Source of the DNA: Haliotis rubra
Lineage: Eukaryota
Length of the DNA: 64,000 nucleotides
Direction: 5' to 3'
NCBI RefSeq assembly: GCF_003918875.1
Contig: NW_025767346.1
Coordinates: forward strand, 248,001-312,000
Shown: positions 1 through 64,000 of the stretch, one piece after another
Layout of the letters: the number at the start of each line of letters is the position of its first letter
How positions within the stretch are numbered: position 1 is the stretch's first letter
Position numbers and translations under genes: made by a program
Notes under the pieces: model-generated
What the model was told of the DNA's origin: nothing
The model's input: the letters and a program-made list of their open reading frames with translations, nothing else
Databases searched by the model: none

Positions 1-209
1 AGTAGTAGTAGGAGGAGGAGGAGTGGTGGTGGTGGTAGTTGTAGTAGTAGTATTGGTAGTAGTAGTAGTAATAGTAGTAGTTGTTGCAGGAGTAGTAGCA
101 GCAGCAGTAGTAGTAGTAGCAGTAGTTGTAGTTACAGTAATGGTAATAGTAGAAACATCAGCAGTCATGGAAGCAGAAGAAGTAGAAACAGTGGTAGTTG
201 ATGTTTCAC

Positions 210-349
210 CTGTGTATTGTTATGGAATGCTGCTGGTGACACTGCTGGTGTTGACACTGGTGCTGACGCTGATGACAGAGTCTGCCTCACATACATCGCC
301 ACAATGACGACGGCTATGATGTTTAGCAGAGTCAGGTACAGGGCGATAT
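210..349 (-). CDS. 2-TM coiled-coil gene A, exon 3 (second TM helix); later exons lie off the left edge
   Basis: tttcAG acceptor (351-350) and GTGAAA donor. Reads (D)IALYLTLLNIIAVVIVAMYVRQTLSSASAPVSTPAVSPAAFHNNTQ. Same 140-nt length and phases (1/0) as the homologous gene B exon 13955-13816. Confidence 0.8.
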
Positions 350-637
350 CTGAAAGACAAGTCCATATACGGATACGTATTCACATAAATACCACGATGA
401 ATACATTCTACACATGACTAATATTCCTCTATTTAGCTGAACTTGCTATTTTAAAATTAGCATTATTCCCTGAAACACTGAACTGAGTGTCCTGCTCTGC
501 ATGATGAAGGAAGGCCCCAGAGTGAATGTCTGCGGGACGCAACACTGCCATAAAGCTACTCTCATCTACATAGCTAACAATGTCTACACCTGCTTACATT
601 ATACGACCTGTCTAAGCGTACAAAAGAGTCTACTATT

Positions 638-2320
638 GACTACACTCAGCCCTGTCTACACCTGACTACACTCAGCCCTGTCTAAACTTCTTTACACCCA
701 GCCCTGTCTACACTTGGCTACACTCAGCCCTGTCTACACCTGATTAAACTCAGCCCTGACTACACTTGTCTACACACAGCCCTGTCTACACTTTACTACA
801 CTCAGCCCTGTCTACACCTGTCTACACATGACTACACTCAGCCCTGTCTACACTTGACTACACACAGCCTTGTCTACACTTGACTACACACAGCCGTGTC
901 TACAATTGACTACACTCAGCCCTGTCTACACCTGTCTACACATGACTACACTCAGCCCTGTCTATTATCCCTTGAAATACTGAACTAAGTGTCCCGCCCT
1001 GCTTGGTGAAGAAAGGCCCCAGATTGTATGTATGAGGATCGCAACACTGCCATAAGCTACTCTCATCTACATAGCTAACGCTGTCTACACTCGCTTACAT
1101 TATCCGAACTGTCTAAACGTCCCTATACAAGTGTCTACACTTGACTACTCTCAGCCCTGTGTACACCTGACTACACTCAGCCCTGTCTACACTTGTCTAC
1201 GCAGCTAAATACCCTCGAATACATGGCGTACACCTACCAGTCTCAGCCACTCACCGTGAAGCGTTGATTTGCCTTTCAGCTGACTCAGCTCTGCCTTGGT
1301 CATGGCGCCGTCTAGTTCCTCCCCGTCTAGTTTCCTCTCAGCGGCGACATGCTTTCCCGCAAACTCTGCCACCTTCCTGTTTGTGGCGTCTCGGTGCTTT
1401 TTGAACTCCTCATAAGCCGAATTCGACTGCTTAAAGTATTCCTTAAGTCGACCCCCGTTCTCCTCCGTGGCCTCCTTAGCTTCTATCGCCTTCCCTCGAA
1501 TGTCTCCTACCTTGGACTCTATGCCAGGTATGACGATCTCCATCAAATTATTTTGGGTTTCTTTCAGTTTGTTAATCCTATCCTCCAGCTTTCCAAACTT
1601 CGGGTTGGTTTCAGTAAGGTTTGTCCTTGTCTCAGCAAGCGTAGAACGGACTTCAGCTAGATTGGTATTTTGTTTCATTTAATGTCTACACTCGCTTACA
1701 TTATCCGAACTGTCTAAACGTCCCTATAAAAGTGTCTACTATTGTCTAGACTCAGCCCTGTCTACACTTGACTACACTCAACCTTGTCTACAACTGACTA
1801 CACTCAGCCTTGTTTAAACCTGTCTACACTTTACTACACTCAGGCCTGTCTACACTTCTTTAGACTCAGCCCAGTCTACACCAGACTAAACTCAGCCCAG
1901 ACTACACTTGTCTACAGTCAGCCCTGTCTACAGCCAGCCCTGTCTACACCTGACTACACTCACCCTTGTTTACACCTAACTACACTCAGCCCTGTCTACA
2001 CCTTACTACACTCAGCCCTGTCTACACTTGACTACACTCAGCCCTGTCTACACATGACTACACTCAGCCCTGTCTACACTTGACTACACTCAGCCCTGTC
2101 TACACTTGACTACAATCAGCCTTGACTACACATGACTACACTCAGCCCTGTCTACACTTGACTACACTCAGCCTTGACTACACATGACTACACTCAGCCC
2201 TGTCTACACTTGACTACACTCAGCCCTGTCTACACTTGACTGCACTCAGTCCTGTCTACACTTCACTACACTCAGCCCTGTCTACACTTGACTACACTCA
2301 GCCCTGTCTACACTTTACTA
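638..2320. repeat. 26-bp minisatellite (ACTACACTCAGCCCTGTCTACACTTG)n in blocks at about 638-962, 1130-1200 and 1740-2320
   Basis: Tandem units read directly; intronic in gene A. Confidence 0.9.
1255..1686 (-). pseudogene. 5'-truncated duplicate of the 3' part of the coiled-coil exon (pseudo-exon)
   Basis: NLAEVRSTLAETRTNLTETN matches about 3890-3950. RKLDGEELDGAMTKAELSQLKGKST.HG|GTGAGT matches the exon ends at 2376 and 15028. No acceptor is visible. Confidence 0.7.
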
Positions 2321-2375
2321 CATAGCTAGATACACCCGCATACATGGCCTGCACCTACCCGTCCCTTTCACTCAC

Positions 2376-4430
2376 CGTGAAATGTTGATTTGCCTTTCAG
2401 CTGACTCAGCTCTGCCTTGGTCATGGCGCCGTCTAGTTCCTCCCCGTCTAGTTTCCTGTCAGTGGTGTCATGCTTCCCTGCAAACTCTGCCACTTTCTTG
2501 TTTGTGGCGTTGCGGTGCTTTTGAAACTCTACATATGTCCAATTCGCCCAAACAATGTGAGCTTTTATAAGATCTCCATTTGTGCTGGTGTTCCGTTGGA
2601 CTTGTTCCACTTCTTGATGGACAACGTCTATGTATTGTTTGAGGGTCGGTAGTTCCGTAAGCACAAGCTCATTTCTCCAAGACGCTAATGACTTAACACT
2701 TTGTTTCGTTGCGCTCAATTGTGAAGAAAGATCTTCAGAGGTTATATTTATTGCAGTAATGTTTGATGTGATATTTCCCACTGATTGTGTCACTGCTTCA
2801 AGCTTGTCGACGTTACTGAAGACCTGCGTCCGAACAGACTCAGCTAAATGTTGAAGGCTACTTACATTTTCCTGAAGATTTGCGACATCAAAACCCAAAA
2901 CCTTAGATACGTTCTTCAACGTTTCCACTTCTCTCTTCACAGAATCATGTTCGTCCTTAAATTCTTCCTCCCTTTTAAGAATTTCATTTATACGCTTTTT
3001 AAAATCAAGAGATGTGTGAATTGCCCATAGAATATGACCTTGAAGTAATCCTGAACTCTCACTTGCATTTTGTCTCGCCTCCTCCAGCAATTTACGATCA
3101 TCTGTTATGTTCTGTTTAATCATGGGCAATTCCTTCTCAGAGATCTCAGTTTTCCAAGACATTAACAAAGCCGTGCTTTCATTCATAGCCTGATACATGG
3201 TTGACATTGTACTATTGATGCCAGCCATTTTTGTGGTGATGCTTTTCACTTCAAATGAAAGTTCCTGTACGCACCTTGCATTTTCTGCTGCAGCCTTCTC
3301 AGCATCTTCGGCCATCTTCCGCGTGGCATCTCCCGTATCTGCAATCCGCCTTTCCCGTGCGTCTAATTCAGCAAGCCTTGTGACCACGGCTGTAACAATA
3401 TGGGCGAGCTCTGAGACAGTGGTGTTGACAGAGGTGACATTGATGGAAATACTTCCAACATCCTGCATCAGTGTATCAACCTTCTTCAAGCAGCCTTCGA
3501 CACCACGTGTCGCATCTTTTGCATCTTGTCTGATTTTCGAGGGTTCCAAAGTTTCAATCTCAGTTTTCCAAACATCAATATTTTCAAAACGATTAGTTAA
3601 GGACTCCATCTGAGCAGAGAGTTTTGAGACCGTTGAGTCCAGTCTGTTGCCACTGTTTGTAAGTTGCTCTCGGTGCTCTTTGAACTCCTCATATGCCGAA
3701 TTCGCCCAGTTAATGTGATTAATAAGTTTACCTCCGTTTGTATCCGTGGCCCACTTAGCTTCATCTGCTTTCCCCCTGAATCTGTCCCATCTTGGACCTT
3801 ATGTCGGGTATTACGTTCTCCGTCACATTCCTTTGTTTTTCGTCCTGTTGGTTAATCCTGCCCTCCTGTTTTCCAACCTTCGTGTTGGTTTCAGTAAGGT
3901 TTGTCCTTGTCTCAGCAAGCGTAGAACGGACTTCAGCAAGATTGGTATTTGTTTCATGTAATGTCTTGCTTATGGCTTCATTTGCTTCTGCAATCGTCTT
4001 TACGTCAGCTTCAACTTGTGTCACATCTGCCAGGTCGTTGCCTTTACCCGCAGAACTCATGGTTTGCAAATGTCGATGATGGTCCTTAAGAGTCCTCAAA
4101 GGTTCAGACATTTGACTCGGATCTTTAAAGACTGATTCAATTCCTTCAGTCCACTTGTTAAGATCGTGTACTGTGTGCTCTAGGTTCTTATACTCACTCT
4201 CAAGGTGGCTGCAATCTGGCGTGACCTGTTTCGTCTTGGGAACGTCTTCAGGCACTTTACACGATGTCTTTGATGACAGGAGTCTCTGAATACATGTCTT
4301 GGTCTCCGAAGGACTTTTTCCACATTTCTCGTTGAGAACGTCCAACAGAGCGCGCTCGGTATTGTCGGGTGATGAACGGTAAAGCAGGTAGAACACGATG
4401 ACGAGTACCATAATCTCCAATGCTGGTTTC
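2376..4430 (-). CDS. 2-TM coiled-coil gene A, exon 2 (TM1 + long N-glycosylated coiled coil), with a +1 frameshift at 3772-3776
   Basis: gatAG acceptor (phase 2) gives R-KPALEIMVLVIVFYLLYR. ORFs 4420-3761 and 3609-2368 join if one G of GGGGG is removed. Donor CACG|GTGAGT. The 3' 410 aa are highly similar to gene B. Confidence 0.75.
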
Positions 4431-5337
4431 CTATCAGATAAAACACGGAAATATCAGAAACAGGTAATATACTCTGGATGCGGAAAACCATGTCTCGCCA
4501 TCCCAGACCAATGAAGATCCGGGTTAGAATTGGTCTTCAGCAACCCATGTATGTAGGCTCGCTGACATGGTTGACACATGTTATCGTATCCCAAATGCGT
4601 ATATCACCGCCCATGATGTTGATTATTAGAACTGATGTAACGGTAAGAGCATACTTGATGGAACTGACTGATTGCGTGCGATCGGGGGGCGGTGGGGTTG
4701 CCCAGTGATTAAAGCGTTCGCCCGTCACACTGAAGACCTAGGTTCGATTCCCCACATTGGCACAATATGTGAAGCCTATTTCTGGTGTCCCCCGCTATGA
4801 TATTGCTGGAATATTGCTAAAAGTGGCGAAAAACCACACTCACTCATAACAGAAATAGTAGAGATAGTAGAAATGTCACAACTATTATCATTACAAATTT
4901 TTACTACCTTTATCGTTACATGTTTCCGTTAAATTATTACTGCCTGTCTTAATAAATTGTCATTACAACTTACATTGCATTATCATTACATGTTTTCACT
5001 TCATTAACATAAAATGTTTTCACTACAGCCCATTTCTGGTGTCCCCCACTGTGATGTTGCTGGAATATTGCTGAAAGCGTGGTAAAACTAAACTCACTTT
5101 GGGAAAATGTACTAAATCAAATAACGGGTGGTTTGACTAGCGATTTAATATTACACATTTTAAATTTCTCAATTTTTATGAAAAAGCGTACTTCTAACAG
5201 AATATTTACACGGAATTACAATTTAACGAAAAGATATAACTAAGTTTGCAGTTACGACTTGAATATCATATCAATAACAACAAATAAAAATTTCAAAAAA
5301 AACGAATATACTTTAAGCCATTAATAGGTTTACTAAC

Positions 5338-5600
5338 CGGTAGATCTGTATTATGTCTCTGTAGGTCACTGGATCAGACGGGCGTTCGGGCTGCACAGTT
5401 GAACTGTTGTAGTCAGCATCTGATATCTCACCGTCTTGACTATCACCTTCTCGTGGCGGCTGAGCGAGAGGTTTTGAGCCAGGTTTGTCGGCCTGAGTTA
5501 CCTCCCTTCCACTGTTCGCCTGCAGGCGTTTGCGAGGTTTGTCGGCCTGAGTTACCTCCCCTCCACTGTTCGCCTGCAGGCGTTTGCGAGGGATGGGCAT
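5338..5600 (-). CDS. 2-TM coiled-coil gene A, exon 1 (low-complexity cytoplasmic tail with an 18-aa duplication)
   Basis: ATG at 5600 (MPIPRKRLQANSGGEVTQADK PRKRLQANSGREVTQADK...). Donor CG|GTTAGT is phase 2 and matches the exon 2 acceptor. Confidence 0.65.
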
Positions 5601-5761
5601 GGTACACGGTTGGTCGAGTCTCTGTTTGGACAACTGTTTTGTGTCTGAATTTGTCACTCACATACGAAGCGTTGGTTAGGTAGTCTCTAGCTTGCTTTGT
5701 TGATACGAATTCGCCATCCACATCTGAACTCCATGAATCAGTCGGACAAACCGCAACGAAG

Positions 5762-5864
5762 ACTGGGAATCCCACTTGGATCTACATTGAAGGTGACCCC
5801 TGACCCAGGCCCCGGAACGAGCATGTTTATACAGCGCAGTGACCTAATATGCTTTCTAGGAAAC
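5762..5864. promoter_or_regulatory. Gene A upstream module: kB site GGGAATCCC, TGACCCCTGACCC, TGACCTAA, GAS site TTCTAGGAA
   Basis: Motifs at 5765, 5794, 5840 and 5854. Same order and near-identical spacing upstream of gene B. Confidence 0.6.
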
Positions 5865-7069
5865 CGACACAAATAGGAGCAGGCGTTTAATGTGTACAAT
5901 AAGCTCTCGATATGTCTTGGGATCGATCATTATATCTTGGAAAGAGGAGTAGAGCTTCGGGGCTAGGAATTTATAAACTGAATATTTAGTTTATGTATAT
6001 TTTTCAACTGCAGGTGGAAAACTACAATTTGTTTACAAAAGAACTATGGGAGTAAAATTACATAGGAATAAAAAAATAAAATCTCAACAATGTAAATTTT
6101 ATGGTGCCTAATTTCTTTTGTTCTATCCAGTCTTTCAACGATTGACAAAGACAATTTATGTTTGCCGAAATCACTGGTTTTGTGACTCAGAATTTCTGTC
6201 TCAGCGCCTCACACCCGGATTGAGTACGAGACAGGCGTCTGTCTATCTTCTAGCCCCAATAAACAGATTAAATTACAATGGAGCGGTGGAGTAGCCGAGT
6301 GGTTAAAGTGTCCGCTCGTCTCACCGAAGACACGGGTTCGATTCCCACATGGGTACAATGTGTGAAGCCAGCGTTCGAAATTACATTCGGTCCTTAGGCC
6401 CGAAGCCGACTGAAAACTACGCGGACCCACAGCTTTTGTTTTCTGCAGGTCCTTATGGCCGACAGCTCTTTCATCCCCAATAACTAAGAGTATTATTTCC
6501 ATATTAAAGTATAGGCCCTACACATTCTGATCAGGACCCACAACTTTGTATGGTTCTGGGTCCTTAGGGCCTGCAGCTTTTCAAGATTAAGGGCAAACAC
6601 TGTGTGAAGCACATTTTTGGTTTCAACACGTGATGTTGCTGGAATAATGCTGGAAAAGCGGCATAAAACCATACTCACTCACTCACTCACTCACTATAAG
6701 AAAAATAACGCCGAATGCCAATGACAAGTACACCAACATATACAGTGTGATATTGTTTTATTCACTGTCATGGCAGATTCAGACATGGGCGGGTTTAACA
6801 TCAGCGACAAGCTACAGCTTCCCAAACAAAATACAGTTGTTGTTATTTATAAAAATAAACGATGATGTAATGTGCTTTGTGATAATCACCATGGATTAAC
6901 GGATTAATAATACCACAAGCACTCCCGTTTCCACAGATCCTCCAATCACAAGGCTAGCCTCGTCAGGTCACAATCTCCACCCCTCGAATACGGGGGTCAC
7001 TTGTTTACTCAAACATGAGGGACGCTGTGTTGACTCAGACGTGGTGGAATGTGTGGTGGCTCTGACACA

Positions 7070-7505
7070 AGGGATGCTTGTTTGGTTCCTGCTTGTTTAC
7101 TCAGACAGAAGGATGCTTGTTTACTCAGACACAAGGGATGCTTGTTTACTCAGACACAAGGGATGCTTGTTTGGTTCCTGCTTGTTTACTCAGACAGAAG
7201 GATGCTTGTTTACTCAGACACAAGGGTTGCTTGTTTACTCAGACACAAGGGATGCTTGTTTGCTCAGACACAAGGATGCTTGTTAACTCAGCCACGAGGG
7301 ATTGTTGTTTACTCAGACCAAAGGGATGCTTGTTTACTCAGGCACAAGGGATGCTTGTTTACTCAGCCACGAGGGATTGTTGTTTACTCAGACAAAAGGA
7401 ATGCCTGTTTACACAGACACGAGGGATGCTTGTTTACTCAGACAAAAGGGATGCTTGTTTATTCATACACAAGGGATGCTTGTTTACTCAGACACAAGGG
7501 ATGTT
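7070..7505. repeat. About 25-bp minisatellite (GGGATGCTTGTTTACTCAGACACAA)n
   Basis: Tandem units read directly. Confidence 0.85.
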
Positions 7506-7993
7506 GTGTTGAACCGGACATGAGGGACGTTGTGTTGATTAAGACACGGGGGCCGCCATATAGCTGGAATATTGCTGAGTGCGGCGTAAAACTAAACTAA
7601 CTTACTCACTTAAAACACGTGGAACTATGCCAAGACTCAGTCACAAAAGATTCTGAATCGACAGGTGGCAGCATTCCACGACACAAACAAAGTTTAAAAC
7701 GATTTACATGTTGGGAGAGAATACTCCGGCAATGTTCATAAATACCTTTAGTTCTTTCACAATTGAATATTACTGTATAATATAAGCACTAATAGTTAGA
7801 ACCTTTCTTGTACTGTAGTTTATAATACAAAAGTAATCTTCATTTTATGGAGAAAATAAAGAATATCTATCTATCTACCTTCGGGTAATGACCTCCAGGA
7901 ATGATGAAACACTTCGGGTAATGACCTTCAGAAATCAGGAATCATGTCGGCGAGTGACCTGTAGTACCGTAATCCAATCGGCTAATGGCCAGG

Positions 7994-8308
7994 GTGACTT
8001 TACAACAGCCGACTGACGAACTGCTAGGTTATAGCACTGTTGGATAGAGGCCCGCGTGACTTTACAACAGCCAACTGACAAACTGCTAGGTTATATCACT
8101 GTTGGATAGAGGCCCGCGTGACTTTACAACAGCCAACTGATAAACTGCTAGGTTATAGCACTGTTGGATAGAGGCCCGCGTGACTTTACAACAGCCAACT
8201 GATAAACTGCTAAGTTATAGCACTGTGGGATAGAGGCCCGCGTGACTTTACAACAGCCAACTGATAAACTGCTAGGTTATAGCACTGTTGGATAGAGGCC
8301 CGCGTGAC
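7994..8308. repeat. 62-bp tandem repeat x5
   Basis: Unit starting GTGACTTTACAACAGCC at 7994, 8056, 8118, 8180 and 8242. Confidence 0.9.
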
Positions 8309-8330
8309 GTTACGACTGTTTGTTAATGAC

Positions 8331-8575
8331 CAGGCTAGCTTTTCTCGAAACGTTCGTAGCCCTACGAACTTATTAAGCCCATTATTAACACATTGGCTAC
8401 GATCAAATATAAGAATTGTTAGGGCTACGAAAGGTTCGAGAACAAGGGCCCAGGCTAGCTATTCTGGAAACGTTCGTAGCCCTACGAACTTCTTAAACCC
8501 ATTCTTAACACATTGGCTACGATCAAGGTTAAGAATTCTTAGGGATACGAACGTTTCGAGAATAAGGCCCCAGGT
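8331..8575. mobile_element. Two tandem copies of an about 120-bp palindromic MITE (Harbinger-like, CAG junctions)
   Basis: Each copy has the inverted repeat TTCTCGAAACGTTCGTAGCCCTA ... TAGGGCTACGAAAGGTTCGAGAA. Confidence 0.6.
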
Positions 8576-8785
8576 AGCCGTTGTACAATACACCTTTAGC
8601 TATGGTTAACTTAAGTCTATGTTAAGGTATGGGAGCTACAGTCATCTTAGCGCTAAGATCGCTTTGTACATCTGTTCCCTGATGGACTATATGTCGATTG
8701 ATGACTTCTGGGACGGCATCATTGTCTAATGTCACATTAATACATAGTAAACAGCTGCTATTGGTTCCTAAACTTTGTTAGATTG

Positions 8786-9033
8786 CTACTCGTGGTTGTT
8801 GAAGTCGTAATCAGCTGAAGTAGTCGGCTGTCTCCTTAACAGTCTGTTGATGAAGGTCCTGCAGTGTTCTTTCTGGTCGTTGCTGAAGTCGCTGCAGATG
8901 CTTAGAATTCTGTCACTTTTCTGTAGCTGAGTCAATTCCTTCTGTCGGTGGATGGAACTAAGATCGGGATTAAAAAGACCACTGCCCAAATTCACGGATC
9001 CTCTGTCACCACAGTAGATCACCGTCACGTCGG
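8786..9033 (-). CDS. 2-TM coiled-coil gene B, last exon (C-half of the alpha/beta domain)
   Basis: tttcAG acceptor, phase 1. (A)DVTVIYCGDRGSVNLGSGLFNPDLSSIHRQKELTQLQKSDRILSICSDFSNDQKEHCRTFINRLL...*. Homologous to 38854-38649. Confidence 0.85.
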
Positions 9034-9419
9034 CTGAAAGAGTGAGTGAGTGAGTGAGTTAGTTTAGTTTTACGCCACACTCGGTGTTACTGACACCTCC
9101 ATAACACTCTCAGCCTGGATTCCTGTGCACCTCTAAATCACATTTTAAACTGATTAAAACTTAAAATTTCATTTAACCTCTCCAATGAATGCATTGTTCT
9201 AATACGATATTGTCAGTATTTCCTGAAAACCTTTAATACGTTTCACTAGGCTCACGTCCACTTTTCTTAGCGCCTGATACAACTTCCCTTATTACTTTTT
9301 GACATAACTTTTAGGCTTACCCCAAGACGCCACTCTCCTACTTTCCCTTGACACAACTTCACATCTCACCACCAAAGCTACTGACACACCTTTATATCTT
9401 ACCCTCTGACACAACTCAC

Positions 9420-9741
9420 CTCCAAACCTCCAGAGACTCCGCACAGTGGTCACCCTGAGATCGCCAAGCCCCTTAGTGGGATCCTCCAAGATGACGTGCC
9501 GCTCATTGAAGTCGACAAAGACGAGGAAGACGCGCGATCCCGGCAGTTGTTTAATGTCTGCGTGGCACCGGATGACCCGAGTGTGGATGGTGGGACATGG
9601 TTGCTGCACAGACTCGAACACAGACCTGGTCTGATCGGCATGTTTCATCTCCGTCTCGGTATGGAAGGTCACAATACACAGGGAGTCCTCCATCGGCCCC
9701 GTCCACGACAGCTCGTACTTCTCCTCACGTCGGAAGCCCCT
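9420..9741 (-). CDS. 2-TM coiled-coil gene B, exon with the N-half of the alpha/beta (TIR-like pattern) domain
   Basis: ctgcAG acceptor (phase 0) and GGAG|GTGAGT donor (phase 1). Contains VFVDFNERHVILEDPTKGLGDLRVTTV, shared with 39609-39294. Confidence 0.85.
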
Positions 9742-9779
9742 CTGCAGATAAACAGACATAGTTATGGTAGTGGTTATAT

Positions 9780-9910
9780 NNNNNNNNNNNNNNNNNNNNN
9801 NNNNNNNNNNNNNNNNNNNNNNNNNNNNNNNNNNNNNNNNNNNNNNNNNNNNNNNNNNNNNNNNNNNNNNNNNNNNNNNNNNNNNNNNNNNNNNNNNNNN
9901 NNNNNNNNNN
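9780..9910. other. Assembly gap (N run)
   Basis: Ns in the sequence. Confidence 1.
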
Positions 9911-10199
9911 GTAGTCGTAGTCGTAGTCGTCGTAGTCGTAGTCGTAGTCTCTAAATATGTCAGTCTTACCAAGATAGTTTAGCGGCTGACATCGATCAAG
10001 TCGCGTCAGCGCGTCGCAAAGTCTAGGAGGTAATTACACCCGGAAAAAACAGGTTATAGGTTATAGTCACATGACTGAAGTTATCCCCCGGGGTACCCAT
10101 GAACAGAAGCAATTTTGAACAAATTCACTTTCCTTAGGCGAGCCCCACATGTTTCGTTGTTCGGCAGGACTGAAGTCCAAGAAACTATCAGAAGTCAGG

Positions 10200-10300
10200 C
10201 TGCCAAACACGGTCACCTATCCACAGACCCTCCGCGCCCAACGTTGCTTAACTTCAACTGATTTGTGACCTGAGCTCTATGCACAGGACCACACACCACC
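10200..10300 (-). mobile_element. 5S-rRNA-derived SINE head or 5S pseudogene fragment
   Basis: Reverse complement GAAGTTAAGCAACGTTGGGCGCGG...TGGATAGGTGACCG resembles the 5S internal control region (GAAGTTAAGCAACGT...TGGATGGGTGACCG). The flanks are not 5S. Confidence 0.55.
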
Positions 10301-10389
10301 AACGTCACTTTCAGTCGTATAACGACGAGGTCGCATGATTCGACGAACAAGCGTTCGTGAGACCAAAGTAGAAGTTGTATTAGTTATGG

Positions 10390-12377
10390 CAATAGTAGTA
10401 GTAGTGGTAGTAGCAGTAGCAGTTGTATTATTAGTAGTGGGAGTAGTTGTAATAGTAGCAGTAGTAGTAGTTGTAATAGTAGTAGTAATAGTAGTAGGTT
10501 GAGTAATCGAAGTAGTGGCGGTAGTCGTAGAAAAAAGGAGTAGTCGAAGTATTAGTAGGAGTAGTAGTACAAGAGGAAGAAGTAGTCGAAGTAGAAGTAG
10601 TACAAGAGGAAGAAGTAGTCGAAGTACAAGAGGAAGAAGTAGTCGAAGTAGTAGTAGTACAAGAGGAAGAAGTAGTAGTAGGAGTAGTAGTACAAGAGGA
10701 AGAAGAAGTCGAAGTAGTAGTAGTAGTACAAGAGGAAGAAGTAGTCGAAGTAGTAGTAGTACAAGAGGAAGAAGTAGTCGAAGTAGTAGTAGTACAAGAA
10801 GAAGAAGTAGTCAAAGTAGTAGTAGTGCAAGAGGAAGAAGTAGTCGAAGTAGTAGTAGTAGTAGTTGTAACAGTAGTAGTAACTGCTGCAGGTTGAGTAA
10901 TCGAAGTAGTGGTGGTAGTCGTAGAAAAAAAGAAGTAGTCGAAGTAGTAGTAGGAGTAGCAGTACAAGAGGAAGAAGTAGTCGAAGTAGTAGTAGTAGTA
11001 GTAGTAGTTGTAACAGTAGTAGTAACTGCTGCAGGTTGAGTAATCGAAGTAGTGGTGGTAGTCGTAGAAAAAAAGAAGTAGTCGAAGTAGTAGTAGGAGT
11101 AGCAGTACAAGAGGAAGAAGTAGTCGAAGTAGTAGTAGTAGTACAAGAGGAAGAAGTAGTAAAAGTAGTAGTAGGAGTAGTAGTGCAAGAGGAAGAAGTA
11201 GTCGAAGTACAAGAGGAAGAAGTAGTCGAAGTAGTACAAGAGGAAGAAGTAGTCGAAGTAGTAGGAAGAGGAAGAAGTGAAGTGAGTGAGTAGCACAAGA
11301 GGAAAAAAGTATTCGAAGTAGTAGTAGTACAAGAGGGAAAAAGTGAAGTGGAGAAGTAAAGTAGTAGTACAAGAGGAAGAAGTAGTCAAAGTAGTACAAA
11401 GTAAGAGAGTAGTAGTACACAAGGAGGAAGAAGTAGTCGAAAGTACAGGAGGAAGAAGTATCGAGTAGAAGTGAGTACAAGAGGAAGAAGTAGTCGAAGT
11501 ACAAGAAGAAGAAGTATTCAGTAGTAGTAGTACAAGAAGTAGTCGAAGAGTAGGAAGTACAAAGAGGAAGAAGTAGATCGAAGTACAAAGAGGAAGAAGT
11601 ATTCAAGTAGTAGTAGTACAAGAAGAAAAGTATTGAAAGTAGTGAGTACCGAGGAAAGTAGAAGGAAGAAGGAAGAAGTAGTGAGTAGGATGTAGTGAGT
11701 ACAAGAGGAAGAAGTAGTCAAAGAAGTAGTGAGATGGTGAGTGAGTACTAAAGAGGGAGAGAAGTAGTCGAAGTACAAGAGGAAGAAGTATTCCAAGTAG
11801 AAGTAGTACAAAGTGAGTAGTAAATAGAGTAGTCCACAAGAGGAAGAAAGTCGAAGTAGTAGTAGTACAAGAGGAAGAAGTAGTCAGAAGTATTAGTAGT
11901 AGTACAAAGAGGAAGAAGTGAAAGTAAAAGTAGTGAGTAGTATGTAGTAATTACAAGAGGAAGAAGTAGTCGAAAGTACAAGAGGAAGAAGTAGTCGAGT
12001 AGTAAGTACAAGAGGAAGAAGTAGTCAAGTGAGTAGTAGTAGTACAAGAGAGGAAGAAGTAGTCGAGAAGTACAAAAGAGGAAGAAGTAGTGATCGAAGT
12101 AGTAGTAGTAATTACAAGAGGAAGAAGAAGTCAAAAGAAGTAGTAGTACAAAGGAGGAAGAAGTATTCGAAGTAAAAGAGGGAGTAGAAGTAAAAGTAGT
12201 AGTAGGAAGTAGTACAAGAGAGGAAAAGTAGGTCAGAAGTACAAAGAGGAAAAGAGAGTAGTCGAAGTAGTAGTGAGTACAAAGAGGAAGAGTAGTCAAG
12301 TAGTTGTGAGTACAAAGAAGGAAGAAGTAGTCAAAGTAGTAGTAGTACAAAGAGGAAGAAGTAGTCAAAGTAAGTAG

Positions 12378-12408
<31 letters not shown>

Positions 12409-13780
12409 TAGTAACAGTAGTAGTAGCTTCTGCAGAGAAGTAAGAAGTAGTTGTAACAGTAGTAGTCGAATTGAACAAAAGAGAAAATAGTACAAGAAGT
12501 AGTAGGAGAGTAGTACAAAAAGAAGAAGAAGTAGTCGAAGTAGTAGCACAGAGGAAGAGAAGTGTACAAGATCAAAGTAGTCAAAGTAGTACAAGAAGGA
12601 AGAAGTAGTCAAAGTAGTAGTAGTACAAAGAGGAAGAAGTAGTCAAAGTAAGTAGTAAGTACAAAAGGAACAAGTAGTGAAAGAAGTAGTAGAAGAAGTA
12701 CAAAAGAGGAAGAAAAGTAGTCGAAGTAAGAGTAGTGCAAGTACAAAGAGGGAACAAGTAGGAGTAGTAGTACAAAGAGGGAAGAAGAAGTGAGAAGTGT
12801 AGTGAGTACAAGAGGAAGAAGTAGTCAAAGTGAGTACAAGAAGTGAGGTCAAGTAGTAGAAGTAAGTACAAAGAGGAAAAGTAGTCAGTAGTAGTAGTAC
12901 AAGTTATGTCACAGTAGTAGTAAAGGTTGGGAAGAAGTGTGAGTCAAAAAAGTAGAAGTAGAAGTAGGAGTAGTAGTACAAGAGGAAGAAGTAGTCAGAG
13001 TAGTAAAGTAGTAAGATGGTAGTAGTACAAGAGGGAAGAAGTAGTCGAAGTGGTAGTAGTACAAAGAGGAAGAAGAAGAAGTAGTCGAAGTAGAGGAAGT
13101 GAGTACAAGTAGGAGTGAGTAGTCAAAGAAGAAGTGTCGAAGTAGTACAGGAGGAAGAGTAGTCGAAGTAGTAGTAGTAGTAGTAGGAAGAAGTAGTTTA
13201 AACAGTAGTAGTAACTGCTGCAGGTTGAAGTAATCGAAGTAGTGGTGGTAGTAGTAGACAAGAAAAGAAGTAGTCGAAGTAGTAGTAGGAGTAGCAAGTA
13301 CAAGAGGAAGAAGAAGTAGTCGAAAGTAGTAGTAGTAGTAGTAGTTGTTAACAGTAGTAGTAACTGCTGCAGGTTGAGTAATCGAAGTAGTGGTGGTAGT
13401 CGTAGAAAAAAAGAAGTAGTCGAAGTAGTAGTAGGAGTAGTAGTACAAGAGGAAGAAGTAGTCGAAGTAGTAGTAGTAGCACAAGAGGTAAGAGTAGTAA
13501 GTGTAGTAAAGTTGAGTAGGGAATAGAATTAGTCAAGTAGAAAGAAGAAAAGAAGTAGTCGAAGTAGAAGTAGGAGTAGTAGTACAAGAGGAAGAAGTAG
13601 TCGAAGTAGTAGTAGTACAAGAGGAAGAATTAGTCGAAGTAGAAGTAGAACAAGAGGAAGAAGTAGTCGAAGTAGTAGTAGTACAAGAGGAACAAGTAGT
13701 CGAAGTAGTAGTAGTACAAGAGGAAGAAGTAGTCAAAGTAGTAGTAGGAGTAGTAGTACAAGAGGAAGAAGTAGTCATGT
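10390..13780. repeat. Compound (GTA)n / GTACAAGAGGAAGAAGTAGTCGAA satellite filling a gene B intron; middle part is indel-rich
   Basis: Read directly; it produces all the Y/T/L-rich pseudo-ORFs here. Confidence 0.9.
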
Positions 13781-13815
13781 AGCTGTGAAAGCAGTAACAA
13801 TAGATGTTAAAGTAC

Positions 13816-13955
13816 CTCCTGTATATCGTTGCATGAGGTTGTTACTGCTGGTGCTGCTGGTGCTGGTAGTGACGCTGATGACAGAGTCTTCCACGCATAC
13901 ATCATTAGAAAGACGCTGACTATGGTGTTCAGCACAGTCAGAAGGAAGGAGATAT
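13816..13955 (-). CDS. 2-TM coiled-coil gene B, second-TM exon
   Basis: ttttAG acceptor (phase 1) and GAG|GTACTT donor (phase 0). (D)ISFLLTVLNTIVSVFLMMYAWKTLSSASLPAPAAPAVTTSCNDIQE. Confidence 0.8.
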
Positions 13956-15027
13956 CTAAAAGACAAAAACATATGCAGACATGTGGCATAAATCATTAAA
14001 GAGCAGCCATTCAAAATTAAATCACTTGCTGCCCCGTTCTGAAATACGACATAATGTGTTGAAGCCTTCCACCAACCCGAGTGGATATTCAGAAAAGGAA
14101 ATGGACGTTTACGCGTTACGGTATACCTATTTGTTTGTTGTTTGACTCGTTCAAATATTCATTGAAGACCTATCTTTTCAGGACATATTACGAGTGACTT
14201 GTACAACTGCTGCAGTTGTTAGCTGTACACACGGCGCCCCATGAGCATACACTTTTAATAGTGTGTGGATACGGCGCCATACAAATGGACATGATTATGG
14301 CTTACGCTGCACTCAGCAGTATTCCAGCTACATGGTGGCGTCCTATAAATAATCGAGGCTGGACCAGACAATCTAGTGATTGACATCGATGTGTATACAT
14401 GTAACTGAACCGTAATCTAATCAAACAGCAAAGAACACCGATTAGCACAGACTACATTCTTGCATCGAATTACGTTGAAACCCATGAAGTAATTTCTTGG
14501 TCGTGTTTCATTGACTTGCTACCACTCGGTCTTTACTTAACAACTGCTTATCAATATATCCTGAGTTGGATATACATGATTTGTGTGTTTGTTGTTTTAC
14601 GCCGCACTCAGCAATATTCCAGATATATGGCGGCGGTCTGTAAATAATTTAGTCTGGACTAGACAACCCAGTGATCAACAGCATGAGCATCGATCTCCGC
14701 TATTGGGATACGACATGTGTCAACCAAGTCAGCATGCCTGAACACCCAACCCCGTTAGTCGCCTCTTAAGACAATCATGAGTTGCTGAAGATCAGTTCTA
14801 ACCCGGATCTTCACGGGTGAGACAATCATGGGTTCCTGCAGATCAGTTCTAACCCGGATCTTCACGGGTGGAAATACACAATGCCTTTCAGAAAGAGGTT
14901 AAATGTAACGTATGTCAAACTGATCATTACACTTTCTGAATAATGACCTGGTCTGGTATTTATTGGGGGCGAGTTCCATGTGGGTTTCGAACCCACACTG
15001 CCAGCGTGTCTGTCTGAGCGTACTCAC

Positions 15028-16705
15028 CGTGATATGCTGATTTGCCTTTCAGCTGACTCAGCTCAGCCTTGGTCATGGCGCCGTCTAGTTCCTCCCCGTC
15101 TAGTTTCCTGTCAGTGTTGTCATGCTTTCCCGCAAATTCTGCCACTTTCTTGTTTGTGGCGTTGCGGTGCTTTTGAAACTCTACATATGTCCAATTCGCC
15201 CAAACAATGTGAGCTTTTATAAGATCTCCATTTGTGCTGGTGTTCCGTTGGACTTGTTCCACTTCTTGATGGACAACGTCTATGTCTTGTTTGAGGGTCG
15301 GTATTTCCTTAAGCACAAGCTCATTTCTCCAAGACGCTAATGACTCAACACTTTGTTTTGTTACGTTCAATTGTGAAGAAAGATGTTCAGCCGTTATATT
15401 TATTGCGGTAATGTTTGATGTGATATTTCCCACTGATTGTGTCACTGCTTCAAGCTTCTCGGAGTTACTAAAGACCTGCGTCCGAACAGACTCAGTTAAA
15501 TGTTGAAGGCTATTTACATTTTCCTGAAGATTTGCGACGTCAAAACCCAAAACCTTAGATACGTTCTTCAACGTTTCCACTTCTCTCTTCACAGAATCAT
15601 TTTCGTCCATAAATTCTTTCTCCCTTTTATGGATTTCGTTTATGTGCTTATGGAACTCAACATATTTGTCTTTTGCCAATAGAATATGACCTTGAAGTAA
15701 TCGTGAACTCTCACTTGCATTTTGTCTCGCCTCCTCCAGCAATTTACGATTATCTGTTATGTTCTGTTTAATCATGGGCAATTCCTTCTCAGAGATCTCA
15801 GTTCTCCAAGACAGTAACAAAGCCGTGCTTTCTTTCATAGCCTGATCCATGGTTGACATTGTACTATTGATGCCAGCCATTTTTGTGGTGATGCTTTCCA
15901 CTTCCAGTGAAAGTTCCTGTACATTCCTTGCATTTTCTGCCGCAGCCTTCTCAGCATCTTCGGCCATCTTCCGTGTGGCATCTCCCGTATCTGCAATCTG
16001 CCTTTCCCGTGCGTCTAAGTCAGCAAGCCTTGCGGACACGGCTGTAACATTATGGGCGAGCTCTGAGACAGTGGTATTAACAGAGGTGACATTGATGGAA
16101 ATATTTCCTACATCCTGCACCAGTGCATCAACCTTCTCCAACCAGCCTTCGACGCCACGTGTCGCATCTTTTGCATCTTGTCGGATTTTCGGCAGTTCCA
16201 AATTCACAATGTCAGTTTTCCAAACATCAATATTTTCAACACGATTAGTCAAGGACTCCATCTGATCAGAGAGTTTTGAGACCGTTGAGTCCAGTCTGTT
16301 TACACTGTTTGTAAGTTTCTCCAATTTTTTGGGGTGATCTTCAGTTATATCCTTGTGATTCTGTGTATTATGACCAGGTTGGGATACAGCCTCCTCCCCA
16401 TCCTCTTCTAACTCGTGAACTCTCTTTTCCAACCTGGCAACTCTTTCTTCCATAACTTTCGACTGCTTAGCGAGTTCCTCAATTGTATAACCCTTACGTT
16501 TCAGGCGAGTGCGACATGTTTCCGTGCTTCCAAGTGTCTTGTCGTTCCTCTCCGACTTTTCAAACGTTTGTTTCAAACATTGTTTCTCTGGGCCATGTTT
16601 GTAGAAAGGGTATGGAGAAGCGTCTGGAATACCCCAAGAAAGCACGCTGATCAGGAAGAGAATTGTGATGAAGAGCATCAATGTAGTCCTGTCTCTAATT
16701 GCCAT
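15028..16705 (-). CDS. 2-TM coiled-coil gene B, large exon (signal/TM1 + about 535-aa glycosylated coiled coil). Model: 16705-15028, 13955-13816, 9741-9420, 9033-8786 = 795 aa
   Basis: Acceptor at 16711-16710; ATG at 16705 (MAIRDRTTLMLFITILFLISVLSWG); about 16 N-x-S/T sequons; donor CACG|GTGAGT. All phases are compatible (2388 nt). An upstream exon is unresolved. Confidence 0.85.
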
Positions 16706-17419
16706 TACGCTGAAATGACAAGTGAAAGATAACATCATTGGACATCACATTGTAGCTATGATATGCTGGAGGGAGGGAGTATGGTTTTACGCCGCTTTTA
16801 GTAATATTCCAGCAATATCACGGCGGAGGACACCAGAAATGGGTTTCGCACATTGTACCCATGTGGGGAATCGAACTCGGGCATTCGGCGTGACGAGCGA
16901 ACACTTTAAACACTAGGCTACACCCCACCCACCCCCACCCCACCCAGTCCCAATGATATGCTGGAACTCATGTAGGCATTTATATTGTAAAATGTATTTA
17001 TCTTCACAAATATTGCATACCCGCATATTTCTATTTGCTTTAATCAAAGTAAATCTACAAAAAAAATATAATAGGTAAGTTTTTATAGCTATAAATCACC
17101 ATCAGAAAGATTACATATGAGACCGTTTTGTGTCATAAAAGCTGATATTTAATGTCGGTTAGCCTACATCTGTTGTTGTTCTACCCAGAATGGGAACAGC
17201 GAAACACAATGGTTCTCATAGAACGCTATATATAATTTTGAAAGTAACAAATAAACCCGTTTAAATTGAAAGGGAATCCCAGTGAAATGGGAAATCCTGA
17301 ACCTGATGGAATTTAGGCTTGCTTCATTTACTGCTTTAGCATTGCAGGGAGGGCTGGGCAGTAAGGACAATAATGTGGTTCAGCAGAGACCAGTCTAATC
17401 TATGGTCTCTCAGTTCAAT

Positions 17420-17662
17420 ACCCGTGAAGGTCCGGGTTAGAATATTGATCTTCAGTAACCCATGCTTGTCGTAAGAGGCGACTAACGGGATCGGGTGGTC
17501 AGGCTCGCTGACTTGGTTGACACATGTCATCGGTTCCCAATTGCGGAGATTGATGGTCATGTTGTTGATCATTGGATTGTCTGGTCCAGGCTAAATTATT
17601 TACATACCACCGCCATATATCTGGAATATTGCTGTGTGCGGCGTAAAACTAAACTCACTCAC
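17420..17662 (+). mobile_element. Non-tRNA short retroposon family 2 (ACCCGTGAAGRTCCGGGTTAGAA...GCTGGAATATTGCT..GCGGCGTAAAAC)
   Basis: Many full or partial copies: about 4510, 14590-14870, 19060-19270, 33485-33690, 36795-37030, 40270-40495, 42490-42710, 50500-50750, 52245-52470, 56225-56440, 58065-58205 and 60743-61135. Confidence 0.85.
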
Positions 17663-17919
17663 TTCTCAGTTCAGGGACTGTGAGATAGACTATGGTTGTC
17701 ACCATGGCCTTCTCGAGTTATTTCCCTTGAATGATCAAGGCATCTAGCTTAAGTTTCTCTGTGGCCCGACATGCTTGTGTCTCTACCGTGTAAACTATAA
17801 GTATCGTATCACACATTGTGTACCTTGTGAGCCGCTATGGCGCCAGTAACTTATCAGCGTCGATTCTTCCAATAGACTTTGTCTTTTGTGCCACGTATCA
17901 TTCCAACAAAATGAAACAC

Positions 17920-18023
17920 ACTGGGAATCCCACAGGGAACTACATACTATATGACCTCTGACCCTGGCCCTGAAGCGAGCATCATGTAATCGTAATTTGA
18001 CCTAAATTCGAGTTCCAGGAAAC
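17920..18023. promoter_or_regulatory. Gene B / GTPase-1 intergenic module: kB site GGGAATCCC, TGACCTCTGACCC, TGACCTAA, GAS site TTCCAGGAA
   Basis: Motifs at 17923, 17952, 17998 and 18013. The kB-to-TGACC spacings of 29 and 75 nt are identical to gene A. Extra kB-like sites at 17272-17280 and 17289-17297. Confidence 0.6.
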
Positions 18024-18522
18024 GGGAACCATATGCAACTGACTAAATGCAACGTGTACATGCTATTTGATGACAGAATGTGCGAGACAGATTGAGGAGG
18101 TAGGTTGTTGTTGTAAATGTGTGAACATCTATAAATAACCTAATCTATAAAAGATTTATTGATAGCGGTGATCATGCTCAAGAGGGCGTGGTCTGTCGTT
18201 CTTCCTTTTTTATCAAGTGGGTAGGTAGGTATAGGCAGGTATGTGGGTAGGTAGGTACAGGTAGGTATAGGCCAGTGAGTGAATGAGTTTTACGCTGCTT
18301 TTAGCACTATTTCAGCGATATCACAGTGGGGGACACCAGAAATGGGCTTTGCACATTGTACCCATGTGGGGAATCGAACCCAGGTCATCGGCGTGACGAG
18401 CAAACACTTTAACAACTAGGCTACCCCACAGCCTAGCCTTTGAGGATTCAGCCATTAACAATATCAATTACTTATTTAAACTACCAATCATAAAAGTACA
18501 TCTATTTACAAAAATATATTAA

Positions 18523-18755
18523 TTAAAATTTGTCAATCAATTCTACCTCTTTTAAATATTCAATCTTAAAATGGTAATTAAGATTATGAAAAAGATCCTT
18601 CAATGGTTTGACATTAAAATATTTACCAGTTGTGATGGAAAAATCAACACAGTCAAGTAGGACATGCTTGACCGTGATTCTTTCATCACAAGGGATGCAA
18701 AACGGAGGATCCTGACCTTTCAATAATTATTCTGAGTGTAAGTGTGTATATCGCG
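18523..18755 (-). mobile_element. 3' fragment of an I/Nimb-clade LINE ORF2 (C-terminal CCHC knuckle)
   Basis: KGQDPPFCIPCDERITVKHVLLDCVDF...KYFNVKPLKDLF. Confidence 0.65.
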
Positions 18756-19269
18756 TAGGGAACTGCTGCAGGAGTGAGTGAGTGAGTTTGGTTATACGCC
18801 GCTTTTAGCAATATTCCAGCAATATCACGGCGGGGGACACCAGAAATGGGCATAACACATTGTACCCATGTTGGGAATCGAACCTGGGTCTTCGGCGTGA
18901 CGAGCGAACGCCTTAACCACTAGGCTACCCCACCTCCCCAACTTCTGCAGGAATGAGTAATGGTTGAATAGACACAATTAAATTCAACGTACGTACGTAT
19001 AGACGTATCTTGCTCAATCATTACATTGTCGTACTATATGTTACAGATATGTTTGTTTTTGTTTGTTGTTTAACGCCGCACTCAACAATATTCCAGTTAT
19101 ATGGCTGCGGTCTGTAAATAATCAAGTCTGGACCAGACAATCCAGTGATCAACAGCATGAGCATCGATCTAGGAAATTGGTATGCGATGACATGTGTCAT
19201 TCAAGTCATTGAACCGGACCACCGTATCCCGTCAGTCGCCTCTTACGACAAGCATGGATTGCTGAAGAT

Positions 19270-19783
19270 GTATAAATAACTCCTTGTAGAAATCTATATT
19301 GAAAATCTAAAAGTTTTGTGTCTTGCAATCCTTTTCTGTATGCTGTAAATATATTTTTCCAATCAAAGTCTATTTCAGGAAATAGCAGCTGCCATTTATT
19401 ACACATATTTGGGTGTATATCATTGGAAATAAGTTTATCATAAAAAGTCCTTCATCCTGAAGTGATGTTTTTACTAGATATATCTGGCATTGGTTAATAT
19501 TTAAATCCCTGGCTGGTATAAAAAGACAGTGGTTAAGAGCATTTATCCAAGAGTCAGGTAAGACATGTAGTTAATATTTATAATCTAAAAAAGTGCTTTT
19601 GATACCATATATTTCTTTTAAAGATTCTATTGACAATAATCCAGTTTCATCACAAATATCCCAAATATTTATAATTCCTTTATCTGCCCAGTTATTTATG
19701 AAGTTTAATGAATTTTTTAAATTATGATTAAACCATAATGGTTGGGATTTGTGCACAGTTTCCTGGGCTACCTGGTACCACAA
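19270..19783 (-). mobile_element. Degraded L1/Tx1-type LINE ORF2 C-terminal fragment
   Basis: QPLWFNHNL...WADKGIINIWDI and W..IF....LQDTKLLDFQYRFLQ motifs, broken by stops. Confidence 0.65.
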
Positions 19784-19846
19784 CTACACCAGTCAGCCCT
19801 GCAAACCACACATTGCCTGACTTAAAGAGAGAAAACACCAGAAGTC

Positions 19847-20079
19847 ATGGACCATCAAAAGCGACGGCTTCAGGCGCAGATAAAGGACAATTTACAGAAG
19901 ATTGGACGGCGACTAAATGGACGACCTATGACTGTGGCTTTTATTGGAACCATTGGAGTTGGCAAGTCTTCCCTAATCAACACCATCGCGACGGCCATGG
20001 GCACCGGATTTTGGCAGCAACACGCTTACACTGGAGGCCACGGGGGTCAGGCTGACCCGGTCACGGCAGTCATCAGAAG
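19847..20079 (+). CDS. IFI44-like: IFI44-like GTPase 1, exon 1 (G1, G2). Model: 19847-20079, 20832-21166, 30148-30506 = 308 aa
   Basis: VAFIGTIGVGKSSLINTI Walker A; AG|GTACGG donor, phase 2. All three exons join in frame (927 nt). Confidence 0.85.
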
Positions 20080-20099
20080 GTACGGCTCTATAATATAAG

Positions 20100-20133
20100 G
20101 ATCATCATCATTGTCATCGTCACGATCACAATG

Positions 20134-20184
<51 letters not shown>

Positions 20185-20400
20185 ACATCAACGTCAACAC
20201 CACCACCCTCTACCTCGACCTCCCTCTTTTCATCATGATCATAATCGTCATCATCATGATCATCATCATCATCATCATGATCACGATCGCAATCCTCCAA
20301 CCCGATCTCCTCCTTTTCATCACCACCACCACAACCATCATCATCATCATCATCATCATCGTCATCATCATCATCATCATCTCCGTGATCGCAGTCCCTC
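20100..20400. repeat. (CAT)n microsatellite in GTPase-1 intron 1
   Basis: Read directly. Confidence 0.9.
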
Positions 20401-20831
20401 AACTCGTCTTTTAATCATCATCGCCACAACCATCATCTTAATCATATAAACCACAATTCTCCGCCACCATCATCATCAAGTCTGTAATGATCAACGCCAT
20501 CACAGTCATCACCATCAGCATCCGCAAAGTATGAGAGACTTTGTTCAGGAAGTGTATTATAATCACCAAACTCTCCAAAACATAATATGGTAACTTGTGT
20601 TGTATTTGTACAATCTCAAAGCTGCAAGTTAATTGCATCAGGTATAACATAATCATAGTTTATATCTGTTTCCCAATGAAAGCCGTTTAGTTACTCATAC
20701 GCTAAATCTCATGACGTAAAGACTAAGAGGATGTACATGTAATTTGAGTGTAAAAATAGCTAACCAGTTTTTATTGCAGTTTCCATTCATTATCATGCTT
20801 CTGTCGTGTTGTACCCTGTGTATGTCCGTAG

Positions 20832-21166
20832 ATATCCACAATGTTGCCGACCGGAAGAGCATCGTAACCAGCTCTTCCCAACTCTAATGGACGTCCAGGG
20901 ACTTCCGGATCATCCTGACGCCATCTGGCGGGAGGCTCTGTCCCTTTTGTTCTATGGGCATATTCCCGAGGAAGCAAACCTGCACGACGTGGTAGACTAC
21001 CTACAGGCCAGGGATGACATACGGCGTCCGAGGTACATTCGAGGTCGCGACCGCCTGAAGGTGGACCGGGTTGTCGTTGTTGCCTCTGCCCAGGAACATT
21101 TACCCAAGGGTCTGCTTGAATCTGTTGTTAAGATTGCCAGGCCTGTTAGCGGACGCAGTCGAAGAG
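20832..21166 (+). CDS. IFI44-like: IFI44-like GTPase 1, exon 2 (G3)
   Basis: gtAG acceptor. YPQCC...PTLMDVQGL...LLFYGHIPE...LKVDRVVVVASA. G|GTTAGT donor. Confidence 0.85.
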
Positions 21167-21199
21167 GTTAGTGGCATGTTTTCCTGTGGATGAAGAAAT

Positions 21200-24100
21200 G
21201 ACATTATATGTAGCAGGAATGACATTGGATGTAGTATGAATGACACTGGATGTAGTATGAATGACACTGGATGTAGTATGAATGACACCGGATGTAGCAG
21301 GAATGACACTGGATGTAGTATGAATGACACCGGATGTAGTATGAATGACACTGTATGTAGTATGAATGGCACTGGATGTAGTATGAATGACACTGGATGT
21401 AGCAGGAATGACACCGGATGTAGTATGAATGACACTGGATGTAGTATGAATGACACTGGATGTAGTATGAATGACACTGGATGTAGTATGAATCACACTG
21501 GATGTAGCATGAATGACACTGGATGTAGTATGAATGACACCGGGTGTAGTATGAATGACACTGGATGTAGTATGAATGACACCGGGTGTAGTATGAATCA
21601 CACTGGATGTAGCAGGAATGACACTGGATGTAGTATGAATCGCACTGGGTGTAGTATGAATGACACTGGATGTAGTAGGAATGACACTGGATGTAGTATG
21701 AATCACACTGGATGTAACATGAATGACACCGGGTGGAGTATGAATGACACTGGATGTAGTATGAATGACACTGGATGTAGTATGAATCACACTGGATGTA
21801 ACATGAATGACACCGGTGTAGTATGAATGACACTGGATGTAGTATGAATGACACTGGATGTAGTATGAATCACACCGGGTGTAGTATGAATCACACTGGA
21901 TGTAGCAGGAATGACACTGGATGTAGTATGAATCACACTGGATGTAACATGAATGACACTGGGTGTAGCATGAATGACACTGGATGTAGTATGAATCACA
22001 CCGGGTGTAGTATGAATCACACTGGATGTAGCAGGAATGACACTGGATGTAGTATGAATCACACTGGATGTAGTATGAATCACACTGGATGTAGTATGAA
22101 TCACACCGGGTGTAGTATGAATCACACTGGATGTAGTAGGAATGACACTGGATGTAGGATGAATCACACTGGCTGTAGCAGGAATGACACTGGGTGTAGC
22201 ATGAATGACACTGGATGTAGTATGAATCACACCGGGTGTAGTATGAATCACACTGGATGTAGCAGGAATGACACTGGATGTAGTATGAATCACACTGGAT
22301 GTAACATGAATGACACTGGATGTAGTATGAATCACACCGGGTGTAGTATGAATCACACTGGATGTAGCAGGAATGACACTGGATGTAACATGAATCACAC
22401 TGGATGTAGCAGGAATGACACTGGATGTAGTATGAATCACACTGGATGTAACATGAATGACACTGGATGTAGTATGAATCACACCGGGTGTAGTATGAAT
22501 GACACTGGATGTAGCAGGAATGACACTGGATGTAGTATGAATCACACTGGATGTAGCATGAATGACACTGGATGTAGTATGAATGACACCGGGTGGAGTA
22601 TGAATGACACTGGATGTAGTATGAATCACACCGGGTGTAGTATGAATCACACTGGATGTAGCAGGAATGACACTGGACGTAGTATGAATGACACTGGGTG
22701 TAGTATGAATGACACTGGACGTAGTATGAATGACACTGGGTGTAGTATGAATGACCCTGGATGTAGTATGAATGACACTGGATGTAGTATGAATGACACC
22801 GGGTGTAGTATGAATCACACAGGATGTAGCAGGAATGACACTGGATGTAGTATGAATCACACTGGATGTAGCAGGAATGACACTGGGTGTAGTATGAATG
22901 ACACTGGATGTAGTATGAATCACACCGGGTGTAGTATGAATCACACTGGATGTAGTATGAATGACACTGGACGTAGTATGAATGACACTGGGTGTAGTAT
23001 GAATCACACCGGGTGTAGTATGAATCACACTGGATGTAGCAGGAATGACACTGGACGTAGTATGAATGACACTGGGTGTAGTATGAATGACACTGGACGT
23101 AGTATGAATGACACTGGATGTAGTATGAATGACACTGGATGTAGTATGAATCACACTGGATGTAGCATGAATGACACTGGATGTAGTATGAATGACACCG
23201 GGTGTAGTATGAATGACACTGGATGTAGTATGAATGACACCGGGTGTAGTATGAATCACACTGGATGTAGCAGGAATGACACTGGATGTAGTATGAATCG
23301 CACTGGGTGTAGTATGAATGACACTGGATGTAGTAGGAATGACACTGGATGTAGTATGAATCACACTGGATGTAACATGAATGACACCGGGTGGAGTATG
23401 AATGACACTGGATGTAGTATGAATCACACTGGATGTAGTATGAATCACACTGGATGTAACATGAATGACACCGGGTGGAGTATGAATGACACTGGATGTA
23501 GTATGAATGACACTGGATGTAGTATGAATCACACCGGGTGTAGTATGAATCACACTGGATGTAGCAGGAATGACACTGGATGTAGTATGAATCACACTGG
23601 ATGTAACATGAATGACACTGGGTGTAGCATGAATGACACTGGATGTAGTATGAATCACACCGGGTGTAGTATGAATCACACTGGATGTAGCAGGAATGAC
23701 ACTGGATGTAGTATGAATCACACTGGATGTAGTATGAATCACACTGGATGTAGTATGAATCACACCGGGTGTAGTATGAATCACACTGGATGTAGTAGGA
23801 ATGACACTGGATGTAGGATGAATCACACTGGCTGTAGCAGGAATGACACTGGGTGTAGCATGAATGACACTGGATGTAGTATGAATCACACCGGGTGTAG
23901 TATGAATCACACTGGATGTAGCAGGAATGACACTGGATGTAGTATGAATCACACTAGATGTAACATGAATGACACTGGATGTAGTATGAATCACACCGGG
24001 TGTAGTATGAATCACACTGGATGTAGCAGGAATGACACTGGATGTAACATGAATCACACTGGATGTAGCAGGAATGACACTGGATGTAGTATGAATCACA

Positions 24101-27100
24101 CTGGATGTAACATGAATGACACTGGATGTAGTATGAATGACACCGGGTGTAGTATGAATGACACTGGATGTAGCAGGAATGACACTGGATGTAGTATGAA
24201 TCACACTGGATGTAGCATGAATGACACTGGATGTAGTATGAATGACACCGGGTGGAGTATGAATGACACTGGATGTAGTATGAATCACACCGGGTGTAGT
24301 ATGAATCACACTGGATGTAGCAGGAATGACACTGGACGTAGTATGAATGACACTGGGTGTAGTATGAATGACACTGGACGTAGTATGAATGACACTGGGT
24401 GTAGTATGAATGACCCTGGATGTAGTATGAATGACACTGGATGTAGTATGAATGACACCGGGTGTAGTATGAATCACACAGGATGTAGCAGGAATGACAC
24501 TGGATGTAGTATGAATCACACTGGATGTACCATGAATGACACTGGATGTAGTATGAATGACACCGGGTGTAGTATGAATGACACCGGGTGTAGTATGAAT
24601 CACACTGGATGTAGCAGGAATGACACTGGGTGTAGTATGAATGACACTGGATGTAGTATGAATCACACCGGGTGTAGTATGAATCACACTGGATGTAGTA
24701 TGAATGACACTGGACGTAGTATGAATGACACTGGGTGTAGTATGAATCACACCGGGTGTAGTATGAATCACACTGGATGTAGCAGGAATGACACTGGACG
24801 TAGTATGAATGACACTGGGTGTAGTATGAATGACACTGGACGTAGTATGAATGACACTGGGTGTAGTATGAATGACATTGGATGTAGCAGGAATGCCACT
24901 GGACGTAGTATGAATGACACTGGGTGTAGTATGAATGACACTGGATGTAGTATGAATGACACCGGGTGTAGCAGGAATGACACTGGACGTAGTATGAATG
25001 ACACTGGGTGTAGTATGAATGACACTGGACGTAGTATGAATGACACTGGGTGTAGTATGAATGACATTGGATGTAGCAGGAATGCCACTGGACGTAGTAT
25101 GAATGACACCGGGTGTAGTATGAATGACACTGGATGTAGAATGAATCACACCGGGTGTAGTATGAATGACACTGGATGTAGTATGAATCACACTGGATGT
25201 AGTATGAATCACACTGGATGTAGTATGAATCACACCGGGTGTAGTATGAATCACACTGGATGTAGCAGGAATGACACTGGACGTAGTATGAATGACACTG
25301 GGTGTAGTATGAATGACACTGGACGTAGTATGAATGACACTGGGTGTAGTATGAATCACACTGGATGTAGCAGGAATGACACTGGACGTAGTATGAATGA
25401 CACTGGATGTAGTATGAATGACACTGGACGTAGTATGAATGGCACTGCGTGTACTATGAATGAAACTGGATGTAGCAGGAATGACACTGGACGTAGTATG
25501 AATGACACTGGGTGTAGTATGAATGACACTGGACGTAGTATGAATGACACTGGGTGTAGTATGAATCACACTGGATGTAGCAGGAATGACACTGGACGTA
25601 GTATGAATGACACTGGATGTAGTATGAATGACACTGGACGTAGTATGAATGGCACTGGGTGTAGTATGAATGACACTGGATGTAGTATGAATGACACTGG
25701 ATGTAGTATGAATCACACCGGGTGTAGTATGAATCACACTGGTTGTAGCAGGTATGACACTAGATGTAGTATATGAATCACACTGGATATAGCATGAATG
25801 ACACTGGATGTAGTATGAATGACACTGGGTGTAGTATGAATGACACTGGACGTAGTATGAATGACACTGGATGTAGTATGAATGACACTGGACGTAGTAT
25901 GAATGACACTGGACGTAGTATGAATGGCACTGGGTGTAGTATGAATCACACCGGGTGTAGTATGAATCACACTGGTTGTAGCAGGTATGACACTGGATGT
26001 AGTATGAATCACACTGGATATAGCATGAATGACACTGGATGTAGTATGAATGACACTGGGTGTAGTATGAATGACACTGGACGTAGTATGAATGGCACTG
26101 GGTGTAGTATGAATGACACTGGATGTAGTATGAATGGCACTGGGTGTAGTATGAATGACACTGGATGTAGTATGAATGACACTGGATGTAGTATGAATCA
26201 CACCGGGTGTAGTATGAATCACACTGGTTGTAGCAGGTATGACACTGGATGTAGTATGAATCACACTGGATATAGCATGAATGACACTGGATGTAGTATG
26301 AATGACACTGGGTGTAGTATGAATGACACTGGACGTAGTATGAATGACACTGGACGTAGTATGAATGACACTGGATGTAGTATGAATGACACTGGACGTA
26401 GTATGAATGGCACTGGGTGTAGTATGAATGACACTGGATGTAGTATGAATGACACTGGATGTAGTATGAATCACACCGGGTGTAGTATGAATCACACTGG
26501 TTGTAGCAGGTATGACACTGGATGTAGTATGAATCACACTGGATATAGCATGAATGACACTGGATGTAGTATGAATGACACTGGGTGTAGTATGAATGAC
26601 ACTGGACGTAGTATGAATGGCACTGGGTGTAGTATGAATGGCACTGGGTGTAGTATGAATGACACTGGATGTAGTATTAATCACACCGGGTGTAGTATGA
26701 ATCACACTGGATGTAGCAGGAATGACACTGGACGTAGTATGAATGACACTGGGTGTAGTATGAATGACACTGGACGTAGTATGAATGACACTGGGTGTAC
26801 CATGAATGACACTGGATGTAGTATGAATGACACCGGGTGTAGTATGAATGACACTGGATGTAGTATGAATGACACTGGATGTAGTATGAATCACACCGGG
26901 TGTAGTATGAATCACACTGGATGTAGCAGGAATGACACTGGACGTAGTATGAATGACACTGGGTGTAGTATGAATGACACTGGACGTAGTATGAATGACA
27001 CTGGGTGTAGTATGAATCACACTGGATGTAGCAGGAATGACACTGGACGTAGTATGAATGACACTGGATGTAGTATGAATGACACTGGACGTAGTATGAA

Positions 27101-30075
27101 TGGCACTGGGTGTAGTATGAATGACACTGGATGTAGTATGAATGACACTGGATGTAGTATGAATCACACCGGGTGTAGTATGAATCACACTGGTTGTAGC
27201 AGGTATGACACTGGATGTAGTATGAATCACACTGGATATAGCATGAATGACACTGGATGTAGTATGAATGACACTGGGTGTAGTATGAATGACACTGGAC
27301 GTAGTATGAATGACACTGGATGTAGTATGAATGACACTGGACGTAGTATGAATGACACTGGACGTAGTATGAATGGCACTGGGTGTAGTATGAATGACAC
27401 TGGATGTAGTATGAATGACACTGGATGTAGTATGAATCACACCGGGTGTAGTATGAATCACACTGGTTGTAGCAGGTATGACACTGGATGTAGTATGAAT
27501 CACACTGGATATAGCATGAATGACACTGGATGTAGTATGAATGACACTGGGTGTAGTATGAATGACACTGGACGTAGTATGAATGGCACTGGGTGTAGTA
27601 TGAATGACACTGGACGTAGTATGAATGGCACTAGGTGTAGTATGAATGACACTGGATGTAGTATGAATGACACTGGACGTAGTATGAATGACACTGGACG
27701 TAGTATGAATGACACTGGATGTAGTATGAATGACACTGGACGTAGTATGAATGGCACTGGGTGTAGTATGAATGACACTGGATGTAGTATGAATCACACT
27801 GGATGTAGTATGAATCACACCGGGTGTAGTATGAATCACACTGGTTGTAGCAGGTATGACACTGGATGTAGTATGAATCACACTGGATATAGCATGAATG
27901 ACACTGGATGTAGTATGAATGACACTGGGTGTAGTATGAATGACACTGGACGTAGTATGAATGGCACTGGGTGTAGTATGAATGGCACTGGGTGTAGTAT
28001 GAATGACACTGGATGTAGTATTAATCACACCGGGTGTAGTATGAATCACACTGGATGTAGCAGGAATGACACTGGACGTTAGTATGAATGACACTGGGTG
28101 TAGTATGAATGACACTGGACGTAGTATGAATGACACTGGGTGTAGTATGAATGACCCTGGATGTAGTATGAATGACACTGGATGTAGTATGAATGACACT
28201 GGATGTAGTATGAATCACACCGGGTGTAGTATGAATCACACTGGTTGTAGCAGGTATGACACTGGATGTAGTATGAATCACACTGGATGTAGTATGAATG
28301 ACACCGGGTGTAGTATTAATCACACTAGATGTAGTATGAATCACACCGGGTGTAGTATGAATGACACTGAATGTAGCAGGAATGACTCTGGATGTAGTAT
28401 GAATGACACTTGGTGTAGTATGAATGACACTGGACGTAGTATGAATGACACCGGGTGTAGTATGAATCACACTGGATGTAGCAGGAATGACACTGGGTGT
28501 AGTATGAATGACACTGGATGTAGCAAGAATGACACTGGATTTAGTATGAATGACACTGGATGTAGCAAGAATGACACTGGATGTAGTATGAATGACACTG
28601 GACGTAGTATGAATGACACTGGATGTAGCAAGAATGACACTGGATGTAGTATGAATGACACTGGACGTAGTATGAATGACACTGGGTGTAGTATGAATGA
28701 CACTGGATGTAGTATGAATGACACTGGGTGTAGTATGAATGACACTGGATGTAGCAAGAATGACACTGGATGTAGTATGAATGACACTGGACGTAGTATG
28801 AATGACACTGGGTGTAGTATGAATGACACTGGATGTAGTATGAATGACACTGGGTGTAGTATGAATGACACTGGGTTTAGAATGAATGACACTGGACGTA
28901 GTATGAGATGTAGTATGAATGACACTGGATGTAGCAGGAATGACACTGGATGTAGCAGGAATGACACTGGGTGTAGTATGAATGACACTGGGTGTTGTAT
29001 GAATGACACTGGGTGTAGTATGAATGACACTAGGTGTATTTTGAATGACACTGAGTGTAGTATGAATGACATTGGGTGTAGTATGAATGACACTTGGTGT
29101 AGTATGAATGACACTGGGTGTAGTATGAATGACATTGGGTGTAGTATGAATGACACTGGGTGTAGTATGAATGACACTGGGTGTAGTATGAATGACACTA
29201 GGTGTATTTTGAATGACACTTGGTGTAGTATGAATGACACTGGGTGTAGTATAAATGACACTGGGTGTAGTATGAATGACACTGGGTGTAATATGAATGA
29301 CACTGTGTGTAGAATGAATGACACTAGGTGTATTTTGAATGACACTGGGTGTAGTATGAATGACACTGGGTGTAGTATGAATGACACTAGGTGTAGTATG
29401 AATGACACTGGGTGTAGTATGAATGACACTGGGTGTAGTATGAATGACACTGGGTGTAGTATGAATGACACTTGGTGTAGCAGGAATGACACTGGCAGTA
29501 GTATGAATGACACTGGATGTAGCAGGAATGACACTGGGTGTAGCATGAATCACACTGGGTGTAGTATGAATGACACTGGATGTAGCAGGAATGACACTGG
29601 ATGTAGTATGAATCACACTGGATATAGCATGAATCACACTGGATGTAGTATGAATCACACCGGGTGTAGTATGAATCACACTGGATGTAGCAGGAATGAC
29701 ACTGGGTGTAGTATGAATGACACTGGATGTAGTATGAATGACAGTTGGTGTAGTATGAATGACACTGGATGTAGCAAGAATGACACTGGATGTAGTATGA
29801 ATGACACTGGACGTAGTATGAATGACACTGGGTGTAGTATGAATGACACTGGATGTAGTATGAATGACACTGGGTGTAGTAGGAATGACACTGGGTGTAG
29901 AATGAATGACACTGGACGTAGTATGAGATGTAGTATGAATGAAACTGGATGTAGCAGGAATGAAACTGGATGTAGCAGGAATGACACTGGGTGCTGTATG
30001 AATGACGCTGGATGTACTAGGAAAAACACTGAATGTTGTATGAATGACACGATATTTAGCAGTAATGACACATCC
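21200..30075. repeat. About 8.9-kb array of a 21-bp unit (GTAGTATGAATGACACTGGAT)n occupying GTPase-1 intron 2
   Basis: More than 400 tandem units; source of the 700-1300-aa pseudo-ORFs. Confidence 0.95.
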
Positions 30076-30147
30076 AACCATAGTTGGTTCCAGCCCGCAA
30101 AGAAACACATTTAGTTTCAATGTAACAGGATACTTTTTCCCCAACAG

Positions 30148-30506
30148 GCATTCCCATATTTGGAATCATGACAAAGACTGATCTCGTAGACCCTGATGTC
30201 GACCTCGACTACCTGCAGAGGGAGGAGAAGTTCAAAGATATCTTAGGTCTACATGGCACGCCACGCTTCCTCCGATGCATCAACTACTGCAGCGCCATCG
30301 ACCCCGACAACAACATGATCTTCACCAGCTACCCATACATCGACGTCCCAGTACTTCGTCTTATGACCCAGATCTGTGACCCAGCCATAGAAGTAGTTCA
30401 TCAGCAGGAACCCTACCCCTACCGGCAGCTAGCCAGGGAAAAGACCTGCTGGATCGTGATGGCTATCGTTGTAATCTTTCTGGCGTTTGTATTTATTTTA
30501 CGTTGA
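30148..30506 (+). CDS. IFI44-like: IFI44-like GTPase 1, exon 3 (G4, NY motif, C-terminal tail anchor)
   Basis: acAG acceptor, phase 1. GIPIFGIMTKTD...RFLRCINY...IDVPVLRLMTQI...WIVMAIVVIFLAFVFILR*. Confidence 0.85.
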
Positions 30507-30600
30507 ATGCTCTTTGATATTCATTTCGAGTTTATAGACACCGAACTTGTGGAAATTGTTTATGACAGACTGCTCAAAACATTGTATTACACGAGAAGGT

Positions 30601-30757
30601 CATCCTCGATAACTCCAGGGTATAGGTTCCGATATATATAGTAGACTGTCAGTTTTACCTTAAGTCATGGCAATGCATACTATAGAAATGATCCCTAAAA
30701 GTATGATATATATAGTGGAGGGTTATCGGAACGTACACCCTGGAGTTATCGAGGATG
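30601..30757. mobile_element. MITE with 21-bp TIRs and a 9-bp TSD (Mutator-like)
   Basis: CATCCTCGATAACTCCAGGGT ... ACCCTGGAGTTATCGAGGATG, flanked by CGAGAAGGT / CGAGAGGGT. Confidence 0.7.
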
Positions 30758-31499
30758 CGAGAGGGTAAGCTCTAGACATTTCAGTTAATATACTGGACAA
30801 AATAAGTTAGGGATATTGGTATTTTTATGATTGATATCTTATCAGTGTGTCTATTTTAGGACATAAATTCTGAAAAATTATCACAGCGTTGGTTTGATGT
30901 TTTGATTATGATCAGTGTTTCATTGAGTACTTTATGTTTAGTAGTTTTCAAATTAGATTGCAATTCATCGGTCCGATTTTGAGCCAAACGGACTATAGGC
31001 TTAAGTTGCATGATCGATAGAGCGTTTATGCGAGGTAGGAAACATCGGTCACATAACAACGTATGGTATGAATTTACACAACGTTTCTGGGCTGCCTCTT
31101 GTCCCTTCATATAGGTGAATGGCAGAGTATGATTACGAGAAAAATATATAGTATGTACAGTGAGATAGTATTACAGATTAAGATGTGCAGAGTTCAAGGA
31201 GATAAAGTGGTACGTTTGTGCAATGGATAAGATTGGTATGTACAGAGTGTTTATACAACGAAAAGGATACTATTAGGATAATGACAGGATTGATTGGAAG
31301 CCACTTATGAAAACAATGATAGGAAAACGCACACATGAAAACAATGATAGGAAAACACACATCAAAGCATGTACAGTGATTAGGGGGAACATGGGAAAAC
31401 ATGTACAGTGATTAGGGAAACATGGGAAAACGTACGCTGATTAGGGGGAACATGGGAAAACATGTACAGTGATTAGGGAAACATGGGAAAACATGTACA

Positions 31500-31800
31500 T
31501 CGAAAGCCTCCATCGATTTTCTCTCCAATTGCTGATGTTGACGGCCAAAATGTCAGTGTCTTCCCAATTGACGGTATGGCTGGGATATCTGATCACGTGT
31601 TCAGATAGGGCTGATATCATATCCGAGCTCTTCTCCAATGCTTTGTGTTCTTTATACGAGTACATACCTTCCAACTTCTAAATGCCCCTCAAGCATCTGT
31701 TTGCATGTTTGTTTACATCACGGTTTTTAGTAATTCCATTTTTTATGTTGTTATTTATTTGCATTTTTGTCAAGCTCTGTGATCCAAAGCGAATTCCTTT
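31500..31800 (-). mobile_element. Penelope-like element GIY-YIG C-terminal fragment
   Basis: YKEHK...SALSEHVIRYPSHTVNWEDTDILA. Confidence 0.55.
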
Positions 31801-31815
31801 TAAGATAATAAAGTA

Positions 31816-31868
<53 letters not shown>

Positions 31869-32223
31869 CGTCTATCTGTCTGTCAAGAAGCAGTCGGGTC
31901 AGAATACAACGGCAGTTGTAATGCTGGAATAACGATCGGAGGCCTTATTGGCAATAACAATAACACACAGAAATAACTGGAGCCGGTGGATTCATATTAG
32001 TCAAGGTGAAGAAAGTCGTAGGCATTGTCGGTGTAGACATAGAGATGTAGGGTGGCTATCGTTCATCGTCTCGAATAAAGGGCGGTGAGATCGCCTGGTG
32101 GTTAGAGCGTTCGCTCGTCTCACCAAAACCCTGGTTCGATTCGCTACATGGTACCAATGGTGTGCAGCGGATTTCTGTTGCCCCTCGTCGTGATATTTCC
32201 TTCACCTGTGTCTTTGACCTAAA

Positions 32224-32388
32224 GGGGCGGTGGGGTAGCGTAGTAGTTAAAGCGTTCGTTCGTCACGCCGAAGACCCGGGTTCGATTCCCCACATGGGTA
32301 CAATATGTGAAGCCCATTTATGGTGTCCCCCGCCGTGATATAGCTGGAATATTGCTAAAAGCGGCGTAAAACTGAACTAACTCACTCA
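32224..32388 (+). mobile_element. tRNA-derived SINE family 1 (about 165 bp, (CACT)n tail); representative copy with a 12-bp TSD
   Basis: Box A/B (TAGCGTAGTAGTTAAAGCG...GGTTCGATTCCC); TSD CTTTGACCTAAA. About 30 full or partial copies, e.g. 4684, 16772, 18275, 18773, 37570, 37780, 38970, 39650, 40715, 41129, 42145, 43870, 46545, 47900, 49175, 50028, 54076, 60870, 62404. Confidence 0.9.
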
Positions 32389-32495
32389 CTTTGACCTAAA
32401 TACAATGAAACCTTAGATATCATACAGTAAGTTAAATGTTCCTGGACTTTTAAAGAATAAATATTCAAAGTGCAGAATCTGAAATTTGGTTCTAA

Positions 32496-32759
32496 GGGAC
32501 CGTTCATAATTTATGGCTGGGGTGGGGGTAGGGGTGAGTTTAAGGGAGACACACATTTTTGTTCTCGGGAGGTGGGGCAGGGGGGGTCATAATTTTTTTA
32601 CACATGTACTAGGGGGCGTCGTCATTGATTTTGTACATGACATGCAAGGGTGTGTCATTCACAGTGTACATGCTTCTCCATAAAACAAACAGTCATCACA
32701 CCCACCACCACACACACACACACACACACCCCTCAAAACCAAAACTTATGAACGGTCCC
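32496..32759. mobile_element. PIF/Harbinger-type MITE
   Basis: TIR GGGACCGTTCATAA ... TTATGAACGGTCCC with TAA target duplication. Confidence 0.75.
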
Positions 32760-33719
32760 TAATGTGACTTTGACATGGTAACGATAGAAATTCGAAGAAA
32801 GGCAATGACTTCAAATCCCTATTGTTTTCAGTCACCAGTTACAAAAGACAGATCATGCGGTTTACGTCAAAACTAATTCATATGCTAAAATAACCAGCTG
32901 TCACAGTCATGCGACCACACCTGTGAGAACCACCTGTGAAGTGCCTACCCTCTAATCAAATACGGCGAGCCCGGAGAGACACTAAATAAATCGATAAATT
33001 CACTGCGCTGAACGGGACCCAACCACGGGTAACCAGTTAGTCATATTACATGCTATCGACATACATAACATATAATATACGTGGCCACAGCTGGCTGTGT
33101 CAGCTCAATACAACAAAACCATTACGCATGGATAAAAAAAATCACAACTATTCATCTTCGATTGGGAACGAAGCGAAACTAACATTCAATAGCACTTTGT
33201 GAATTCTGGGCCCTGGAGCGAGCACTGTAATCAATTCAAAGCAGTGGATTTGCCCTGGCGTCTCCACCCCATGTAAGAGGAAACGAAAGCGAAAGTAAAC
33301 AATGATCATTTCAGCTGCGAAATAGGCATGGAAACATATTCCGATAACAAGACAAGACTGGTTATACAGAAATACACATTTGAGCAATACAAGCTACACA
33401 TGTTGCCATACCACGCCACCACCTCTACTTCTTTCACTACTACTGCTTCTGCTACGACTACTATTACTACCACAACTACTACTGTAACCCATGCTTGTCG
33501 TAAGAGGCGACTAACGGGATCGGGTGGTCAGGCTCGCTGACTTGGTTGACACATGTCATCGGTTCCCAATTGAGCAGATCGATGCTCATGTTGTTAATCA
33601 CTGGATTGTCTGGTCCGGCCTCGATTATTTACAGACCGCCGCCATATATCTGGAATATTGCTCAGTGCGGCGTAAAACTAAACTTACTCACTACTGTTAC
33701 TACAACCACTACTACTACA

Positions 33720-33750
<31 letters not shown>

Positions 33751-34579
33751 ATGACTACCTGCAGTACTAGCACTGGCACTAGTACAAATACCACTATTAC
33801 TATAACTATATCTAACTACTACTACTACTACAACAACTACTACTACTACTACTACTACTGACTACCTGCAGTACTAGCACTGGCACTAGTACAAATACCA
33901 CTATTACTATAACTATATCTAACTACAATTACTACTACTACTACAACTATTACTTCTACTACAACTTCTACTACTAGTATTACAACTAATATTACTCCTA
34001 CAATTAGGGAAAGTTCATAATATAAGGCTGTGTGTGTGATGATGTGATGATGATGATGATGATGATGATGATAATGATGACGATTTTAAGGGGGGGGCAC
34101 CCATTTTGTTCTAGAGTGGTAGGGTGGTTATGAATTTTGTATGTATGTACGGAGGGGGGTTGGGAGTAGGGGTCGGCAATATTGTACATAGTAAACTTAT
34201 GCTAAAAAATTATTGGAAGGGGGTGGGGGGGTCATTGATTTTGTACATGATATGCAGGGATGTCACTTACTTTGTACATAAAGTTTAGAGGGGGGGAGTA
34301 GTTCACATTGTACATGCTACTCCAGAAAAAAAACATCATCACCACAACTACGTTCTACTAAAAACAGTACCAACGATGATGATGGGAGGGTACCCGGGTT
34401 TGCTGACAGCCATTCAGCCCTTCCGACACTCTTGGAAATGCAATATTCTGCCATGTTGGGGATCTTACACATTCTCTGAAAAACTCTTGTTGGGTTCGAC
34501 ATGGCAGCGCTTCCTGGAAGAAGTCCCATCTCTGTCTGGGCTGCGTGTAGAGGGGCCAAGGGCTTCAGCTGATGTTGAG

Positions 34580-36044
34580 TAGGGCTTCAACGAGTCCATT
34601 TTCTTGGACTCGAGTACTCGAGGTGTGAGACTCGACTCGGACCCGAGTACTCGAAATTCATACCTTTCAAACAAACGATAGCGTAACCGGCATGACATGT
34701 GTTCCGATCACACAAGTGAACACTTACTTCTTTTCGATTTCATATCGTCGTGTGATTAACATTTCCTATTGGTCAGAATCAGTATTTGGATGTTTACTTG
34801 CCAAATGTTGCTTTTTTCATCGTACTGGTTGTACTGCCTGCATAAGGCGGTGGCATTTGGTTATTTTTCTCTTTTCAATATTATCCAGATCAAGACACGC
34901 CCATACATTTGATTTTTTATCGTTCTCCATGTCTGTTAAGATAGTTACCTAATCATTTTAAGAAGTGAAATCTCAAACGATGTATAATAATTACTCTCAT
35001 CTGCAGACTTGTAACAACTAATACCATACAGCCATACCGTGTGAGGAGTAAACTATTTAATCTAGGTGTTAATAAAAACATTATCAGATGGGTTAAAGAA
35101 TTCATGGTACATAGAACTCAGTATGTCAGTGTCAGTGGCTATCAATCTTCTTTCCTCTCAGCCTCTACTGGAGCTCCACAGGACTGTGTTCTTTCATCCG
35201 TACTCTTCGTTTTGTATACCAATGCCTGTTACTTGTCATTAAATGACTTGTTTACTGTGAAATTCGCAGATGACGCCACTGTTACTGGCCTAATTTCTGA
35301 TTCTGAACCTTATTATCGTCAAGGCATTGACAAAACCGTAATGACAGTTTTTATCAAACCTTTATTCAAAGTGTGTTGACATACAATTTTCTATGTTGGT
35401 ATGGGGTCTGTCTGATCGCAACAAAAACAAACTTTTCAAAATTGTTAATACTGCCGGCAAAAGTTCGAGTATATTCCTTTTATCTATGAGCGCCAGATTG
35501 TCAAAAAGGCAACTAAAATTAGATTTGATAGTTAACATATTTTATCTCACCATTTTGAAGTACTGCTTTCTGGACGCTGCTGTCGATTACCTTCCCTCAA
35601 AACAAACAGAGCTCGACAGTCTTTCATACCATTAAATATTCGTGAACGCAACAAATATTTTGAATTATCACCATGTGATAACAACTAGAATTATTCAGCC
35701 TCTGTACCTATGTGGTTAATTGAATTATATCATGTCAGTTTTATTGTGTAAATAGCTTTCGTTTTGTGCATGTAATTATTGTGTATATTTTTGTGAATTG
35801 TGTACATATTCATTTTGAGACAGTTTGGATGTATAAGAATTTCCTCCGGGATAATAAAGTTATATCTTATCTTAATATTAGACGTTAACGGCCGCTCATG
35901 CTCAGCACATGGCAGACAGTCTGTCAAAGTAACCCAACAATTCGAGCTATCTCCCCTTTTCGAGTCCTCGAGTCCTAGAAAATGGACTCGAGTCCAGCTA
36001 AACCCGACTCGTCTTCGAGTACTCGAGTACCCGTGGAAGCCCTA
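34580..36044. mobile_element. Non-autonomous hAT-type element (8-bp TSD) with a nested LINE fragment
   Basis: TAGGGCTTC...GAAGCCCTA ends, subterminal CTCGAGTACTCGAG repeats, TSD ATGTTGAG on both sides. Confidence 0.8.
35000..35875 (+). mobile_element. Degraded Rex1/Babar-like LINE reverse-transcriptase fragment
   Basis: WVKEFMVHRTQYVSV...STGAPQDCVLSSVLFVLYTN...KFADDATVTGLI; ends in an AATAAAGTTATATCTTATCTT tail. Confidence 0.75.
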
Positions 36045-38648
36045 ATGTTGAGCACAACCAACCTAACCATGTCGAAGGCTATTCATATAGATCACAGAGG
36101 TCGATAATCGTTAACTATATATCGATCGAATATAGGTAAATATCGAAGAAGTAACTTTGAGAAAATATGCCAAAAATTGTCTCAAAGAAATGAATATGTT
36201 TCACATCACTGATGAGTGGTGACATATTTTTGCATGGATTATTAACAAACAGCAACATAATTTGAAGAGGATAATTTCAAAGCAGACCATGAATAAAGTC
36301 CAAAATTTGTATATTGTTTTTTTCTACCATAAAAGTTAATGTACGATATTATCGATAACACAATCGATGCCTAGGTGTCGATTAACGATTGACGCCGCTC
36401 TGGGCGAGAATGTGAATTGTGCCAAAACGAAAGCCAGACTTGACAAAACGGAAGCACAGTCCTGGAGAATCTTGGATTCTAATCCACGATCATAGGCGCC
36501 TTAAGCCCAAATGGACGCAACTCCGCCGCAATAACAGCAGCTGTGCTCACCGAGCCACAACCTCCGTTCTCCCCTCACAACAACAACAACAACACAAGCA
36601 TAGGTTGTTGAAGACCAATTCTAATAGGGACCTTCACGGGTCCCAGGAGTATGAGGAGAGGTGGAGGTTTCCAATGTTCAGTACATAAATATAGTATGTG
36701 TGTGTGTATTTTGCCACAATACCGTATGGAATTGCCAGCTCTGTTGAGCATTCCACGAGACTTTCCTACTGTGACGTCATATACAAAACACAGAACCCGT
36801 GAAGATCCTGGTTAGAATTGGTCTTCGGTAACCCGTGCTTGTCGAAAGAAGTGACTAACGGGATCGGGTGGCCAGGTTCGCTGACTTGGTTAACACATGT
36901 CATCGTATCCAAATGGCGTTGATTGATGCTCACGATGTAGATCACTGGATTGTCTGGTCCAGACTTGATTATTTACGCATTTACAGATGGCTGCCACATA
37001 GTTTGATTATTGGTGTGCGGCGTTAAACAATAAACACCGTGTGCATGAGATACAATATCGATTTAATATGAGCTATATAGCAATTCAAAGCATCAACAAT
37101 TTGTTTCAAAGTCAAAACTGTCCCTGCTGTGATCAGCTGTATTCCTGTGGTAAACATTTCACTAAGGGGAGGCAACTCCGTTACCATTTCGGAAATTAAT
37201 TTATGGCGTTGAATACGCATGGAGAATGCAGGGTGACGTTAGACTACTGGAGATATCGCCCGGTCTGACATTTCCACACGGGGTGGGTTCGTTTAAACGC
37301 GACAGGGGCAGAAGAGATCTAAAAAATGACCCCTTTGATAAAATCAAGGAAGACGGCAACCCTTGTGATCATAACGGGGAATATAGTGGATTCAAGCCAA
37401 CAATAAGCGGATCATGACTGAACGAAGGTACGTAACTCTACTCATCACTGTGGAAACCTTAGATATCTGAGTGACGCTGCTCAAAGAGGGTTCTTTGTAA
37501 TTACGAGGAGTCATTAATTATTAATGCGTATAGTCGCATTCCCACTGTATTTGTAGATAAAGACTGACTGACTGAGTTTGGTTTTTACGCCGCTTTTAGC
37601 AATATTCCAGCAACATCACGGCGGGGGGAACACCAGAAATGGGCTTCACACATTGTACCCATGTGGGGATTTGAACCCGGGTCTTCGGTGTGACGAGCCA
37701 ACGCTTTAACCACTAGACTACCCCACCGCCCCTGTAGATAAAGAGATAGTTATGGCTCAATCCCTCTTTGGACAGTAGGAACGGTGGGGTAGTCCAGTGG
37801 TTAAAGCGTTCGGTCACCACGCTGAAGACCCGGGTTCGATTCCCAACACGGGTACATTTCTGGTGTTGCTCGCCGTGATATTGCTAACAGCGGCGTAAAA
37901 CCATACTCACTCACTCTCGACAGTCTTCCCAGGAATTATAAATACATTATCAAACCTCCACTATCCAATATACCATGTCTCCAATCTACAATGATGAATA
38001 CCCTGTACATTCGACTTCAATGTCGTCGTTGTGGAAGTGACGTACCATCTCTAATAACTCCACGTGCGTAATTTGATAGCATTGCTCCGAATAGGGTTGA
38101 GAAGGAACGTAGATTAGGGAACCGAGTCGGGGTTATTATTGCAACAGTGTGGCAATATAATACCCTGGACATTGCTATCCTATCCACTGCTCCGGAAAAG
38201 CATTATGACAAATTGCTCAAAACGGCGGCCCATAAACCTATATGTTATATCTGGACATATTATCCGATAAAAGCGCTTACGCCCCCTTTCCAGTTAGACA
38301 ACGCTGTCTTTTATTCACCAGTCAGCGGATAATCCGCTTAATCTAATGCCAATAATGATGATTATTGCACAGTCGGTGTGTCTCATTAAAAGCTCACTCA
38401 CAGCCATTAAATACACTGAAAGGTTCTAATTCAAGTGCTTTAAGACATATAGTTCATTACATCTCAAGGGAGGTACACAAACTGGTCCCTCCGCGGCGAT
38501 TATCACGTGATAGGTCCTTTAGTGGTCGGTCCTTAGCTAGGAAGGACTTAGTATCTGGTCTTCGCTTTTTCCTGATCCGTAACTTCCTGGAGTCAAGGTT
38601 TTTGCAATCTTCCTTTATTATGGACCACACAGACACCAGAAAAACCTG

Positions 38649-38854
38649 TTATATTCTATGTTCTTTTACGATCTTCACAATTCGATCAATTTGTGACTGG
38701 TTGAATTTCTCAAACACGCTGAGCATGCGTTGGTCGTTGTCAAGGCGACGGAGTTCGGGATGATTCCTGATCGAGGTCAAGTTGCTGTTGTATAAAGTCC
38801 CGGGTGGCAGGGACCTCGAGCCGCCATCTCTGCTATATATTACTACGACATCAC
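38649..38854 (-). CDS. 2-TM gene C, exon 5 (C-half of the alpha/beta domain)
   Basis: tttcAG acceptor, phase 1. (G)DVVVIYSRDGGSRSLPPGTLYNSNLTSIRNHPELRRLDNDQRMLSVFEKFNQSQIDRIVKIVKEHRI*. Confidence 0.85.
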
Positions 38855-39293
38855 CTGAAACATAATCAAAAAATCCAGGGATTAGGAAGGGACAAAACTC
38901 TGCACAGCAACTTTCAGCTGCAAAATGACGAGTCACCATAAATATTCTATTCAAATTCATAATCGTCAGAGTGCGTGAGTTTTATTTTTACGTCACTTAT
39001 AGCAATATTCCAGCAATATCACGGCGGGGAACACCAGAAATGGGCCGCACACAAAACCATGTGGAGAATCGAACCCGGGTCTTCAGCGCGAACGCTTTAA
39101 CCACTAGACTACACCCACCGCTCCAGTAGTTAAGAAGGGCCTTACCGTTACGACAATCGTGTCTCCCATAGGTAACTAACTTAACTCACTCCTTCACATA
39201 CTCTTATCATCCGTATGTTTTCGTTACCAAATGAGAAACCATTTATTTTGGTCTAACAATGTTTGTAGTGGATTACAACAACAGTGTTCTCAC

Positions 39294-39609
39294 CTCCCAT
39301 TTTGCGGATAGCTTGTACTGTTGTAAGCCTGAGATCCCCCAGTCCTTTCGTGGGGTCCTCGAGGATGACATGCCTCTCGTTGAAATCCACAAACAGAAAG
39401 TAGACTTTACAAGGTGGAAGCCTTAAAATAAGCTCGTGCCCTTTGACGCAGTGCTTCGTGACAGTAATGTGTCTGGTGGCATCGTTCTGTGATAGGACAG
39501 CATCGACTTGGGTGTGGTGTTGGTTGATGGTGTCTGAATGGAAGCTGACCACACAAACACGGTTCTCAAGATGGCGGGGTGAAACGCTGTTCAAAATATT
39601 CTCGTCTCC
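39294..39609 (-). CDS. 2-TM gene C, exon 4 (N-half of the alpha/beta domain)
   Basis: ttctAG acceptor (phase 0) and GGAG|GTGAG donor. RVCVVSFH...KVYFLFVDFNERHVILEDPTKGLGDLRLTTV. Confidence 0.85.
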
Positions 39610-40928
39610 CTAGAAATACATCTTTTTGTTATGGGCTGTACCAAAATTAGAGTGAGTGAGTTTAGTTTTTAGCAATACCCCTGCAACGACGGAGGACACC
39701 AGACATGGGCTTCACAAATCGTGTCCACGTGGGGAATCGAACTCAGGTCTTTGGCGTGGCGAGCGAACGCATTAACCACTAGGCTACCCTTCCGCCCTGA
39801 ACCAAGACGTATTACTAGCAGCTCCAAATTAATGACCAATATAAATATATTTGGACGCGTCACTTTAGATCGCGCCCAAACCAGATTGAGCAGTGAGAAA
39901 GATTATAATGCAAATGATTGAGAATTGCTCCCCTTGAAACTTTTACGTCAAACCGTACATCACCCACGACACAGATGATTACGTTGAAACCGAGTAGTTA
40001 GTTTACAATTCAATTACCTATCGTTTGACACAAAACTGTTTGCACGCCATGGGCTAAAATTCGTGTGGACCTCAATTCGGGATTCCCAGTACATTAAGGT
40101 GTTTGGGGCTGGGCTTCTAGGGATCCCCAACCTTCACGTTGTTTCCAAAACCTATCTCGTTGCGTTTATTCTGTCCTTCAGCATATTGGCTGTATTATAA
40201 ACTGACTTATGAAGGAAAGTACACCACTAGTATTTAGGGAATATTTAAGAAAATACGGCGCAAAATATTTTGAGTTTAGTTTTACGTCGCACTCACCAAT
40301 ATTACAGCTATATGGAGGCGGTCTGTAAATAATCGAGTCTGGACCAGACAATCCAGTGATCAACAGCATAAACATCGATCTGCACAATGGCAGAACCGAT
40401 GACATGTGTCAACCAAGTCAGCGAGCCTGGCCACCCGATCACGTTAGACGCCTCTTACGACAAGCATGGGTTACTGAAGGAGCATTCACGGGTCCAAACT
40501 ATTTTGGACCGTGCTTTAGCGAGGAACATGAGGCGCTGGCAACCCTGCATATGGGTACGATATCCGTGATGTTTAAGCAACAGGCTCACAATGCCTGTGA
40601 TTCGTAAATCCCAAAGAAAACACGTTTCAAAATATTCTCATTTCTAATGGAAAATATTCCCAAAGCGTCAGGTGTTTATTTTCTTTTGTAAGTCAGGTTA
40701 TGGTCTTCTTTATAGTGAGTGAGTATGGTTTTACGCCGCTTTTAGCAATATTCCAGCAATATCACGGCGGGGGGACACTAGCAATAAGCTTCACACATTG
40801 TACCCATGTTGGGAATCGAGCCCAGATCATAGGCGTGACGATCGAACGCTCTAACCACTAGGCTACCCCGCCGCCCTTCTTCTTTATAAAAGCCGTATAT
40901 TTTCTGTTCTGTCTCAAACAAGGCATAC

Positions 40929-41104
40929 CCGAATGACGTCGTTATTAAGGCGTGGTTCCCCATTGGGGAGGCCTCGCCTTGCCCCTCCCCCTGGGCGCTC
41001 CCGCATGGTGGCTAGCACGTCAGTGAAGCTGGTCCACATCTTCCACACAGCAGCCATTGCCGCGATCTCTAGTATCCCCATCAACAAGATGAGGAAAATC
41101 CATT
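40929..41104 (-). CDS. 2-TM gene C, exon 3 (second TM helix)
   Basis: ttccAG acceptor (phase 1) and CGG|GTATGC donor (phase 0). (E)WIFLILLMGILEIAAMAAVWKMWTSFTDVLATMRERPGGG... Confidence 0.8.
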
Positions 41105-41602
41105 CTGGAACAGAATGTACACTTTTACAGTGAGTGAGCGAGTTTAGTTTTACGCCGCTTGTATCAGTATCCCAGTAATATCAAGGCGGCGGACACCAAA
41201 AATGGGCTTCACACATTGTACCAATGTGAGGAATCGAACCCGGGTCTTCAGCGTGACGAGTGGACGCTTTAACCACTAGGCTACCCCACCGCCGAGGTAC
41301 CCGACAGCCCCCCATCGCGTTTTAAGCCAATAAGGATGGGGAACGCGAAGTGATGAAGGTCTGACACGTTTACCATTCCTTGAAACAGGCACTGCTAAAA
41401 AAACGAGAAGCACAATCAAAGCCAAGATCACAGGTTTCTGGTACATCTAAGGGACATAACTCTGTATAACCGTAAAACAGCTGGACCTTTAGAATGGACC
41501 ACAAAATAAGAACTCTCGATTCTTAATTTTACTCAAGTTATTCTTTTCAGGACGTGCACCATAGCTTGCGAAGATTTAAAACATATACATGTATGTACCT
41601 AC

Positions 41603-41910
41603 CCTTAGACAAAAACTTGTTGGTGAGTTCTTCCATGCGACCGTCGAGGATGTAGCTTTTCAGTTCAACGTTGGAGTAGTTGCTGTACATGTCATCACGC
41701 ATAATCGTGATGTTGGCCTCTAACCACTTAATCTTTTCATTGTCTGCGACATTCTGCTTCAAGCACTGGTCCAGTGTCGTGGTCATTGTGTTCACCTGCT
41801 GATGCAGTGTGGTAGATGACGAGGTGTAGTCGTTGCTGTTCCTGACGTTCACAAAGGCGGGGGCAAAATACAGGGTGCCGAGTGTTCCCAAAATGCCGCC
41901 TGCTAATCCT
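41603..41910 (-). CDS. 2-TM gene C, exon 2 (end of TM1 + short coiled coil)
   Basis: ttttAG acceptor (phase 2) and AAGG|GTAGGT donor (phase 1). GLAGGILGTLGTLYFAPAFV...LDQCLKQNVADNEKIKWLEANI... Confidence 0.8.
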
Positions 41911-43486
41911 CTAAAAAAACAAGTGTTGATTGAAGAAGTCGGTGTCATTACGCCTCTTTAACAGGATTATATTAACATCAAGGTGTCTTGAGTTATTGAG
42001 TGAATGAATGAGTGCTTGAATGAGTGAGTTTAATTTTACGCCGCTTTTAGCAATATTCCAGCAACATCACGGCAGGGGACACCAGAAATGAGCTCAACAC
42101 GTTGTACCCAAATGAAGAATCGAACCAGGTCTTCGGCATCTTTGCGTGAGTGAGTGGTGAGTATATTTTAACGCCTCTTTTAGCAATATACCAGCAATAT
42201 CACGGCGGGGGATACCAGAAATGGGCTTCACACATTGTACCCATGTGGGGAATCGAACCCGGGTCTTCAGCGTGACGACCGAACGCTTTAACCACTAGGC
42301 TTCCCCACCGCCCGAGGAAAACCCGAAGCCACACACCATTGAGAATCAAAGACATCAGGGAGTGTGGGGTTCGAACCACTGTCAAAATAGCCTTGATTGA
42401 TTGATTGAGTTTTTATGCCATCTTTAGCAATATTCCAGCATTATCACACCACAAATTGTGAACATATATATTTTTTGTGTACATCTGTGGACCGGTGAAG
42501 GTCCGGGTTAGAATTGATCTTCAGCAACCCATGATAGTTGTAAAAGACGGATCGGGTTAGCTGATCTGGTTGACACGCAGCATCGTATCCCAGTTGTATA
42601 GTTCGACGCTCATGCTGTTAATCACTGGAGTATCTGGTCCAGACCATTATTTGGAGGACGTCGTAATATAGCCGGAATATTGCTGAGTGCGGCGTAAAAC
42701 AACAAACCAACTTAGCAAAATTTTACAATGTTAGTATAAGAGTAGGACATGCATGCATACATACATGCATGCATGCATGCATGCATACATACATACACAC
42801 ACACACACACATTCCCATCCTTACGAGGTACCCATTCTCAGCTGGGTGGACTGGGACACATAGTCACAGTACTTTGTCCAAGCTTACTGCACGTTGCTGT
42901 ACCCGCAACTGGGTGTTTGCACGTATTCATGTGGCCACCATCTGGTCATATACCAACGGATTCGTGGGTTCTTCTAAGTGCACAGGGTTGTGTACTGTAC
43001 ACTAGGGGTTGTGGCAACACTGAAAGAGTCTGCACACATAGTTGACTTCAAGGTTTTTACACCCGGTCACAGGTGGGCTCGATCCCGTCACCTCAAGCTC
43101 GCTGGATCACTAGCCTGGCGCTTTAGCCAGCTCGCCCACCGCGCCCCCACCGATTCCCCCGGAGCCAGGGGAGGTCACTCTATTTTGACTGTCAGCCAGA
43201 CAACACAACATAGGATCCCTGAAATTTCACGACGTTGTACCAAATCATTTATTCATGTATTTGTCCAAAATATGATCATCACTCACACGCATAAAAATGC
43301 ATATTTCAGACATTCCAAATTTCTTCAAAACTGTTGACCCATACTACGATATTAAATATATTTTCTTATCAAAGCCTTTACAATCTAGATCCACAACGAA
43401 AAGTTGGTCTGTTCGTTTGTCTTGTAAACCAGAGATAAAACTATAGCAATGTCAGCAAATAGTGACAAGGAAATTTGCCCAAACAG

Positions 43487-43593
43487 GGCACCGTTCGACA
43501 AAGCGATCGTAGCGCTAAGGTGATCGTAACTCCCATACTTTAACATAGACTTACGACAGTCGTAGCGCTGCAATCGCTTTGAGGAACGGGGCC
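43487..43593. mobile_element. Palindromic MITE with CWG flanks (Harbinger-like)
   Basis: GGCACCGTTCGACAAAGCGAT...ATCGCTTTGAGGAACGGGGCC; a related partial copy lies at about 8590-8670. Confidence 0.55.
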
Positions 43594-44640
43594 CTGGATG
43601 ACATTTACACAGGTTTCACAGTGACACATGTGCCACGAAAATTCATTTGTAAGAAATGAAAATAGAAAGGGGTTGATATACAGCCTTGCCAAGCACCAAG
43701 TCCCATCTGTAATGTTTCAAATAATTCTCTCTTGATTCTTAACAACTGCCAATATGTTACTCCACATTTAAGCTATAATATACGTAAGACTTTTTGGAAT
43801 AACTTACTTCTCATTTAATGAATCAAAAACATGTAAAACCGACAAACAATTTCTAAACTAAATCTTTGCGTGAGTGAGTGGTGAGTTTAGTTTTACACCT
43901 CTTTTAGCAATATACCAGCAATATCATGGCGGGGGATACCAGAAATGGGCTTCACACATTGTACCCATGTGGGGAATCGAACCCGGGTCTTCAGCGTGAC
44001 GACCGAACGCTGTAACCACTGGGCTACCCCGCCGCCCCTCTTTGAATGGGAGAAGCCAGAAGAAGAAGTTAAGCAGCACATATATCGAAGAAAATGTGTT
44101 ATCTATCTGTCGTATCTGTCTCGTCAAAGAAATACAGTTTACGCACTGGACGAGACATTACGGGAATATGTGAGGAAACAAATTCTGTCTAAGGCCATGA
44201 TGTTTGTTAAGCAGAGTAACGTCCCTTGGACACCATGACCGTTGGTTCGAATCCTATACTCGCCCTGGTTATGATCACTGTCAGCACTGCAGGTTCACGT
44301 ACTTGGTTTACCAAGGCAATATGTGTCAACCCTACTGTCCTAAACATTTAGAGTGAGTGAATATGGTTTACTTTAGCCTTTAGCTATAATTCTGCAATAT
44401 CCAAGATAGCATTCGGACGTTGGCCCAACGTTGGCAATGTGGGCAAAACCATTGCCAACGTTGGGCCAACGTCTGAATGCTATCTGGGATCGCGGCGGGG
44501 GCACCAGAAATGGGCTTCACACATTGTACCCATAATGGGACTCCAACCCGGGTCTTCGGTGTGACGAGCGAACGCTTTACCAACTAGACTACCCCGCTGT
44601 AAAAGATGTAAAAAGGATTACAACGAGACTAGATACTTAC

Positions 44641-45335
44641 GTGGCTGTAGACATTGCACATATGAAAAATAAGGGATCCTGTAAAACACGTTGGAACTTT
44701 GGCTGGTGGTTAGCTTGTAGCGCGTCAGTTCCGGGGATATCAGCCGCAGGATCTCTCTTGGTCACTGTAGTCTCTCTGTCAGGCGGTGCCCAATCTGGCT
44801 TTGCGTGTGTTTGTGATCCCTTAGTGCCGGGGGTATCTGCTGAAGTTTCTCTGTTGGTCACTGTGGTCTCTCTGTCAAGCGTTGTCGAATCTTGCTCTGC
44901 CTGTATTTGTGATCCCTTGCCTCCGTGTGTATGTGCCACAGGATCGCCGTTGGTCACTGTGGTCTCTCTGTCAAGCGTTGTCGTATCTTGCTCTGCGTGT
45001 ATTTGTGATCCCTTGCCTCCGTGTGTCTGTGCCACAGGAGGCCGTGCCGGATCTGGCTTTGCGTGTGTTACTGACCCTTCAGTAATGGAAGGCTCTGCGC
45101 CAGAGGACGCGTTTGCTTCTGTCCTCTCCTCACAGATACACTTGCTCGTCGTTTTGTCTTCTCGTAACCCTGTCTCTTTCAAATCGGCCGTTGCGTTACC
45201 GCCCGATGTATATTTATGCCCGACAACGTTTGTCTCCCTTTCATTTCCAGCCAGACCTCCAGTTAGGGTTGATTCATGTCCCGAACTTACTTCGCCTGTC
45301 ATCAGTGACGAGTTGTCCTGGTCCCTAGACGCCAT
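44641..45335 (-). CDS. 2-TM gene C, exon 1 (repetitive T/E/D-rich cytoplasmic tail). Model: 45335-44641, 41910-41603, 41104-40929, 39609-39294, 38854-38649 = 566 aa
   Basis: ATG at 45335; AC|GTAAGT donor, phase 2. All five exons join in frame (1701 nt). Confidence 0.8.
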
Positions 45336-45686
45336 TCAAGCGTGGAATAGACGTGGTTGTAAGAGCTGGCGACAAGTCGTCATTCGGAGTGCACTTCATA
45401 TGCTGATAGTTGTTATTCACTCTGTTTAACATGAATATTGTTCCACCCAGGCAATGACCAATGTCCAACCACCTGCTTCTCGCCCTCTCCAAGTGACATG
45501 GACTGCTCACGGAACTATTTCGCCTTCTCCCTGAAGAAATATATACGTAATGCTTGATCGGGTCCACTTCAATACATCCCCGCTCAGTCGTTAGTTAGAT
45601 TTCCAGGGCGAGAGGACAATGTATTTGTGTCTCCACGTTCTGTTTACTCACTGCGCAATAACATAAACCAGTCTCAAAGGTCAACC

Positions 45687-45760
45687 TGACCTAAACATCG
45701 CTTCCAAGAAACAAACGACACGCCTGCTGTAGAGGCAGTCTGGGATCCTGGGGATTCCCC
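45687..45760. promoter_or_regulatory. Gene C / GTPase-2 intergenic module: TGACCTAA, GAS site TTCCAAGAA, kB site GGGGATTCCCC
   Basis: Motifs at 45687, 45702 and 45750. TGACCTAA-to-GAS spacing is 15 nt, as upstream of gene B. Confidence 0.55.
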
Positions 45761-46355
45761 GAAATCCGCCTCACATATCAATCCCAACGCGTAAATAAAT
45801 AGTCCTTAATGCATCGTATCTCTTTGTTGTTAACATGCGATTTTAACCAACAGCATACCGCTTGCATATAAAATGAGTGTCATACGTTACAATATCATGC
45901 TGACATGATGAACATATATTGTTGAATCCGTATCGATCGAACGAACTGTTGTCGGCAACCGTGGCGGAGGAATATGTTGTTAAAAATAACCACACGTAAA
46001 GTTGAGCTCGGCGTAAGGATAAGAGGGCCTCGCCACAACAACACGACATATTTGTCTCGGAGGGGCTGAGAAGGCTGGACTTGAGGTAGGTGTAAGCAGA
46101 TTTATGTATTGTACACATTCTACACATACTGACATGATTTCATAGGGCTGTAGCGTGTATTATAACATGCCAGTCTCAATTTCTTGGCCTGAATATGTTA
46201 ACAAGTCACAGCCAGGAATGCGATTGAGCATGACAGTCTTCAGACTGTGACAGGGTGACCCTTGATACAACAGTTTTGTGTTTCAGTCTGAGCGAGCAAG
46301 TATGGTTTTGCGCCGCTTTTAGCAATACTCCAGCAATATCACGGCCGGCGACACC

Positions 46356-46526
46356 NNNNNNNNNNNNNNNNNNNNNNNNNNNNNNNNNNNNNNNNNNNNN
46401 NNNNNNNNNNNNNNNNNNNNNNNNNNNNNNNNNNNNNNNNNNNNNNNNNNNNNNNNNNNNNNNNNNNNNNNNNNNNNNNNNNNNNNNNNNNNNNNNNNNN
46501 NNNNNNNNNNNNNNNNNNNNNNNNNN
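46356..46526. other. Assembly gap (N run)
   Basis: Ns in the sequence. Confidence 1.
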
Positions 46527-48526
46527 TACCAGTTCCACAGAAATGAGGTATAGTGGTTAAAACGTTCGTTCGTCACTCCGAAGACCCGGGTTCGATTCTC
46601 CACATGTGGACAATGCGTGAAGCCCATTTCCGGTGTCCCCCCGCCGTGACATTGTTGGAATATTGCTAAAAGCAGCGTAGAACTTAACTCACTCACTCAA
46701 ATGATGATAATAACACTCGTGACAATGCCAATGACGATGACGAATCGGAACCTCGAAAACAACAACCTTTGTTTTTAATGTGGACCCAAATAATCTGAAC
46801 ATCATGGGGCTGAAATATATATTTTTGCTGAAATGTTAGCGATTTGAGTCACTGAATGCTTTTCGCGGTTGTCAAGTAGACCATAAACGTAGCATCATTT
46901 TAGGTTTAGTCTTTAGTTCACAACCCTTTCGTTAGCCCCCCGAGGCCATTGTAACCATAGCGACCGGGAATAGTTGAGCTTAGTCAAGGTTCATAAATAG
47001 TTTAGCTGAACAGACTGTATATGAAGGACCGTCGGAATATGTGTATATTTCAAAATAATCGTTTTCTTCACTTAGCTGCGTTGTTTTGAACCTGGTCGGA
47101 AGTATGTGACGTCACTACTATTGTGAGGTGAGGTGAAATTGGGTTTTACGTCGTGCTTGAGAATATTTCGCTCATATGACGACGTGCATGCGTGTGTATG
47201 TGTATGTGCGGCTGCTTGCACTAGCCCAGACTTAAGCTGATTTTATAGTGCTAGCCCACTGAGATACCATGCCGCAGTGAAGCATGAATACCCCACTCAG
47301 ACACATTATACTGACTCCGAACCGACCAGTCCTTGTTGTACCCATTAATGCGCCAAGCAGGGACCAACAAGTACCATATTTTAACGTCTTTTGGTATGAC
47401 GCGGTCGGGGATCGAACCCGCGACCTTCCGCTCTCCGGGCAGACGCTCTAACCACTACGATTCCCGACAGGGGTACAATGTTTGAAACCCATTTCTGGTG
47501 TTCCCCGCCGTGGTATTGTTGGAAAACAGCTAAAAGCGGCGTAACAAGACTTCACTCACTCATGTAATATTTCTGCCTGGCTAGACTATAAAATTCCGAA
47601 ACAGACTATAACCCAATACCCTATTGTATAGGAGATTTGCCACGTCAGATCATGAGTGATGTCTACATCTGGACAGTAGAGACTGTCTGAATGACATATA
47701 TCGTCTCGCACCTCGAGCTCAGTGTCGCAGTTAATGCAGCTGCGATCATGGTAAACACTGAAAGCCTTACTATTGGCTAATCCGTGATTTCCGAGAAAGG
47801 TCTGGTCACATGATATGCAAATCAATCCATGGCAGTGATACAGAGTAAAATCATCACTGTGACGTAATGTGTAGTAATATCTAGTTCGGGATGTACATTA
47901 GAGTGAGTGAGTTTAGTTTTACGCCGCTTCCAGTAATATTCGTGCAATATCCCTAGGTATGAGGGACACCAGAAATGGGCTTCACGCATTGCACTCATGT
48001 GGGGAATCGAACCCGGGTATTCGGCGTGACGAGCGAACTCTTTAACCACTAGACTACCCCCAGCGCCCTCTGTACATAAAAACAACTTTTTAATAAACAG
48101 TGCTATCTTCAACAAGCGAGTAGTAAATGTTATCTGGCAAACGAACGTAATCACAATGAATTCACAGTCTGGAGATTCTCACCGTAAAGCTGAAAGTCAT
48201 TCGAGATATGTTGACACTGTTTTCTACGTATATTACTCAGACTACACACATATAGGTTTGGATTTACGCCAGAAGTTCCCGTTCCTGTTCGGTTTACTGA
48301 AACTCGCTGCGTAGTTTGTTTTCTAAGGTTTAATAATAATACATTTGTTACGACACTCTGTTGATTTAGCACTCCATTATTGCTAAAGTAATGTAGAGTA
48401 TTTATTATAATTCTTTTTCTCGCCATTTGTTTACATTGCTTTAACCATAATTATATTTTTCACCAAACATTGCCACGCGGTTAAGGCATACTAGTCAAGG
48501 CTATCTATAGTATACTAATGATAAAG

Positions 48527-48862
48527 ACCGCCTCCGTGGTGTAGTGGTTAGAGCGTCCGCCCGGAGAGTGGAAGATCGCGGGTTCGATCCTTGACCGCGT
48601 CATACCTAAAAGACGTTAAAATATGGTACTTGTTTGTCCCTGCCTGGCGCTCGGCATTAATGCGTACAACAAGGACTGGTCGGCTCGGAGTCGGTATTTA
48701 TGCTTCATGGTATCTCAGTGGGCTAGCACTATAAAACCAGCTTAAGTCTAGGCTAGTACAAGCAGCCGCACATGCACATACACATGCATGCACGTCGTCA
48801 TATGAGCGAAATATTCTCAAGCACGACGTAAAACCCAATTTCACCTCACCTCACCTCACCTC
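48527..48862 (+). mobile_element. tRNA-derived SINE family 3 (about 335 bp, (CCTCA)n tail) with a 13-bp TSD
   Basis: Box A/B head, core GTCATACC.AAAGACGTTAAAATATGG, TSD ACTAATGATAAAG. Other copies at 47123-47458 (-) and about 58233-58589 (+). Confidence 0.85.
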
Positions 48863-49802
48863 ACTAATGATAAAGTCTTTATCTTTCCAGTTACCATTGT
48901 CCTTACTTTCAATTGAGTATCAGATTCACTTTTAACAACATTAAATATAGGTTCAATCTTAATTACATCTAATTTACATAGAATTTAGCTATAGTGAAGC
49001 CACAGTTGACAGGATTTGGTTCAAGTACCTGATTACTCAAAACACAAACCGAAAAATGCCAAACATGCTCCTGGTGTTTATAATTGTTTGTTTGTTTGTT
49101 TATTAAGATCACACTCAGCAATATTCCATAGATATAGGTCGTTTAGCCCAAGTTGTTTACAATTCTCGTCCTATGGGGGCGGTGGGGTAGCCTAGTGGTT
49201 AAAGCGTTGGCTCGTCACGCCGAAGACCCGGGTTCGAATCCCCACATGGGTACAATGTGTGAAGCCCATTTCTGGTGTCCCCCGCCGTGATGTTGCTGGA
49301 ATATTGCTAAAAGCGGCGTAAAACTAAACTCAGTCAGTCTCGTCCTATGACGTGTGACGAGTGAATTGGTTTTACGCCCCATTTACAATAACCTAACAAT
49401 ATCACGGCGGGGCACACCAGAAATTGGATTCACACATTGAACCCATGTGGGAAATCGAACCGGGCCATTGGCATGACGAGCGAACGCTTTAACCACTAGG
49501 CTACCCTACTGCCCCCTCGACCTAACAATACGCCCAAAATGTAAAACCTGAAAAACAGTGTCATGTATATCTACGCTTTTTTTAACCTTGTTATGATTTT
49601 TCCCTTGTCGATGATATTTTGTTATGTAGTGTAAATAATACTATATATAGGTAAATGCAAATCATTATTTGAACCCGTATCGAAATAAGTAAATTACATA
49701 AAATAAATGAAGACAAAATTATTGTTTCAAAAGACAGTGACGTGAATGAAGGACGTACAATAAGTGTAGCAGGAACTTTCAATGTATATTTCAGAATTCC
49801 AA

Positions 49803-49992
49803 ATGGATGACATTGATCGCGAATCCTTCTCCGTCTTGAGCCAAGACTCGGACGCCGAGACGGACATCCAGGAAGGGGACTGGACGCCAGACTTCCAGAA
49901 AAACCAGAAGAGATTGAGCCTCATCAGGAGGATACGGAAACATTGTGGAAAGGATGACGGCATCACCAAGCCTCTCAATGTTGTAGTTATAG
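49803..49992 (+). CDS. IFI44-like: IFI44-like GTPase 2, exon 1. Model: 49803-49992, 50773-50905, 51832-52172, 52888-53618 = 464 aa
   Basis: tttcAG acceptor ending at 49794; ATG at 49803; ...KPLNVVVIG|GTCAGT, phase 1. The exons join in frame (1395 nt). Confidence 0.8.
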
Positions 49993-50772
49993 GTCAGTAT
50001 TGATTTTGGCGGTGGGGTAGCTCAGTGGTTACAGCGTTCGCTTGTCACGCCAAAGTCCGGGTTGGATTCCACACATGGGTACAATGTGTGAAACCTATTT
50101 CTGGTGTCACCCGCCATGATATTGCTCGAATTTTGCCAACGTCGGCGTAAAACTATACTCACCAAATCTGTATTGATATAAATCCTGTCCTTCATGACAA
50201 GAAACGCGGAGTTGTAGAGTCGCTTCCCTTAGACGTTACAGAATCCTAGATCCAATTCTTTGGGTAATACTCCATTGCTTCCTTTATGGGAAGTCGATGG
50301 GTAGCCCGGTGGTTAAGGCGTTCGTTCTTCACGCCGAATACCCGGGTTCGATTCCCCACGTGGATACAATGTGTGAAACCAACTTCTGGTGTCGATTGCT
50401 GTGATGTTGTTGGAATAAAAGCGGCCTAAAACCTAACACACTCACTCCGTTTGTGTACACGAAGTGACCTAACACTTAACACTATATAACCCAACTCACA
50501 ACCCGTGAAGGTCCGGGTTAGAACTGGTCTTCATCAACCCATGCTTGTCGTAAGAGGCGACTAACGGGTGGTTAGGCTCGCTGGCCTGGATGACACATGT
50601 CATCGTATCCCAATTGCGTAGATCAATGCTCATGCTGTTGATCACTGGGTTGTTTGGTCAAGACTCGATTATTTACAATCCGCCGCCATGTAGCTGGAAT
50701 ATTGCTGAGTGCAGCCACAACAACAACAAAACCAAACTCACTTACTCACTCACTTTGTGTCTCTTTCTCCAG

Positions 50773-50905
50773 GGCCTGCTGGAGTTGGCAAGTCGGCGTT
50801 CATCAACACCGTCGGAGCAGCGTTTGATGGTGTCTGCTGGCGGGAACACAGCTACTCAGGGTCCCACGACAAAGCAGGAGATCAGATCACGGTATTCACT
50901 ACAAG
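50773..50905 (+). CDS. IFI44-like: IFI44-like GTPase 2, exon 2 (G1, G2)
   Basis: ctccAG acceptor. GPAGVGKSAFINTV...DQITVFTT. AG|GTAGG donor. Confidence 0.85.
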
Positions 50906-51831
50906 GTAGGATGCATGGTGAAGCCTCTTGAACTCGAGTGAGTTTACGTCGCTTTTAATAAAAACCCATCAAATTCACGGCGGGGAACCAGTAAATATAT
51001 AGGTTTACACGTTGTACCTTTGTAGGAAGTCGTACTGAGTCTTCAGCAACTAGAACTCGAAGCACATAAGTCGAATTATCCGAAGCATCACAGCTGCCAT
51101 TGTTGGGCCACACTGTCAAAAATAAACCTACGGGTATTTTAAAGCTCGAGTGAAGAGGTTTGCCCCCTTTTGCCCGCCAGGGTTCAATGATAGTTGGTCA
51201 AAAGCCTAGATTCCCTAATTACACGCCACTATTGCATGGCTTTGTTGATACTTCGTCGTTCGTCGCAGTCACTGCAGAAACGGTGCCATTTTAAACCTGA
51301 CATAGTGCCTAGGAGATAGTTTCTCTTGGCGCAAAGATAAGAAATTGGGTGGTTCTCACAAACACGTGCACAGAAGGCCCATTGGACACCTGTTATTGTT
51401 TCACTCCATTTCATTATCTGAGGGGTCGTTAGGGTAGTCCAGTTCGATCGTCATGCCAAAGACCCGGGTTCGATTCCCGAATTGGGTACAATGTGTGAAA
51501 CCTATTTCTGGTGTCCCGCAGCGTCATGTTGATGGTATATTGCTAAAAGCGGTGTAAAACAATACCCACTCACTATAGTCTACATTACTGAAGATCAATT
51601 CTAACCCGGGTTTCATGGGTTGTGAATATTCCAGTCATAGTGTTAACCCGGACTTTCACGGGTGGATTAAGCATTAATGGTTTCCATAAAATTGCTCTGA
51701 CACGTGTGTCATATCTACCAAACTCGAATAAACATTTACATATTACCTGGGAAATGTTCGAATCCTAAAACTAATAATGTCGATGTCAAACTTCCTTGGC
51801 ATGGTAACGTGAAACGTGTTTCGTTTGCTAG

Positions 51832-52172
51832 CTATGAAAAGTGCTGCAATGCCCAAAAGTACCCGGATGATCTGTTGCCAACACTCATCGATGTCGCTGG
51901 ATTCCACGACGAGGCGAGTGATAAGTTTGTGGAACTACTTCGCATTGTGTTCTACGGTCGACTTCCGGTGGGCGAATCACTAGCGGAAGCGGAGAGGTAC
52001 TACAACGACTGTGGATTGGAGGGACTCCGGTCAAAATACAACCAAAACAATGAGAAGCTGAAGGTTGACCGGGTCATCTTCCTGTCCTCAGCCACCCAGG
52101 ACTTCCCAGAGAACCTCATCTCGTGTGTGATTCAGGCAGCCAGACCGTCGGGCATCTATGACAAGAAAAGAA
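51832..52172 (+). CDS. IFI44-like: IFI44-like GTPase 2, exon 3 (G3)
   Basis: YEKCC...PTLIDVAGF...IVFYGRLP...LKVDRVIFLSSA. A|GTGAG donor. Confidence 0.85.
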
Positions 52173-52887
52173 GTGAGCAGTAGTTTTAAAAGGGATCCAG
52201 GCAGAATTGGTCACAGTACGTCATTGATGGTAGTACGATTAGTTTGTTGTTTAACGCCGCACTCAGCAATATTCCAGCTATATGGCGGCGGTCTGTAAAT
52301 AATCGAGTCTGGACCAGACAATCCAGTGATCAACAGCAGGAGCATCGGTCTACGCCGATACGTTGACATTTGTCATTCAAGTCAGCGAGCCTTACCACCC
52401 GGTCCCGTTAGTCGTCTCTTACGATCAGAATGGGTTACTGAAGATAAATTCTAACCCGGATCTTCACGGGTATCACGGTAAAGACTTGCTTCACTTACTC
52501 AATGCTCCAGATTTGCCTTAATTGTGTTTCAAGGGACCTTTGGGGGAATATGTTTCAGTATCATACCAATAAATAAGTTTCGAGAAGGCGGCTAATAGCA
52601 AATGCCTTCATCACTTCGACTGTCATCCCAAATGGAGCACTGAATGAGTGAATATGGTTTTACGCACATTTAGCAATATTCCGGCAACACAACGGAGGGG
52701 AGATAAAAAAAAGGGCCTCCCACGTGGGAAATCGAACCCGGGTCTTCGGCGTCACGACCAAACGCTTTAACCACTAGGCAACCCCACCGTCCCCGAATGG
52801 AGAAGATACTCCATGATATGATTAAAATACTCTGATATTGAAACAACATCTCTCATTCACTAATCAATACGACATTTTTTCTTTCAG

Positions 52888-53618
52888 CAATTCCTTTGTT
52901 CGGCGTCATGACGAAATATGACAAGGTGATCCCACAGGAAGAGTTTAAAAAACTGGAGGGAAAATCTGCCAATATTGACGTCATCGGGCACGAAGACTAT
53001 GCCGAGCGAGAGAGTAAGTTCATCAAGGCATTGGGTCTTGGGGGATCCAAACACCGGTTCCTCCGCTGCTCTAACTACTGCGATGACACAGACAAAGACA
53101 ACACGCGCATAGAGACCGTCATCCCTGACCTTGACCTTCCCGTGCTGAAATTCTTCACCCAGGTCAGTGACCCAGTGATGCAAGTGCTGAACAAGGGTGA
53201 GACCTACTCTCAAGGAATCGCACCTGAAACAATTCCAGTACAGGAAGCTGCGACCCCGACGCAAACGCCCGCACAGAAAGGCGGGACTGAAGTCAAAGGG
53301 AGCAAAATGGGCATCGTTGAAAATTTTGGAGAGACTGGTGTTTCGGTTCTGTTGATAACAATCGAGGCGATCTTTGTGGCGTTTTTCCTGTCCCTCCTTT
53401 TGAAGCCGCAGGTGGACGTCAACAAGGTGAAGGTCGCTTGTCAGTTTATGTCTGACCGGAAGACACCCCACGCCCAGGCCGGGATGACCGACATATGCAA
53501 GGCCGTGAGCGACTCGGATGTCTGGGCTGGTTTCACGTTCTATCTTGCACTTTTGATACTGATTGTCATAAGAGTAGCGTCGACGCTTTTCACCATAAAT
53601 ATCTTTAGACGAAACTGA
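52888..53618 (+). CDS. IFI44-like: IFI44-like GTPase 2, exon 4 (G4, NY motif, two C-terminal TM helices)
   Basis: IPLFGVMTKYD...RFLRCSNY...VSVLLITIEAIFVAFFLSLLL...WAGFTFYLALLILIVIRVASTLFTI. Confidence 0.85.
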
Positions 53619-54669
53619 TAGCTTGGGATTCTTTCACGTCACGGACATGGCTCAATGTATTAAATAACATAAACGTCATAATCAAATTTAACGTCTTTCA
53701 TTATACATTGGTATTTCTGGAAGAGTGAGTGAATGTGTATGGTTTTAAGCCGCATTAGCAACAGGAACGCTGTAGCACCATGGGGCAAACCTGAAATTGA
53801 TGTCCCACGTAGGAAATTGAACTCAGACCAGCGAGCGAACGCTAAACCCATAAGGCTACGCCGTATACTAGTATACGAGTGTATACCAGAACAATGGTTA
53901 GGATGTCACAAGTAAATACAATGTGGCTTTTCTTCAGCAAAGAAGAAATAGAATGACACCAAGAAATATCCGCGACCGATTCAAACGGTGGATGGCGGCA
54001 TCTTCCGTGGATCAGTGTGGATCATAAGGACATCAATATGTAGACAACCAGCTTTTAAAATTACTTCTGGTCATTGGGGTAGCCTGGTGGTTAAAGCGTT
54101 CGCCCGTCACGCCGAGGACCCGGGTTCGATTGCCCACATGGGTACAATGTTTGAAGCCCATTTCTGGTGTCCCCCGACGTGATATTGCTGGAATATTGCT
54201 ACAAGCGGCGTACAATTAAACTCACTCACTCACTGCTTTCAATCCATGTTGAGTATTGTGTTACAGCCTGAACTTAAAGCATTCAGTATAAGTATTGTTT
54301 TTTGGTATGCTGTAGACCTCTATTGTATTTTTACTATACTTCCGTTATTATTTTATGACACTTCTACATGACATGATTGTATTATTTCTGGTTTACTCCC
54401 ACTGTGCCAACTTTTGCAAATGGGCAGTGTTAAAACAAGAGGGATTAGGGTATAGTCTGTATCAGGATAGTGGGCACTGGATATATAGTATAGCCTACTT
54501 AACTCTTCAGTCATAAACTACATGCTAAAAGACTTACTTAATTTATAAACTCGTATGTAACTGGCATTAACATAAAGACGTAAGTGTAATGAGTTTGAAA
54601 TAATAATTTATTAACATACAAGTGATAAGCATCTTATGAAACATTGGTATGAGTAACATCAATAACATC

Positions 54670-54765
54670 ACCAACTTATATGTCCCATCACAATACAGGG
54701 TGTCTGCAGCAGCTTGATGGCGGAGGTTGTCTGGTGTGGAAAATAGCATGAAGTTCTTGTCAGGT
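54670..54765 (-). mobile_element. Mutator (MULE) transposase remnant
   Basis: FMLFSTPDNLRHQAAADTLYCDGTYK resembles the F.T..NL..L.....Y.DGTFK motif before the first catalytic Asp. Confidence 0.5.
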
Positions 54766-55381
54766 GCTGAATGCAGGAAGTTAATTAGCCATGATGATGA
54801 AAGATGAAGTGGGGGGTTCGTTTTATCATATAAATACATGACTGGGACATTAATTAGTGTTCACCAATTTGTTCTGAATGTGCTCACCAATGTTTTCAGA
54901 CTTGTGGTCATGGTGTCACCAGACTTGAAACAGACTATAACTAATTCCGCTGTTGTTCTACGGGTGACTGCATTTTGTTGTTTTAAGATAAGTGGGCACA
55001 GTGGGTGTACACCTTATTTCTTCAGTTTATATTGTCCAGTTCACACCTACTATATATACGTGCGCAATAAATTATGTGAACAGTGAACCCTCACTAATCT
55101 AGACAAGTCATTCCCAAGTGAAATCTCCCAGAGATATGAAAGGCCGGAGTAACTTGTGTAATATAGTTTGTATGCAGGCGTTTTTAACAGCAATCGCTCT
55201 GAATGTGTCCAGAATAATGAGGTTGTTAACTGTAAAGGCTTCGTGTACAGCAATCGATATTATCATGTGTCATTAAATCTTCAGTAGTCTGAATAAAGAA
55301 CAGTGAATGCATCTTTCGAATAATTTATTTATTCAGCACAGATCCGGTTGTTGAAACGTCATGTCCTTTGAGATAATCTCC

Positions 55382-56188
55382 TATAGTTTGGCATGAAATG
55401 CATGTGGACCCGGTCTTTTGTAAATATCTCTTCATCCAATCGATCTCAAACTGTGCAAGTGGATGTTTTGTCAGACAACCTAATCACATTGTAAATCACC
55501 GATTTTATGCATTTGTATTAAAGAATCTGTCTATGTAACTGCCATCAAAATAAACAGCAGAACGCAGAAGGCTTGCAGAGGGAGGGAGCCAATGACCTGT
55601 AACAGCGGCAGTGTTGGGTCATAAAGGTCAACGTTCGTCAATGTAGGTCAGCTATGCTGATGACCCTGATGTCAAAAGAATTTAACTTTGGATGCCTACC
55701 TTTTTGTACAAGGTTTTGTTTATTGGTTGTTGGTTTATTTTTCACAATTGTTAGCACGATGTTCTTTTTCATGCCAAGAGCAAAGGTTGTACGTTTAACA
55801 CATTGCTAATTAAACGTTTAGCGTCATCTGAATAAGCTTTCATGATGACAGCTAGAAGTAGTCAATGTGAATGATCCAAACGGTCTATCACTGTGCAGTG
55901 CACAGGTAGCTATCATGAACTGCACGTGCATTTACCTTTATGACCCAACACTACCGCTGTTACAGGTCATTGGCTCCCTCCCTCTGCAAGCCTTCTGCGT
56001 TCTGCTGTTTATTTTGTTGACAGTTACATAGACAGATTCTTTAATACAAATGCATAAAATCGGTGATTTACAATGTGATTAGGTTTTCTGACAAAACATC
56101 CACTTGCACAGTTTGAGATCGATCGGGTCACTGGATGAAGAGATATTTACAAAAAACCGGGTCCACATGCATTTCATGCCAAACTATA
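55382..56188. mobile_element. Foldback non-autonomous DNA transposon with about 250-bp TIRs
   Basis: TATAGTTTGGCATGAAATGC... / ...GCATTTCATGCCAAACTATA; the arms are near-identical. Confidence 0.85.
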
Positions 56189-56889
56189 CATATCATTCAC
56201 GTGTATCTCAAGGTTGGGTGGTTGATTTGTTGTTTTACGCCGCACTCAGCAATATTTCTGAAATATGGCGGTGGTCTGTAAATAATCGAGTCTGGACCAG
56301 ACAATCCAGTGATCAATATCATGAGCATCGATCTACGCAATTGAGATACAATGACACGTGTCAACCAAGTCAGCGAGCCTGACCACCCGTTAGTCGCCTC
56401 TTTCGGCAAGCATGGGTTACTGAAGGTCAATTATAACCCGCTTAACAAGGGACCCGATTATCAAGGGTAAATTTTAAATTCTACATCCCAGACAAATAGC
56501 CTGGATCCATTCGCCTACCATTTTTATGAAAGAATCTAATTATACAACGAATTCACTTAACATCTACTGGACTCTCGAGGTCTCTTTCTGATAAGAATAG
56601 AATAAAACTCGAACCCGGAACTAAATGAAACTGTAAAGACACCTGGTGTCCCCGAATCTGTTGAAGACTGCACGTTCGACTGGTTACATTACCTTCAAGC
56701 ATCGGATCTATGGTCCTTTCTGTGAGTGAGGGGATTGGGTTCAAGGCCGCTCTAAACAATGTTTCACTACGTAACGCAATAAGCGACCTTCTCATAACTT
56801 GACGAAGAAAGTTCGATCGTAGGTCATAGAGAAAGGGAAAGTATTAGGCTGAATCCACGAGTATGACATGGTACTGTCGTGCTTGACAA

Positions 56890-57325
56890 AGCCGTCATTG
56901 TTGTTGACATGGTATTGAAATGCTTGACAATAACGCAGTGTTGACAGTATTGTCAAGCAGCACAATGACGTCATTGTTGCTGGCATGGTATTGAAATGCT
57001 TGACAATAACGCAGTGTTGACAGTATTGTCATGCAGCACAATGACGTCACTGTTCTTGACATAGTATTGTCATACTTGACAATGGCGTCACTGTTCTTGA
57101 CATAGTATTGTCATACCTGACAATGGCGTCACTGTTCTTGACATAGTATTGTCATACTTGACAATGGCGTCACTGTTCTTGACACAGTATTGTCATACTT
57201 GACAATGGCGTCACTGTTCTTGACATAGTATTGTCATACCTGACAATGGCGTCACTGTTCTTGACATAGTACTAGTATTGTCATACTTGACAATGGCGTC
57301 ATTGTTGACATAATATTGTCATGCA
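56890..57325. repeat. 41-bp minisatellite with internal TGACA/TGTCA palindromes
   Basis: Unit GTCACTGTTCTTGACATAGTATTGTCATACTTGACAATGGC. Confidence 0.85.
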
Positions 57326-58946
57326 GGACACTGACGTTAGAGTTGACATGACAATGACGTCGGCAGTTGACATGCTACAGTCACGCAGATCAATGACGTC
57401 AGTGTAGTGATGGCATACAGTTGTATAGGCATGCTGGTGACGGGCGGTTATGGATAATGCAATAACTGGACATGGTTTACAAATAGTGCTAGAACCAAAG
57501 CCTCCATCGTATATATCGTGCCCTCGATTTGACATAAGGTCAGCTGAACTATTGACCTTGGAGACTGTTGATAAGCTACACAACGGTCAATGATTAGGAA
57601 AAACTGCCAGGGGCGGGGTTATGTCCAGTCTCACACTCCATGAACCACATTCTTTTCCCTACTGCCTGCCCTCCACAAATAAAGCAAGTCCAAATTTCCC
57701 AAGGTTCAGTGTCTGTTATCTGCAAGAAAACTAACTCGCTTTAGGGGTCGAGTTATATAGTAAACATATGTAACTGCCATGGCTGAAATTCCCATCTCAC
57801 TGGGCTCCTTATCAATTGAAATGGGTTTATTTGTTTCTATCAAAATTATACCACACGTTAGTCTATGTCCAGTCAACAAATAACAGATATGAACCACGTG
57901 TTAAAACTTCAGAGGCGCGGGGTCATTTAGCGTGACAAACATTTATCTTTCCTCCGTCCAGACATTTATGCTATCTCGAGTGAGATGTCTGCCACAAGCA
58001 TGATATATTATCTACCATTTCATAACACCAGTCTCGGACATTTCAGTTACTGATCCCTTGTGTTGGTGGTCAGGCTCGCTGACTTGGTTGACACATGTCA
58101 TCGTATCCCTATTGCGTAGATCGATGTTATGCTGTTGATCACTGGATTGCCTGGTCCAGACTCGATTATTTACAGATTGCTGTCATATAGCAAACTAAAC
58201 TCACTCAAAGTTGTGGATCTCAGTGGACATGGTCCATGGTGTAGTGGGTAGAGCGTCCGCCCTGAGAGCGGATGGTCGCGGGTTCGATCCCCGACCGCGT
58301 CATACCAGAAGACGTTAAAATATGGCACTTGTTGGTCCCTGCCTGGAGCTCGGCATTAATGGGTACAACAAGGACTGGTCGGTTCGGAGTCAGTATAATG
58401 TGTCTGAGTGGGGTATTCATGCTTCACTGCGGAATGGTATCTCAGTGGGCTAGCACTATAAAACCAGCTTCAGTCTGGGCTAGTACAAGCAGCCGCACAT
58501 ACACATTCAGACGCATGCACGTCGTCATGTGAGCGAGATATTCTCAAGTACGAAGTTAAACCCAATTTCACCTCACCTCACCTCACCTGAGTGGACATGG
58601 CCTCAACTCCACAGTTACTTCAACTGGTAGATTCACAAACACCCATGGACATGTCAAACATTTTCTGTATAATAATGCATCTTCATTATCAGAAACAGAT
58701 TTCACCATTTTCTGATTGCAACTATCTTCATATGGCCTGCCAGAGTACAACCGTGTTTGGATGTCAAAGGTGTTGCCAGTCGTAATGTTGGCTGATTTGG
58801 GGATGGTTAGATCGGACATTTGTTATTCCTGCAAGGATTATCGGTTCCTTACTGTCAACTGACAACCATGAGTCCATTCGAAAAGGTATGAAACGTTGTT
58901 TGTCACCGGAAGTACTAACGTGAAGTGCCGTGACCTACTTACCCGC

Positions 58947-59161
58947 CCTGGTAAGAGTTCCGCCCGTAAGCCCCGAGATTTTTTTTAGCATTCTATGCCT
59001 AAGATTTATAATAAGAATACTAAGAAGCCCACCCTAACCCTAAACCTAACATAATGCTAAATCTAAACGATAAACCTAAACCCTAACCCCTTGAAATAAT
59101 CATAATAAATAGAATACATTTCAAGCGGGGGTTACGGTTACGGGCGGAAATCTTTCCCAGG
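58947..59161. mobile_element. MITE with about 24-bp TIRs and internal CCTAACCCTAAAC repeats
   Basis: CCTGGTAAGAGTTCCGCCCGTAA ... TTACGGGCGGAAATCTTTCCCAGG. Confidence 0.55.
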
Positions 59162-59401
59162 CCCTATTGTCTTCTTATTGTTGAAAAAGAAAACGATCTT
59201 GCTTCCCGCCCCGGCTTATTATCATACAAATTCATCTATTGAAAGTTCACCCGTGTAAAACACATATCCAATGGGGTCTGTAAGTCTCGCGAGGCGATAC
59301 TCCCGGTACCCTTTGTGCGCACCAACTTGCGATATGCGAGATGAGCCCCAGCTTTCTTCCGGTATCAGAGTTCCGGCGACAAGCGTATACTTAAGAACCA
59401 G

Positions 59402-59503
59402 GGCCTAGATTTTCAAAGCTCTCTTAGCGTTAAGATAGTCGTAAGTGTAATACGTTAACATTACGACTATCTTAGCGCTAAGAGAGCTTCGAAAATCTAG
59501 GCC
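59402..59503. mobile_element. Near-perfect palindromic MITE with a CAG TSD (Harbinger-like)
   Basis: GGCCTAGATTTTC...GAAAATCTAGGCC, flanked by CAG on both sides. Confidence 0.75.
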
Positions 59504-59556
59504 CAGTTCTGGTTCGAAATCGCGCGACCGCCTAATATGACTTGACTAGACCGGAC

Positions 59557-60068
59557 TATAGTCTGTTTGCGGTGAAAACGTACCTATGAATTTCACTTTA
59601 AACAAAACAAATAAATCAAATGAAGTGAAATTAAGATTGCGAATCCTCATAATTTGTCCTTGCCATTTGAAAATTTAAATCCCAGAATTTTATTCAACTT
59701 GGGATGAAAGTTGTTTAACAAACGATCATAGTTTCAAATCGGTATTATTGGTTTGTATGACAAGGGGTATGCACATAAAATGAAACACCGATATCAAGTA
59801 GGGTTGGTCTAAGTTAACGCTCATCACGAACCGCACGTGCATTTGTTCCACTGTTCCAACTACTGCGCTTACCCCCTTGTATTACAAACCAATACAAGCG
59901 ATTTGAAACTATGATCGTTTGTTAAACAACTTTTTTCATAAGCTGAATAAAAATCTAAGATTTAAATGTTCAATTGGCAAGGTTGAATTATGAGGATTCG
60001 CAATCTTAATTTCACTTTATTCGATTTACATTTTTGTTTAAAGTGCAATTCACTGCAAACAGACTATA
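59557..60068. mobile_element. Older foldback element with about 215-bp TIRs
   Basis: TATAGTCTGTTTGC ... GCAAACAGACTATA; the arms have diverged. Confidence 0.75.
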
Positions 60069-61622
60069 AGTGTACGTTGTTTGTAAGCGGGAGTACTAAG
60101 GTCTCGCCTAGTGCCGTGACCTACTTACGGGTCCCATACCAAGAGATTGTGAAGTAAATGTCTCGTCAGCACTTGAACCTGAAAGAGTATAGTCCCGGGA
60201 ACAAGATTTGGTCAGGAATTCTCAAAAAGACCGTGCACTACATAACCTTTGCACAGTATATACTTGTGCACACAGGGGCCTGTCTTTATATGTATATGGA
60301 TATCAGTGTACCCTTGTGGGACCCAGGACGTATTATTTTCAGCAATAAAAGCCCCTGTGCTTGTGCACAAACATGAAGCTCTTAAATTTGCGTAAAAAAT
60401 AAATAATGACTGTCGAATCAGTGAGGATAAACAGTTTTGAAGTATAAAAAAATTGGGCTTAAAGATGTAGCTATCAATATTCATGGATTGTCAAATAATA
60501 AACATGTAGTTCGATAAGACCTCTTTTCAATTTTCAGCTGTGGCCCATATCGAGTACATGTATACAGCCATTTGTAAGGGTTGGCTACACCCCTACACCC
60601 AGATCAGTTACACTTGGCAGTTTGTACTTGACTCGGCTTTTCTGTGCAACTATATACCTGTGTTGATATGACTTGCCTACCACGAACAAAGGATCAAATC
60701 AACTTCAGAACACAGTGTTAATGTAGATAGATGTTTTACATAACCCGTGAAGATCAGTGTTAGAATTGTTCTTCACAAACTGTGCTTGTTGTAAGAGGCA
60801 TCTAACAGGATCGGGTGGTCTGGCTCGCGACATTGTTGACACATGTCATCATATCCCACTTGCGTAGGGGAGGTTGGGTTAAAGCGTTCGTTTGTCTCGC
60901 CAAGGACCCGGGTTTGATTCCCCACATGGGTATAATGTCTGAAGCCCATTTCTGGTGTCCCCTACGGTGATACTGCTGGAATATTGCTGAAAGCGGCGTA
61001 AAAATCAAACTCACCCACTCAATCGCGTAGATGAATGCTCATGATGTCCATCACTGGATTATCTGGTCCCGACTCCAGACCATTATTTACAAAGCACTGC
61101 TGTATAGCCTGAATATTGCCGAGTGTGGCATTAAAAACAAAAACGTTTTTCACAAAACCAGCAATTCAGACCTCGTTACACACACACATTCTTTTATTCC
61201 TCATCACATATACAAGTGTCATGCATAGATAGCACACAAAAGTAACCTTGGATTCAAAATTAAGTGGCACTGTGCCCAAAGAGGGCAAATTGTTCAAATG
61301 CAGTATGTTGTTCAAAACAGGGACTATTTTCAGTTTGTATTTTACTAAATTCTGAGGCATTACAATACTGCCCAAAATGCAATAATGCAAAATCAGGCAG
61401 GGAATACATATCTTCAGTATTAGTTGTGTTATAAGTAAAATACTTACAACTGTTAAGCCATGACATTGTTATAACATCAAGGCCTGAAATGTTTTATTCC
61501 ATCTTGGGAATAAATGCTGACATTTCCTGCAAACTTCGTCCAAATGTCAGCGTGAGGAGTTCAGATAAATCCCTAACACAAATCTTGATGACATTTAAAC
61601 TCTACAACAGTGTGTAGATCAT

Positions 61623-61912
61623 TCATGCTGGTTTGAGGTCGGTGCCCTTTGATTGTGAAGTCACACCCTGAATGTCTTGTGTCTCACAACCTCCAGTGCT
61701 CTTGACTCCACTGAAAGCAACAGCATCATCCTGTGATGTCACTTCCTGTTCAGCTGCAGTTGTCTCCCCCTGGTCATGTGACTGCCTTGTCTCCAGGCTC
61801 TGCTCCATCTCCTTCTGTCTGTGATAGTCATGTCTTGCAGCATCCAAGAGGACATTAGACAACATGTACCGAGTTTCTCGCTGCCTTGGCTTGACTGGGG
61901 GCCATGGGTTAC
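61623..61912 (-). CDS. MRPL17: Last coding exon of mitochondrial ribosomal protein L17; earlier exons not seen in the window
   Basis: cacAG acceptor, phase 1. GNPWPPVKPRQRETRYMLSNVLLDAARHDY matches the invertebrate mRpL17 C-terminal GNP.P.....NVLL.EAR pattern (recognised from memory). AATAAA at about 61498. Confidence 0.65.
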
Positions 61913-64000
61913 CTGTGAACATAGGAGTGAGTGAGTGAGGAAGGTTTAATCCAGTGGTTAAATCATGAGCATCAAGTGAGGGAGTAAGTGAGTTAAGTTT
62001 TACACCACTTTTAGCAATATTCCAGCAATATCATGGCAGGGTCACGAAAAATGGGCTTCACACATTGTACCCATGTGGAAAATTGATCCCGGGTCTTCCG
62101 CGTGACAAGCTTTAACCAGTGCCCTTAAGCTTTGCAGTTATGACTTGTATTTTACCCACAGCACAAGTAATAGAGAGGATTAGTATTCAATGCGTGGTTT
62201 TGCATTATTGAATTTTGGGCAGTATTAAAATACCTCAGAATTGAGCAAAGTATATACTGTAAAAAATTCCTGTTTGAACAAAATACTGCATTTGACTAAC
62301 TTGCCCACTTTTGGCACTTACTTTTGAAGCTAAGGTTACTTATGAGCACTATCTGTGCATGACGCTTGTGTATGAGATGAGGAATAAAAGACTTTGTAGG
62401 TGAAGTGAGTGAGTGAGTGAGTTGGGATTTACGCTGCTTTTTTAGCAATATTCCAGCAATATCATGGCGAGGGACACCAGAAATAGGCTTCACATATTGT
62501 ACCCATGCAGGGAATCGAACCCAGGCCTTCGGCTAACGAGCGAACGCTTTAACCACTAGGCTACCCCACCACCCTTGTAGGTGTAATAATGTAATAATAA
62601 TAATGAGAGTATTTATAACGTGCCTTATCCTGATGTGAAACGAGGTCTGAATAGCTGGATGTATGAAGTTTCTTTTGTTTGTTTGTTGTTTAACGCAGTG
62701 CCCAACAATATTCCAGCCTTATGGCAGCGGTCTGTAAATAATCGAGTCTGGACCAGACAATCCAGTGATCAACATCATGAGCACTGATCTATGCAATTGG
62801 GTGGATGGGTGAGTGAGTATGGTCTTATGCTGCTTTTAGCAATATCCCAGCAATATCACGGTGGGTGACAACAGAAATGGGCTTCACACCTTGTACCCAT
62901 GTGGGGATTCGAACCAATGCACACACTTGGCTACGCCACCATCCCACAGACAATGGAGAAATGACATCAGTTGATGAAAGAGGTAAATTGACAAGATGAT
63001 AATTCAAGTGACTCTGCCTCCATATGGAATATTTAGGAGCTAAACACACTGTGTTGAAAAATCAGAGGTATATAACAAAATTATAATAGCTCTAAATAAA
63101 AAATTGAGAGCTGTTGTAATTTCGTTATATACCTCTGATTTTCCAACAAAATCCAGTACAGTCAAATCCCGATGAGTCGAATGCCGGTGTCTAGAATATT
63201 ATGCATAACTTGAAGTACCTGTTGGTCCCGACCATTCCCTGTTATAGTTGTCATCATTTGAATACCGGTTACTCGAATTCGTCTCATATTACACACGATG
63301 ACTCGAGAAGGAAATTTGGTCCCTCGAGATTTATACAACAGCAATCTTGTATACATAAGCCGAAGTCAGTCAATGAGAAGTTGATTGGTGTAGCAAACTG
63401 ATCCAATTAACAAACCAGCTCACACCTTTCCGCCTTTGACGGGTGAGTTCAAAAGGCAGATTAGCGATTTTACGGAAATCACTGTCGGTGCTAATCAGAC
63501 TGGAACTGATAAGGTGCTTCTATGAGTGATATGGAAATCGTTAGATAAACAAATGCTTAGGCAGAGGAATTAGGACTGGATCATCTTTTTTTCTATCCTC
63601 ATATACATACCTATGTCTCCAATACATCGATAAGTCAAATTTATTACTTGGTCCCCAGAGATTCGACTCATCGGAATTTGACTGTATTTACTGAAGTCAT
63701 GGTAGAATACTGAGTGAATATTTAAATGGTTTGATACAGCAGGGCTCCAGATTGGGGCCATATCGGCGTATGTATAGATAAAAAATATGCACGATACGGT
63801 AGGAAATAATTTAGAAAACGTAGCAGATACGCACCACAGCAATGGTGTACGGTCTTAGAATCATTTACAGACATATTTATCTGAAAAGTATTGTTTTATT
63901 GTTTATTGACCTGTTTAGAGTAGCAATGTTGTGGTGCATATATGATCATGAAACGAAACAAAAGATTACTGATACTCCATTAATTTCCATTTAGTACTCT

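Follow-up and report, generated by a model that had tools for sequence, protein, structure and literature searches.

Does the gene arrangement at this locus of the blacklip abalone (Haliotis rubra) reflect a conserved functional unit, and if so, what might the unit do? In the 64,000-nucleotide window that we analyzed, two genes for membrane proteins with a coiled coil and an alpha/beta domain (B and C) each lie head-to-head with a gene for a P-loop GTPase (G1 and G2, respectively). The initial annotation of this sequence proposed that the two families form a co-regulated immune module that is present twice.

Two head-to-head gene pairs in blacklip abalone

We modeled B, C, G1, and G2 from orthologous proteins and canonical GT/AG splice sites (Table 1). 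This confirmed that all four genes are real, and that both head-to-head pairs are real in blacklip abalone. The start and end positions of the rebuilt models agree with those given earlier for the four genes. The guide for B was its ortholog from H. asinina (P0003; 74% identity over 782 aa, with no residues missing from B), and the guide for C was its ortholog from H. cracherodii (P0005; 65% identity over 452 aa). The model of G2 is identical to NCBI protein P0145. Both assembly gaps (9780-9910 and 46356-46526) are outside every reading frame. The minisatellite within G1 gives rise to spurious open reading frames of over 1300 aa on both strands.

Table 1. Features of the window, with positions counted from its first nucleotide.
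Feature	Position	Strand	Description
Paralog A	1..5537	-	exons ~5537-5340, 4480-2371, 1657-1250, 356-210
Gene B, coding sequence	16705-8786	-	795 aa; 4 exons
B non-coding first exon (minimum extent)	17824..17918	-	donor AAG/GTAC at 17824
B exon 1	16705-15028	-	short tail, TM1, ~530-aa N-glycosylated coiled coil (predicted)
B exon 2	13955-13816	-	TM2
B exon 3	9741-9420	-	alpha/beta domain, first part
B exon 4	9033-8786	-	alpha/beta domain, second part, and stop
Assembly gap	9780-9910		B intron 2, 38 nt upstream of acceptor CAG/AGG at 9741
Core bidirectional promoter, B-G1	17919..18023		between outermost RNA-supported bases of both first exons
kB-like site	17923-17931		GGGAATCCC; B-G1 promoter
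TGACCT half-sites	17952, 17998		B-G1 promoter
GAS site	18013-18021		TTCCAGGAA; B-G1 promoter
G1 non-coding first exon (minimum extent)	18024..18099	+	donor GAG/GTAGGT
G1 GTPase	19759..30506 (coding sequence 19847-30506)	+	308 aa; 3 coding exons
G1 exon	19847-20079	+	P-loop GTIGVGKS
G1 exon	20832-21166	+	DVQG
21-bp minisatellite, 416 copies	21197..29926		in G1 intron 2, non-coding
G1 exon	30148-30506	+	TKTD, NYC motif, single C-terminal TM
Gene C, coding sequence	45335-38649	-	566 aa; 5 exons
C exon 1	45335-44641	-	232-aa cytosolic tail (predicted) with 96-bp x3 repeat
C exon 2	41910-41603	-	TM1 and short coiled coil
C exon 3	41104-40929	-	TM2
C exons 4 and 5	39609-39294, 38854-38649	-	alpha/beta domain
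C-G2 promoter motif cluster	45678..45765		contains AGGTCAaccTGACCTAAA
GAS site	45702		TTCCAAGAA; C-G2 promoter
Palindromic kB site	45750-45760		GGGGATTCCCC; C-G2 promoter
Putative donor, G2 non-coding first exon	46079..46093	+	GAG/GTAGGT; matches G1 donor 18097-18105
Assembly gap	46356-46526		C-G2 intergenic region, probably in G2 5'UTR intron
G2 GTPase	49803-53618	+	464 aa; 4 exons; NCBI LOC124256811
G2 exon	49803-49992	+	first coding exon
G2 exon	50773-50905	+	P-loop
G2 exon	51832-52172	+	DVAG
G2 exon	52888-53618	+	TKYD, NYC, two C-terminal TMs around loop with two conserved Cys

As described previously, the two copies of each gene have diverged substantially: B and C are 36% identical over 271 aa (47% across the alpha/beta exon), and G1 and G2 are 39% identical over 277 aa. 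Both members of the B-G1 pair are on long branches in the gene trees (1.02 for the stem of the B clade and 2.35 for the G1 branch). The exon phases had also been reported to be kept. Homologous introns do hold their position and phase (phase 2 and then phase 1 for the introns common to G1 and G2; the last three exons of B and C start in phases 1, 0, and 1), but G2 and C have one extra intron each. The extra intron is immediately before the P-loop in G2 and after the N-terminal tail in C.

The third paralog, A, does adjoin B, in keeping with its description as a tandem copy, but it is frameshifted (near 3773, in the exon at 4480-2371) and chimeric, with one half similar to B and the other half similar to A0. 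(A0 is a fourth alpha/beta paralog, which lies upstream of the window, at 231992-240727 of the contig.) Paralog A extends past the start of the window, and its alpha/beta exons are just upstream. On a separate contig, a third GTPase (G3) carries an in-frame stop and a frameshift; we did not find an alpha/beta gene in its neighborhood, which spans ~40 kb on the 5' side and ~27 kb past the 3' end.

The pairing recurs in distantly related molluscs

Divergent linkage of the two families recurs beyond this locus: it is present in H. cracherodii, in Gigantopelta aegis, and (twice) in Solemya velum. In H. cracherodii, the GTPase is at 2013-5865 on the minus strand and the ortholog of C runs from 10001 on the plus strand. 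In Gigantopelta, an exon at 3304-3077 of locus L015 codes for the N-terminus of the GTPase P0149, 6.7 kb from P0009; P0149 and G2 share 51.5% identity (47% by BLASTP). The two Solemya pairs had tblastn E-values of 1.5e-7 and 8.5e-8 (L017) and of 3e-15 and 3.5e-12 (L022), and the two gene starts of L017 are 9.4 kb apart. Vetigastropoda, Neomphalina, and protobranch bivalves separated in the early Palaeozoic. That a clam and a distantly related snail share this arrangement with abalone makes it probable that the two genes act together.

The linkage is not universal in molluscs. Among the autobranch bivalves Mytilus, Potamilus, and Mercenaria, we found no GTPase within 10 kb of the alpha/beta genes that we tested, and no GTPase adjoins A0 or A in H. 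rubra. The upstream neighbor of the Batillaria GTPase is a tandem GTPase, not an alpha/beta gene. The initial annotation called for congruent gene trees; congruence holds pairwise, in that the Gigantopelta pair is nearest to C and G2, but neither tree resolves its deep nodes.

First exons and candidate promoter elements

For the B-G1 pair, we examined contigs from four runs of one study (the runs are presumed to be RNA). Exons of both B and G1 appear in all four runs, with canonical spliced joints; contig depth is not comparable between the genes, and contig ends do not mark transcription starts. The first exon of B is spliced to an acceptor (CAG/C) at 16709, which is 4 nt before the ATG at 16705. 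Two contigs stop at 16709; the 87 and 94 letters left over in them correspond to 17824-17910 and 17824-17917, and their distances from the contig end at 17880 agree to the base. Contigs also cover 15123-16709 of B. The 5' intron of G1 ends at the AG at 19757-19758. Runs X2, X3, and X4 contain the joint from 18097 to 19757 (GT..AG, cut +2), flanked by as many as 74 letters on a side, and the G1 donor at 20079/20080 is visible as contig ends and run-on. Because the first exon of B extends to at least 17918 and that of G1 begins at 18024 or before, the two are at most about 105 bp apart.

The kB/GAS module that had been noticed between the genes is indeed flanked by the two first exons that have RNA support (B and G1). 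A 26-nt composite, TGACCTAAA-N6-TTCCRRGAAAC, occurs only at the B-G1 and C-G2 promoters in 1.38 Gb of sequence. At C-G2, H. cracherodii has kept the motif blocks, which fall in 830 bp that are 73% identical between the species, and the putative G2 donor is also conserved; elsewhere in the intergenic region, only SINEs align. In a chiton, the intergenic region contains a kB site and an ISRE-like site. In the intergenic regions of Solemya, kB and GAS sites, which are short motifs, are not enriched.

GTPases that lack TLDc

Consistent with the proposed membrane anchoring, we predict one C-terminal TM in G1 and two in G2. In the family alignment, the motifs known as G1, G3, and G4 (GxGVGKS, D(V/I)AG, and TKxD) do not vary among gastropods and the chiton, and the H. 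rubra gene G1 also encodes the P-loop, DxxG, and TKxD motifs. In this family, only about 55 aa come ahead of the P-loop, which starts at about residue 65 in P0145 and P0149-P0153, and no helical bundle separates the G domain from the TMs.

The identification of these GTPases as IFI44-like is moderately supported. By language-model features (Atlas), they score 0.96 to a cluster of "interferon-induced protein 44-like" proteins, and 5 of 10 of the predicted-structure neighbor sets are IFI44 or TLDc+GTPase clusters (TM of 0.43-0.44 by query). But TLDc is missing and there is no significant sequence alignment: P0145 and P0149-P0153 had no match to PF07534 (TLD) with E ≤ 0.1, and a keyword-limited HMMER search gave no significant match to vertebrate IFI44. 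NCBI describes the GTPases as uncharacterized, and none are named IFI44-like. Among solved structures, the best match was Toc33 (Z = 11.6, with 207 residues aligned), from a PDB set without any IFI44 structure. GIMAP4 and septins matched with Z of 9.6-9.7, and mitofusin, Fzo1, and bacterial dynamin-like proteins were also among the matches, with very large rmsd. IRG profiles matched weakly (E of about 5e-4), over a helix and the P-loop. Oyster IFI44 is virus-responsive (PMC7460283, PMC4198667).

An apparently new family of mollusc membrane proteins

B and C have the same predicted layout: a tail, TM1, a glycosylated coiled coil, TM2, and a cytosolic alpha/beta domain. The two-TM topology that was recognized at this locus is family-wide, with two TMs ahead of the alpha/beta domain in 29 of the 37 full-length proteins. 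NxS/T sequons are four-fold more frequent between the TMs (2.0 per 100 aa) than after TM2 (0.5 per 100 aa). The length of the coiled coil varies across the family from about 75 to about 750 aa.

From sequence searches, the alpha/beta domain apparently defines an unnamed, mollusc-only family that is new here. The family comprises 116 representative clusters, and of 30 clusters that we looked up, all 28 that are named are molluscan. None of 49 alpha/beta domain sequences matched a Pfam family, and none matched TIR, TIR_2, or related profiles at E ≤ 5; the full-length proteins gave no TIR-type match, only coiled-coil-type noise. A PDB profile search with the domain gave zero sequence matches.

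The domain (~170 aa) is predicted to have a flavodoxin-like fold with a conserved pocket (AF2 model; pLDDT = 90.6). F30, I84, E86, P88, G93, Y114, and D117, which are invariant or nearly so, are placed by the model at the C-terminal ends of strands 1, 3, and 4, where domains of this fold usually bind their ligand. The domain had been labeled as TIR-like. By sequence it does not match TIR, and by structure TIR ties with GTPase and CheY folds (Z of 9.9 for the RRS1 TIR, 9.6 for EngB/EngA, 9.2 for IRGQ, and 8.4 for CheY). The TM of the Foldseek matches ranged from 0.39 to 0.48, and in the Atlas, TIR_2 and ThsB (TM of 0.54) stand beside flavodoxin, MMR_HSR1, and ParA. The invariant E86 (in ILEDP) is in the loop between strand 3 and helix 3, and box 1-3 motifs are not evident. 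As the fold is generically flavodoxin-like, a relationship to TIR is unproven.

Why are the two genes kept together?

We lean towards the view that this is an early-mollusc gene pair, found here in two paralogous copies, whose products are co-regulated and functionally coupled at the membrane as an inducible defense. B-G1 and C-G2 would be old paralogous copies of a head-to-head pair that was already present in early molluscs. Each pair would be transcribed outward from a compact common promoter with NF-kB-like and STAT/GAS-like sites, so that both products would be made together. The double-pass protein would have both ends in the cytosol and its glycosylated coiled coil outside the cell or in the lumen. 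Its partner, a TLDc-less, IFI44-like P-loop GTPase, would be attached to the membrane at its C-terminus, through either a tail anchor or a TM hairpin. The coiled-coil protein may sense or tether something on the non-cytosolic side, and its alpha/beta domain may then recruit or regulate the GTPase, which would be the inducible defense effector. Because the pairing has been kept and has been duplicated as a unit, it is most likely that both proteins serve a single pathway at the cytosolic face of the membrane, and they possibly have a role in innate immunity.

Alternatively, an indivisible bidirectional promoter might lock the genes together while their products are separate and never touch. The short distance between the first exons of B and G1 is consistent with co-regulation alone, and so is the loss of the pair in several bivalve lineages, where neither family was seen to vanish. 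Complex prediction gave no support for binding (which is not evidence against it). Nevertheless, we think that this explanation is unlikely: the pair was duplicated and retained as a unit in Haliotis, Solemya has two pairs, and both B and G1 are on long branches. Also, given the spacing of the gene starts at L017 in Solemya, a common core promoter is not always the tie. We are more doubtful that the pair has a non-immune role in membrane trafficking or shaping, in which an atlastin- or mitofusin-like hairpin GTPase would work with a coiled-coil tether inside the lumen of an organelle or of the secretory pathway. The helical bundle that is missing between the G domain and the TMs, and apparent nearest relatives that are IFI44-type rather than dynamin-type, argue against this, even though the G domain is followed by a C-terminal TM hairpin and dynamin-like proteins are among the distant structural matches. 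Transcripts of B and G1 were seen in runs whose animals are not known to have been challenged, which would fit a trafficking role; the kB palindromes in Haliotis and the kB and ISRE-like sites in the chiton would not, and the tandem expansion, whose copies evolve quickly and are in part broken, would be in line with an immune family.

It is very improbable that the pairing is leftover synteny, preserved by chance where rearrangement is slow and copied in an ordinary segmental duplication. The H. rubra genome (1.38 Gb) contains 3 GTPase and 4 alpha/beta copies, so chance adjacency is negligible, and the same orientation and adjacency are found in Vetigastropoda, Neomphalina, and a protobranch bivalve. 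These observations outweigh the facts that one duplication event suffices for both Haliotis pairs and that the Haliotis species are close relatives.

Comparison with known systems

By features or predicted structure, clusters of IFI44/IFI44L and of mollusc TLDc+GTPase proteins are the nearest named neighbors of the GTPases. The abalone G domain has the GxxGxGKS, DxxG, and TKxD motifs, as in IFI44/IFI44L; unlike those proteins, the abalone GTPases lack TLDc and have one or two C-terminal TM helices. IRG/IIGP, Toc33/34, GIMAP, and septins match over generic G-domain elements only, and they differ in their architecture and C-terminal anchors.

Like TIR proteins (TLR/IL-1R, SARM1, and plant or bacterial TIRs), B and C have a membrane-proximal and cytosolic flavodoxin-like domain of similar size. 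The top structural match is the TIR of RRS1/RPS4 (Z = 9.9), and SARM1, MyD88, and Hydra TIRs have Z of 8.0-8.3. The catalytic Glu of TIR NADases lies after strand 3, where the alpha/beta domain has its invariant Glu; this equivalence is putative. Unlike TIRs, the domain has neither a TIR profile match nor recognizable box motifs.

An extracellular or lumenal glycosylated coiled coil that is held in the membrane at both ends is reminiscent of tetherin/BST-2, and so is the candidate NF-kB/STAT-type promoter. We did not find homology between the B/C family and tetherin/BST-2, and the second anchor of tetherin is GPI, whereas in B and C it is a TM helix, beyond which lies a folded cytosolic domain of 170 aa. 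Finally, as in other bidirectional gene pairs, the abalone genes are divergently oriented, with first exons about 100 bp apart (B-G1) and with conservation in distant species. In contrast to those pairs, the partners are not housekeeping genes but membrane proteins that are lineage-restricted and expand in tandem, and the abalone pair has itself been duplicated.

Gene models of the two pairs

Using ortholog guidance and canonical splice sites, we rebuilt the models of B and C, which encode two-transmembrane (2-TM) coiled-coil proteins with an alpha/beta domain, and of G1 and G2, the membrane-anchored GTPase genes that lie head-to-head with B and C, respectively (see the table). All four models agree with the gene coordinates in the initial annotation, and the NCBI protein P0145 (LOC124256811, 464 aa) is the exact product of the rebuilt G2 exons. 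As had been claimed, the copies have diverged substantially: B and C are 36% identical over 271 aa, and G1 and G2 are 39% identical over 277 aa. The exon phases were also said to be kept. This is true of the homologous introns, which share both position and phase, but G2 has an additional intron, as does C. The two assembly gaps do not touch the reading frames; in the B model, the exon with the second transmembrane segment (13955-13816) continues at 9741 with no residue lost relative to the ortholog from H. asinina (P0003).

Features of the H. rubra window, with the third GTPase copy from another contig
Feature	Position	Strand	Remarks
Gene B CDS	exons 16705-15028, 13955-13816, 9741-9420, 9033-8786	-	795 aa
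Gene C CDS	exons 45335-44641, 41910-41603, 41104-40929, 39609-39294, 38854-38649	-	566 aa
G1 CDS	exons 19847-20079, 20832-21166, 30148-30506	+	308 aa
G2 CDS	exons 49803-49992, 50773-50905, 51832-52172, 52888-53618	+	464 aa
kB-like site, GGGAATCCC	17923		B-G1 promoter
GAS site, TTCCAGGAA	18013		B-G1 promoter
SINE-like copies, examples (dozens more)	16769-16929, 18274-18433, 18773-18939; 17420-17649, 19058-19269
Assembly gap	9780-9910		gene B intron, 38 nt upstream of the alpha/beta exon acceptor (ctgCAG|AGG) at 9741
Assembly gap	46356-46526		C-G2 intergenic, downstream of a probable non-coding G2 first exon
G3	G000:C2687:135012-140895 (L004/L008)		60% identical to G2

The window is 43% GC, with many tandem repeats and a high density of SINEs from two families. 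The SINE-like families (~160 bp and ~220 bp, 70-92% identity) saturate the introns and the intergenic DNA, and their copies account for nearly all of the nucleotide similarity between the B-G1 and C-G2 regions. Most of the second intron of G1 is an 8.7-kb minisatellite (21197-29926; 21-bp unit, 416 copies, 86% matches) with several open frames on both strands, which give spurious ORFs as long as 1317 aa. Intron 2 of B contains ~3.4 kb of degenerate AGT/TAG-type trinucleotide and 24-143-bp repeats (10393-13776), whose minus strand reads as Thr/Ser-rich “mucin-like” ORFs. We rejected both tracts as coding, as the ortholog-guided models bypass them. The first coding exon of C includes a 96-bp repeat (44743-45039, 3.1 copies). 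In translation, it gives a recurring 32-aa unit (THGGKGSQI-AEQD-TTLDRETTVTN) within the cytosolic N-terminal tail, which has only 44% identity to its counterpart in H. cracherodii. The introns of A, a paralog in tandem with B, contain 26-bp tandem repeats (TGTCTACACTTGACTACACTCAGCCC) at 628-1200 and 1733-2322. Between G1 and C, an ORF at 35041-35379 has a reverse-transcriptase-like motif (FADDATV) and probably belongs to a fragmentary non-LTR retrotransposon.

Transcripts and the intergenic motifs

Contigs from four sequencing runs of one study, labelled “RNA?”, were compared with positions 14100-20099 of the window. We read these runs as RNA because they are ~50 Mb each, which is too small for genomic sequencing, and because spliced contigs are present. 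The B coding exon is covered up to 16709, which is the acceptor, 4 nt before the ATG (16705). Two of the B contigs resume at 17824-17910 and 17824-17917, beside a canonical donor (AAG|GTAC). Since they are spliced from 16709 to 17824 at this donor, B has a non-coding first exon. For G1, three runs show a GT..AG joint from 18097 to 19757, whose sides are as long as 74 letters, and the first coding exon ends at 20079|GT in the run contigs. Given these spliced contigs, the outermost RNA-backed bases of the first exons are 17918 (B) and 18024 (G1), or ~105 bp apart; these are contig limits, and the contigs neither fix the start sites nor rank expression. The intergenic kB/GAS module that was previously proposed fills exactly this stretch. 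B and G1 are present together in the four runs; the two genes of a pair may be co-regulated.

When the B-G1 and C-G2 intergenic regions were compared with blastn, we found no similarity beyond the SINEs, short motifs aside. Both pair promoters contain the composite TGACCTAAA-N6-TTCCRRGAAAC on the same strand, and there is no other such site in the 1.38-Gb genome; the reversed control motif has zero matches. The pattern was built from its two sites, so the search is not an independent discovery; what it does show is a unique motif that is no repeat element. The C-G2 region also has a perfect palindromic kB site (GGGGATTCCCC), 45 bp from the composite motif. H. cracherodii keeps the C-G2 composite and kB blocks, along with a GAG|GTAGGT donor that is the same as G1's. 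These two species share an 830-bp alignable stretch in the C-G2 intergenic region (73% identity), while the other 3.6 kb gives SINE alignments only. In the intergenic region between the GTPase P0152 and a coiled-coil gene of the chiton Liolophura sinensis, near the coiled-coil gene (locus L024, 6900-7060), an ISRE-like GAAACTGAAA is followed by a perfect kB site (GGGAATTCCCC), and these lie with a TGACCT half-site within ~130 bp. In the intergenic regions from Solemya and Gigantopelta, the counts of kB and GAS sites were not convincingly above the shuffled expectation. Judging by their sequences, the kB, GAS, and ISRE-like candidate sites may be bound by Rel or STAT factors.

The pairing is found in other molluscs

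H. rubra has four copies of the alpha/beta exon (A, B, C, and A0, which lies upstream of the window), all in tandem on the window's contig, and three copies of the GTPase (G1, G2, and G3). G3 is on another contig (C2687), where the 97-167 kb stretch that we searched contains no alpha/beta gene.

Recurrence of the divergent linkage outside this locus was the key test put forward in the initial annotation. Viewing 10 kb on either side of each gene, we found such linkage in H. cracherodii, in Gigantopelta aegis, and twice in Solemya velum. In H. cracherodii, the C-G2 pair is complete. In G. aegis, a divergent exon 6.7 kb upstream of the alpha/beta protein P0009 codes for the N-terminus of the GTPase P0149. 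In S. velum, the alpha/beta proteins P0007 and P0012 (loci L017 and L022) each have a divergent upstream neighbor whose first coding exon is the family-specific P-loop exon. By tblastn, the L017 exon matches G1 exon 1 (E = 1.5e-7) and G2 exon 2 (E = 8.5e-8), as does that of L022 (E = 3e-15 and 3.5e-12, respectively).

Other genomes have different neighborhoods. Divergent from the chiton P0152 lies a gene for a coiled-coil protein of 673 aa that carries sequons; the 3' end of this gene is beyond the locus, so that any alpha/beta domain would be out of view. (An intron of this coiled-coil gene contains, at L024 342-2223, a cysteine-rich tandem repeat that translates as ...CVMYHSVLCHVSLCAVSCITL... 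and has several open frames.) No GTPase lies within 10 kb of the alpha/beta genes of Mytilus, Potamilus, or Mercenaria, which have tandem alpha/beta genes in between. The upstream neighbor of the Batillaria GTPase is a tandem GTPase. Saccostrea cannot be counted, as its contig ends too early.

With three GTPase copies and four alpha/beta copies in 1.38 Gb, adjacency by chance is negligible. Combined with linkage in gastropods and a bivalve, this implies that the pair is old: it predates the gastropod-bivalve split (as placed by general mollusc phylogeny), yet it is not obligatory.

The two protein families

To find relatives of the GTPases, we used a 272-aa stop-to-stop ORF of H. cracherodii as the query. 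Besides G2 itself, the relatives include the G2-type and G3-type proteins of Haliotis, P0149 from Gigantopelta (47% identity), P0152 from Liolophura (33%), and P0153 from Batillaria. The G1, G3, and G4 motifs, an ARP motif, and an NYC motif are invariant in this family, as are two cysteines in the loop between the two C-terminal transmembrane segments. Pfam gave sub-threshold P-loop matches alone and no TLDc domain, and phmmer found no matches of the GTPase exons among PDB sequences. By language-model features, the nearest named neighbors are IFI44 and IFI44L (0.96), and 5/10 of the predicted-structure neighbor sets are clusters of IFI44 or of mollusc TLDc+GTPase proteins. Among solved structures, the neighbors are the Toc/GIMAP/septin/IRG group. 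The original description as IFI44-like agrees with the nearest named neighbors but not with the architecture, and we consider the G domain to be probably IFI44-like.

A profile search with the four abalone alpha/beta copies yielded 116 representative clusters, of which 66 reach E <= 1e-10. We looked up 30 of the 116, and all of the named clusters (28/28) are from molluscs; members are found in Haliotis, Gigantopelta, Solemya, unionids, scallops, mussels, clams, and oysters. Their annotations read “uncharacterized” or give spurious or generic coiled-coil names. The alpha/beta domain has no Pfam family and no match among PDB sequences, and Pfam searches with the domain and the full-length proteins returned just sub-threshold coiled-coil noise. 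AlphaFold2 (49 sequences) predicted a five-stranded parallel alpha/beta/alpha fold with a pLDDT of 90.6. The structural neighbors of this fold are generic: the RRS1/RPS4 TIR (Z = 9.9), EngA/EngB (9.6), IRGQ (9.2), and CheY receivers (8.4), with other TIRs at 8.0-8.5. A TIR is the top structural match, as the initial annotation's “TIR-like” would have it, but EngA/EngB, IRGQ, and CheY receivers are tied with it, and the sequence searches gave no TIR match.

F30, I84, E86, P88, G93, Y114, and D117 are conserved and lie at the C-terminal ends of predicted strands 1, 3, and 4. E86, in the numbering of P0005:296-470, is invariant. Folds of this kind usually bind their ligands at these strand ends, so the modeled domain likely carries a binding or catalytic pocket. 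The 2-TM coiled-coil architecture, first noted in the abalone genes, is present in 29/37 full-length members across the family. NxS/T sequons are 4x denser between the transmembrane segments than after the second one, which fits a putative external coiled coil and cytosolic alpha/beta domain. Two transmembrane segments flanking an external coiled coil would be an unusual architecture for a receptor.

History of the pair and the unpaired copies

The Gigantopelta alpha/beta protein is nearer to C than to B (alignment scores of 530 vs. 320), and its GTPase is nearer to G2 than to G1 (992 vs. 509). In the phylogenetic trees, C and Gigantopelta group together (SH-aLRT of 80), the stem of the Haliotis B/A clade is long (1.02), and the G1 branch is very long (2.35); the deep nodes are poorly supported in both trees (9 GTPase rows and 51 alpha/beta rows). 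These results fit a history in which the pair was duplicated as one unit and both members of one daughter pair then evolved faster. Such shared acceleration does no more than hint at co-evolution.

The copies without a partner look worn. A (1-5537) is chimeric, with a 5' half that resembles A0/P0002 and a B-like coiled-coil segment, and it has a frameshift at 3761-3776, within MGQIQG|KADEAK. The NCBI model XP_046546719.1 (P0001) fuses exons of A with 3' exons of A0. In the last exon of G3, an in-frame stop replaces the Leu of the G4 motif (GF*TKQDKV), and there is a frameshift as well; the exon-start motif AIPVFGVRQ is expanded in tandem upstream of G3. The orthologs of G3 from H. asinina (P0151) and H. 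rufescens (P0150) are intact. The lesions in G3 mark either a pseudogene or a fault in the assembly, and assembly error is a possible source of the lesions in A as well.

Possible functions

Overall, the observation of a duplicated divergent pair was borne out and extended, while its interpretation as a co-regulated membrane immune unit is supported in part. An immune role is suggested by the IFI44-like character of the GTPase, the candidate kB, GAS, and ISRE-like motifs, and the published virus-responsiveness of IFI44 in oysters (PMC7460283, PMC4198667). According to a review of molluscs, an antiviral role for IFI44-type GTPases of invertebrates is not established yet (PMC7460283). The two proteins of a pair may share one membrane and may interact physically. 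A complex prediction for the G domain of G2 (residues 40-335) with a C-type alpha/beta domain scored 0.00, which, without controls, argues neither for nor against binding.

A more specific reading, which we regard as rather unlikely, is an ancient mollusc-specific defence module on the membrane. The double-anchored extracellular coiled coil would be a sensor or tether; the cytosolic TIR/flavodoxin-like domain, an orphan in sequence, would bind or turn over a nucleotide and would directly control the membrane-anchored IFI44-like GTPase; and one bidirectional promoter, responsive to NF-kB and STAT, would drive both genes. Such a module would have no described counterpart. If it exists, an IFI44-type GTPase would for the first time have a mechanistic partner. 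If instead the two genes are merely co-regulated, the pair is still a clean case from Lophotrochozoa of how deeply a bidirectional promoter can be conserved.

To our knowledge, the mechanism of IFI44-type GTPases is still unclear. Because the partner gene has been attached to an IFI44-like GTPase since before the gastropod-bivalve split, it offers a concrete and testable hypothesis for the GTPase's partner, and this partner is a large mollusc family with a confidently predicted fold and a putative conserved pocket. Herpesviruses cause mass mortality in abalone and oyster aquaculture, and the genes of the pair would be new candidate resistance loci there.

Our literature search found no description of the alpha/beta family, of the pairing, or of the LOC identifiers. 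Both proteins appear to be new variants of known components. The abalone GTPases are probably IFI44-like but differ from canonical IFI44 in their architecture, as they lack TLDc and are anchored in the membrane; in their partners, a coiled coil anchored at both ends is joined to a cytosolic, flavodoxin/TIR-like domain.

What the first reader, a model, noticed from the sequence alone, without database searches (positions are those of the whole stretch)
17920..18023. Conserved kB + nuclear-receptor half-site + GAS promoter grammar upstream of all three 2-TM genes
Seen: ACTGGGAATCCCAC is identical at 5762 and 17920. TGACCYCTGACCC lies 29 nt and TGACCTAA 75 nt from the kB start in both A and B, although the bases between them have diverged. 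TGACCTAA-N6/7-TTCNNNGAAAC occurs in all three (5840/5854, 17998/18013, 45687/45702), and C has GGGGATTCCCC at 45750. Known: GGGRNYYCC binds Rel/NF-kB, TTCN3GAA binds STAT, and AT-rich TAGGTCA is an ROR/Rev-erb-type site. Inference: a paralogue footprint of an immune-inducible, possibly bidirectional promoter with an unusual fixed NR-STAT composite.
Basis: partly seen in the sequence, partly recalled or inferred. Interest (0 to 1): 0.7.

Follow-up and report, generated by a model that had tools for sequence, protein, structure and literature searches.

The report
Abalone two-way immune-gene promoter, conserved motifs
The motifs sit in a real, roughly 105-base two-way promoter between an abalone membrane-protein gene and a neighbouring IFI44-like GTPase gene, kept across four abalone species, but which proteins bind it is still untested.

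Summary
The window is Haliotis rubra.

**What it is.** The three 2-TM genes lie on the minus strand, and the modules sit just upstream of them. Module B (17891-18023) lies exactly between two divergent transcript ends seen in assembled contigs that appear to be RNA. One is exon 1 of gene B (17916 down to 17824). The other is a non-coding exon 1 of the head-to-head P-loop GTPase gene (18023-18099). Module C lies inside a 638-nt gap between the two start codons of a similar gene pair. Module A has no partner gene.

**Conservation.** The A/B island is 56-66% identical between paralogues where the flanks are unalignable, in all four Haliotis species examined. A-type and B-type form separate clades, so the duplication is old.

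**Which motifs hold.**
- The kB-like 9-mer is kept in 11 of 11 copies.
- An unnamed invariant block is kept in 8 of 8 A/B copies.

Binding factors and immune inducibility remain untested. This is a new member of a known kind.

The parts
17891..18023 (.). Module B: conserved island between the two divergent first exons
   Evidence: It is 74% identical to 5731-5824 in an otherwise unalignable flank. It is a conservation peak in the 8-sequence alignment.
17920..17933 (.). kB-like site of B (core GGGAATCCC at 17923-17931)
   Evidence: The 9-mer GGRWTTYCC is kept in 8 of 8 A/B copies through consensus-preserving changes.
17952..17964 (-). DR1 of RGGTCA half-sites (GGGTCAgAGGTCA on the minus strand)
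   Evidence: GGTCAnnGGTCA is invariant in 8 of 8 A/B copies. The only two DR1 matches in the window background are the A and B modules.
17966..17982 (.). Unnamed invariant block (minus strand ATGCTCGnTnCnGGGC)
   Evidence: It holds the longest run of invariant columns in the 8-sequence alignment.
17998..18023 (.). Half-site plus GAS-like composite of B (TGACCTAA at 17998, TTCCAGGAA at 18013)
   Evidence: The GAS-like site is kept in 4 of 4 B-types and the half-site in 3 of 4.
17824..17916 (-). Non-coding exon 1 of 2-TM gene B (its 5' end is at or beyond 17916)
   Evidence: An X3 contig piece covers 17824-17916 and breaks at the donor CAAG|GTAC. X1 and X2 contigs break at the acceptor TTTCAG| at 16710/16709. 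The donor is conserved in H. asinina.
16703..16709 (-). Start of exon 2 of gene B, with the ATG at 16705-16703
   Evidence: The annotated CDS start of P0001 maps to 16705. The acceptor is seen.
18023..18099 (+). Non-coding exon 1 of the head-to-head P-loop GTPase gene (its 5' end is at or before 18023)
   Evidence: A 1228-nt X3 contig starts at 18023 and jumps from about 18100 to 19747. An X4 contig breaks at 19757, next to the CACAG| acceptor. The donor GAG|GTAGGT is conserved in all four B-types.
19847..20053 (+). First coding exon of the GTPase partner of B (P-loop GTIGVGKSS)
   Evidence: The annotated CDS start maps here. Pfam gives weak RsgA_GTPase, MMR_HSR1 and IIGP hits.
5731..5864 (.). 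Module A: kB-like 5762-5775, DR1 5794-5806, invariant block 5808-5824, half-site 5840-5847, GAS-like 5854-5864
   Evidence: The ATG of gene A's first coding exon is at 5600. No partner gene lies upstream.
45678..45712 (.). Module C, part 1: IR3 palindrome AGGTCAaccTGACCT (45678-45692) and GAS-like TTCCAAGAA (45702-45710)
   Evidence: 30 of 34 columns are invariant in three species against a 57% background.
45750..45760 (.). Module C, part 2: palindromic kB site GGGGATTCCCC
   Evidence: It is a full match to GGGRNWYYCC on both strands. 11 of 11 columns are invariant in three species.
45974..46012 (+). Probable first coding exon of the plus-strand partner gene of C (ATG 45974, donor GGC|GTAAGG)
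   Evidence: It aligns to the annotated CDS start of the divergent gene in H. asinina (L004:9344). It is near-invariant in three species.
44637..45335 (-). First coding exon of 2-TM gene C (ATG at 45335)
   Evidence: ORF. P0010 and P0012 are the annotated products.

Best explanation
The module is the core and proximal part of a compact RNA polymerase II promoter. An ancestral abalone gene pair shared it head-to-head: a two-anchor coiled-coil membrane protein on one strand and a P-loop GTPase on the other. Earlier notes call the GTPase IFI44-like.

**Shown here**
- In copy B, the two first exons point away from each other and their observed ends are at most 107 bp apart, with all motifs between them.
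- In copy C, the two start codons are 638 nt apart with the motifs in the middle.
- Copy A kept the promoter but has no partner gene.
- Selection has held short blocks in place since before the four Haliotis species split.

**Inferred, not shown**
- The blocks are binding sites. The kB-like 9-mer would bind a Rel/NF-kB protein.
- The paired RGGTCA site (DR1 in A/B, IR3 in C) would bind a nuclear-receptor dimer.
- The TTCN3GAA palindrome would bind STAT.
- Together these would drive both genes of a pair.
For: **Genome and gene layout.** The genome is H. rubra, and the gene identities and strands come.

**Transcript evidence at B.**
- Contig ends lie at 17916 and 18023.
- Five contigs break at canonical splice sites: 17824/17823, 16710/16709, about 18100, and 19758 or 19747.
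- Both donors are conserved in orthologues.

**Conservation.**
- A-versus-B identity is 56-66% in the core and 20-41% in the flanks, in each of four species.
- Within-type identity is 74-96% and between-type identity is 55-68%. This rules out recent gene conversion.
- The kB-like 9-mer is kept in 11 of 11 copies and the paired RGGTCA site in 11 of 11.
- In C, the kB site is invariant at 11 of 11 columns and the composite at 30 of 34, against a 57% background.
- Indels in the island are 5 and 7 nt long, so it is not coding.

**Other checks.** No Rfam family matches the modules.

**Published context.**
- Oyster IFI44 is induced by poly(I:C) through an interferon-like protein, and the oyster receptor activates GAS and STAT3 reporters (PMC8218723).
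- A bivalve Rel binds a kB-like probe in EMSA (PMC4497715).
Against: - The runs are only guessed to be RNA and are kept as contigs. A contig end is not a transcription start, so the true starts may lie inside the module and some motifs may be transcribed.
- One junction (the X3 contig at 19747) is not canonical on the reference allele.
- No transcript evidence was obtained for A or C.
- In A/B the kB-like site matches GGGRNWYYCC at only 9 of 10 positions.
- The GAS-like site is lost in 3 of 11 copies and the adjacent half-site in 3 of 11.
- The order of kB and composite differs between A/B and C.
- Two bivalve relatives show none of the motifs within 1 kb of their annotated CDS starts.
- Inducibility and binding were not tested.
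Confidence: 0.68

Rival explanations
1. The half-site plus GAS-like composite is not a nuclear-receptor and STAT pair. It is instead the core promoter of the plus-strand GTPase gene: an A/T-rich TATA-like element (CCTAAAT / CTAATAT) at a fixed distance from a start-proximal element. The fixed spacing would then come from core-promoter geometry. The rest of the module would still be a promoter.
For: - In B the GTPase contig begins at 18023, the last base of the composite. The A/T-rich part lies 16-25 nt upstream of that.
- The composite decays mainly where no GTPase partner exists. In A-types the GAS-like site is lost in 2 of 4 copies and the half-site in 2 of 4. In B-types the GAS-like site is kept in 4 of 4.
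Against: - The A/T-rich element is a poor TATA match and sits a few bases too close to the observed contig end.
- In C the half-site is half of a perfect, conserved IR3 palindrome, which points to a dimeric DNA-binding protein.
- TTCCAGGAA is a perfect STAT-type palindrome.
- H. asinina B has lost the half-site although it has a partner gene.
Confidence: 0.25
2. The island is conserved because it is transcribed. On this view it forms overlapping 5' leaders of the two divergent mRNAs and is kept for RNA-level reasons, not as DNA binding sites.
For: - Contig ends understate transcript ends, so both transcripts may run into the module.
- Conservation continues about 35 nt into exon 1 of gene B, to about 17885.
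Against: - In the one run with visible pieces, nothing covers 17917-18022 (tables 2 and 8).
- The conserved blocks are short palindromes or direct repeats typical of dimeric DNA-binding proteins.
- The kB-like site varies only at degenerate consensus positions.
- No RNA family or structure signal was found.
Confidence: 0.1
3. The similarity is leftover homology or gene conversion between tandem duplicates, or a shared repeat element, with no function.
For: - A and B are tandem duplicates with a 93% identical 1300-nt coding block, so conversion does occur in this locus.
- The region is full of SINE-like repeats.
Against: - Flanks on both sides are saturated while the island persists in all four species.
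- A-type and B-type islands form separate clades across species, so there has been no recent conversion.
- The island matches nothing else in the window.
- It sits at syntenic positions in three other genomes.
Confidence: 0.04

Closest known systems
Bidirectional promoters of vertebrate interferon-stimulated genes, for example human BST2 (tetherin) with the lncRNA BISPR
   Same: Both have two divergent transcripts from one short shared region next to an antiviral membrane-protein gene. BST2/BISPR is described as a bidirectional promoter pair in PMC5665557.
   Different: Here both partners are protein-coding: a 2-TM coiled-coil protein and a P-loop GTPase. The host is a mollusc. No ISRE was recognised. 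Co-induction has not been shown.
Composite kB plus GAS promoters of vertebrate immune genes such as IRF1 (from my own knowledge, not checked here)
   Same: A Rel-type palindrome and a TTCN3GAA palindrome lie within about 100 bp of a transcription start.
   Different: The abalone module adds an invariant paired RGGTCA nuclear-receptor-type site and an unnamed invariant block. The relative order of the sites differs between paralogues. The binding proteins are unknown.
Oyster IFI44 (CgIFNIP-44) as an interferon-like-protein-dependent, poly(I:C)-induced gene (PMC8218723, PMC7460283)
   Same: The partner gene here is a P-loop GTPase that earlier notes of this scan call IFI44-like. A GAS-like site beside it fits a JAK-STAT-driven gene.
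   Different: IFI44 membership of the abalone GTPase was not retested here; only weak P-loop Pfam hits were found. No promoter of a mollusc IFI44 gene was found described in the papers searched.
Pinctada fucata Nacrein promoter bound by Pf-Rel (PMC4497715)
   Same: A mollusc Rel protein binds a kB-like site (GGAGATCCCC in the EMSA probe) and activates a promoter. This shows that the vertebrate-type consensus is usable in molluscs.
   Different: It is a different gene, tissue and site sequence. Binding to the abalone sites is only inferred.

Membership tests
Bidirectional (head-to-head) RNA polymerase II promoter | Two genes on opposite strands pointing away from each other | tested here: met
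   B pairs with a GTPase gene (ATGs at 16705 on minus and 19847 on plus). C pairs with a plus-strand gene (ATGs at 45335 and 45974). A has no partner.
Bidirectional (head-to-head) RNA polymerase II promoter | Transcription starts less than 1 kb apart | tested here: met
   For B, the contig 5' ends are at 17916 and 18023, so the gap is at most 107 bp. Caveat: these are contigs of runs only guessed to be RNA. For C, the only bound is the 638 nt between ATGs.
Bidirectional (head-to-head) RNA polymerase II promoter | Activity in both orientations and co-regulation of the pair | not testable with these tools
   This needs reporter assays and expression series.
kB site (Rel/NF-kB, GGGRNWYYCC) | Match to the 10-mer consensus | tested here: inconclusive
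   C matches fully on both strands (GGGGAATCCC). A and B match at 9 of 10 positions (GGGAATCCCA).
kB site (Rel/NF-kB, GGGRNWYYCC) | Kept under selection in orthologues and paralogues | tested here: met
   GGRWTTYCC is present in 11 of 11 copies, with four sequence variants that all keep the consensus.
kB site (Rel/NF-kB, GGGRNWYYCC) | Bound by a Rel-homology protein and needed for induction | not testable with these tools
   The only support is an analogy with Pf-Rel EMSA in a bivalve (PMC4497715).
GAS element (STAT, TTCN3GAA) | Match to TTCN3GAA | tested here: met
   The sites are TTCTAGGAA (A), TTCCAGGAA (B) and TTCCAAGAA (C). The background rate is about 0.5 per kb, so a match alone is weak evidence.
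GAS element (STAT, TTCN3GAA) | Kept in orthologues | tested here: inconclusive
   It is kept in 8 of 11 copies. It is lost in A of H. cracherodii and H. rufescens and in C of H. asinina.
Nuclear-receptor response element (paired RGGTCA half-sites: DR1 or IR3) | Two RGGTCA half-sites at a canonical spacing | tested here: met
   DR1 is GGGTCAgRGGTCA in A/B. IR3 is AGGTCAnnnTGACCT in C. The window holds no other such sites.
Nuclear-receptor response element (paired RGGTCA half-sites: DR1 or IR3) | Kept in orthologues | tested here: met
   GGTCAnnGGTCA is present in 8 of 8 A/B copies and IR3 in 3 of 3 C copies. H. cracherodii B has a third half-site.
Monomeric ROR/Rev-erb-type site (WAWNTRGGTCA) | A/T-rich 5' extension plus RGGTCA, conserved | tested here: not met
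   Only B of three species fits fully. A and C of H. rubra miss one position. AGGTCA is lost in 3 of 8 A/B copies.
Interspersed repeat or transposon fragment | Many dispersed copies, not tied to one gene position | tested here: not met
   The window holds one copy per gene and no other match. The copies in three other genomes are syntenic.

The most novel reading that the evidence does not exclude
The 2-TM coiled-coil protein and the IFI44-like GTPase form an ancient co-regulated two-gene antiviral cassette in abalone. A single roughly 105-bp two-way promoter drives it and integrates Rel, STAT and a nuclear-receptor dimer. That would give hormonal or metabolic input into innate immunity, and the cassette would have been copied as a unit.
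Probability: 0.2. Interest if true: 0.6.

Novelty: new member of a known kind. Interest (0 to 1): 0.4.

Why it matters
Very few mollusc promoters have been dissected, and I found none for the IFI44-type genes that respond to herpesviruses of farmed oysters.

This is a short module of about 130 bp, footprinted by both paralogues and orthologues, with mapped first exons on both sides. It is a ready-made test piece for asking three questions:
- Do Rel, STAT and nuclear receptors drive antiviral genes in abalone?
- Are the membrane protein and the GTPase co-regulated?
- Can the module serve as an inducible promoter for mollusc cell work?

In itself it is an ordinary kind of element.

Tried and rejected
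- **Repeat element:** rejected. The island matches nothing else in the window and is syntenic in other species.
- **Known RNA family:** none at the modules.
- **CpG island:** no. GC is about 0.44 with no peak.
- **Small coding exon:** rejected because indels are 5 and 7 nt.
- **Recent gene conversion:** rejected by the type-specific clades.
- **Deep conservation outside Haliotis:** two Potamilus relatives show no kB, GAS, DR1 or IR3 within 1 kb of their CDS starts. This is a weak negative because their first exons are uncertain.
- **Transcript evidence for A and C:** not obtained.
- **Isoform look-ups:** P0006, P0007 and P0010 were not on record. Longer isoforms found through one search were used instead.
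- **Exon joining:** I used only single-exon references and database proteins.
- **Masked N runs:** L001 is the same genome record as the window. I used it for coordinates only and did not read the letters under the window's N runs.

Full report
**Observation**

The 14-mer with the kB-like core occurs only at 5762 and 17920. TGACCYCTGACCC occurs only at 5794 and 17952. The composite TGACCTAA-N6/7-TTCN3GAAAC occurs only at 5840, 17998 and 45687. GGGGATTCCCC is at 45750.

The distances of 29 and 75 nt are right when counted from the GGGAATCCC core. About 6e-5 chance occurrences of the composite are expected in 64 kb. The three copies therefore share descent.

**Context**

The window is Haliotis rubra contig QXJH01000064.1. 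The three 2-TM genes lie on the minus strand:
- A, annotated as two models of 310 and 903 aa, with its ATG at 5600.
- B, P0001 of 795 aa, with its ATG at 16705.
- C, P0010/P0012, with its ATG at 45335.

B is head-to-head with a plus-strand P-loop GTPase gene whose ATG is at 19847. C faces a plus-strand gene whose probable ATG is at 45974, which leaves 638 nt between the two start codons. A has only the 3' end of B upstream.

Earlier notes of this scan call the GTPases IFI44-like. I could confirm only weak P-loop GTPase hits.

**Transcripts at B**

Four runs were laid on 14900-20050. They are kept as contigs and only guessed to be RNA. Coverage follows exons and repeats rather than the whole stretch.
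- A 1228-nt contig of X3 begins at 18023, the last base of the GAS-like motif. It runs to about 18100, where the genome reads GAG|GTAGGT, and resumes at 19747.
- An X4 contig breaks at 19757, beside CACAG|.
- A second X3 contig covers 17824-17916 and then leaves the genome exactly at CAAG|GTAC.
- Contigs of X1 and X2 that cover the start of the B coding exon break at 16711 and 16709, at TTTCAG|.

From this I read two first exons:
- Gene B has a non-coding exon 1 from at least 17916 down to 17824, followed by a 1114-nt intron.
- The GTPase gene has a non-coding exon 1 from at most 18023 to 18099.

The module (17920-18023) fills the gap of at most 107 bp between them. Both donors are conserved in orthologues.

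Three caveats apply. Contig ends are not transcription starts. The X3 junction at 19747 is not canonical on the reference allele, and that individual differs by about 5%. The unmatched contig tails could not be read.

**Conservation**

Orthologous loci were fetched from H. asinina, H. cracherodii and H. rufescens. Each A-type and B-type gene has the island at the same place, 100-280 nt before the ATG where exon 1 is coding.

Measurements from the 8-sequence alignment:
- A-versus-B identity within a species is 56-66% in the core and 20-41% in the flanks, in all four species.
- Within-type identity is 74-96% and between-type identity is 55-68%.

The duplication therefore predates the species split, and the island has not been recently converted. 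This holds even though a 1300-nt coding block of A and B is 93% identical in H. rubra.

For C, three species align throughout. The background invariance is 57%. The kB site is invariant at 11 of 11 columns and the IR3-GAS stretch at 30 of 34.

**Which blocks hold**

| Block | Kept in |
|---|---|
| kB-like 9-mer GGRWTTYCC | 11 of 11 copies, in four variants that all keep the consensus |
| Paired RGGTCA site | 11 of 11: DR1 in all eight A/B copies, perfect or near-perfect IR3 palindrome in all three C copies (45678-45692 in the window) |
| Unnamed block ATGCTCGnTnCnGGGC | invariant in 8 of 8 A/B copies |
| GAS-like site | 8 of 11 |
| Half-site next to the GAS-like site | 8 of 11 |

In H. asinina one half of the composite is lost in each of the three paralogues. 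The kB site lies on the 2-TM gene side of the composite in A/B and on the partner-gene side in C.

The common content is therefore a Rel-type palindrome, a dimeric RGGTCA site and, usually, a STAT-type palindrome. It is not one fixed order.

**Mechanism**

Shown:
- Position at two divergent first exons.
- Purifying selection on short blocks.
- No coding potential (5- and 7-nt indels), no known RNA family and no repeat origin.

Inferred:
- The blocks bind Rel, a nuclear-receptor dimer and STAT.
- The pair of genes is co-regulated.
- The promoter is immune-inducible.

Published work makes this plausible. Oyster IFI44 rises after poly(I:C) and depends on an interferon-like protein whose receptor activates GAS and STAT3 reporters (PMC8218723). 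IFI44 rises in herpesvirus infection (PMC7460283). A bivalve Rel binds a kB-like probe (PMC4497715).

One live alternative concerns the composite alone. It may be the GTPase core promoter, since it abuts that transcript's start and decays mostly in the partnerless A copies.

**Limits**
- There is no transcript evidence for A or C.
- Two bivalve relatives lack the motifs near their annotated starts, which is a weak negative.

**Verdict**

This is a real, conserved, compact two-way promoter, a new member of a known kind, with untested factor assignments.

Noticed in passing
window 21067-30144: There is a roughly 9-kb tandem array of a 21-nt unit, with more than 400 copies about 90% alike. It lies between the GTPase exon at 20806-21171 and its last exon at 30168-30506. 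Frames stay open for up to 1316 codons on both strands, for example a repeated TSSVIHT heptad.
   Followed up: no
window 2370-3669 versus 15022-16321: The coiled-coil exons of genes A and B are 93% identical over 1300 nt, while their promoters are only about 66% identical and their introns are unalignable. This suggests gene conversion or homogenisation confined to the coding block.
   Followed up: partly
window 3609-3761: Gene A is annotated as two separate models: 310 aa ending at 3761 and 903 aa starting at 3609. The orthologues are single genes. This could be a frame break, a pseudogene or an assembly error.
   Followed up: no
window 18773-18939, 49176-49339, 43882-44038 and at least 20 more: A SINE-like repeat of about 160 nt is scattered in both orientations at 80-92% identity. 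Summed contig depth over these copies reaches 10,000-150,000 in the laid runs.
   Followed up: no
window 17136-17307 (GGGAATCCC at 17272): A second kB-like core sits in intron 1 of gene B. The bin has contig cover in all four runs. A joint from 17270 to 17669, with non-canonical ends, is seen in all four. I have no explanation for this.
   Followed up: no
L003:9795-9815 (H. cracherodii B-type): A 7-nt duplication gives three RGGTCA half-sites in a row (DR1-DR1) where the other species have two.
   Followed up: no
L006, aligned to window 45974: In H. cracherodii the conserved start-codon exon of the plus-strand partner of gene C reads ATG followed directly by TAG. Its annotation uses a start 4 kb away.
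   Followed up: no
window 5865-5950: Next to module A, the sequence homologous to the GTPase exon 1 of B ends in GAGGAG followed by TA instead of GT. It looks like a relic first exon whose donor is lost, which fits A having no partner gene.
   Followed up: partly
window 30673-30707 (minus): There is a borderline partial match to U3 snoRNA: 34.8 bits against a gathering score of 34, covering model positions 4-38 only.
   Followed up: no
window 10431-13620: A long low-complexity stretch lies inside an intron of gene B. It has open frames rich in Ser/Thr or Tyr/Phe/Leu on both strands.
   Followed up: no

Follow-up and report, generated by a model that had tools for sequence, protein, structure and literature searches.

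A 64,000-nucleotide stretch of the Haliotis rubra genome (contig NW_025767346.1, positions 248,001 to 312,000; hereafter the window) carries three related genes, A, B and C, in which a sequence-only reading had seen an unrecognised receptor family. This raises the questions of whether the exons for a helical stalk and for an alpha/beta domain belong to one gene, and what kind of protein such a gene encodes.

Gene C is transcribed from five exons

Gene C is a real and transcribed gene. Its exons 45335-44641, 41910-41603, 41104-40929, 39609-39294 and 38854-38652 form one open frame, with the stop codon extending to 38649, canonical GT/AG splice sites and intron phases of 2, 1, 0 and 1.

38649-45335, minus strand: gene C, five exons with GT/AG sites, 566 aa
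44641-45335, minus strand: exon 1, start codon and 221-aa Ser/Thr/acidic tail; end phase 2
41603-41910, minus strand: exon 2, remainder of the first hydrophobic helix, TM1 (41910-41850), and stalk; end phase 1
40929-41104, minus strand: exon 3, second hydrophobic helix, TM2 (41102-41034), and juxtamembrane linker; end phase 0
39294-39609, minus strand: exon 4, initial 105 aa of the alpha/beta domain at the C-terminus, with strands 1-3; end phase 1
38649-38854, minus strand: exon 5, remaining 68 aa of the domain with strands 4-5 and helices; stop codon

The exon 1 tail contains a 96-nt (32-aa) repeat in 3.1 copies at 44743-45039. From 44672, this exon also encodes the initial third of TM1. Exon 3 was assigned to 41104-40929 because this segment leads from phase 1 to phase 0, matches the TM2 exon of B and is used in transcripts. 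Another TM-like open reading frame, at 41446-41279, was rejected since its phase does not fit that of exon 2.

The four introns are identical to those of RefSeq LOC124256810 isoform X2 (P0010, 504 aa), which differs from our model solely within the exon 1 repeat. All four junctions were also present in spliced contigs from four public runs (X1-X4), which carry the label 'RNA?', their RNA origin being a guess. The contig joints 38854/39294, 41104/41603 and 41910/44641 all showed CT..AC on the plus strand, and record 1 of run X1 (1253 nt) passed in one contig from exon 2 through exons 3 and 4 and beyond. Single contigs from runs X1-X4 thus unite the stalk, TM2 and domain exons, and the proposed exon models and phases, as well as the assignment of stalk and alpha/beta exons to one gene, are confirmed. 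That these exons stem from different genes and were combined by an artefact of gene modelling is scarcely credible: exons 2, 3, 4 and 5 are joined in single contigs at GT/AG boundaries, unlike genomic DNA, the RefSeq structure is the same, and the same order recurs in about 50 homologues from many molluscs. We found no support for such an artefact, the sole caveat being the guessed run label.

Helices, stalk and predicted topology

In the gene C product, a repeat-rich tail is followed by TM1 (residues 222-252, Kyte-Doolittle peak 1.68), a heptad stalk, TM2 (residues 336-358, peak 2.44) and a C-terminal domain of 173 aa. TM1 is rich in Gly, Ala and Thr and only moderately hydrophobic. The stalk (41849-41604, residues 253-334) contains two sequons and one Cys, and TM2 is followed by a basic, Arg/Gly-rich linker (residues 359-393). 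Compared with shuffled sequences, the heptad pattern of the stalk gave a z score of 3.8 in C and 13.5 in B, with control regions close to 0. The two hydrophobic peaks and the heptad signal in C support the postulated order of tail, TM1, helical stalk, TM2 and alpha/beta domain.

Across 50 family members, the sequon density was 2.09 per 100 aa between the helices compared with 0.57 in the domain, a 3.7-fold difference, and the number of Lys and Arg residues was higher on the predicted cytosolic flanks (109 versus 74, and 127 versus 98). Because of this distribution of sequons and basic residues, a topology with the stalk outside the cytosol and the C-terminal domain inside is favoured. Of the double-anchored stalk with a signalling domain suggested earlier, the architecture stands, and signalling is a putative role of the domain.

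The C-terminal domain

The structure model of the domain (pLDDT 96.3, pTM 0.92) consists of five beta/alpha units, which predicts a flavodoxin-like fold for this presumably cytosolic domain of approximately 170 aa; in the secondary-structure string of the model, strands 2 and 3 are linked by a helix. Such a generic fold gives no hint of an activity. Exon 4 of gene C encodes the conserved block F-V-D-F-N-E-R...G-D-L-R. E86 in the loop after strand 3 is conserved to 88%. Together with D117, S120, Y129, R150, S153 and Q162, it would form part of a polar surface, likewise conserved, along the sheet's C-terminal edge. Among B-type genes, the domain shows 80-90% identity compared with 46-69% for the stalk and is the slower-evolving part. 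To judge from the alignments, the predicted cytosolic domain, and not the stalk, forms the conserved core of the family.

Searches of Pfam, PADLOC and PDB profiles yielded no consistent family match for the domain. In a Pfam scan of 78 domain sequences at E<=10, 29 families gave any match, none of them in more than three members; 25 of these 29 families included no TIR family, and the profile search against PDB returned no TIR chain. PAE2307 was rejected as the domain family since the match was too weak (E 0.34). A feature search of the ESM Atlas led to chordate clusters and DUF4630 with scores of 0.85-0.90, below the trust level of the tool; in a literature search, DUF4630 was mentioned in no paper, and it is retained as no more than a tentative lead. 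The residues after strand 1 are S-F-H-S-D-T in gene C and T-F-H-T-E-T in paralogue B; they form no Gly-rich loop, and both a Walker A motif (GxxxxGK[ST]) at this position and a G4 motif ([NT]KxD) are absent from the domain. An origin of the domain from the neighbouring GTPase, described below, was discarded at an hhalign probability of 0.6%.

Range and variation of the family

At E<=1e-3, HMMER searches returned 196 clusters; of 30 that were sampled, 26 bear a name, and each of these 26 is a mollusc protein annotated as uncharacterised. By these matches the family appears to be mollusc-wide rather than abalone-specific, and wider than the three genes in the window. C (P0010) and B (P0001) both aligned to the A2/A4 profile by which the family is defined, with a TM helix about 24 aa upstream of the domain; across the family, the median distance from the end of TM2 to the start of the domain is 24 aa. 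Two hydrophobic peaks upstream of the domain were found in 50 of the 78 members, preceded in about 39 of these by an N-terminal tail, and the complete tail-TM-stalk-TM-domain plan is kept by about half of the members. The stalk can be as short as about 60 aa or as long as about 750 aa. The double anchor is not universal, because the N-terminal helix of 11 members, probably including B, resembles a signal peptide and about 25 members have only one TM helix. Abalones possess just three paralogues.

Gene identifiers, locus and accession terms and TIR-DC terms retrieved no description of the family from paper texts. With no Pfam, PADLOC or PDB sequence match and with its identifiers in none of the paper texts searched, the family can be called unrecognised, as had been claimed. 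Probably, it represents an unnamed and undescribed type of receptor or adaptor with a likely immune role.

Paralogues A and B

8786-16738, minus strand: paralogue B (795 aa), equal to RefSeq P0001
16705-15028, minus strand: coding exon of B, signal peptide or TM1 and 535-aa sequon-bearing, predicted glycosylated helical stalk
13955-13816, minus strand: coding exon of B, TM2
9741-9420 and 9033-8789, minus strand: coding exons of B, C-terminal domain
1-5657, minus strand: paralogue A (RefSeq P0002, 903 aa), stalk exons; extends beyond the window start

B contains 16 N-glycosylation sequons, in line with the earlier estimate of about 16, and every one lies between the two helices (residues 201-515). 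The exon phases of B had been described as matching those of C. This is correct for the last three introns (1, 0, 1), but the first intron is absent from B, which has just these three because its coding sequence begins in the stalk exon. With its start at residue 8 and with S-W-G and then I-P after it, the N-terminal helix of B resembles a cleavable signal peptide; probably it is cleaved rather than serving as TM1, an option that the sequence-only reading had fairly allowed for. The large intron of B contains a low-complexity repeat and an N run (9780-9910); a second N run in the window is located at 46356-46526. In A, two segments that precede the RefSeq start (5537-5283 and 4429-4316) resemble the tail and TM1 of H. 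asinina P0005. This gene is complicated and continues past the window start, and its model was rightly given as partial.

Neighbouring GTPase genes

49782-53618, plus strand: P-loop GTPase gene, head-to-head with gene C
about 19.9-30.5 kb, plus strand: GTPase paralogue, head-to-head with B

The neighbour of gene C encodes G-P-A-G-V-G-K-S at about 50.78 kb and hydrophobic anchors at the C-terminus. A P-loop GTPase gene adjoins a family member at five loci, which represent the genera Haliotis, Magallana, Mya and Solemya, with homologous neighbours in H. rubra (twice), H. asinina, Magallana gigas, Mya arenaria and Solemya velum; the pairing is head-to-head in Haliotis, Mya and Solemya. The GTPase matches in Mya (E 3e-5) and Solemya (E 1.5e-7, comprising the P-loop exon only) are short. 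At four of nine loci examined (Mytilus, both Biomphalaria assemblies and Ostrea) there was no called gene within 10 kb, and the Pecten locus has neighbours other than the GTPase. In oysters, IFI44 responds to OsHV-1 infection (PMC4198667).

Proposed function

We give about an even chance to the explanation that A, B and C are members of a family of membrane glycoproteins, mollusc-wide and so far undescribed, which act as receptors or adaptors in an innate immune setting. The conserved part would consist of a TM helix that a linker of about 24 aa connects to the flavodoxin-like cytosolic domain of about 170 aa. Upstream of it, a variable, glycosylated, heptad-patterned stalk would lie outside the cytosol; its far end would usually be closed by another TM helix with a disordered tail in the cytosol, and in some members by a cleaved signal peptide instead. 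The stalk might be a sensing or oligomerising element, whose state the cytosolic domain would relay by assembling partners via its conserved polar surface. The likeliest partner would be the membrane-anchored IFI44-like GTPase encoded alongside, and the setting would be innate, probably antiviral, immunity. Topology, signalling, GTPase partner and immune role are all points that we infer. Several observations speak against this explanation: abalones have just three paralogues, where large expansions are typical of mollusc immune receptors; TM1 of C is only moderately hydrophobic; the fold is generic; four loci have no called neighbour and Pecten has different ones; and the GTPase matches in Mya and Solemya are short.

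Molluscs lack interferon, and to our knowledge neither partners nor mechanisms are known for the IFI44-like genes of oysters that respond to virus. A mollusc-wide family found repeatedly beside an IFI44-like GTPase gene, often sharing the promoter region, therefore provides a testable candidate receptor or adaptor upstream of, or together with, such GTPases, with relevance for the herpesvirus disease of abalone and oysters in aquaculture. Its well-folded domain of about 170 aa is, in addition, a domain family missing from current domain databases. A more far-reaching version, which we put forward tentatively as somewhat doubtful, is a two-gene innate module older than the split between bivalves and gastropods, in which a double-anchored, glycosylated helical sensor and a membrane-anchored IFI44-like GTPase, encoded by a divergently transcribed gene, act together. 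The cytosolic domain of the sensor would then be new, TIR-like or pseudo-GTPase-like, and the joint action could be, for example, the sensing or restriction of enveloped viruses at membranes.

Alternative explanations and comparison with known systems

The sequence-only reading had likened the stalk to tetherin and to class A scavenger receptors. As in BST2/tetherin, a helical, glycosylated extracellular rod would be held in the membrane at both ends behind a cytosolic N-terminal tail. A rod fixed in this way could hold budding enveloped virions while the cytosolic domain reports their capture, which would agree with the two anchors around a sequon-bearing stalk, with the single Cys in the stalk of C, which could link dimers, and with the adjacent GTPase, of a type that is virus-responsive in oysters. 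However, the second anchor of tetherin is GPI and no C-terminal cytosolic domain follows, whereas here a TM helix precedes a region of 230 aa predicted to be cytosolic; in C, the 208 residues after the second helix include the folded domain and do not form a GPI-type ending. The tetherin ectodomain is a parallel, disulfide-linked dimer of coiled coils; the stalk of C shows a heptad pattern and one Cys. The BST2 Pfam profile matched neither P0010, P0004 and P0006 (E<=1) nor the exon translations, and no sequence relationship to tetherin was found. Furthermore, the core of the mollusc family is the predicted cytosolic domain, the stalk is its least conserved part in B-type genes and is unconstrained in length, and the members with signal-peptide-like starts or a single TM helix would lack the double anchor. 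Such a tether is thus quite improbable. Class A scavenger receptors are type II proteins with a single TM helix, their coiled coil being followed by a collagenous domain, an SRCR domain or both; Pfam gave no match to collagen or SRCR, and the C-terminus is predicted to be cytosolic. Both likenesses are analogies only.

A very divergent TIR domain, placing the family in a TLR-like class that acts by TIR-TIR assembly or by NAD+ cleavage via the Glu after strand 3, appears unlikely. TIR domains have five parallel strands in the order 2-1-3-4-5, and those of the NADase class a catalytic Glu and a BB-loop; in the present domain, five beta/alpha units are predicted and E86 is a candidate for that Glu. 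Compared with TIR receptors and adaptors (TLR/IL-1R, SARM1, plant and bacterial TIRs), the 78 members gave no TIR match among the 25 Pfam families listed, two TM helices enclose a helical stalk as the ectodomain in place of LRR or Ig, and the likeness to the TIR fold is not specific, GTPase and REC folds matching equally well. We rate as equally unlikely a non-immune housekeeping protein of membrane organisation or trafficking, whose domain would be a nucleotide-free, pseudo-GTPase-like module comparable to CENP-M or IRGQ. Against this reading, P-loop and NKxD motifs are absent. Unlike CENP-M, IRGQ and TRAFAC G-domains, the domain has neither G1 nor G4 motif, has five strands only and shows no profile similarity to the adjacent GTPase, and the hairpin by which G-domains connect strands 2 and 3 is replaced by a helix in its model. 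A range confined to molluscs would also be unusual for core cell biology.

In its layout, the proposed receptor or adaptor also resembles bacterial two-TM sensors such as methyl-accepting chemotaxis proteins and sensor kinases, which have TM1, an extracytoplasmic helical domain, TM2 and a cytosolic output. Unlike these, it has no HAMP, kinase or MCP signalling domain, is eukaryotic and is predicted to be N-glycosylated, so that this likeness, too, is one of analogy. Weak coiled-coil-type Pfam matches in the stalk were to MCPsignal, EzrA and apolipoprotein.

Gene C is expressed as a single spliced unit

Gene C (LOC124256810) was rebuilt from the raw sequence as five coding exons:

45335-44641, minus strand, exon 1
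41910-41603, minus strand, exon 2
41104-40929, minus strand, exon 3
39609-39294, minus strand, exon 4
38854-38652, stop to 38649, minus strand, exon 5

GT/AG sites bound every intron, and the reading frame, with phases 2,1,0,1, encodes 566 aa, exactly as the sequence-only reading had modelled it. A hydrophobic ORF at 41446-41279 was ruled out as an exon, being out of phase. The four introns are identical in RefSeq isoform X2 (P0010, 504 aa), whose sole difference lies inside a 96-nt repeat (3.1 copies, 44743-45039) in the exon 1 tail. The 62 aa of this repeat absent from X2 could reflect alternative splicing or a repeat mapping artefact.

In contigs from four public runs of one study, guessed to be RNA, we found the joints 38854/39294, 41104/41603 and 41910/44641, all CT..AC on the plus strand, and single contigs run from exon 2 through exons 3 and 4 and beyond. 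Since these joints excise precisely the predicted introns, they show spliced transcripts. RefSeq and the contigs thereby support the gene model independently of each other. Stalk and alpha/beta exons thus lie in one gene, and their assignment to separate genes was not upheld.

Architecture of C and its paralogues

The gene C product is organized as follows:

Residues 1-221, Ser/Thr/acidic tail with a 32-aa repeat (3.1 copies)
Residues 222-252, first hydrophobic helix (TM1), Kyte-Doolittle peak 1.68
Residues 253-334, stalk without Pro and with a single Gly
Residues 336-358, second, stronger helix (TM2), Kyte-Doolittle peak 2.44
Residues 359-393, basic Arg/Gly linker
Residues 394-566, C-terminal domain

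By a simple score, heptad periodicity of the stalk exceeded that of shuffled sequences by 3.8 standard deviations in C and by 13.5 in paralogue B, tail and C-terminal domain scoring about 0. The proposed tail-TM-stalk-TM-domain architecture is real.

Paralogue B is RefSeq P0001 (795 aa), and its stalk exon is 100% identical to RefSeq proteins of the blacklip abalone, Haliotis rubra, the species of the window. The RefSeq label 'BRE1-like' is an artefact of the coiled coil. B is coded by four exons:

16705-15028, minus strand
13955-13816, minus strand
9741-9420, minus strand
9033-8789, minus strand

The claim of matching phases 2,1,0,1 was borne out for C; what B has in common with C is its last three intron phases (1,0,1). 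The approximately 16 glycosylation sites claimed for the coiled coil of B were recovered as 16 N-x-S/T sequons, all at residues 201-515 between both helices and none in the C-terminal domain. The large intron of B holds a purine-rich low-complexity stretch (10431-13620), strongly skewed in both GC (up to 0.63) and AT and adjoining an assembly gap at 9780-9910.

Paralogue A (P0002) extends beyond the window edge and begins in RefSeq at 3609. Upstream of this start, an N-terminal tail and the beginning of a TM1-plus-stalk segment (5283-5657 and 3761-4444, minus strand) resemble the proteins P0005 of H. asinina and P0006 of H. rufescens. In RefSeq, A may be modelled too short, or duplicated stalk segments may have been fused in it.

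A molluscan family defined by its TM-linker-domain unit

A word-index search returned Haliotis proteins only, three per species. With HMMER and the Haliotis domain profile, a single iteration over 1.84 billion representatives yielded 196 clusters at E<=1e-3 (117 at E<=1e-10). Thirty were looked up; the source was unnamed in four, and each named one was an uncharacterised or hypothetical mollusc protein. On this sampling, members occur in bivalves (Solemya, Mytilus, Pecten, Magallana/Crassostrea, Saccostrea, Ostrea, Mya, Mactra, Sinanodonta, Potamilus, Tegillarca, Pinctada, Ruditapes) and gastropods (Haliotis, Physella, Biomphalaria, Babylonia, Gigantopelta). Domain libraries gave no match and the searched paper texts no description, so that the family is unnamed, as had been supposed.

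Among 78 near-complete members, the median spacing from the end of a hydrophobic helix to the domain is 24 aa. A second, further-upstream helix is present in 50 members; about 39 of these carry an N-terminal tail before it, and in 11 it lies at the very N-terminus and is signal-peptide-like. The two helices are between about 60 and about 750 aa apart. Between species, B-type genes are 80-90% identical in the domain versus 46-69% in the stalk; C-type genes reach about 83% in either part and 50% in the tail. The family is defined by the TM-linker-domain unit, with stalk and outer anchor variable.

Sequons per 100 aa numbered 2.09 between the helices, 1.17 in the tail, 0.77 in the linker and 0.57 in the domain. 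Lys plus Arg favoured the tail side of TM1 (109 versus 74) and the domain side of TM2 (127 versus 98). Statistically, these are the signatures expected of a protein with N-terminus in, stalk out and C-terminus in. The placement of the coiled coil outside and the C-terminal domain inside is accordingly favoured as a predicted topology.

Fold and possible identity of the C-terminal domain

AlphaFold gave a mediocre domain model from 11 Haliotis sequences only (pLDDT 71) and a very confident one from the 78 members (pLDDT 96.3, pTM 0.92), with five strand-helix units. Conserved positions (numbered on P0010:330-504) are F25, E86, T99, Y114, D117, S120, L123, Y129, L142, L145, R150, S153 and Q162, and an F-V-D-F-N-E-R...G-D-L-R block is likewise conserved. 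Read from the secondary-structure string, the polar residues among the conserved ones would lie at C-terminal strand ends or in the ensuing loops and helix starts. In folds of this type, function usually resides at that edge.

Structure searches with the model gave no specific relative: other TIRs scored 8.1-8.8, REC domains about 8.2-8.6, and flavodoxins were among the Foldseek and Atlas matches. A P-loop following strand 1 and an NKxD motif are absent, and profile comparison was negative for kinship with the neighbouring GTPase. At E<=10, no Pfam family matched the 78 domain sequences consistently and TIR was absent among the families listed; neither PADLOC nor PDB sequence profiles gave a match. 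A divergent TIR would be the most attractive specific identity, yet we do not file the domain as a TIR because it does not pass the sequence-profile test and G-domain folds match its structure equally well.

Because the TM-linker-domain unit is constant while stalk and outer anchor vary, we favour a receptor or adaptor whose predicted cytosolic domain serves as effector or assembly surface. A tetherin-like mechanical role of the double-anchored stalk is given low weight.

Adjacency to P-loop GTPase genes

In the window, B and C each lie head-to-head with a P-loop GTPase gene encoding C-terminal hydrophobic anchors:

19700-30510, plus strand, GTPase gene head-to-head with B
49782-53618, plus strand, GTPase gene head-to-head with C

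In H. asinina, the C orthologue is head-to-head with the same GTPase gene as in the window, at 656 bp between called genes, and the second GTPase comes next, tail-to-tail. In Magallana gigas, the gene immediately upstream of a family member, in tandem, carries Pfam IIGP and resembles the abalone GTPases in its last exon (36% over 91 aa, E 2e-8). Head-to-head neighbours in Mya arenaria (at 822 bp; middle exon, E 3e-5) and Solemya velum (P-loop exon, E 1.5e-7) also match. The Mytilus, Biomphalaria and Ostrea loci are without a called gene inside 10 kb, and the Pecten neighbours are an OTU/Mab-21 and an Ig/FN3 protein. The upstream one in Pecten maximus (1320 aa) has OTU and C-terminal Mab-21 (cGAS-like) domains, of immune flavour.

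The two genes are neighbours at five loci from four genera, among them the deepest bivalve branch and a basal gastropod. Chance hardly explains this, and a functional pair is suggested; the two genes may form a conserved module. The window GTPases had been called 'IFI44-like', and for oyster IFI44 a response to OsHV-1 infection has been reported (PMC4198667). That response is the family's only, indirect, link to immunity.

In the first GTPase gene, the interval from the middle exons to the last one holds about 9 kb of short-period tandem repeat (21146-30144; e.g. T-S-S-V-I-H-T-T-P-G-V-I-H units). The repeat is open in several frames, both strands having ORFs of up to 1316 aa, and may be either a satellite within an intron or a mucin-like exon. 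Many window introns carry a SINE-like repeat (e.g. 39000-39130, 40780-40860, 42200-42300, 43930-44080, 44480-44580) translating as ...G-S-L-V-V-K-A-F-x-R-H-A-E-D-P-G-S-I-P-H-M-G-T-M-C-E-A-H-F-W..., which is extremely abundant in contigs, where word depth reaches the thousands.

What the first reader, a model, noticed from the sequence alone, without database searches (positions are those of the whole stretch)
39294..39609. 22-residue invariant block in a TIR/flavodoxin-like domain under strong purifying selection
Seen: FVDFNERHVILEDPTKGLGDLR is identical in B (exon 9741-9420) and C, while 12 of its 22 codons differ synonymously and none differ non-synonymously (e.g. GTC/GTG, CGG/AGG, TTG/CTC). 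The flanks have diverged much more. The hydrophobic pattern suggests five strands alternating with helices (CIVTFH, TRVIR, VFLVFVD, VTVIYC, RILSI), the order seen in TIR, SEFIR and nucleoside deoxyribosyltransferase folds. Inference: the D-x-N-E-R-H...E-D loop after strand 3 is an active site or nucleotide-binding/partner surface, possibly NADase-like.
Basis: partly seen in the sequence, partly recalled or inferred. Interest (0 to 1): 0.8.

Follow-up and report, generated by a model that had tools for sequence, protein, structure and literature searches.

The report
Mollusc-only TIR-shaped tail domain, conserved loop
Two old duplicate abalone membrane-protein genes share a perfectly conserved 22-residue stretch inside a previously unnamed, mollusc-only protein domain whose predicted shape resembles TIR and other flavodoxin-like signalling domains, but no sequence test places it in any known family and its function is still unknown.

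Summary
Exons at 9420-9741(-) and 39294-39609(-) share the 22 residues FVDFNERHVILEDPTKGLGDLR. Twelve codons differ only synonymously. Synonymous sites are saturated (pS 0.82), and the rest of the domain is 37% identical.

The genome is Haliotis (abalone). The exons encode the first two-thirds of a ~165-aa C-terminal domain in a mollusc-restricted family. Its members have the layout tail, TM, glycosylation-sequon-rich coiled coil, TM, domain. Transcriptome contigs confirm the splicing of gene C.

The block is the end of strand 3, a 17-residue ordered loop and the start of helix 3.

I84, E86, G93, T99, Y114 and Q161 are near-invariant.

Verdict: this is a real, unnamed domain family with a TIR-like fold. 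The block is probably its functional crevice. NADase activity is unsupported speculation. The scan's reader also noted the same genes on this window (s1-339729).

The parts
39294..39609 (-). Gene C, first exon of the C-terminal alpha/beta domain (juxtamembrane linker, strands 1-3, conserved loop, helix 3). This is the stretch the finding reports.
   Evidence: ORF and translation. Splice sites tag| and G|gtgag. Spliced transcriptome contigs cover 39290-39610 and join to both neighbouring exons.
39328..39393 (-). The 22-residue block FVDFNERHVILEDPTKGLGDLR in gene C.
   Evidence: Coordinates and codons.
38649..38854 (-). Gene C, last exon: strand 4 to helix 5 of the domain, plus the stop codon.
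   Evidence: Acceptor tttcag|GTGAT in phase 1. Contig joint 38850|39290, where a shared TCAC makes the joint ambiguous by 4 nt. tblastn with P0012 gives 79% identity.
38855..39293 (-). Intron splitting the domain in gene C. It carries a very high-copy repeat at about 38942-39169.
   Evidence: Skipped in RNA contigs. Summed contig depth is about 24,000 versus about 14 on the exons.
40929..41105 (-). Gene C exon encoding the second transmembrane helix and the basic juxtamembrane stretch.
   Evidence: tblastn with P0012 residues 244-302. RNA contigs cover 40931-41104.
41603..41910 (-). Gene C exon encoding the first transmembrane helix and the short coiled coil.
   Evidence: tblastn with P0012 residues 137-243, 70% identity. 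RNA contigs cover 41603-41910.
9420..9741 (-). Gene B, first exon of the domain.
   Evidence: ORF. Splice sites cag| and G|gtgagt. 87-88% identical to Haliotis proteins P0001-P0003.
9454..9519 (-). The 22-residue block in gene B.
8786..9033 (-). Gene B, last exon of the domain, plus the stop codon.
   Evidence: Acceptor tttcag|CCGAC in phase 1. The spliced product reads ...WRFGADVTVIYCGD..., as in P0002.
13885..13956 (-). Gene B exon matching the second transmembrane helix.
   Evidence: tblastn with P0002 residues 553-576, 79% identity.

Best explanation
The finding lies in the C-terminal domain of a mollusc-restricted family of membrane proteins. The window holds three tandem copies in this abalone genome: A, B and C. 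The domain of copy A lies off the window.

Each protein has a variable N-terminal tail, a transmembrane helix, a coiled coil rich in N-glycosylation sequons (probably extracellular or lumenal), a second transmembrane helix, and then a ~165-aa alpha/beta domain that is probably cytosolic.

The domain is a five-stranded, all-parallel sandwich of flavodoxin-like (TIR-like) shape. The 22-residue block is the C-terminal end of strand 3, a 17-residue ordered loop and the first turn of helix 3.

The other conserved polar residues also sit at the C-terminal ends of strands or just after them: F26 after strand 1; Y114, D117 and S120 at or after strand 4; S152 in strand 5; Q161 at the start of helix 5. 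I therefore infer that the block forms the main wall of a single functional crevice on top of the sheet.

The mechanism I commit to is as follows. The domain is the signalling output module of these receptor-like proteins. It works through this crevice, either by binding a small ligand (possibly a nucleotide) or by docking a conserved cytosolic partner, in the way TIR domains do.

What is shown: the gene models, the family, the conservation pattern and the predicted fold. What is inferred: the topology, the crevice and any activity. Descent from TIR is possible (about 0.35) but is not supported by sequence. NAD-cleaving activity is a guess (about 0.15).
For: - Selection: the block is identical in B and C although synonymous sites are saturated.
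- Age of the duplication: C groups with H. cracherodii P0012 and Gigantopelta P0010 (support 98/92), while B sits in a Haliotis-only clade (100/100). The paralogues therefore predate the Haliotis-Gigantopelta split.
- Family size and range: 72 representatives at E<1e-3. Every member checked that carries a species name (about 30) is a mollusc: bivalves, Haliotis and Gigantopelta.
- Conservation across 50 domains: position 77 acidic in 100%, I84 96%, E86 98%, G93 96%, T99 92%, Y114, L141 and Q161 100%, S120 90%, S152 92%, F26 98%, P67 92%.
- Fold: the AF2 models have pLDDT 89.6 (pTM 0.86) and 94.7 (pTM 0.91), with order b1-a1-b2-a2-b3-loop-a3-b4-a4-b5-a5. The loop is predicted with confidence; the 10-residue block means across it are 81-98 in the two models.
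- Topology: sequon density is 2.04 per 100 aa in the coiled coil and 0.45 in the domain, and there are more basic residues before TM1 than after it.
- Expression: gene C is transcribed and spliced as modelled.
Against: - No HMM or profile links the domain to TIR or to any other family.
- The TIR catalytic WxxxE signature is absent.
- I had no model coordinates. That the conserved residues cluster in one pocket is deduced from their place in the secondary structure, not measured.
- Two Mercenaria members place Ig and FN3 domains, with no signal peptide, N-terminal of TM1. That puts them on the same side of the membrane as the domain, which complicates the simple receptor picture.
Confidence: 0.55

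Rival explanations
1. The domain is a degenerate G domain (a pseudo-GTPase) that has lost its P-loop. It works by pairing with a true GTPase, for example the membrane-anchored IFI44-like GTPases encoded head-to-head with genes B and C. On this reading the conserved block is a protein-protein interface, not a ligand site.
Against: - None of the 52 members has a Walker A or NKxD motif, and only two residues separate strand 1 from helix 1.
- The model has five parallel strands with a helix between strands 2 and 3. It lacks the antiparallel strand 2-3 hairpin of G domains.
- When the five strands are mapped onto a G domain, the conserved block falls on the strand 4-helix 3 region. That region is not a nucleotide or switch element. 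This mapping is my inference.
- No IFI44-like sequence lies within 10 kb of the Gigantopelta or Solemya family genes.
Confidence: 0.15
2. The domain is a true, highly diverged TIR domain with NAD-cleaving activity. E86 is the catalytic glutamate.
For: - TIR domains are top or tied-top structural matches for both models. They cover nearly the whole TIR chain (130 of 141 residues, rmsd 3.4).
- A near-invariant glutamate (E86, 98%) sits in the strand 3-helix 3 connection, the region where TIR NADases carry their catalytic Glu (for the conservation; the position in TIRs is from established knowledge).
- A 92%-conserved proline (P67) sits in the strand 2-strand 3 connection, which corresponds to the BB loop.
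- Motif-level likenesses to plant TIR boxes (ISF.EET...H..L, and VIY.RD.GS..L..G.LY) come from my memory only. They are a lead, not a test.
Against: - Pfam TIR, TIR_2, SEFIR and related models give no hit up to E=1 across the 50-domain alignment, or up to E=10 on the window's own exon pieces.
- hhalign gives about 1% probability.
- WxxxE is found in 0 of 52 members, against 120 of 120 TcpC-like TIRs.
- E86 lies in an extended loop, 9 residues after the strand, not in a helix.
- I could not do a residue-level superposition.
Confidence: 0.15
3. The identity of the block reflects a DNA-level cause (recent gene conversion, or an overlapping regulatory or RNA element) and not protein function.
For: None found. 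This was considered only because B and C are tandem paralogues in one cluster.
Against: Twelve of the 22 codons differ, and pS of 0.82 is as high as in the flanks. The same peptide motif is conserved in bivalves and other gastropods.
Confidence: 0.01

Closest known systems
TIR domains (Pfam clan STIR; e.g. RRS1/RPS4, TIRAP, IL-1RAcPb, SARM1, bacterial TIR_2/ThsB)
   Different: There is no HMM or profile-profile similarity. WxxxE is absent. The strand 3-helix 3 connection is a 17-residue ordered loop with its own signature, NER.VILE.P..GLGD. The family is restricted to molluscs.
Pseudo-GTPase and G domains (IRGQ, CENP-M, Bms1, EngA/EngB, GIMAP2)
   Different: There is no extra antiparallel strand, and none of the G1-G5 motifs is present. 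The most conserved segment maps to a part of the G fold with no known nucleotide role (inference).
CheY-like receiver and flavodoxin domains
   Different: Asp and Glu interchange at the strand 3 position. There is no acidic pair after strand 1 as a conserved motif, no Lys after strand 5 and no FMN loop. There is no Pfam Response_reg or Flavodoxin hit.
Tetherin/BST2-type double-anchored coiled-coil proteins
   Same: Both have a membrane anchor at each end of an extracellular, glycosylated coiled coil (knowledge of tetherin).
   Different: The second anchor here is a transmembrane helix followed by a folded cytosolic domain. There is no sequence relation.

Membership tests
TIR / STIR clan | Significant match to a TIR, TIR_2, SEFIR or TIR-like profile HMM | tested here: not met
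   Pfam scans of the exon pieces (up to E=10) and of 50 family domains (up to E=1) list no STIR family. PADLOC, which holds ThsB and TIR models, and NCBIfam also list none.
TIR / STIR clan | Profile-profile similarity to a TIR alignment | tested here: not met
   hhalign of A1 against E. coli TcpC, against a second CFT073 TIR protein, and against a 120-sequence TcpC-like TIR alignment gives probabilities of 0.1-1.4%. Only one narrow bacterial TIR subfamily could be tested.
TIR / STIR clan | Five-stranded parallel sheet with the TIR helix order, superposable on solved TIRs | tested here: met
TIR NADases | Catalytic Glu in a WxxxE context at the start of helix C | tested here: not met
   WxxxE is present in 0 of 52 members against 120 of 120 TcpC-like TIRs. 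E86 is a candidate Glu, but its spatial equivalence could not be tested because no coordinates were available.
TIR NADases | NAD+ hydrolase or cyclase activity | not testable with these tools
   This needs an enzyme assay.
P-loop GTPases (TRAFAC) | Walker A GxxxxGK[ST] and the NKxD specificity motif | tested here: not met
   Regex scans find 0 of 52 for each motif. The strand 1-helix 1 connection is only 2 residues long.
P-loop GTPases / pseudo-GTPases | G-domain fold with six strands, one of them antiparallel | tested here: inconclusive
CheY-like receiver | Asp phospho-acceptor at the end of strand 3, an acidic pair after strand 1, and Lys after strand 5 | tested here: not met
   Position 77 is D in 68% and E in 32%. 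There is no conserved Lys after strand 5 and no conserved DD pair. There is no Response_reg hit.
Flavodoxin | FMN phosphate-binding loop [ST]x[ST]GxT after strand 1 | tested here: not met
   0 of 52.

The most novel reading that the evidence does not exclude
The domain is a previously unrecognised, mollusc-specific branch of TIR-like immune effector domains. On clustering of the extracellular coiled coil (for example by a virus or microbe at the membrane), it binds or converts a nucleotide in the crevice built by the invariant block. It may act together with the IFI44-like GTPases encoded head-to-head with it. This would define a new invertebrate innate-immune signalling module.
Probability: 0.12. 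Interest if true: 0.8.

Novelty: new variant of a known kind. Interest (0 to 1): 0.5.

Why it matters
Molluscs, including farmed abalone, oysters, mussels and clams, depend on innate immunity alone. Many of their expanded, lineage-specific receptor families have no known output domains. This report delimits such a domain: about 165 aa, with no Pfam entry, confidently modelled and carrying a clear signature (C.ISF, H, P, [DE]F[NS]ER.[VI]I[LI]E.P..GLGD...T, Y..D.GS..L...LYN, L..L, R..S, Q).

The domain sits at the cytosolic end of tandemly duplicated, fast-evolving coiled-coil membrane proteins. In abalone these genes lie next to IFI44-like genes.

If the domain proves to be a signalling or nucleotide-processing module, it would add a new branch to the TIR-like toolkit of animal immunity. 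It would also give a direct handle (E86, Y114, Q161) for testing. If it proves to be only a docking module, it is still a useful new family definition for annotating hundreds of "uncharacterized", "myosin-like", "titin-like" and "paramyosin-like" mollusc proteins.

Tried and rejected
- Pfam on the exon pieces, on 50 domains and on 51 full-length proteins gave only coiled-coil noise, plus Ig/FN3 in two Mercenaria members.
- NCBIfam and PADLOC gave only scattered weak hits (CARF, 3 members, E 1.5e-3), which I treat as noise.
- An hmmsearch of PDB sequences with the family profile gave no hit up to E=10.
- To run a real profile test against TIR, I fetched E. coli CFT073 TcpC from its annotated record and collected 120 relatives. 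hhalign was negative. This tested only one TIR subfamily.
- A profile search for short or foreign-phylum members found only molluscs. The echinoderm and cnidarian clusters suggested by the language-model search score below 0.9 and were not confirmed.
- I looked for conserved linkage to IFI44-like genes in Gigantopelta and Solemya and found none within 10 kb.
- Literature searches by locus names and by topic found nothing on this family.
- ARAGORN does not call the tRNA-like repeats in the introns.
- Gene conversion and DNA-level constraint are rejected on the synonymous divergence.
- I could not join the two exons by reference. The folds therefore use the nearest database relatives: P0002, which is 90% identical to B, and P0012, which is 78% identical to C. 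They do not use the window's own proteins.

Full report
**1. What is in the sequence.**

The window is eukaryotic: it has introns, high-copy repeats and 43% GC. It comes from an abalone. An exon of a neighbouring paralogue (2371-3609) is 99.8% identical to Haliotis rubra XP_046546719.

Both translate to about 105 residues. They share the uninterrupted 22-residue block FVDFNERHVILEDPTKGLGDLR, at 9519-9454 in B and 39393-39328 in C.

Twelve codons differ, by 13 nucleotides, and all the changes are synonymous. By Nei-Gojobori counting the block has pS 0.82 and pN 0.02. The other 136 aligned codons of the domain have pS 0.855 and pN 0.44, with 37.5% amino-acid identity. Synonymous sites are saturated in both parts. 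The identity is therefore long-standing protein-level constraint, not gene conversion. The chance expectation for such a run is about 6e-8.

**2. Gene models.**

Each exon ends in G|gtgag. The domain continues, in phase 1, in a last exon: 8786-9033 in B and 38649-38854 in C.

Public transcriptome contigs join 38600-38850 | 39290-39610 | 40931-41104 | 41603-41767 in a single record. The last four exons of gene C are therefore transcribed and spliced as modelled. Only contigs were available, so nothing can be said about expression level. Gene B was not tested this way.

tblastn with database relatives maps the remaining exons:
- B: 16705-15029 (coiled coil) and 13956-13885 (second TM).
- C: 44837-44640, 41909-41604 and 41105-40929.
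- A third copy, A, spans 5537-210. Its domain lies beyond the window start.

**3. The family.**

A full HMMER scan of 1.84 billion representatives with the B exon found 72 proteins at E<1e-3. A profile search found a few more. Every member that carries a name is a mollusc: Haliotis, Gigantopelta, Solemya, Potamilus, Sinanodonta, Pecten, Mizuhopecten, Ylistrum, Mytilus, Mactra, Mercenaria, Ruditapes, Mya, Crassostrea/Magallana and Saccostrea. All are annotated as uncharacterized, or misnamed myosin-, titin- or paramyosin-like.

The domain is C-terminal in nearly all full-length members. It is preceded by a variable tail, a TM, a coiled coil of 55-750 residues and a second TM.

N-glycosylation sequons are 4.5 times denser in the coiled coil (2.04 per 100 aa) than in the domain (0.45). 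Basic residues favour the N-terminal side of TM1. This suggests an extracellular or lumenal coiled coil and a cytosolic domain, but it is an inference.

Two Mercenaria members add Ig and FN3 domains, without a signal peptide, N-terminal of TM1. With two TMs these domains fall on the same side of the membrane as the alpha/beta domain. I cannot explain this.

In a maximum-likelihood tree, C groups with H. cracherodii P0012 and Gigantopelta P0010 (98/92). B sits in a Haliotis-only clade (100/100). The B/C duplication is therefore older than the split of those gastropod lineages.

**4. Conservation.**

In an alignment of 50 domains (A1), the block region is the most conserved contiguous stretch. 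It is not invariant, however (numbering of P0002:602-787):

| Position | Conservation |
|---|---|
| 77 | acidic 100% (D 68%, E 32%) |
| F78 | 80% |
| N79 | 66% (otherwise S or T) |
| E80 | 80% |
| R81 | 84% |
| 82 | N 52%, H 40% |
| I84 | 96% |
| E86 | 98% |
| P88 | 88% |
| G93 | 96% |
| D94 | 86% |
| T99 | 92% |

Even within Haliotis, other copies read NERN, NQRN or VCVDFNERN.

Outside the block the conserved residues are C22 (86%), S25, F26 (98%), H34 (86%), P67 (92%), Y114 (100%), D117 (88%), S120 (90%), L123, L127, Y128, N129, L141 (100%), L144, R149 (88%), S152 (92%) and Q161 (100%).

The D, N and H residues it singled out are the least constrained part.

**5. Fold.**

AlphaFold2 was run on A1 with the B-type relative P0002:602-787 as first sequence, and on A3 with the C-type relative P0012:300-470. 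The models have pLDDT 89.6 (pTM 0.86) and 94.7 (pTM 0.91), with identical topology.
- strand 1, 18-25
- helix 1, 28-40
- strand 2, 51-56
- short helix 2, 60-65
- strand 3, 69-77
- ordered loop, 78-94
- helix 3, 95-106
- strand 4, 109-115
- long connection, then helix 4, 134-146
- strand 5, 150-153
- helix 5, 159-174

The block covers the last three residues of strand 3, the whole loop and the first two residues of helix 3.

**6. What the fold resembles.**

Foldseek against the PDB gives only marginal matches (E 5e-4 to 1e-2, TM 0.4-0.5). They include EngB, flavodoxin and flavodiiron flavodoxin domains, the GH3 C-terminal domain, IRGQ, CENP-M, GIMAP2, and the RPS4, RRS1 and L6 TIRs.

|---|---|
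| Bms1 | 10.4 |
| RRS1 TIR | 9.6 and 10.0 (130 of 141 residues, rmsd 3.4) |
| IRGQ | 9.9 |
| EngA | 9.8 |
| CENP-M | 8.9 |
| CheY-like receivers | 8.4-8.8 |
| Other TIRs (TIRAP, IL-1RAcPb, SARM1, TRIF, SIGIRR, STING-TIR, Cat1) | 8-9 |

After the family's own mollusc cluster, the nearest named ESM Atlas shapes are bacterial TIR_2/ThsB_TIR clusters, TLR13, DUF4062 and response regulators.

**7. Membership tests.**

Sequence tests are uniformly negative:
- Pfam, NCBIfam, PADLOC and PDB sequences give nothing.
- For a profile-profile test I took the annotated TIR NADase TcpC from E. coli CFT073 and collected 120 relatives. hhalign against A1 gives 0.1-1.4% probability.
- All 120 TcpC-like TIRs carry WxxxE with the catalytic Glu. 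None of the 52 family members does.
- Walker A, NKxD and the flavodoxin phosphate loop are also absent.

I therefore do not file the domain as a TIR, a GTPase, a receiver or a flavodoxin. From memory I noticed likenesses to plant TIR boxes (ISF.EET...H..L versus SFRGEDTR..F..HL; VIY.RD.GS..L..G.LY versus PIFY.VDPS.VR.Q.G.F). These are leads only.

**8. How it most likely works.**

In doubly wound alpha/beta folds, binding and catalytic sites lie at the C-terminal ends of the strands, especially where the chain crosses over. Here that is between strands 1 and 3 (established structural knowledge).

The conserved polar and aromatic residues of this family all sit there: F26 after strand 1; D/E77-R81, E86 and D94 after strand 3; Y114, D117 and S120 at or after strand 4; S152 in strand 5; Q161 at the start of helix 5. 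I infer a single crevice, with the block as its main wall. I could not measure this, because model coordinates are not returned.

The number of conserved polar residues argues for a small-ligand or catalytic site as much as for a protein interface. Within Haliotis, even family-variable surface positions of the loop (T89, K90) are identical in all copies. That hints at a shared lineage-specific partner.

My best reading is that the domain is the cytosolic output module of these receptor-like proteins, working through this crevice. My rough odds:
- About 0.55 that the crevice reading is right.
- About 0.35 that the domain descends from TIR.
- About 0.15 that it cleaves NAD.
- About 0.15 for the pseudo-GTPase rival, in which the domain pairs with the IFI44-like GTPases encoded head-to-head with B and C. 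That reading is weakened by the missing G motifs, by the strand topology, and by the lack of such neighbours in Gigantopelta and Solemya.

**9. Novelty and verdict.**

No paper in the searchable library mentions these loci or such a domain, and there is no Pfam family. The fold class is known, while the family, its signature and its protein architecture are not described. I found nothing from other DNA.

The TIR/flavodoxin-like fold call is right at the level of shape. The NADase idea is untested, and the sequence tests speak against it. Interest is moderate.

Noticed in passing
window 21197-29926: A giant minisatellite: 416 copies of a 21-nt unit (AATGACACTGGATGTAGTATG) at 86% match. It produces long artefactual ORFs on both strands. 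It lies between two + strand ORFs (20806-21171 and 30168-30506) that read as exons of an IFI44-like GTPase gene, so it is probably inside an intron.
   Followed up: partly
window 16738-20806 and 45335-49803: Genes B and C (minus strand) each lie head-to-head, about 4 kb apart, with an IFI44-like GTPase gene on the plus strand. This looks like a duplicated two-gene unit. No such neighbour was seen within 10 kb of the Gigantopelta or Solemya family genes.
   Followed up: partly
window 38942-39169, 39626-39853, 40196-40537, 40652-40879, 41108-41335: The introns of gene C hold very high-copy repeats. Summed contig depth is 10^3-10^6 there, against about 15 on the exons. Several contain tRNA-like stretches (GGTTCGAATCC-type), suggesting tRNA-derived SINEs. 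ARAGORN calls no tRNA.
   Followed up: partly
window 35041-35379 (+): An ORF with a reverse-transcriptase-like motif (...FADDATVTGLI...). It is probably a fragment of a non-LTR retrotransposon.
   Followed up: no
window 10431-13484: A long low-complexity, microsatellite-like stretch (T/S/Y-rich ORFs in all frames) inside the large intron of gene B. An assembly gap (N run 9780-9910) lies just upstream of the domain exon of B. It was left untouched.
   Followed up: no
P0053 and P0056 (Mercenaria mercenaria XP_053372560, XP_053372610): These family members carry three to four Ig I-set domains and, in P0056, three FN3 domains N-terminal of TM1. They have no signal peptide. With two TMs, these domains lie on the same side of the membrane as the C-terminal domain.
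   Followed up: partly
L002:7764-10301 (E. coli CFT073, fetched only as a TIR comparator): tcpC (a TIR NADase), a second TIR-domain gene and a macro-domain gene lie side by side on the serU island.
   Followed up: no
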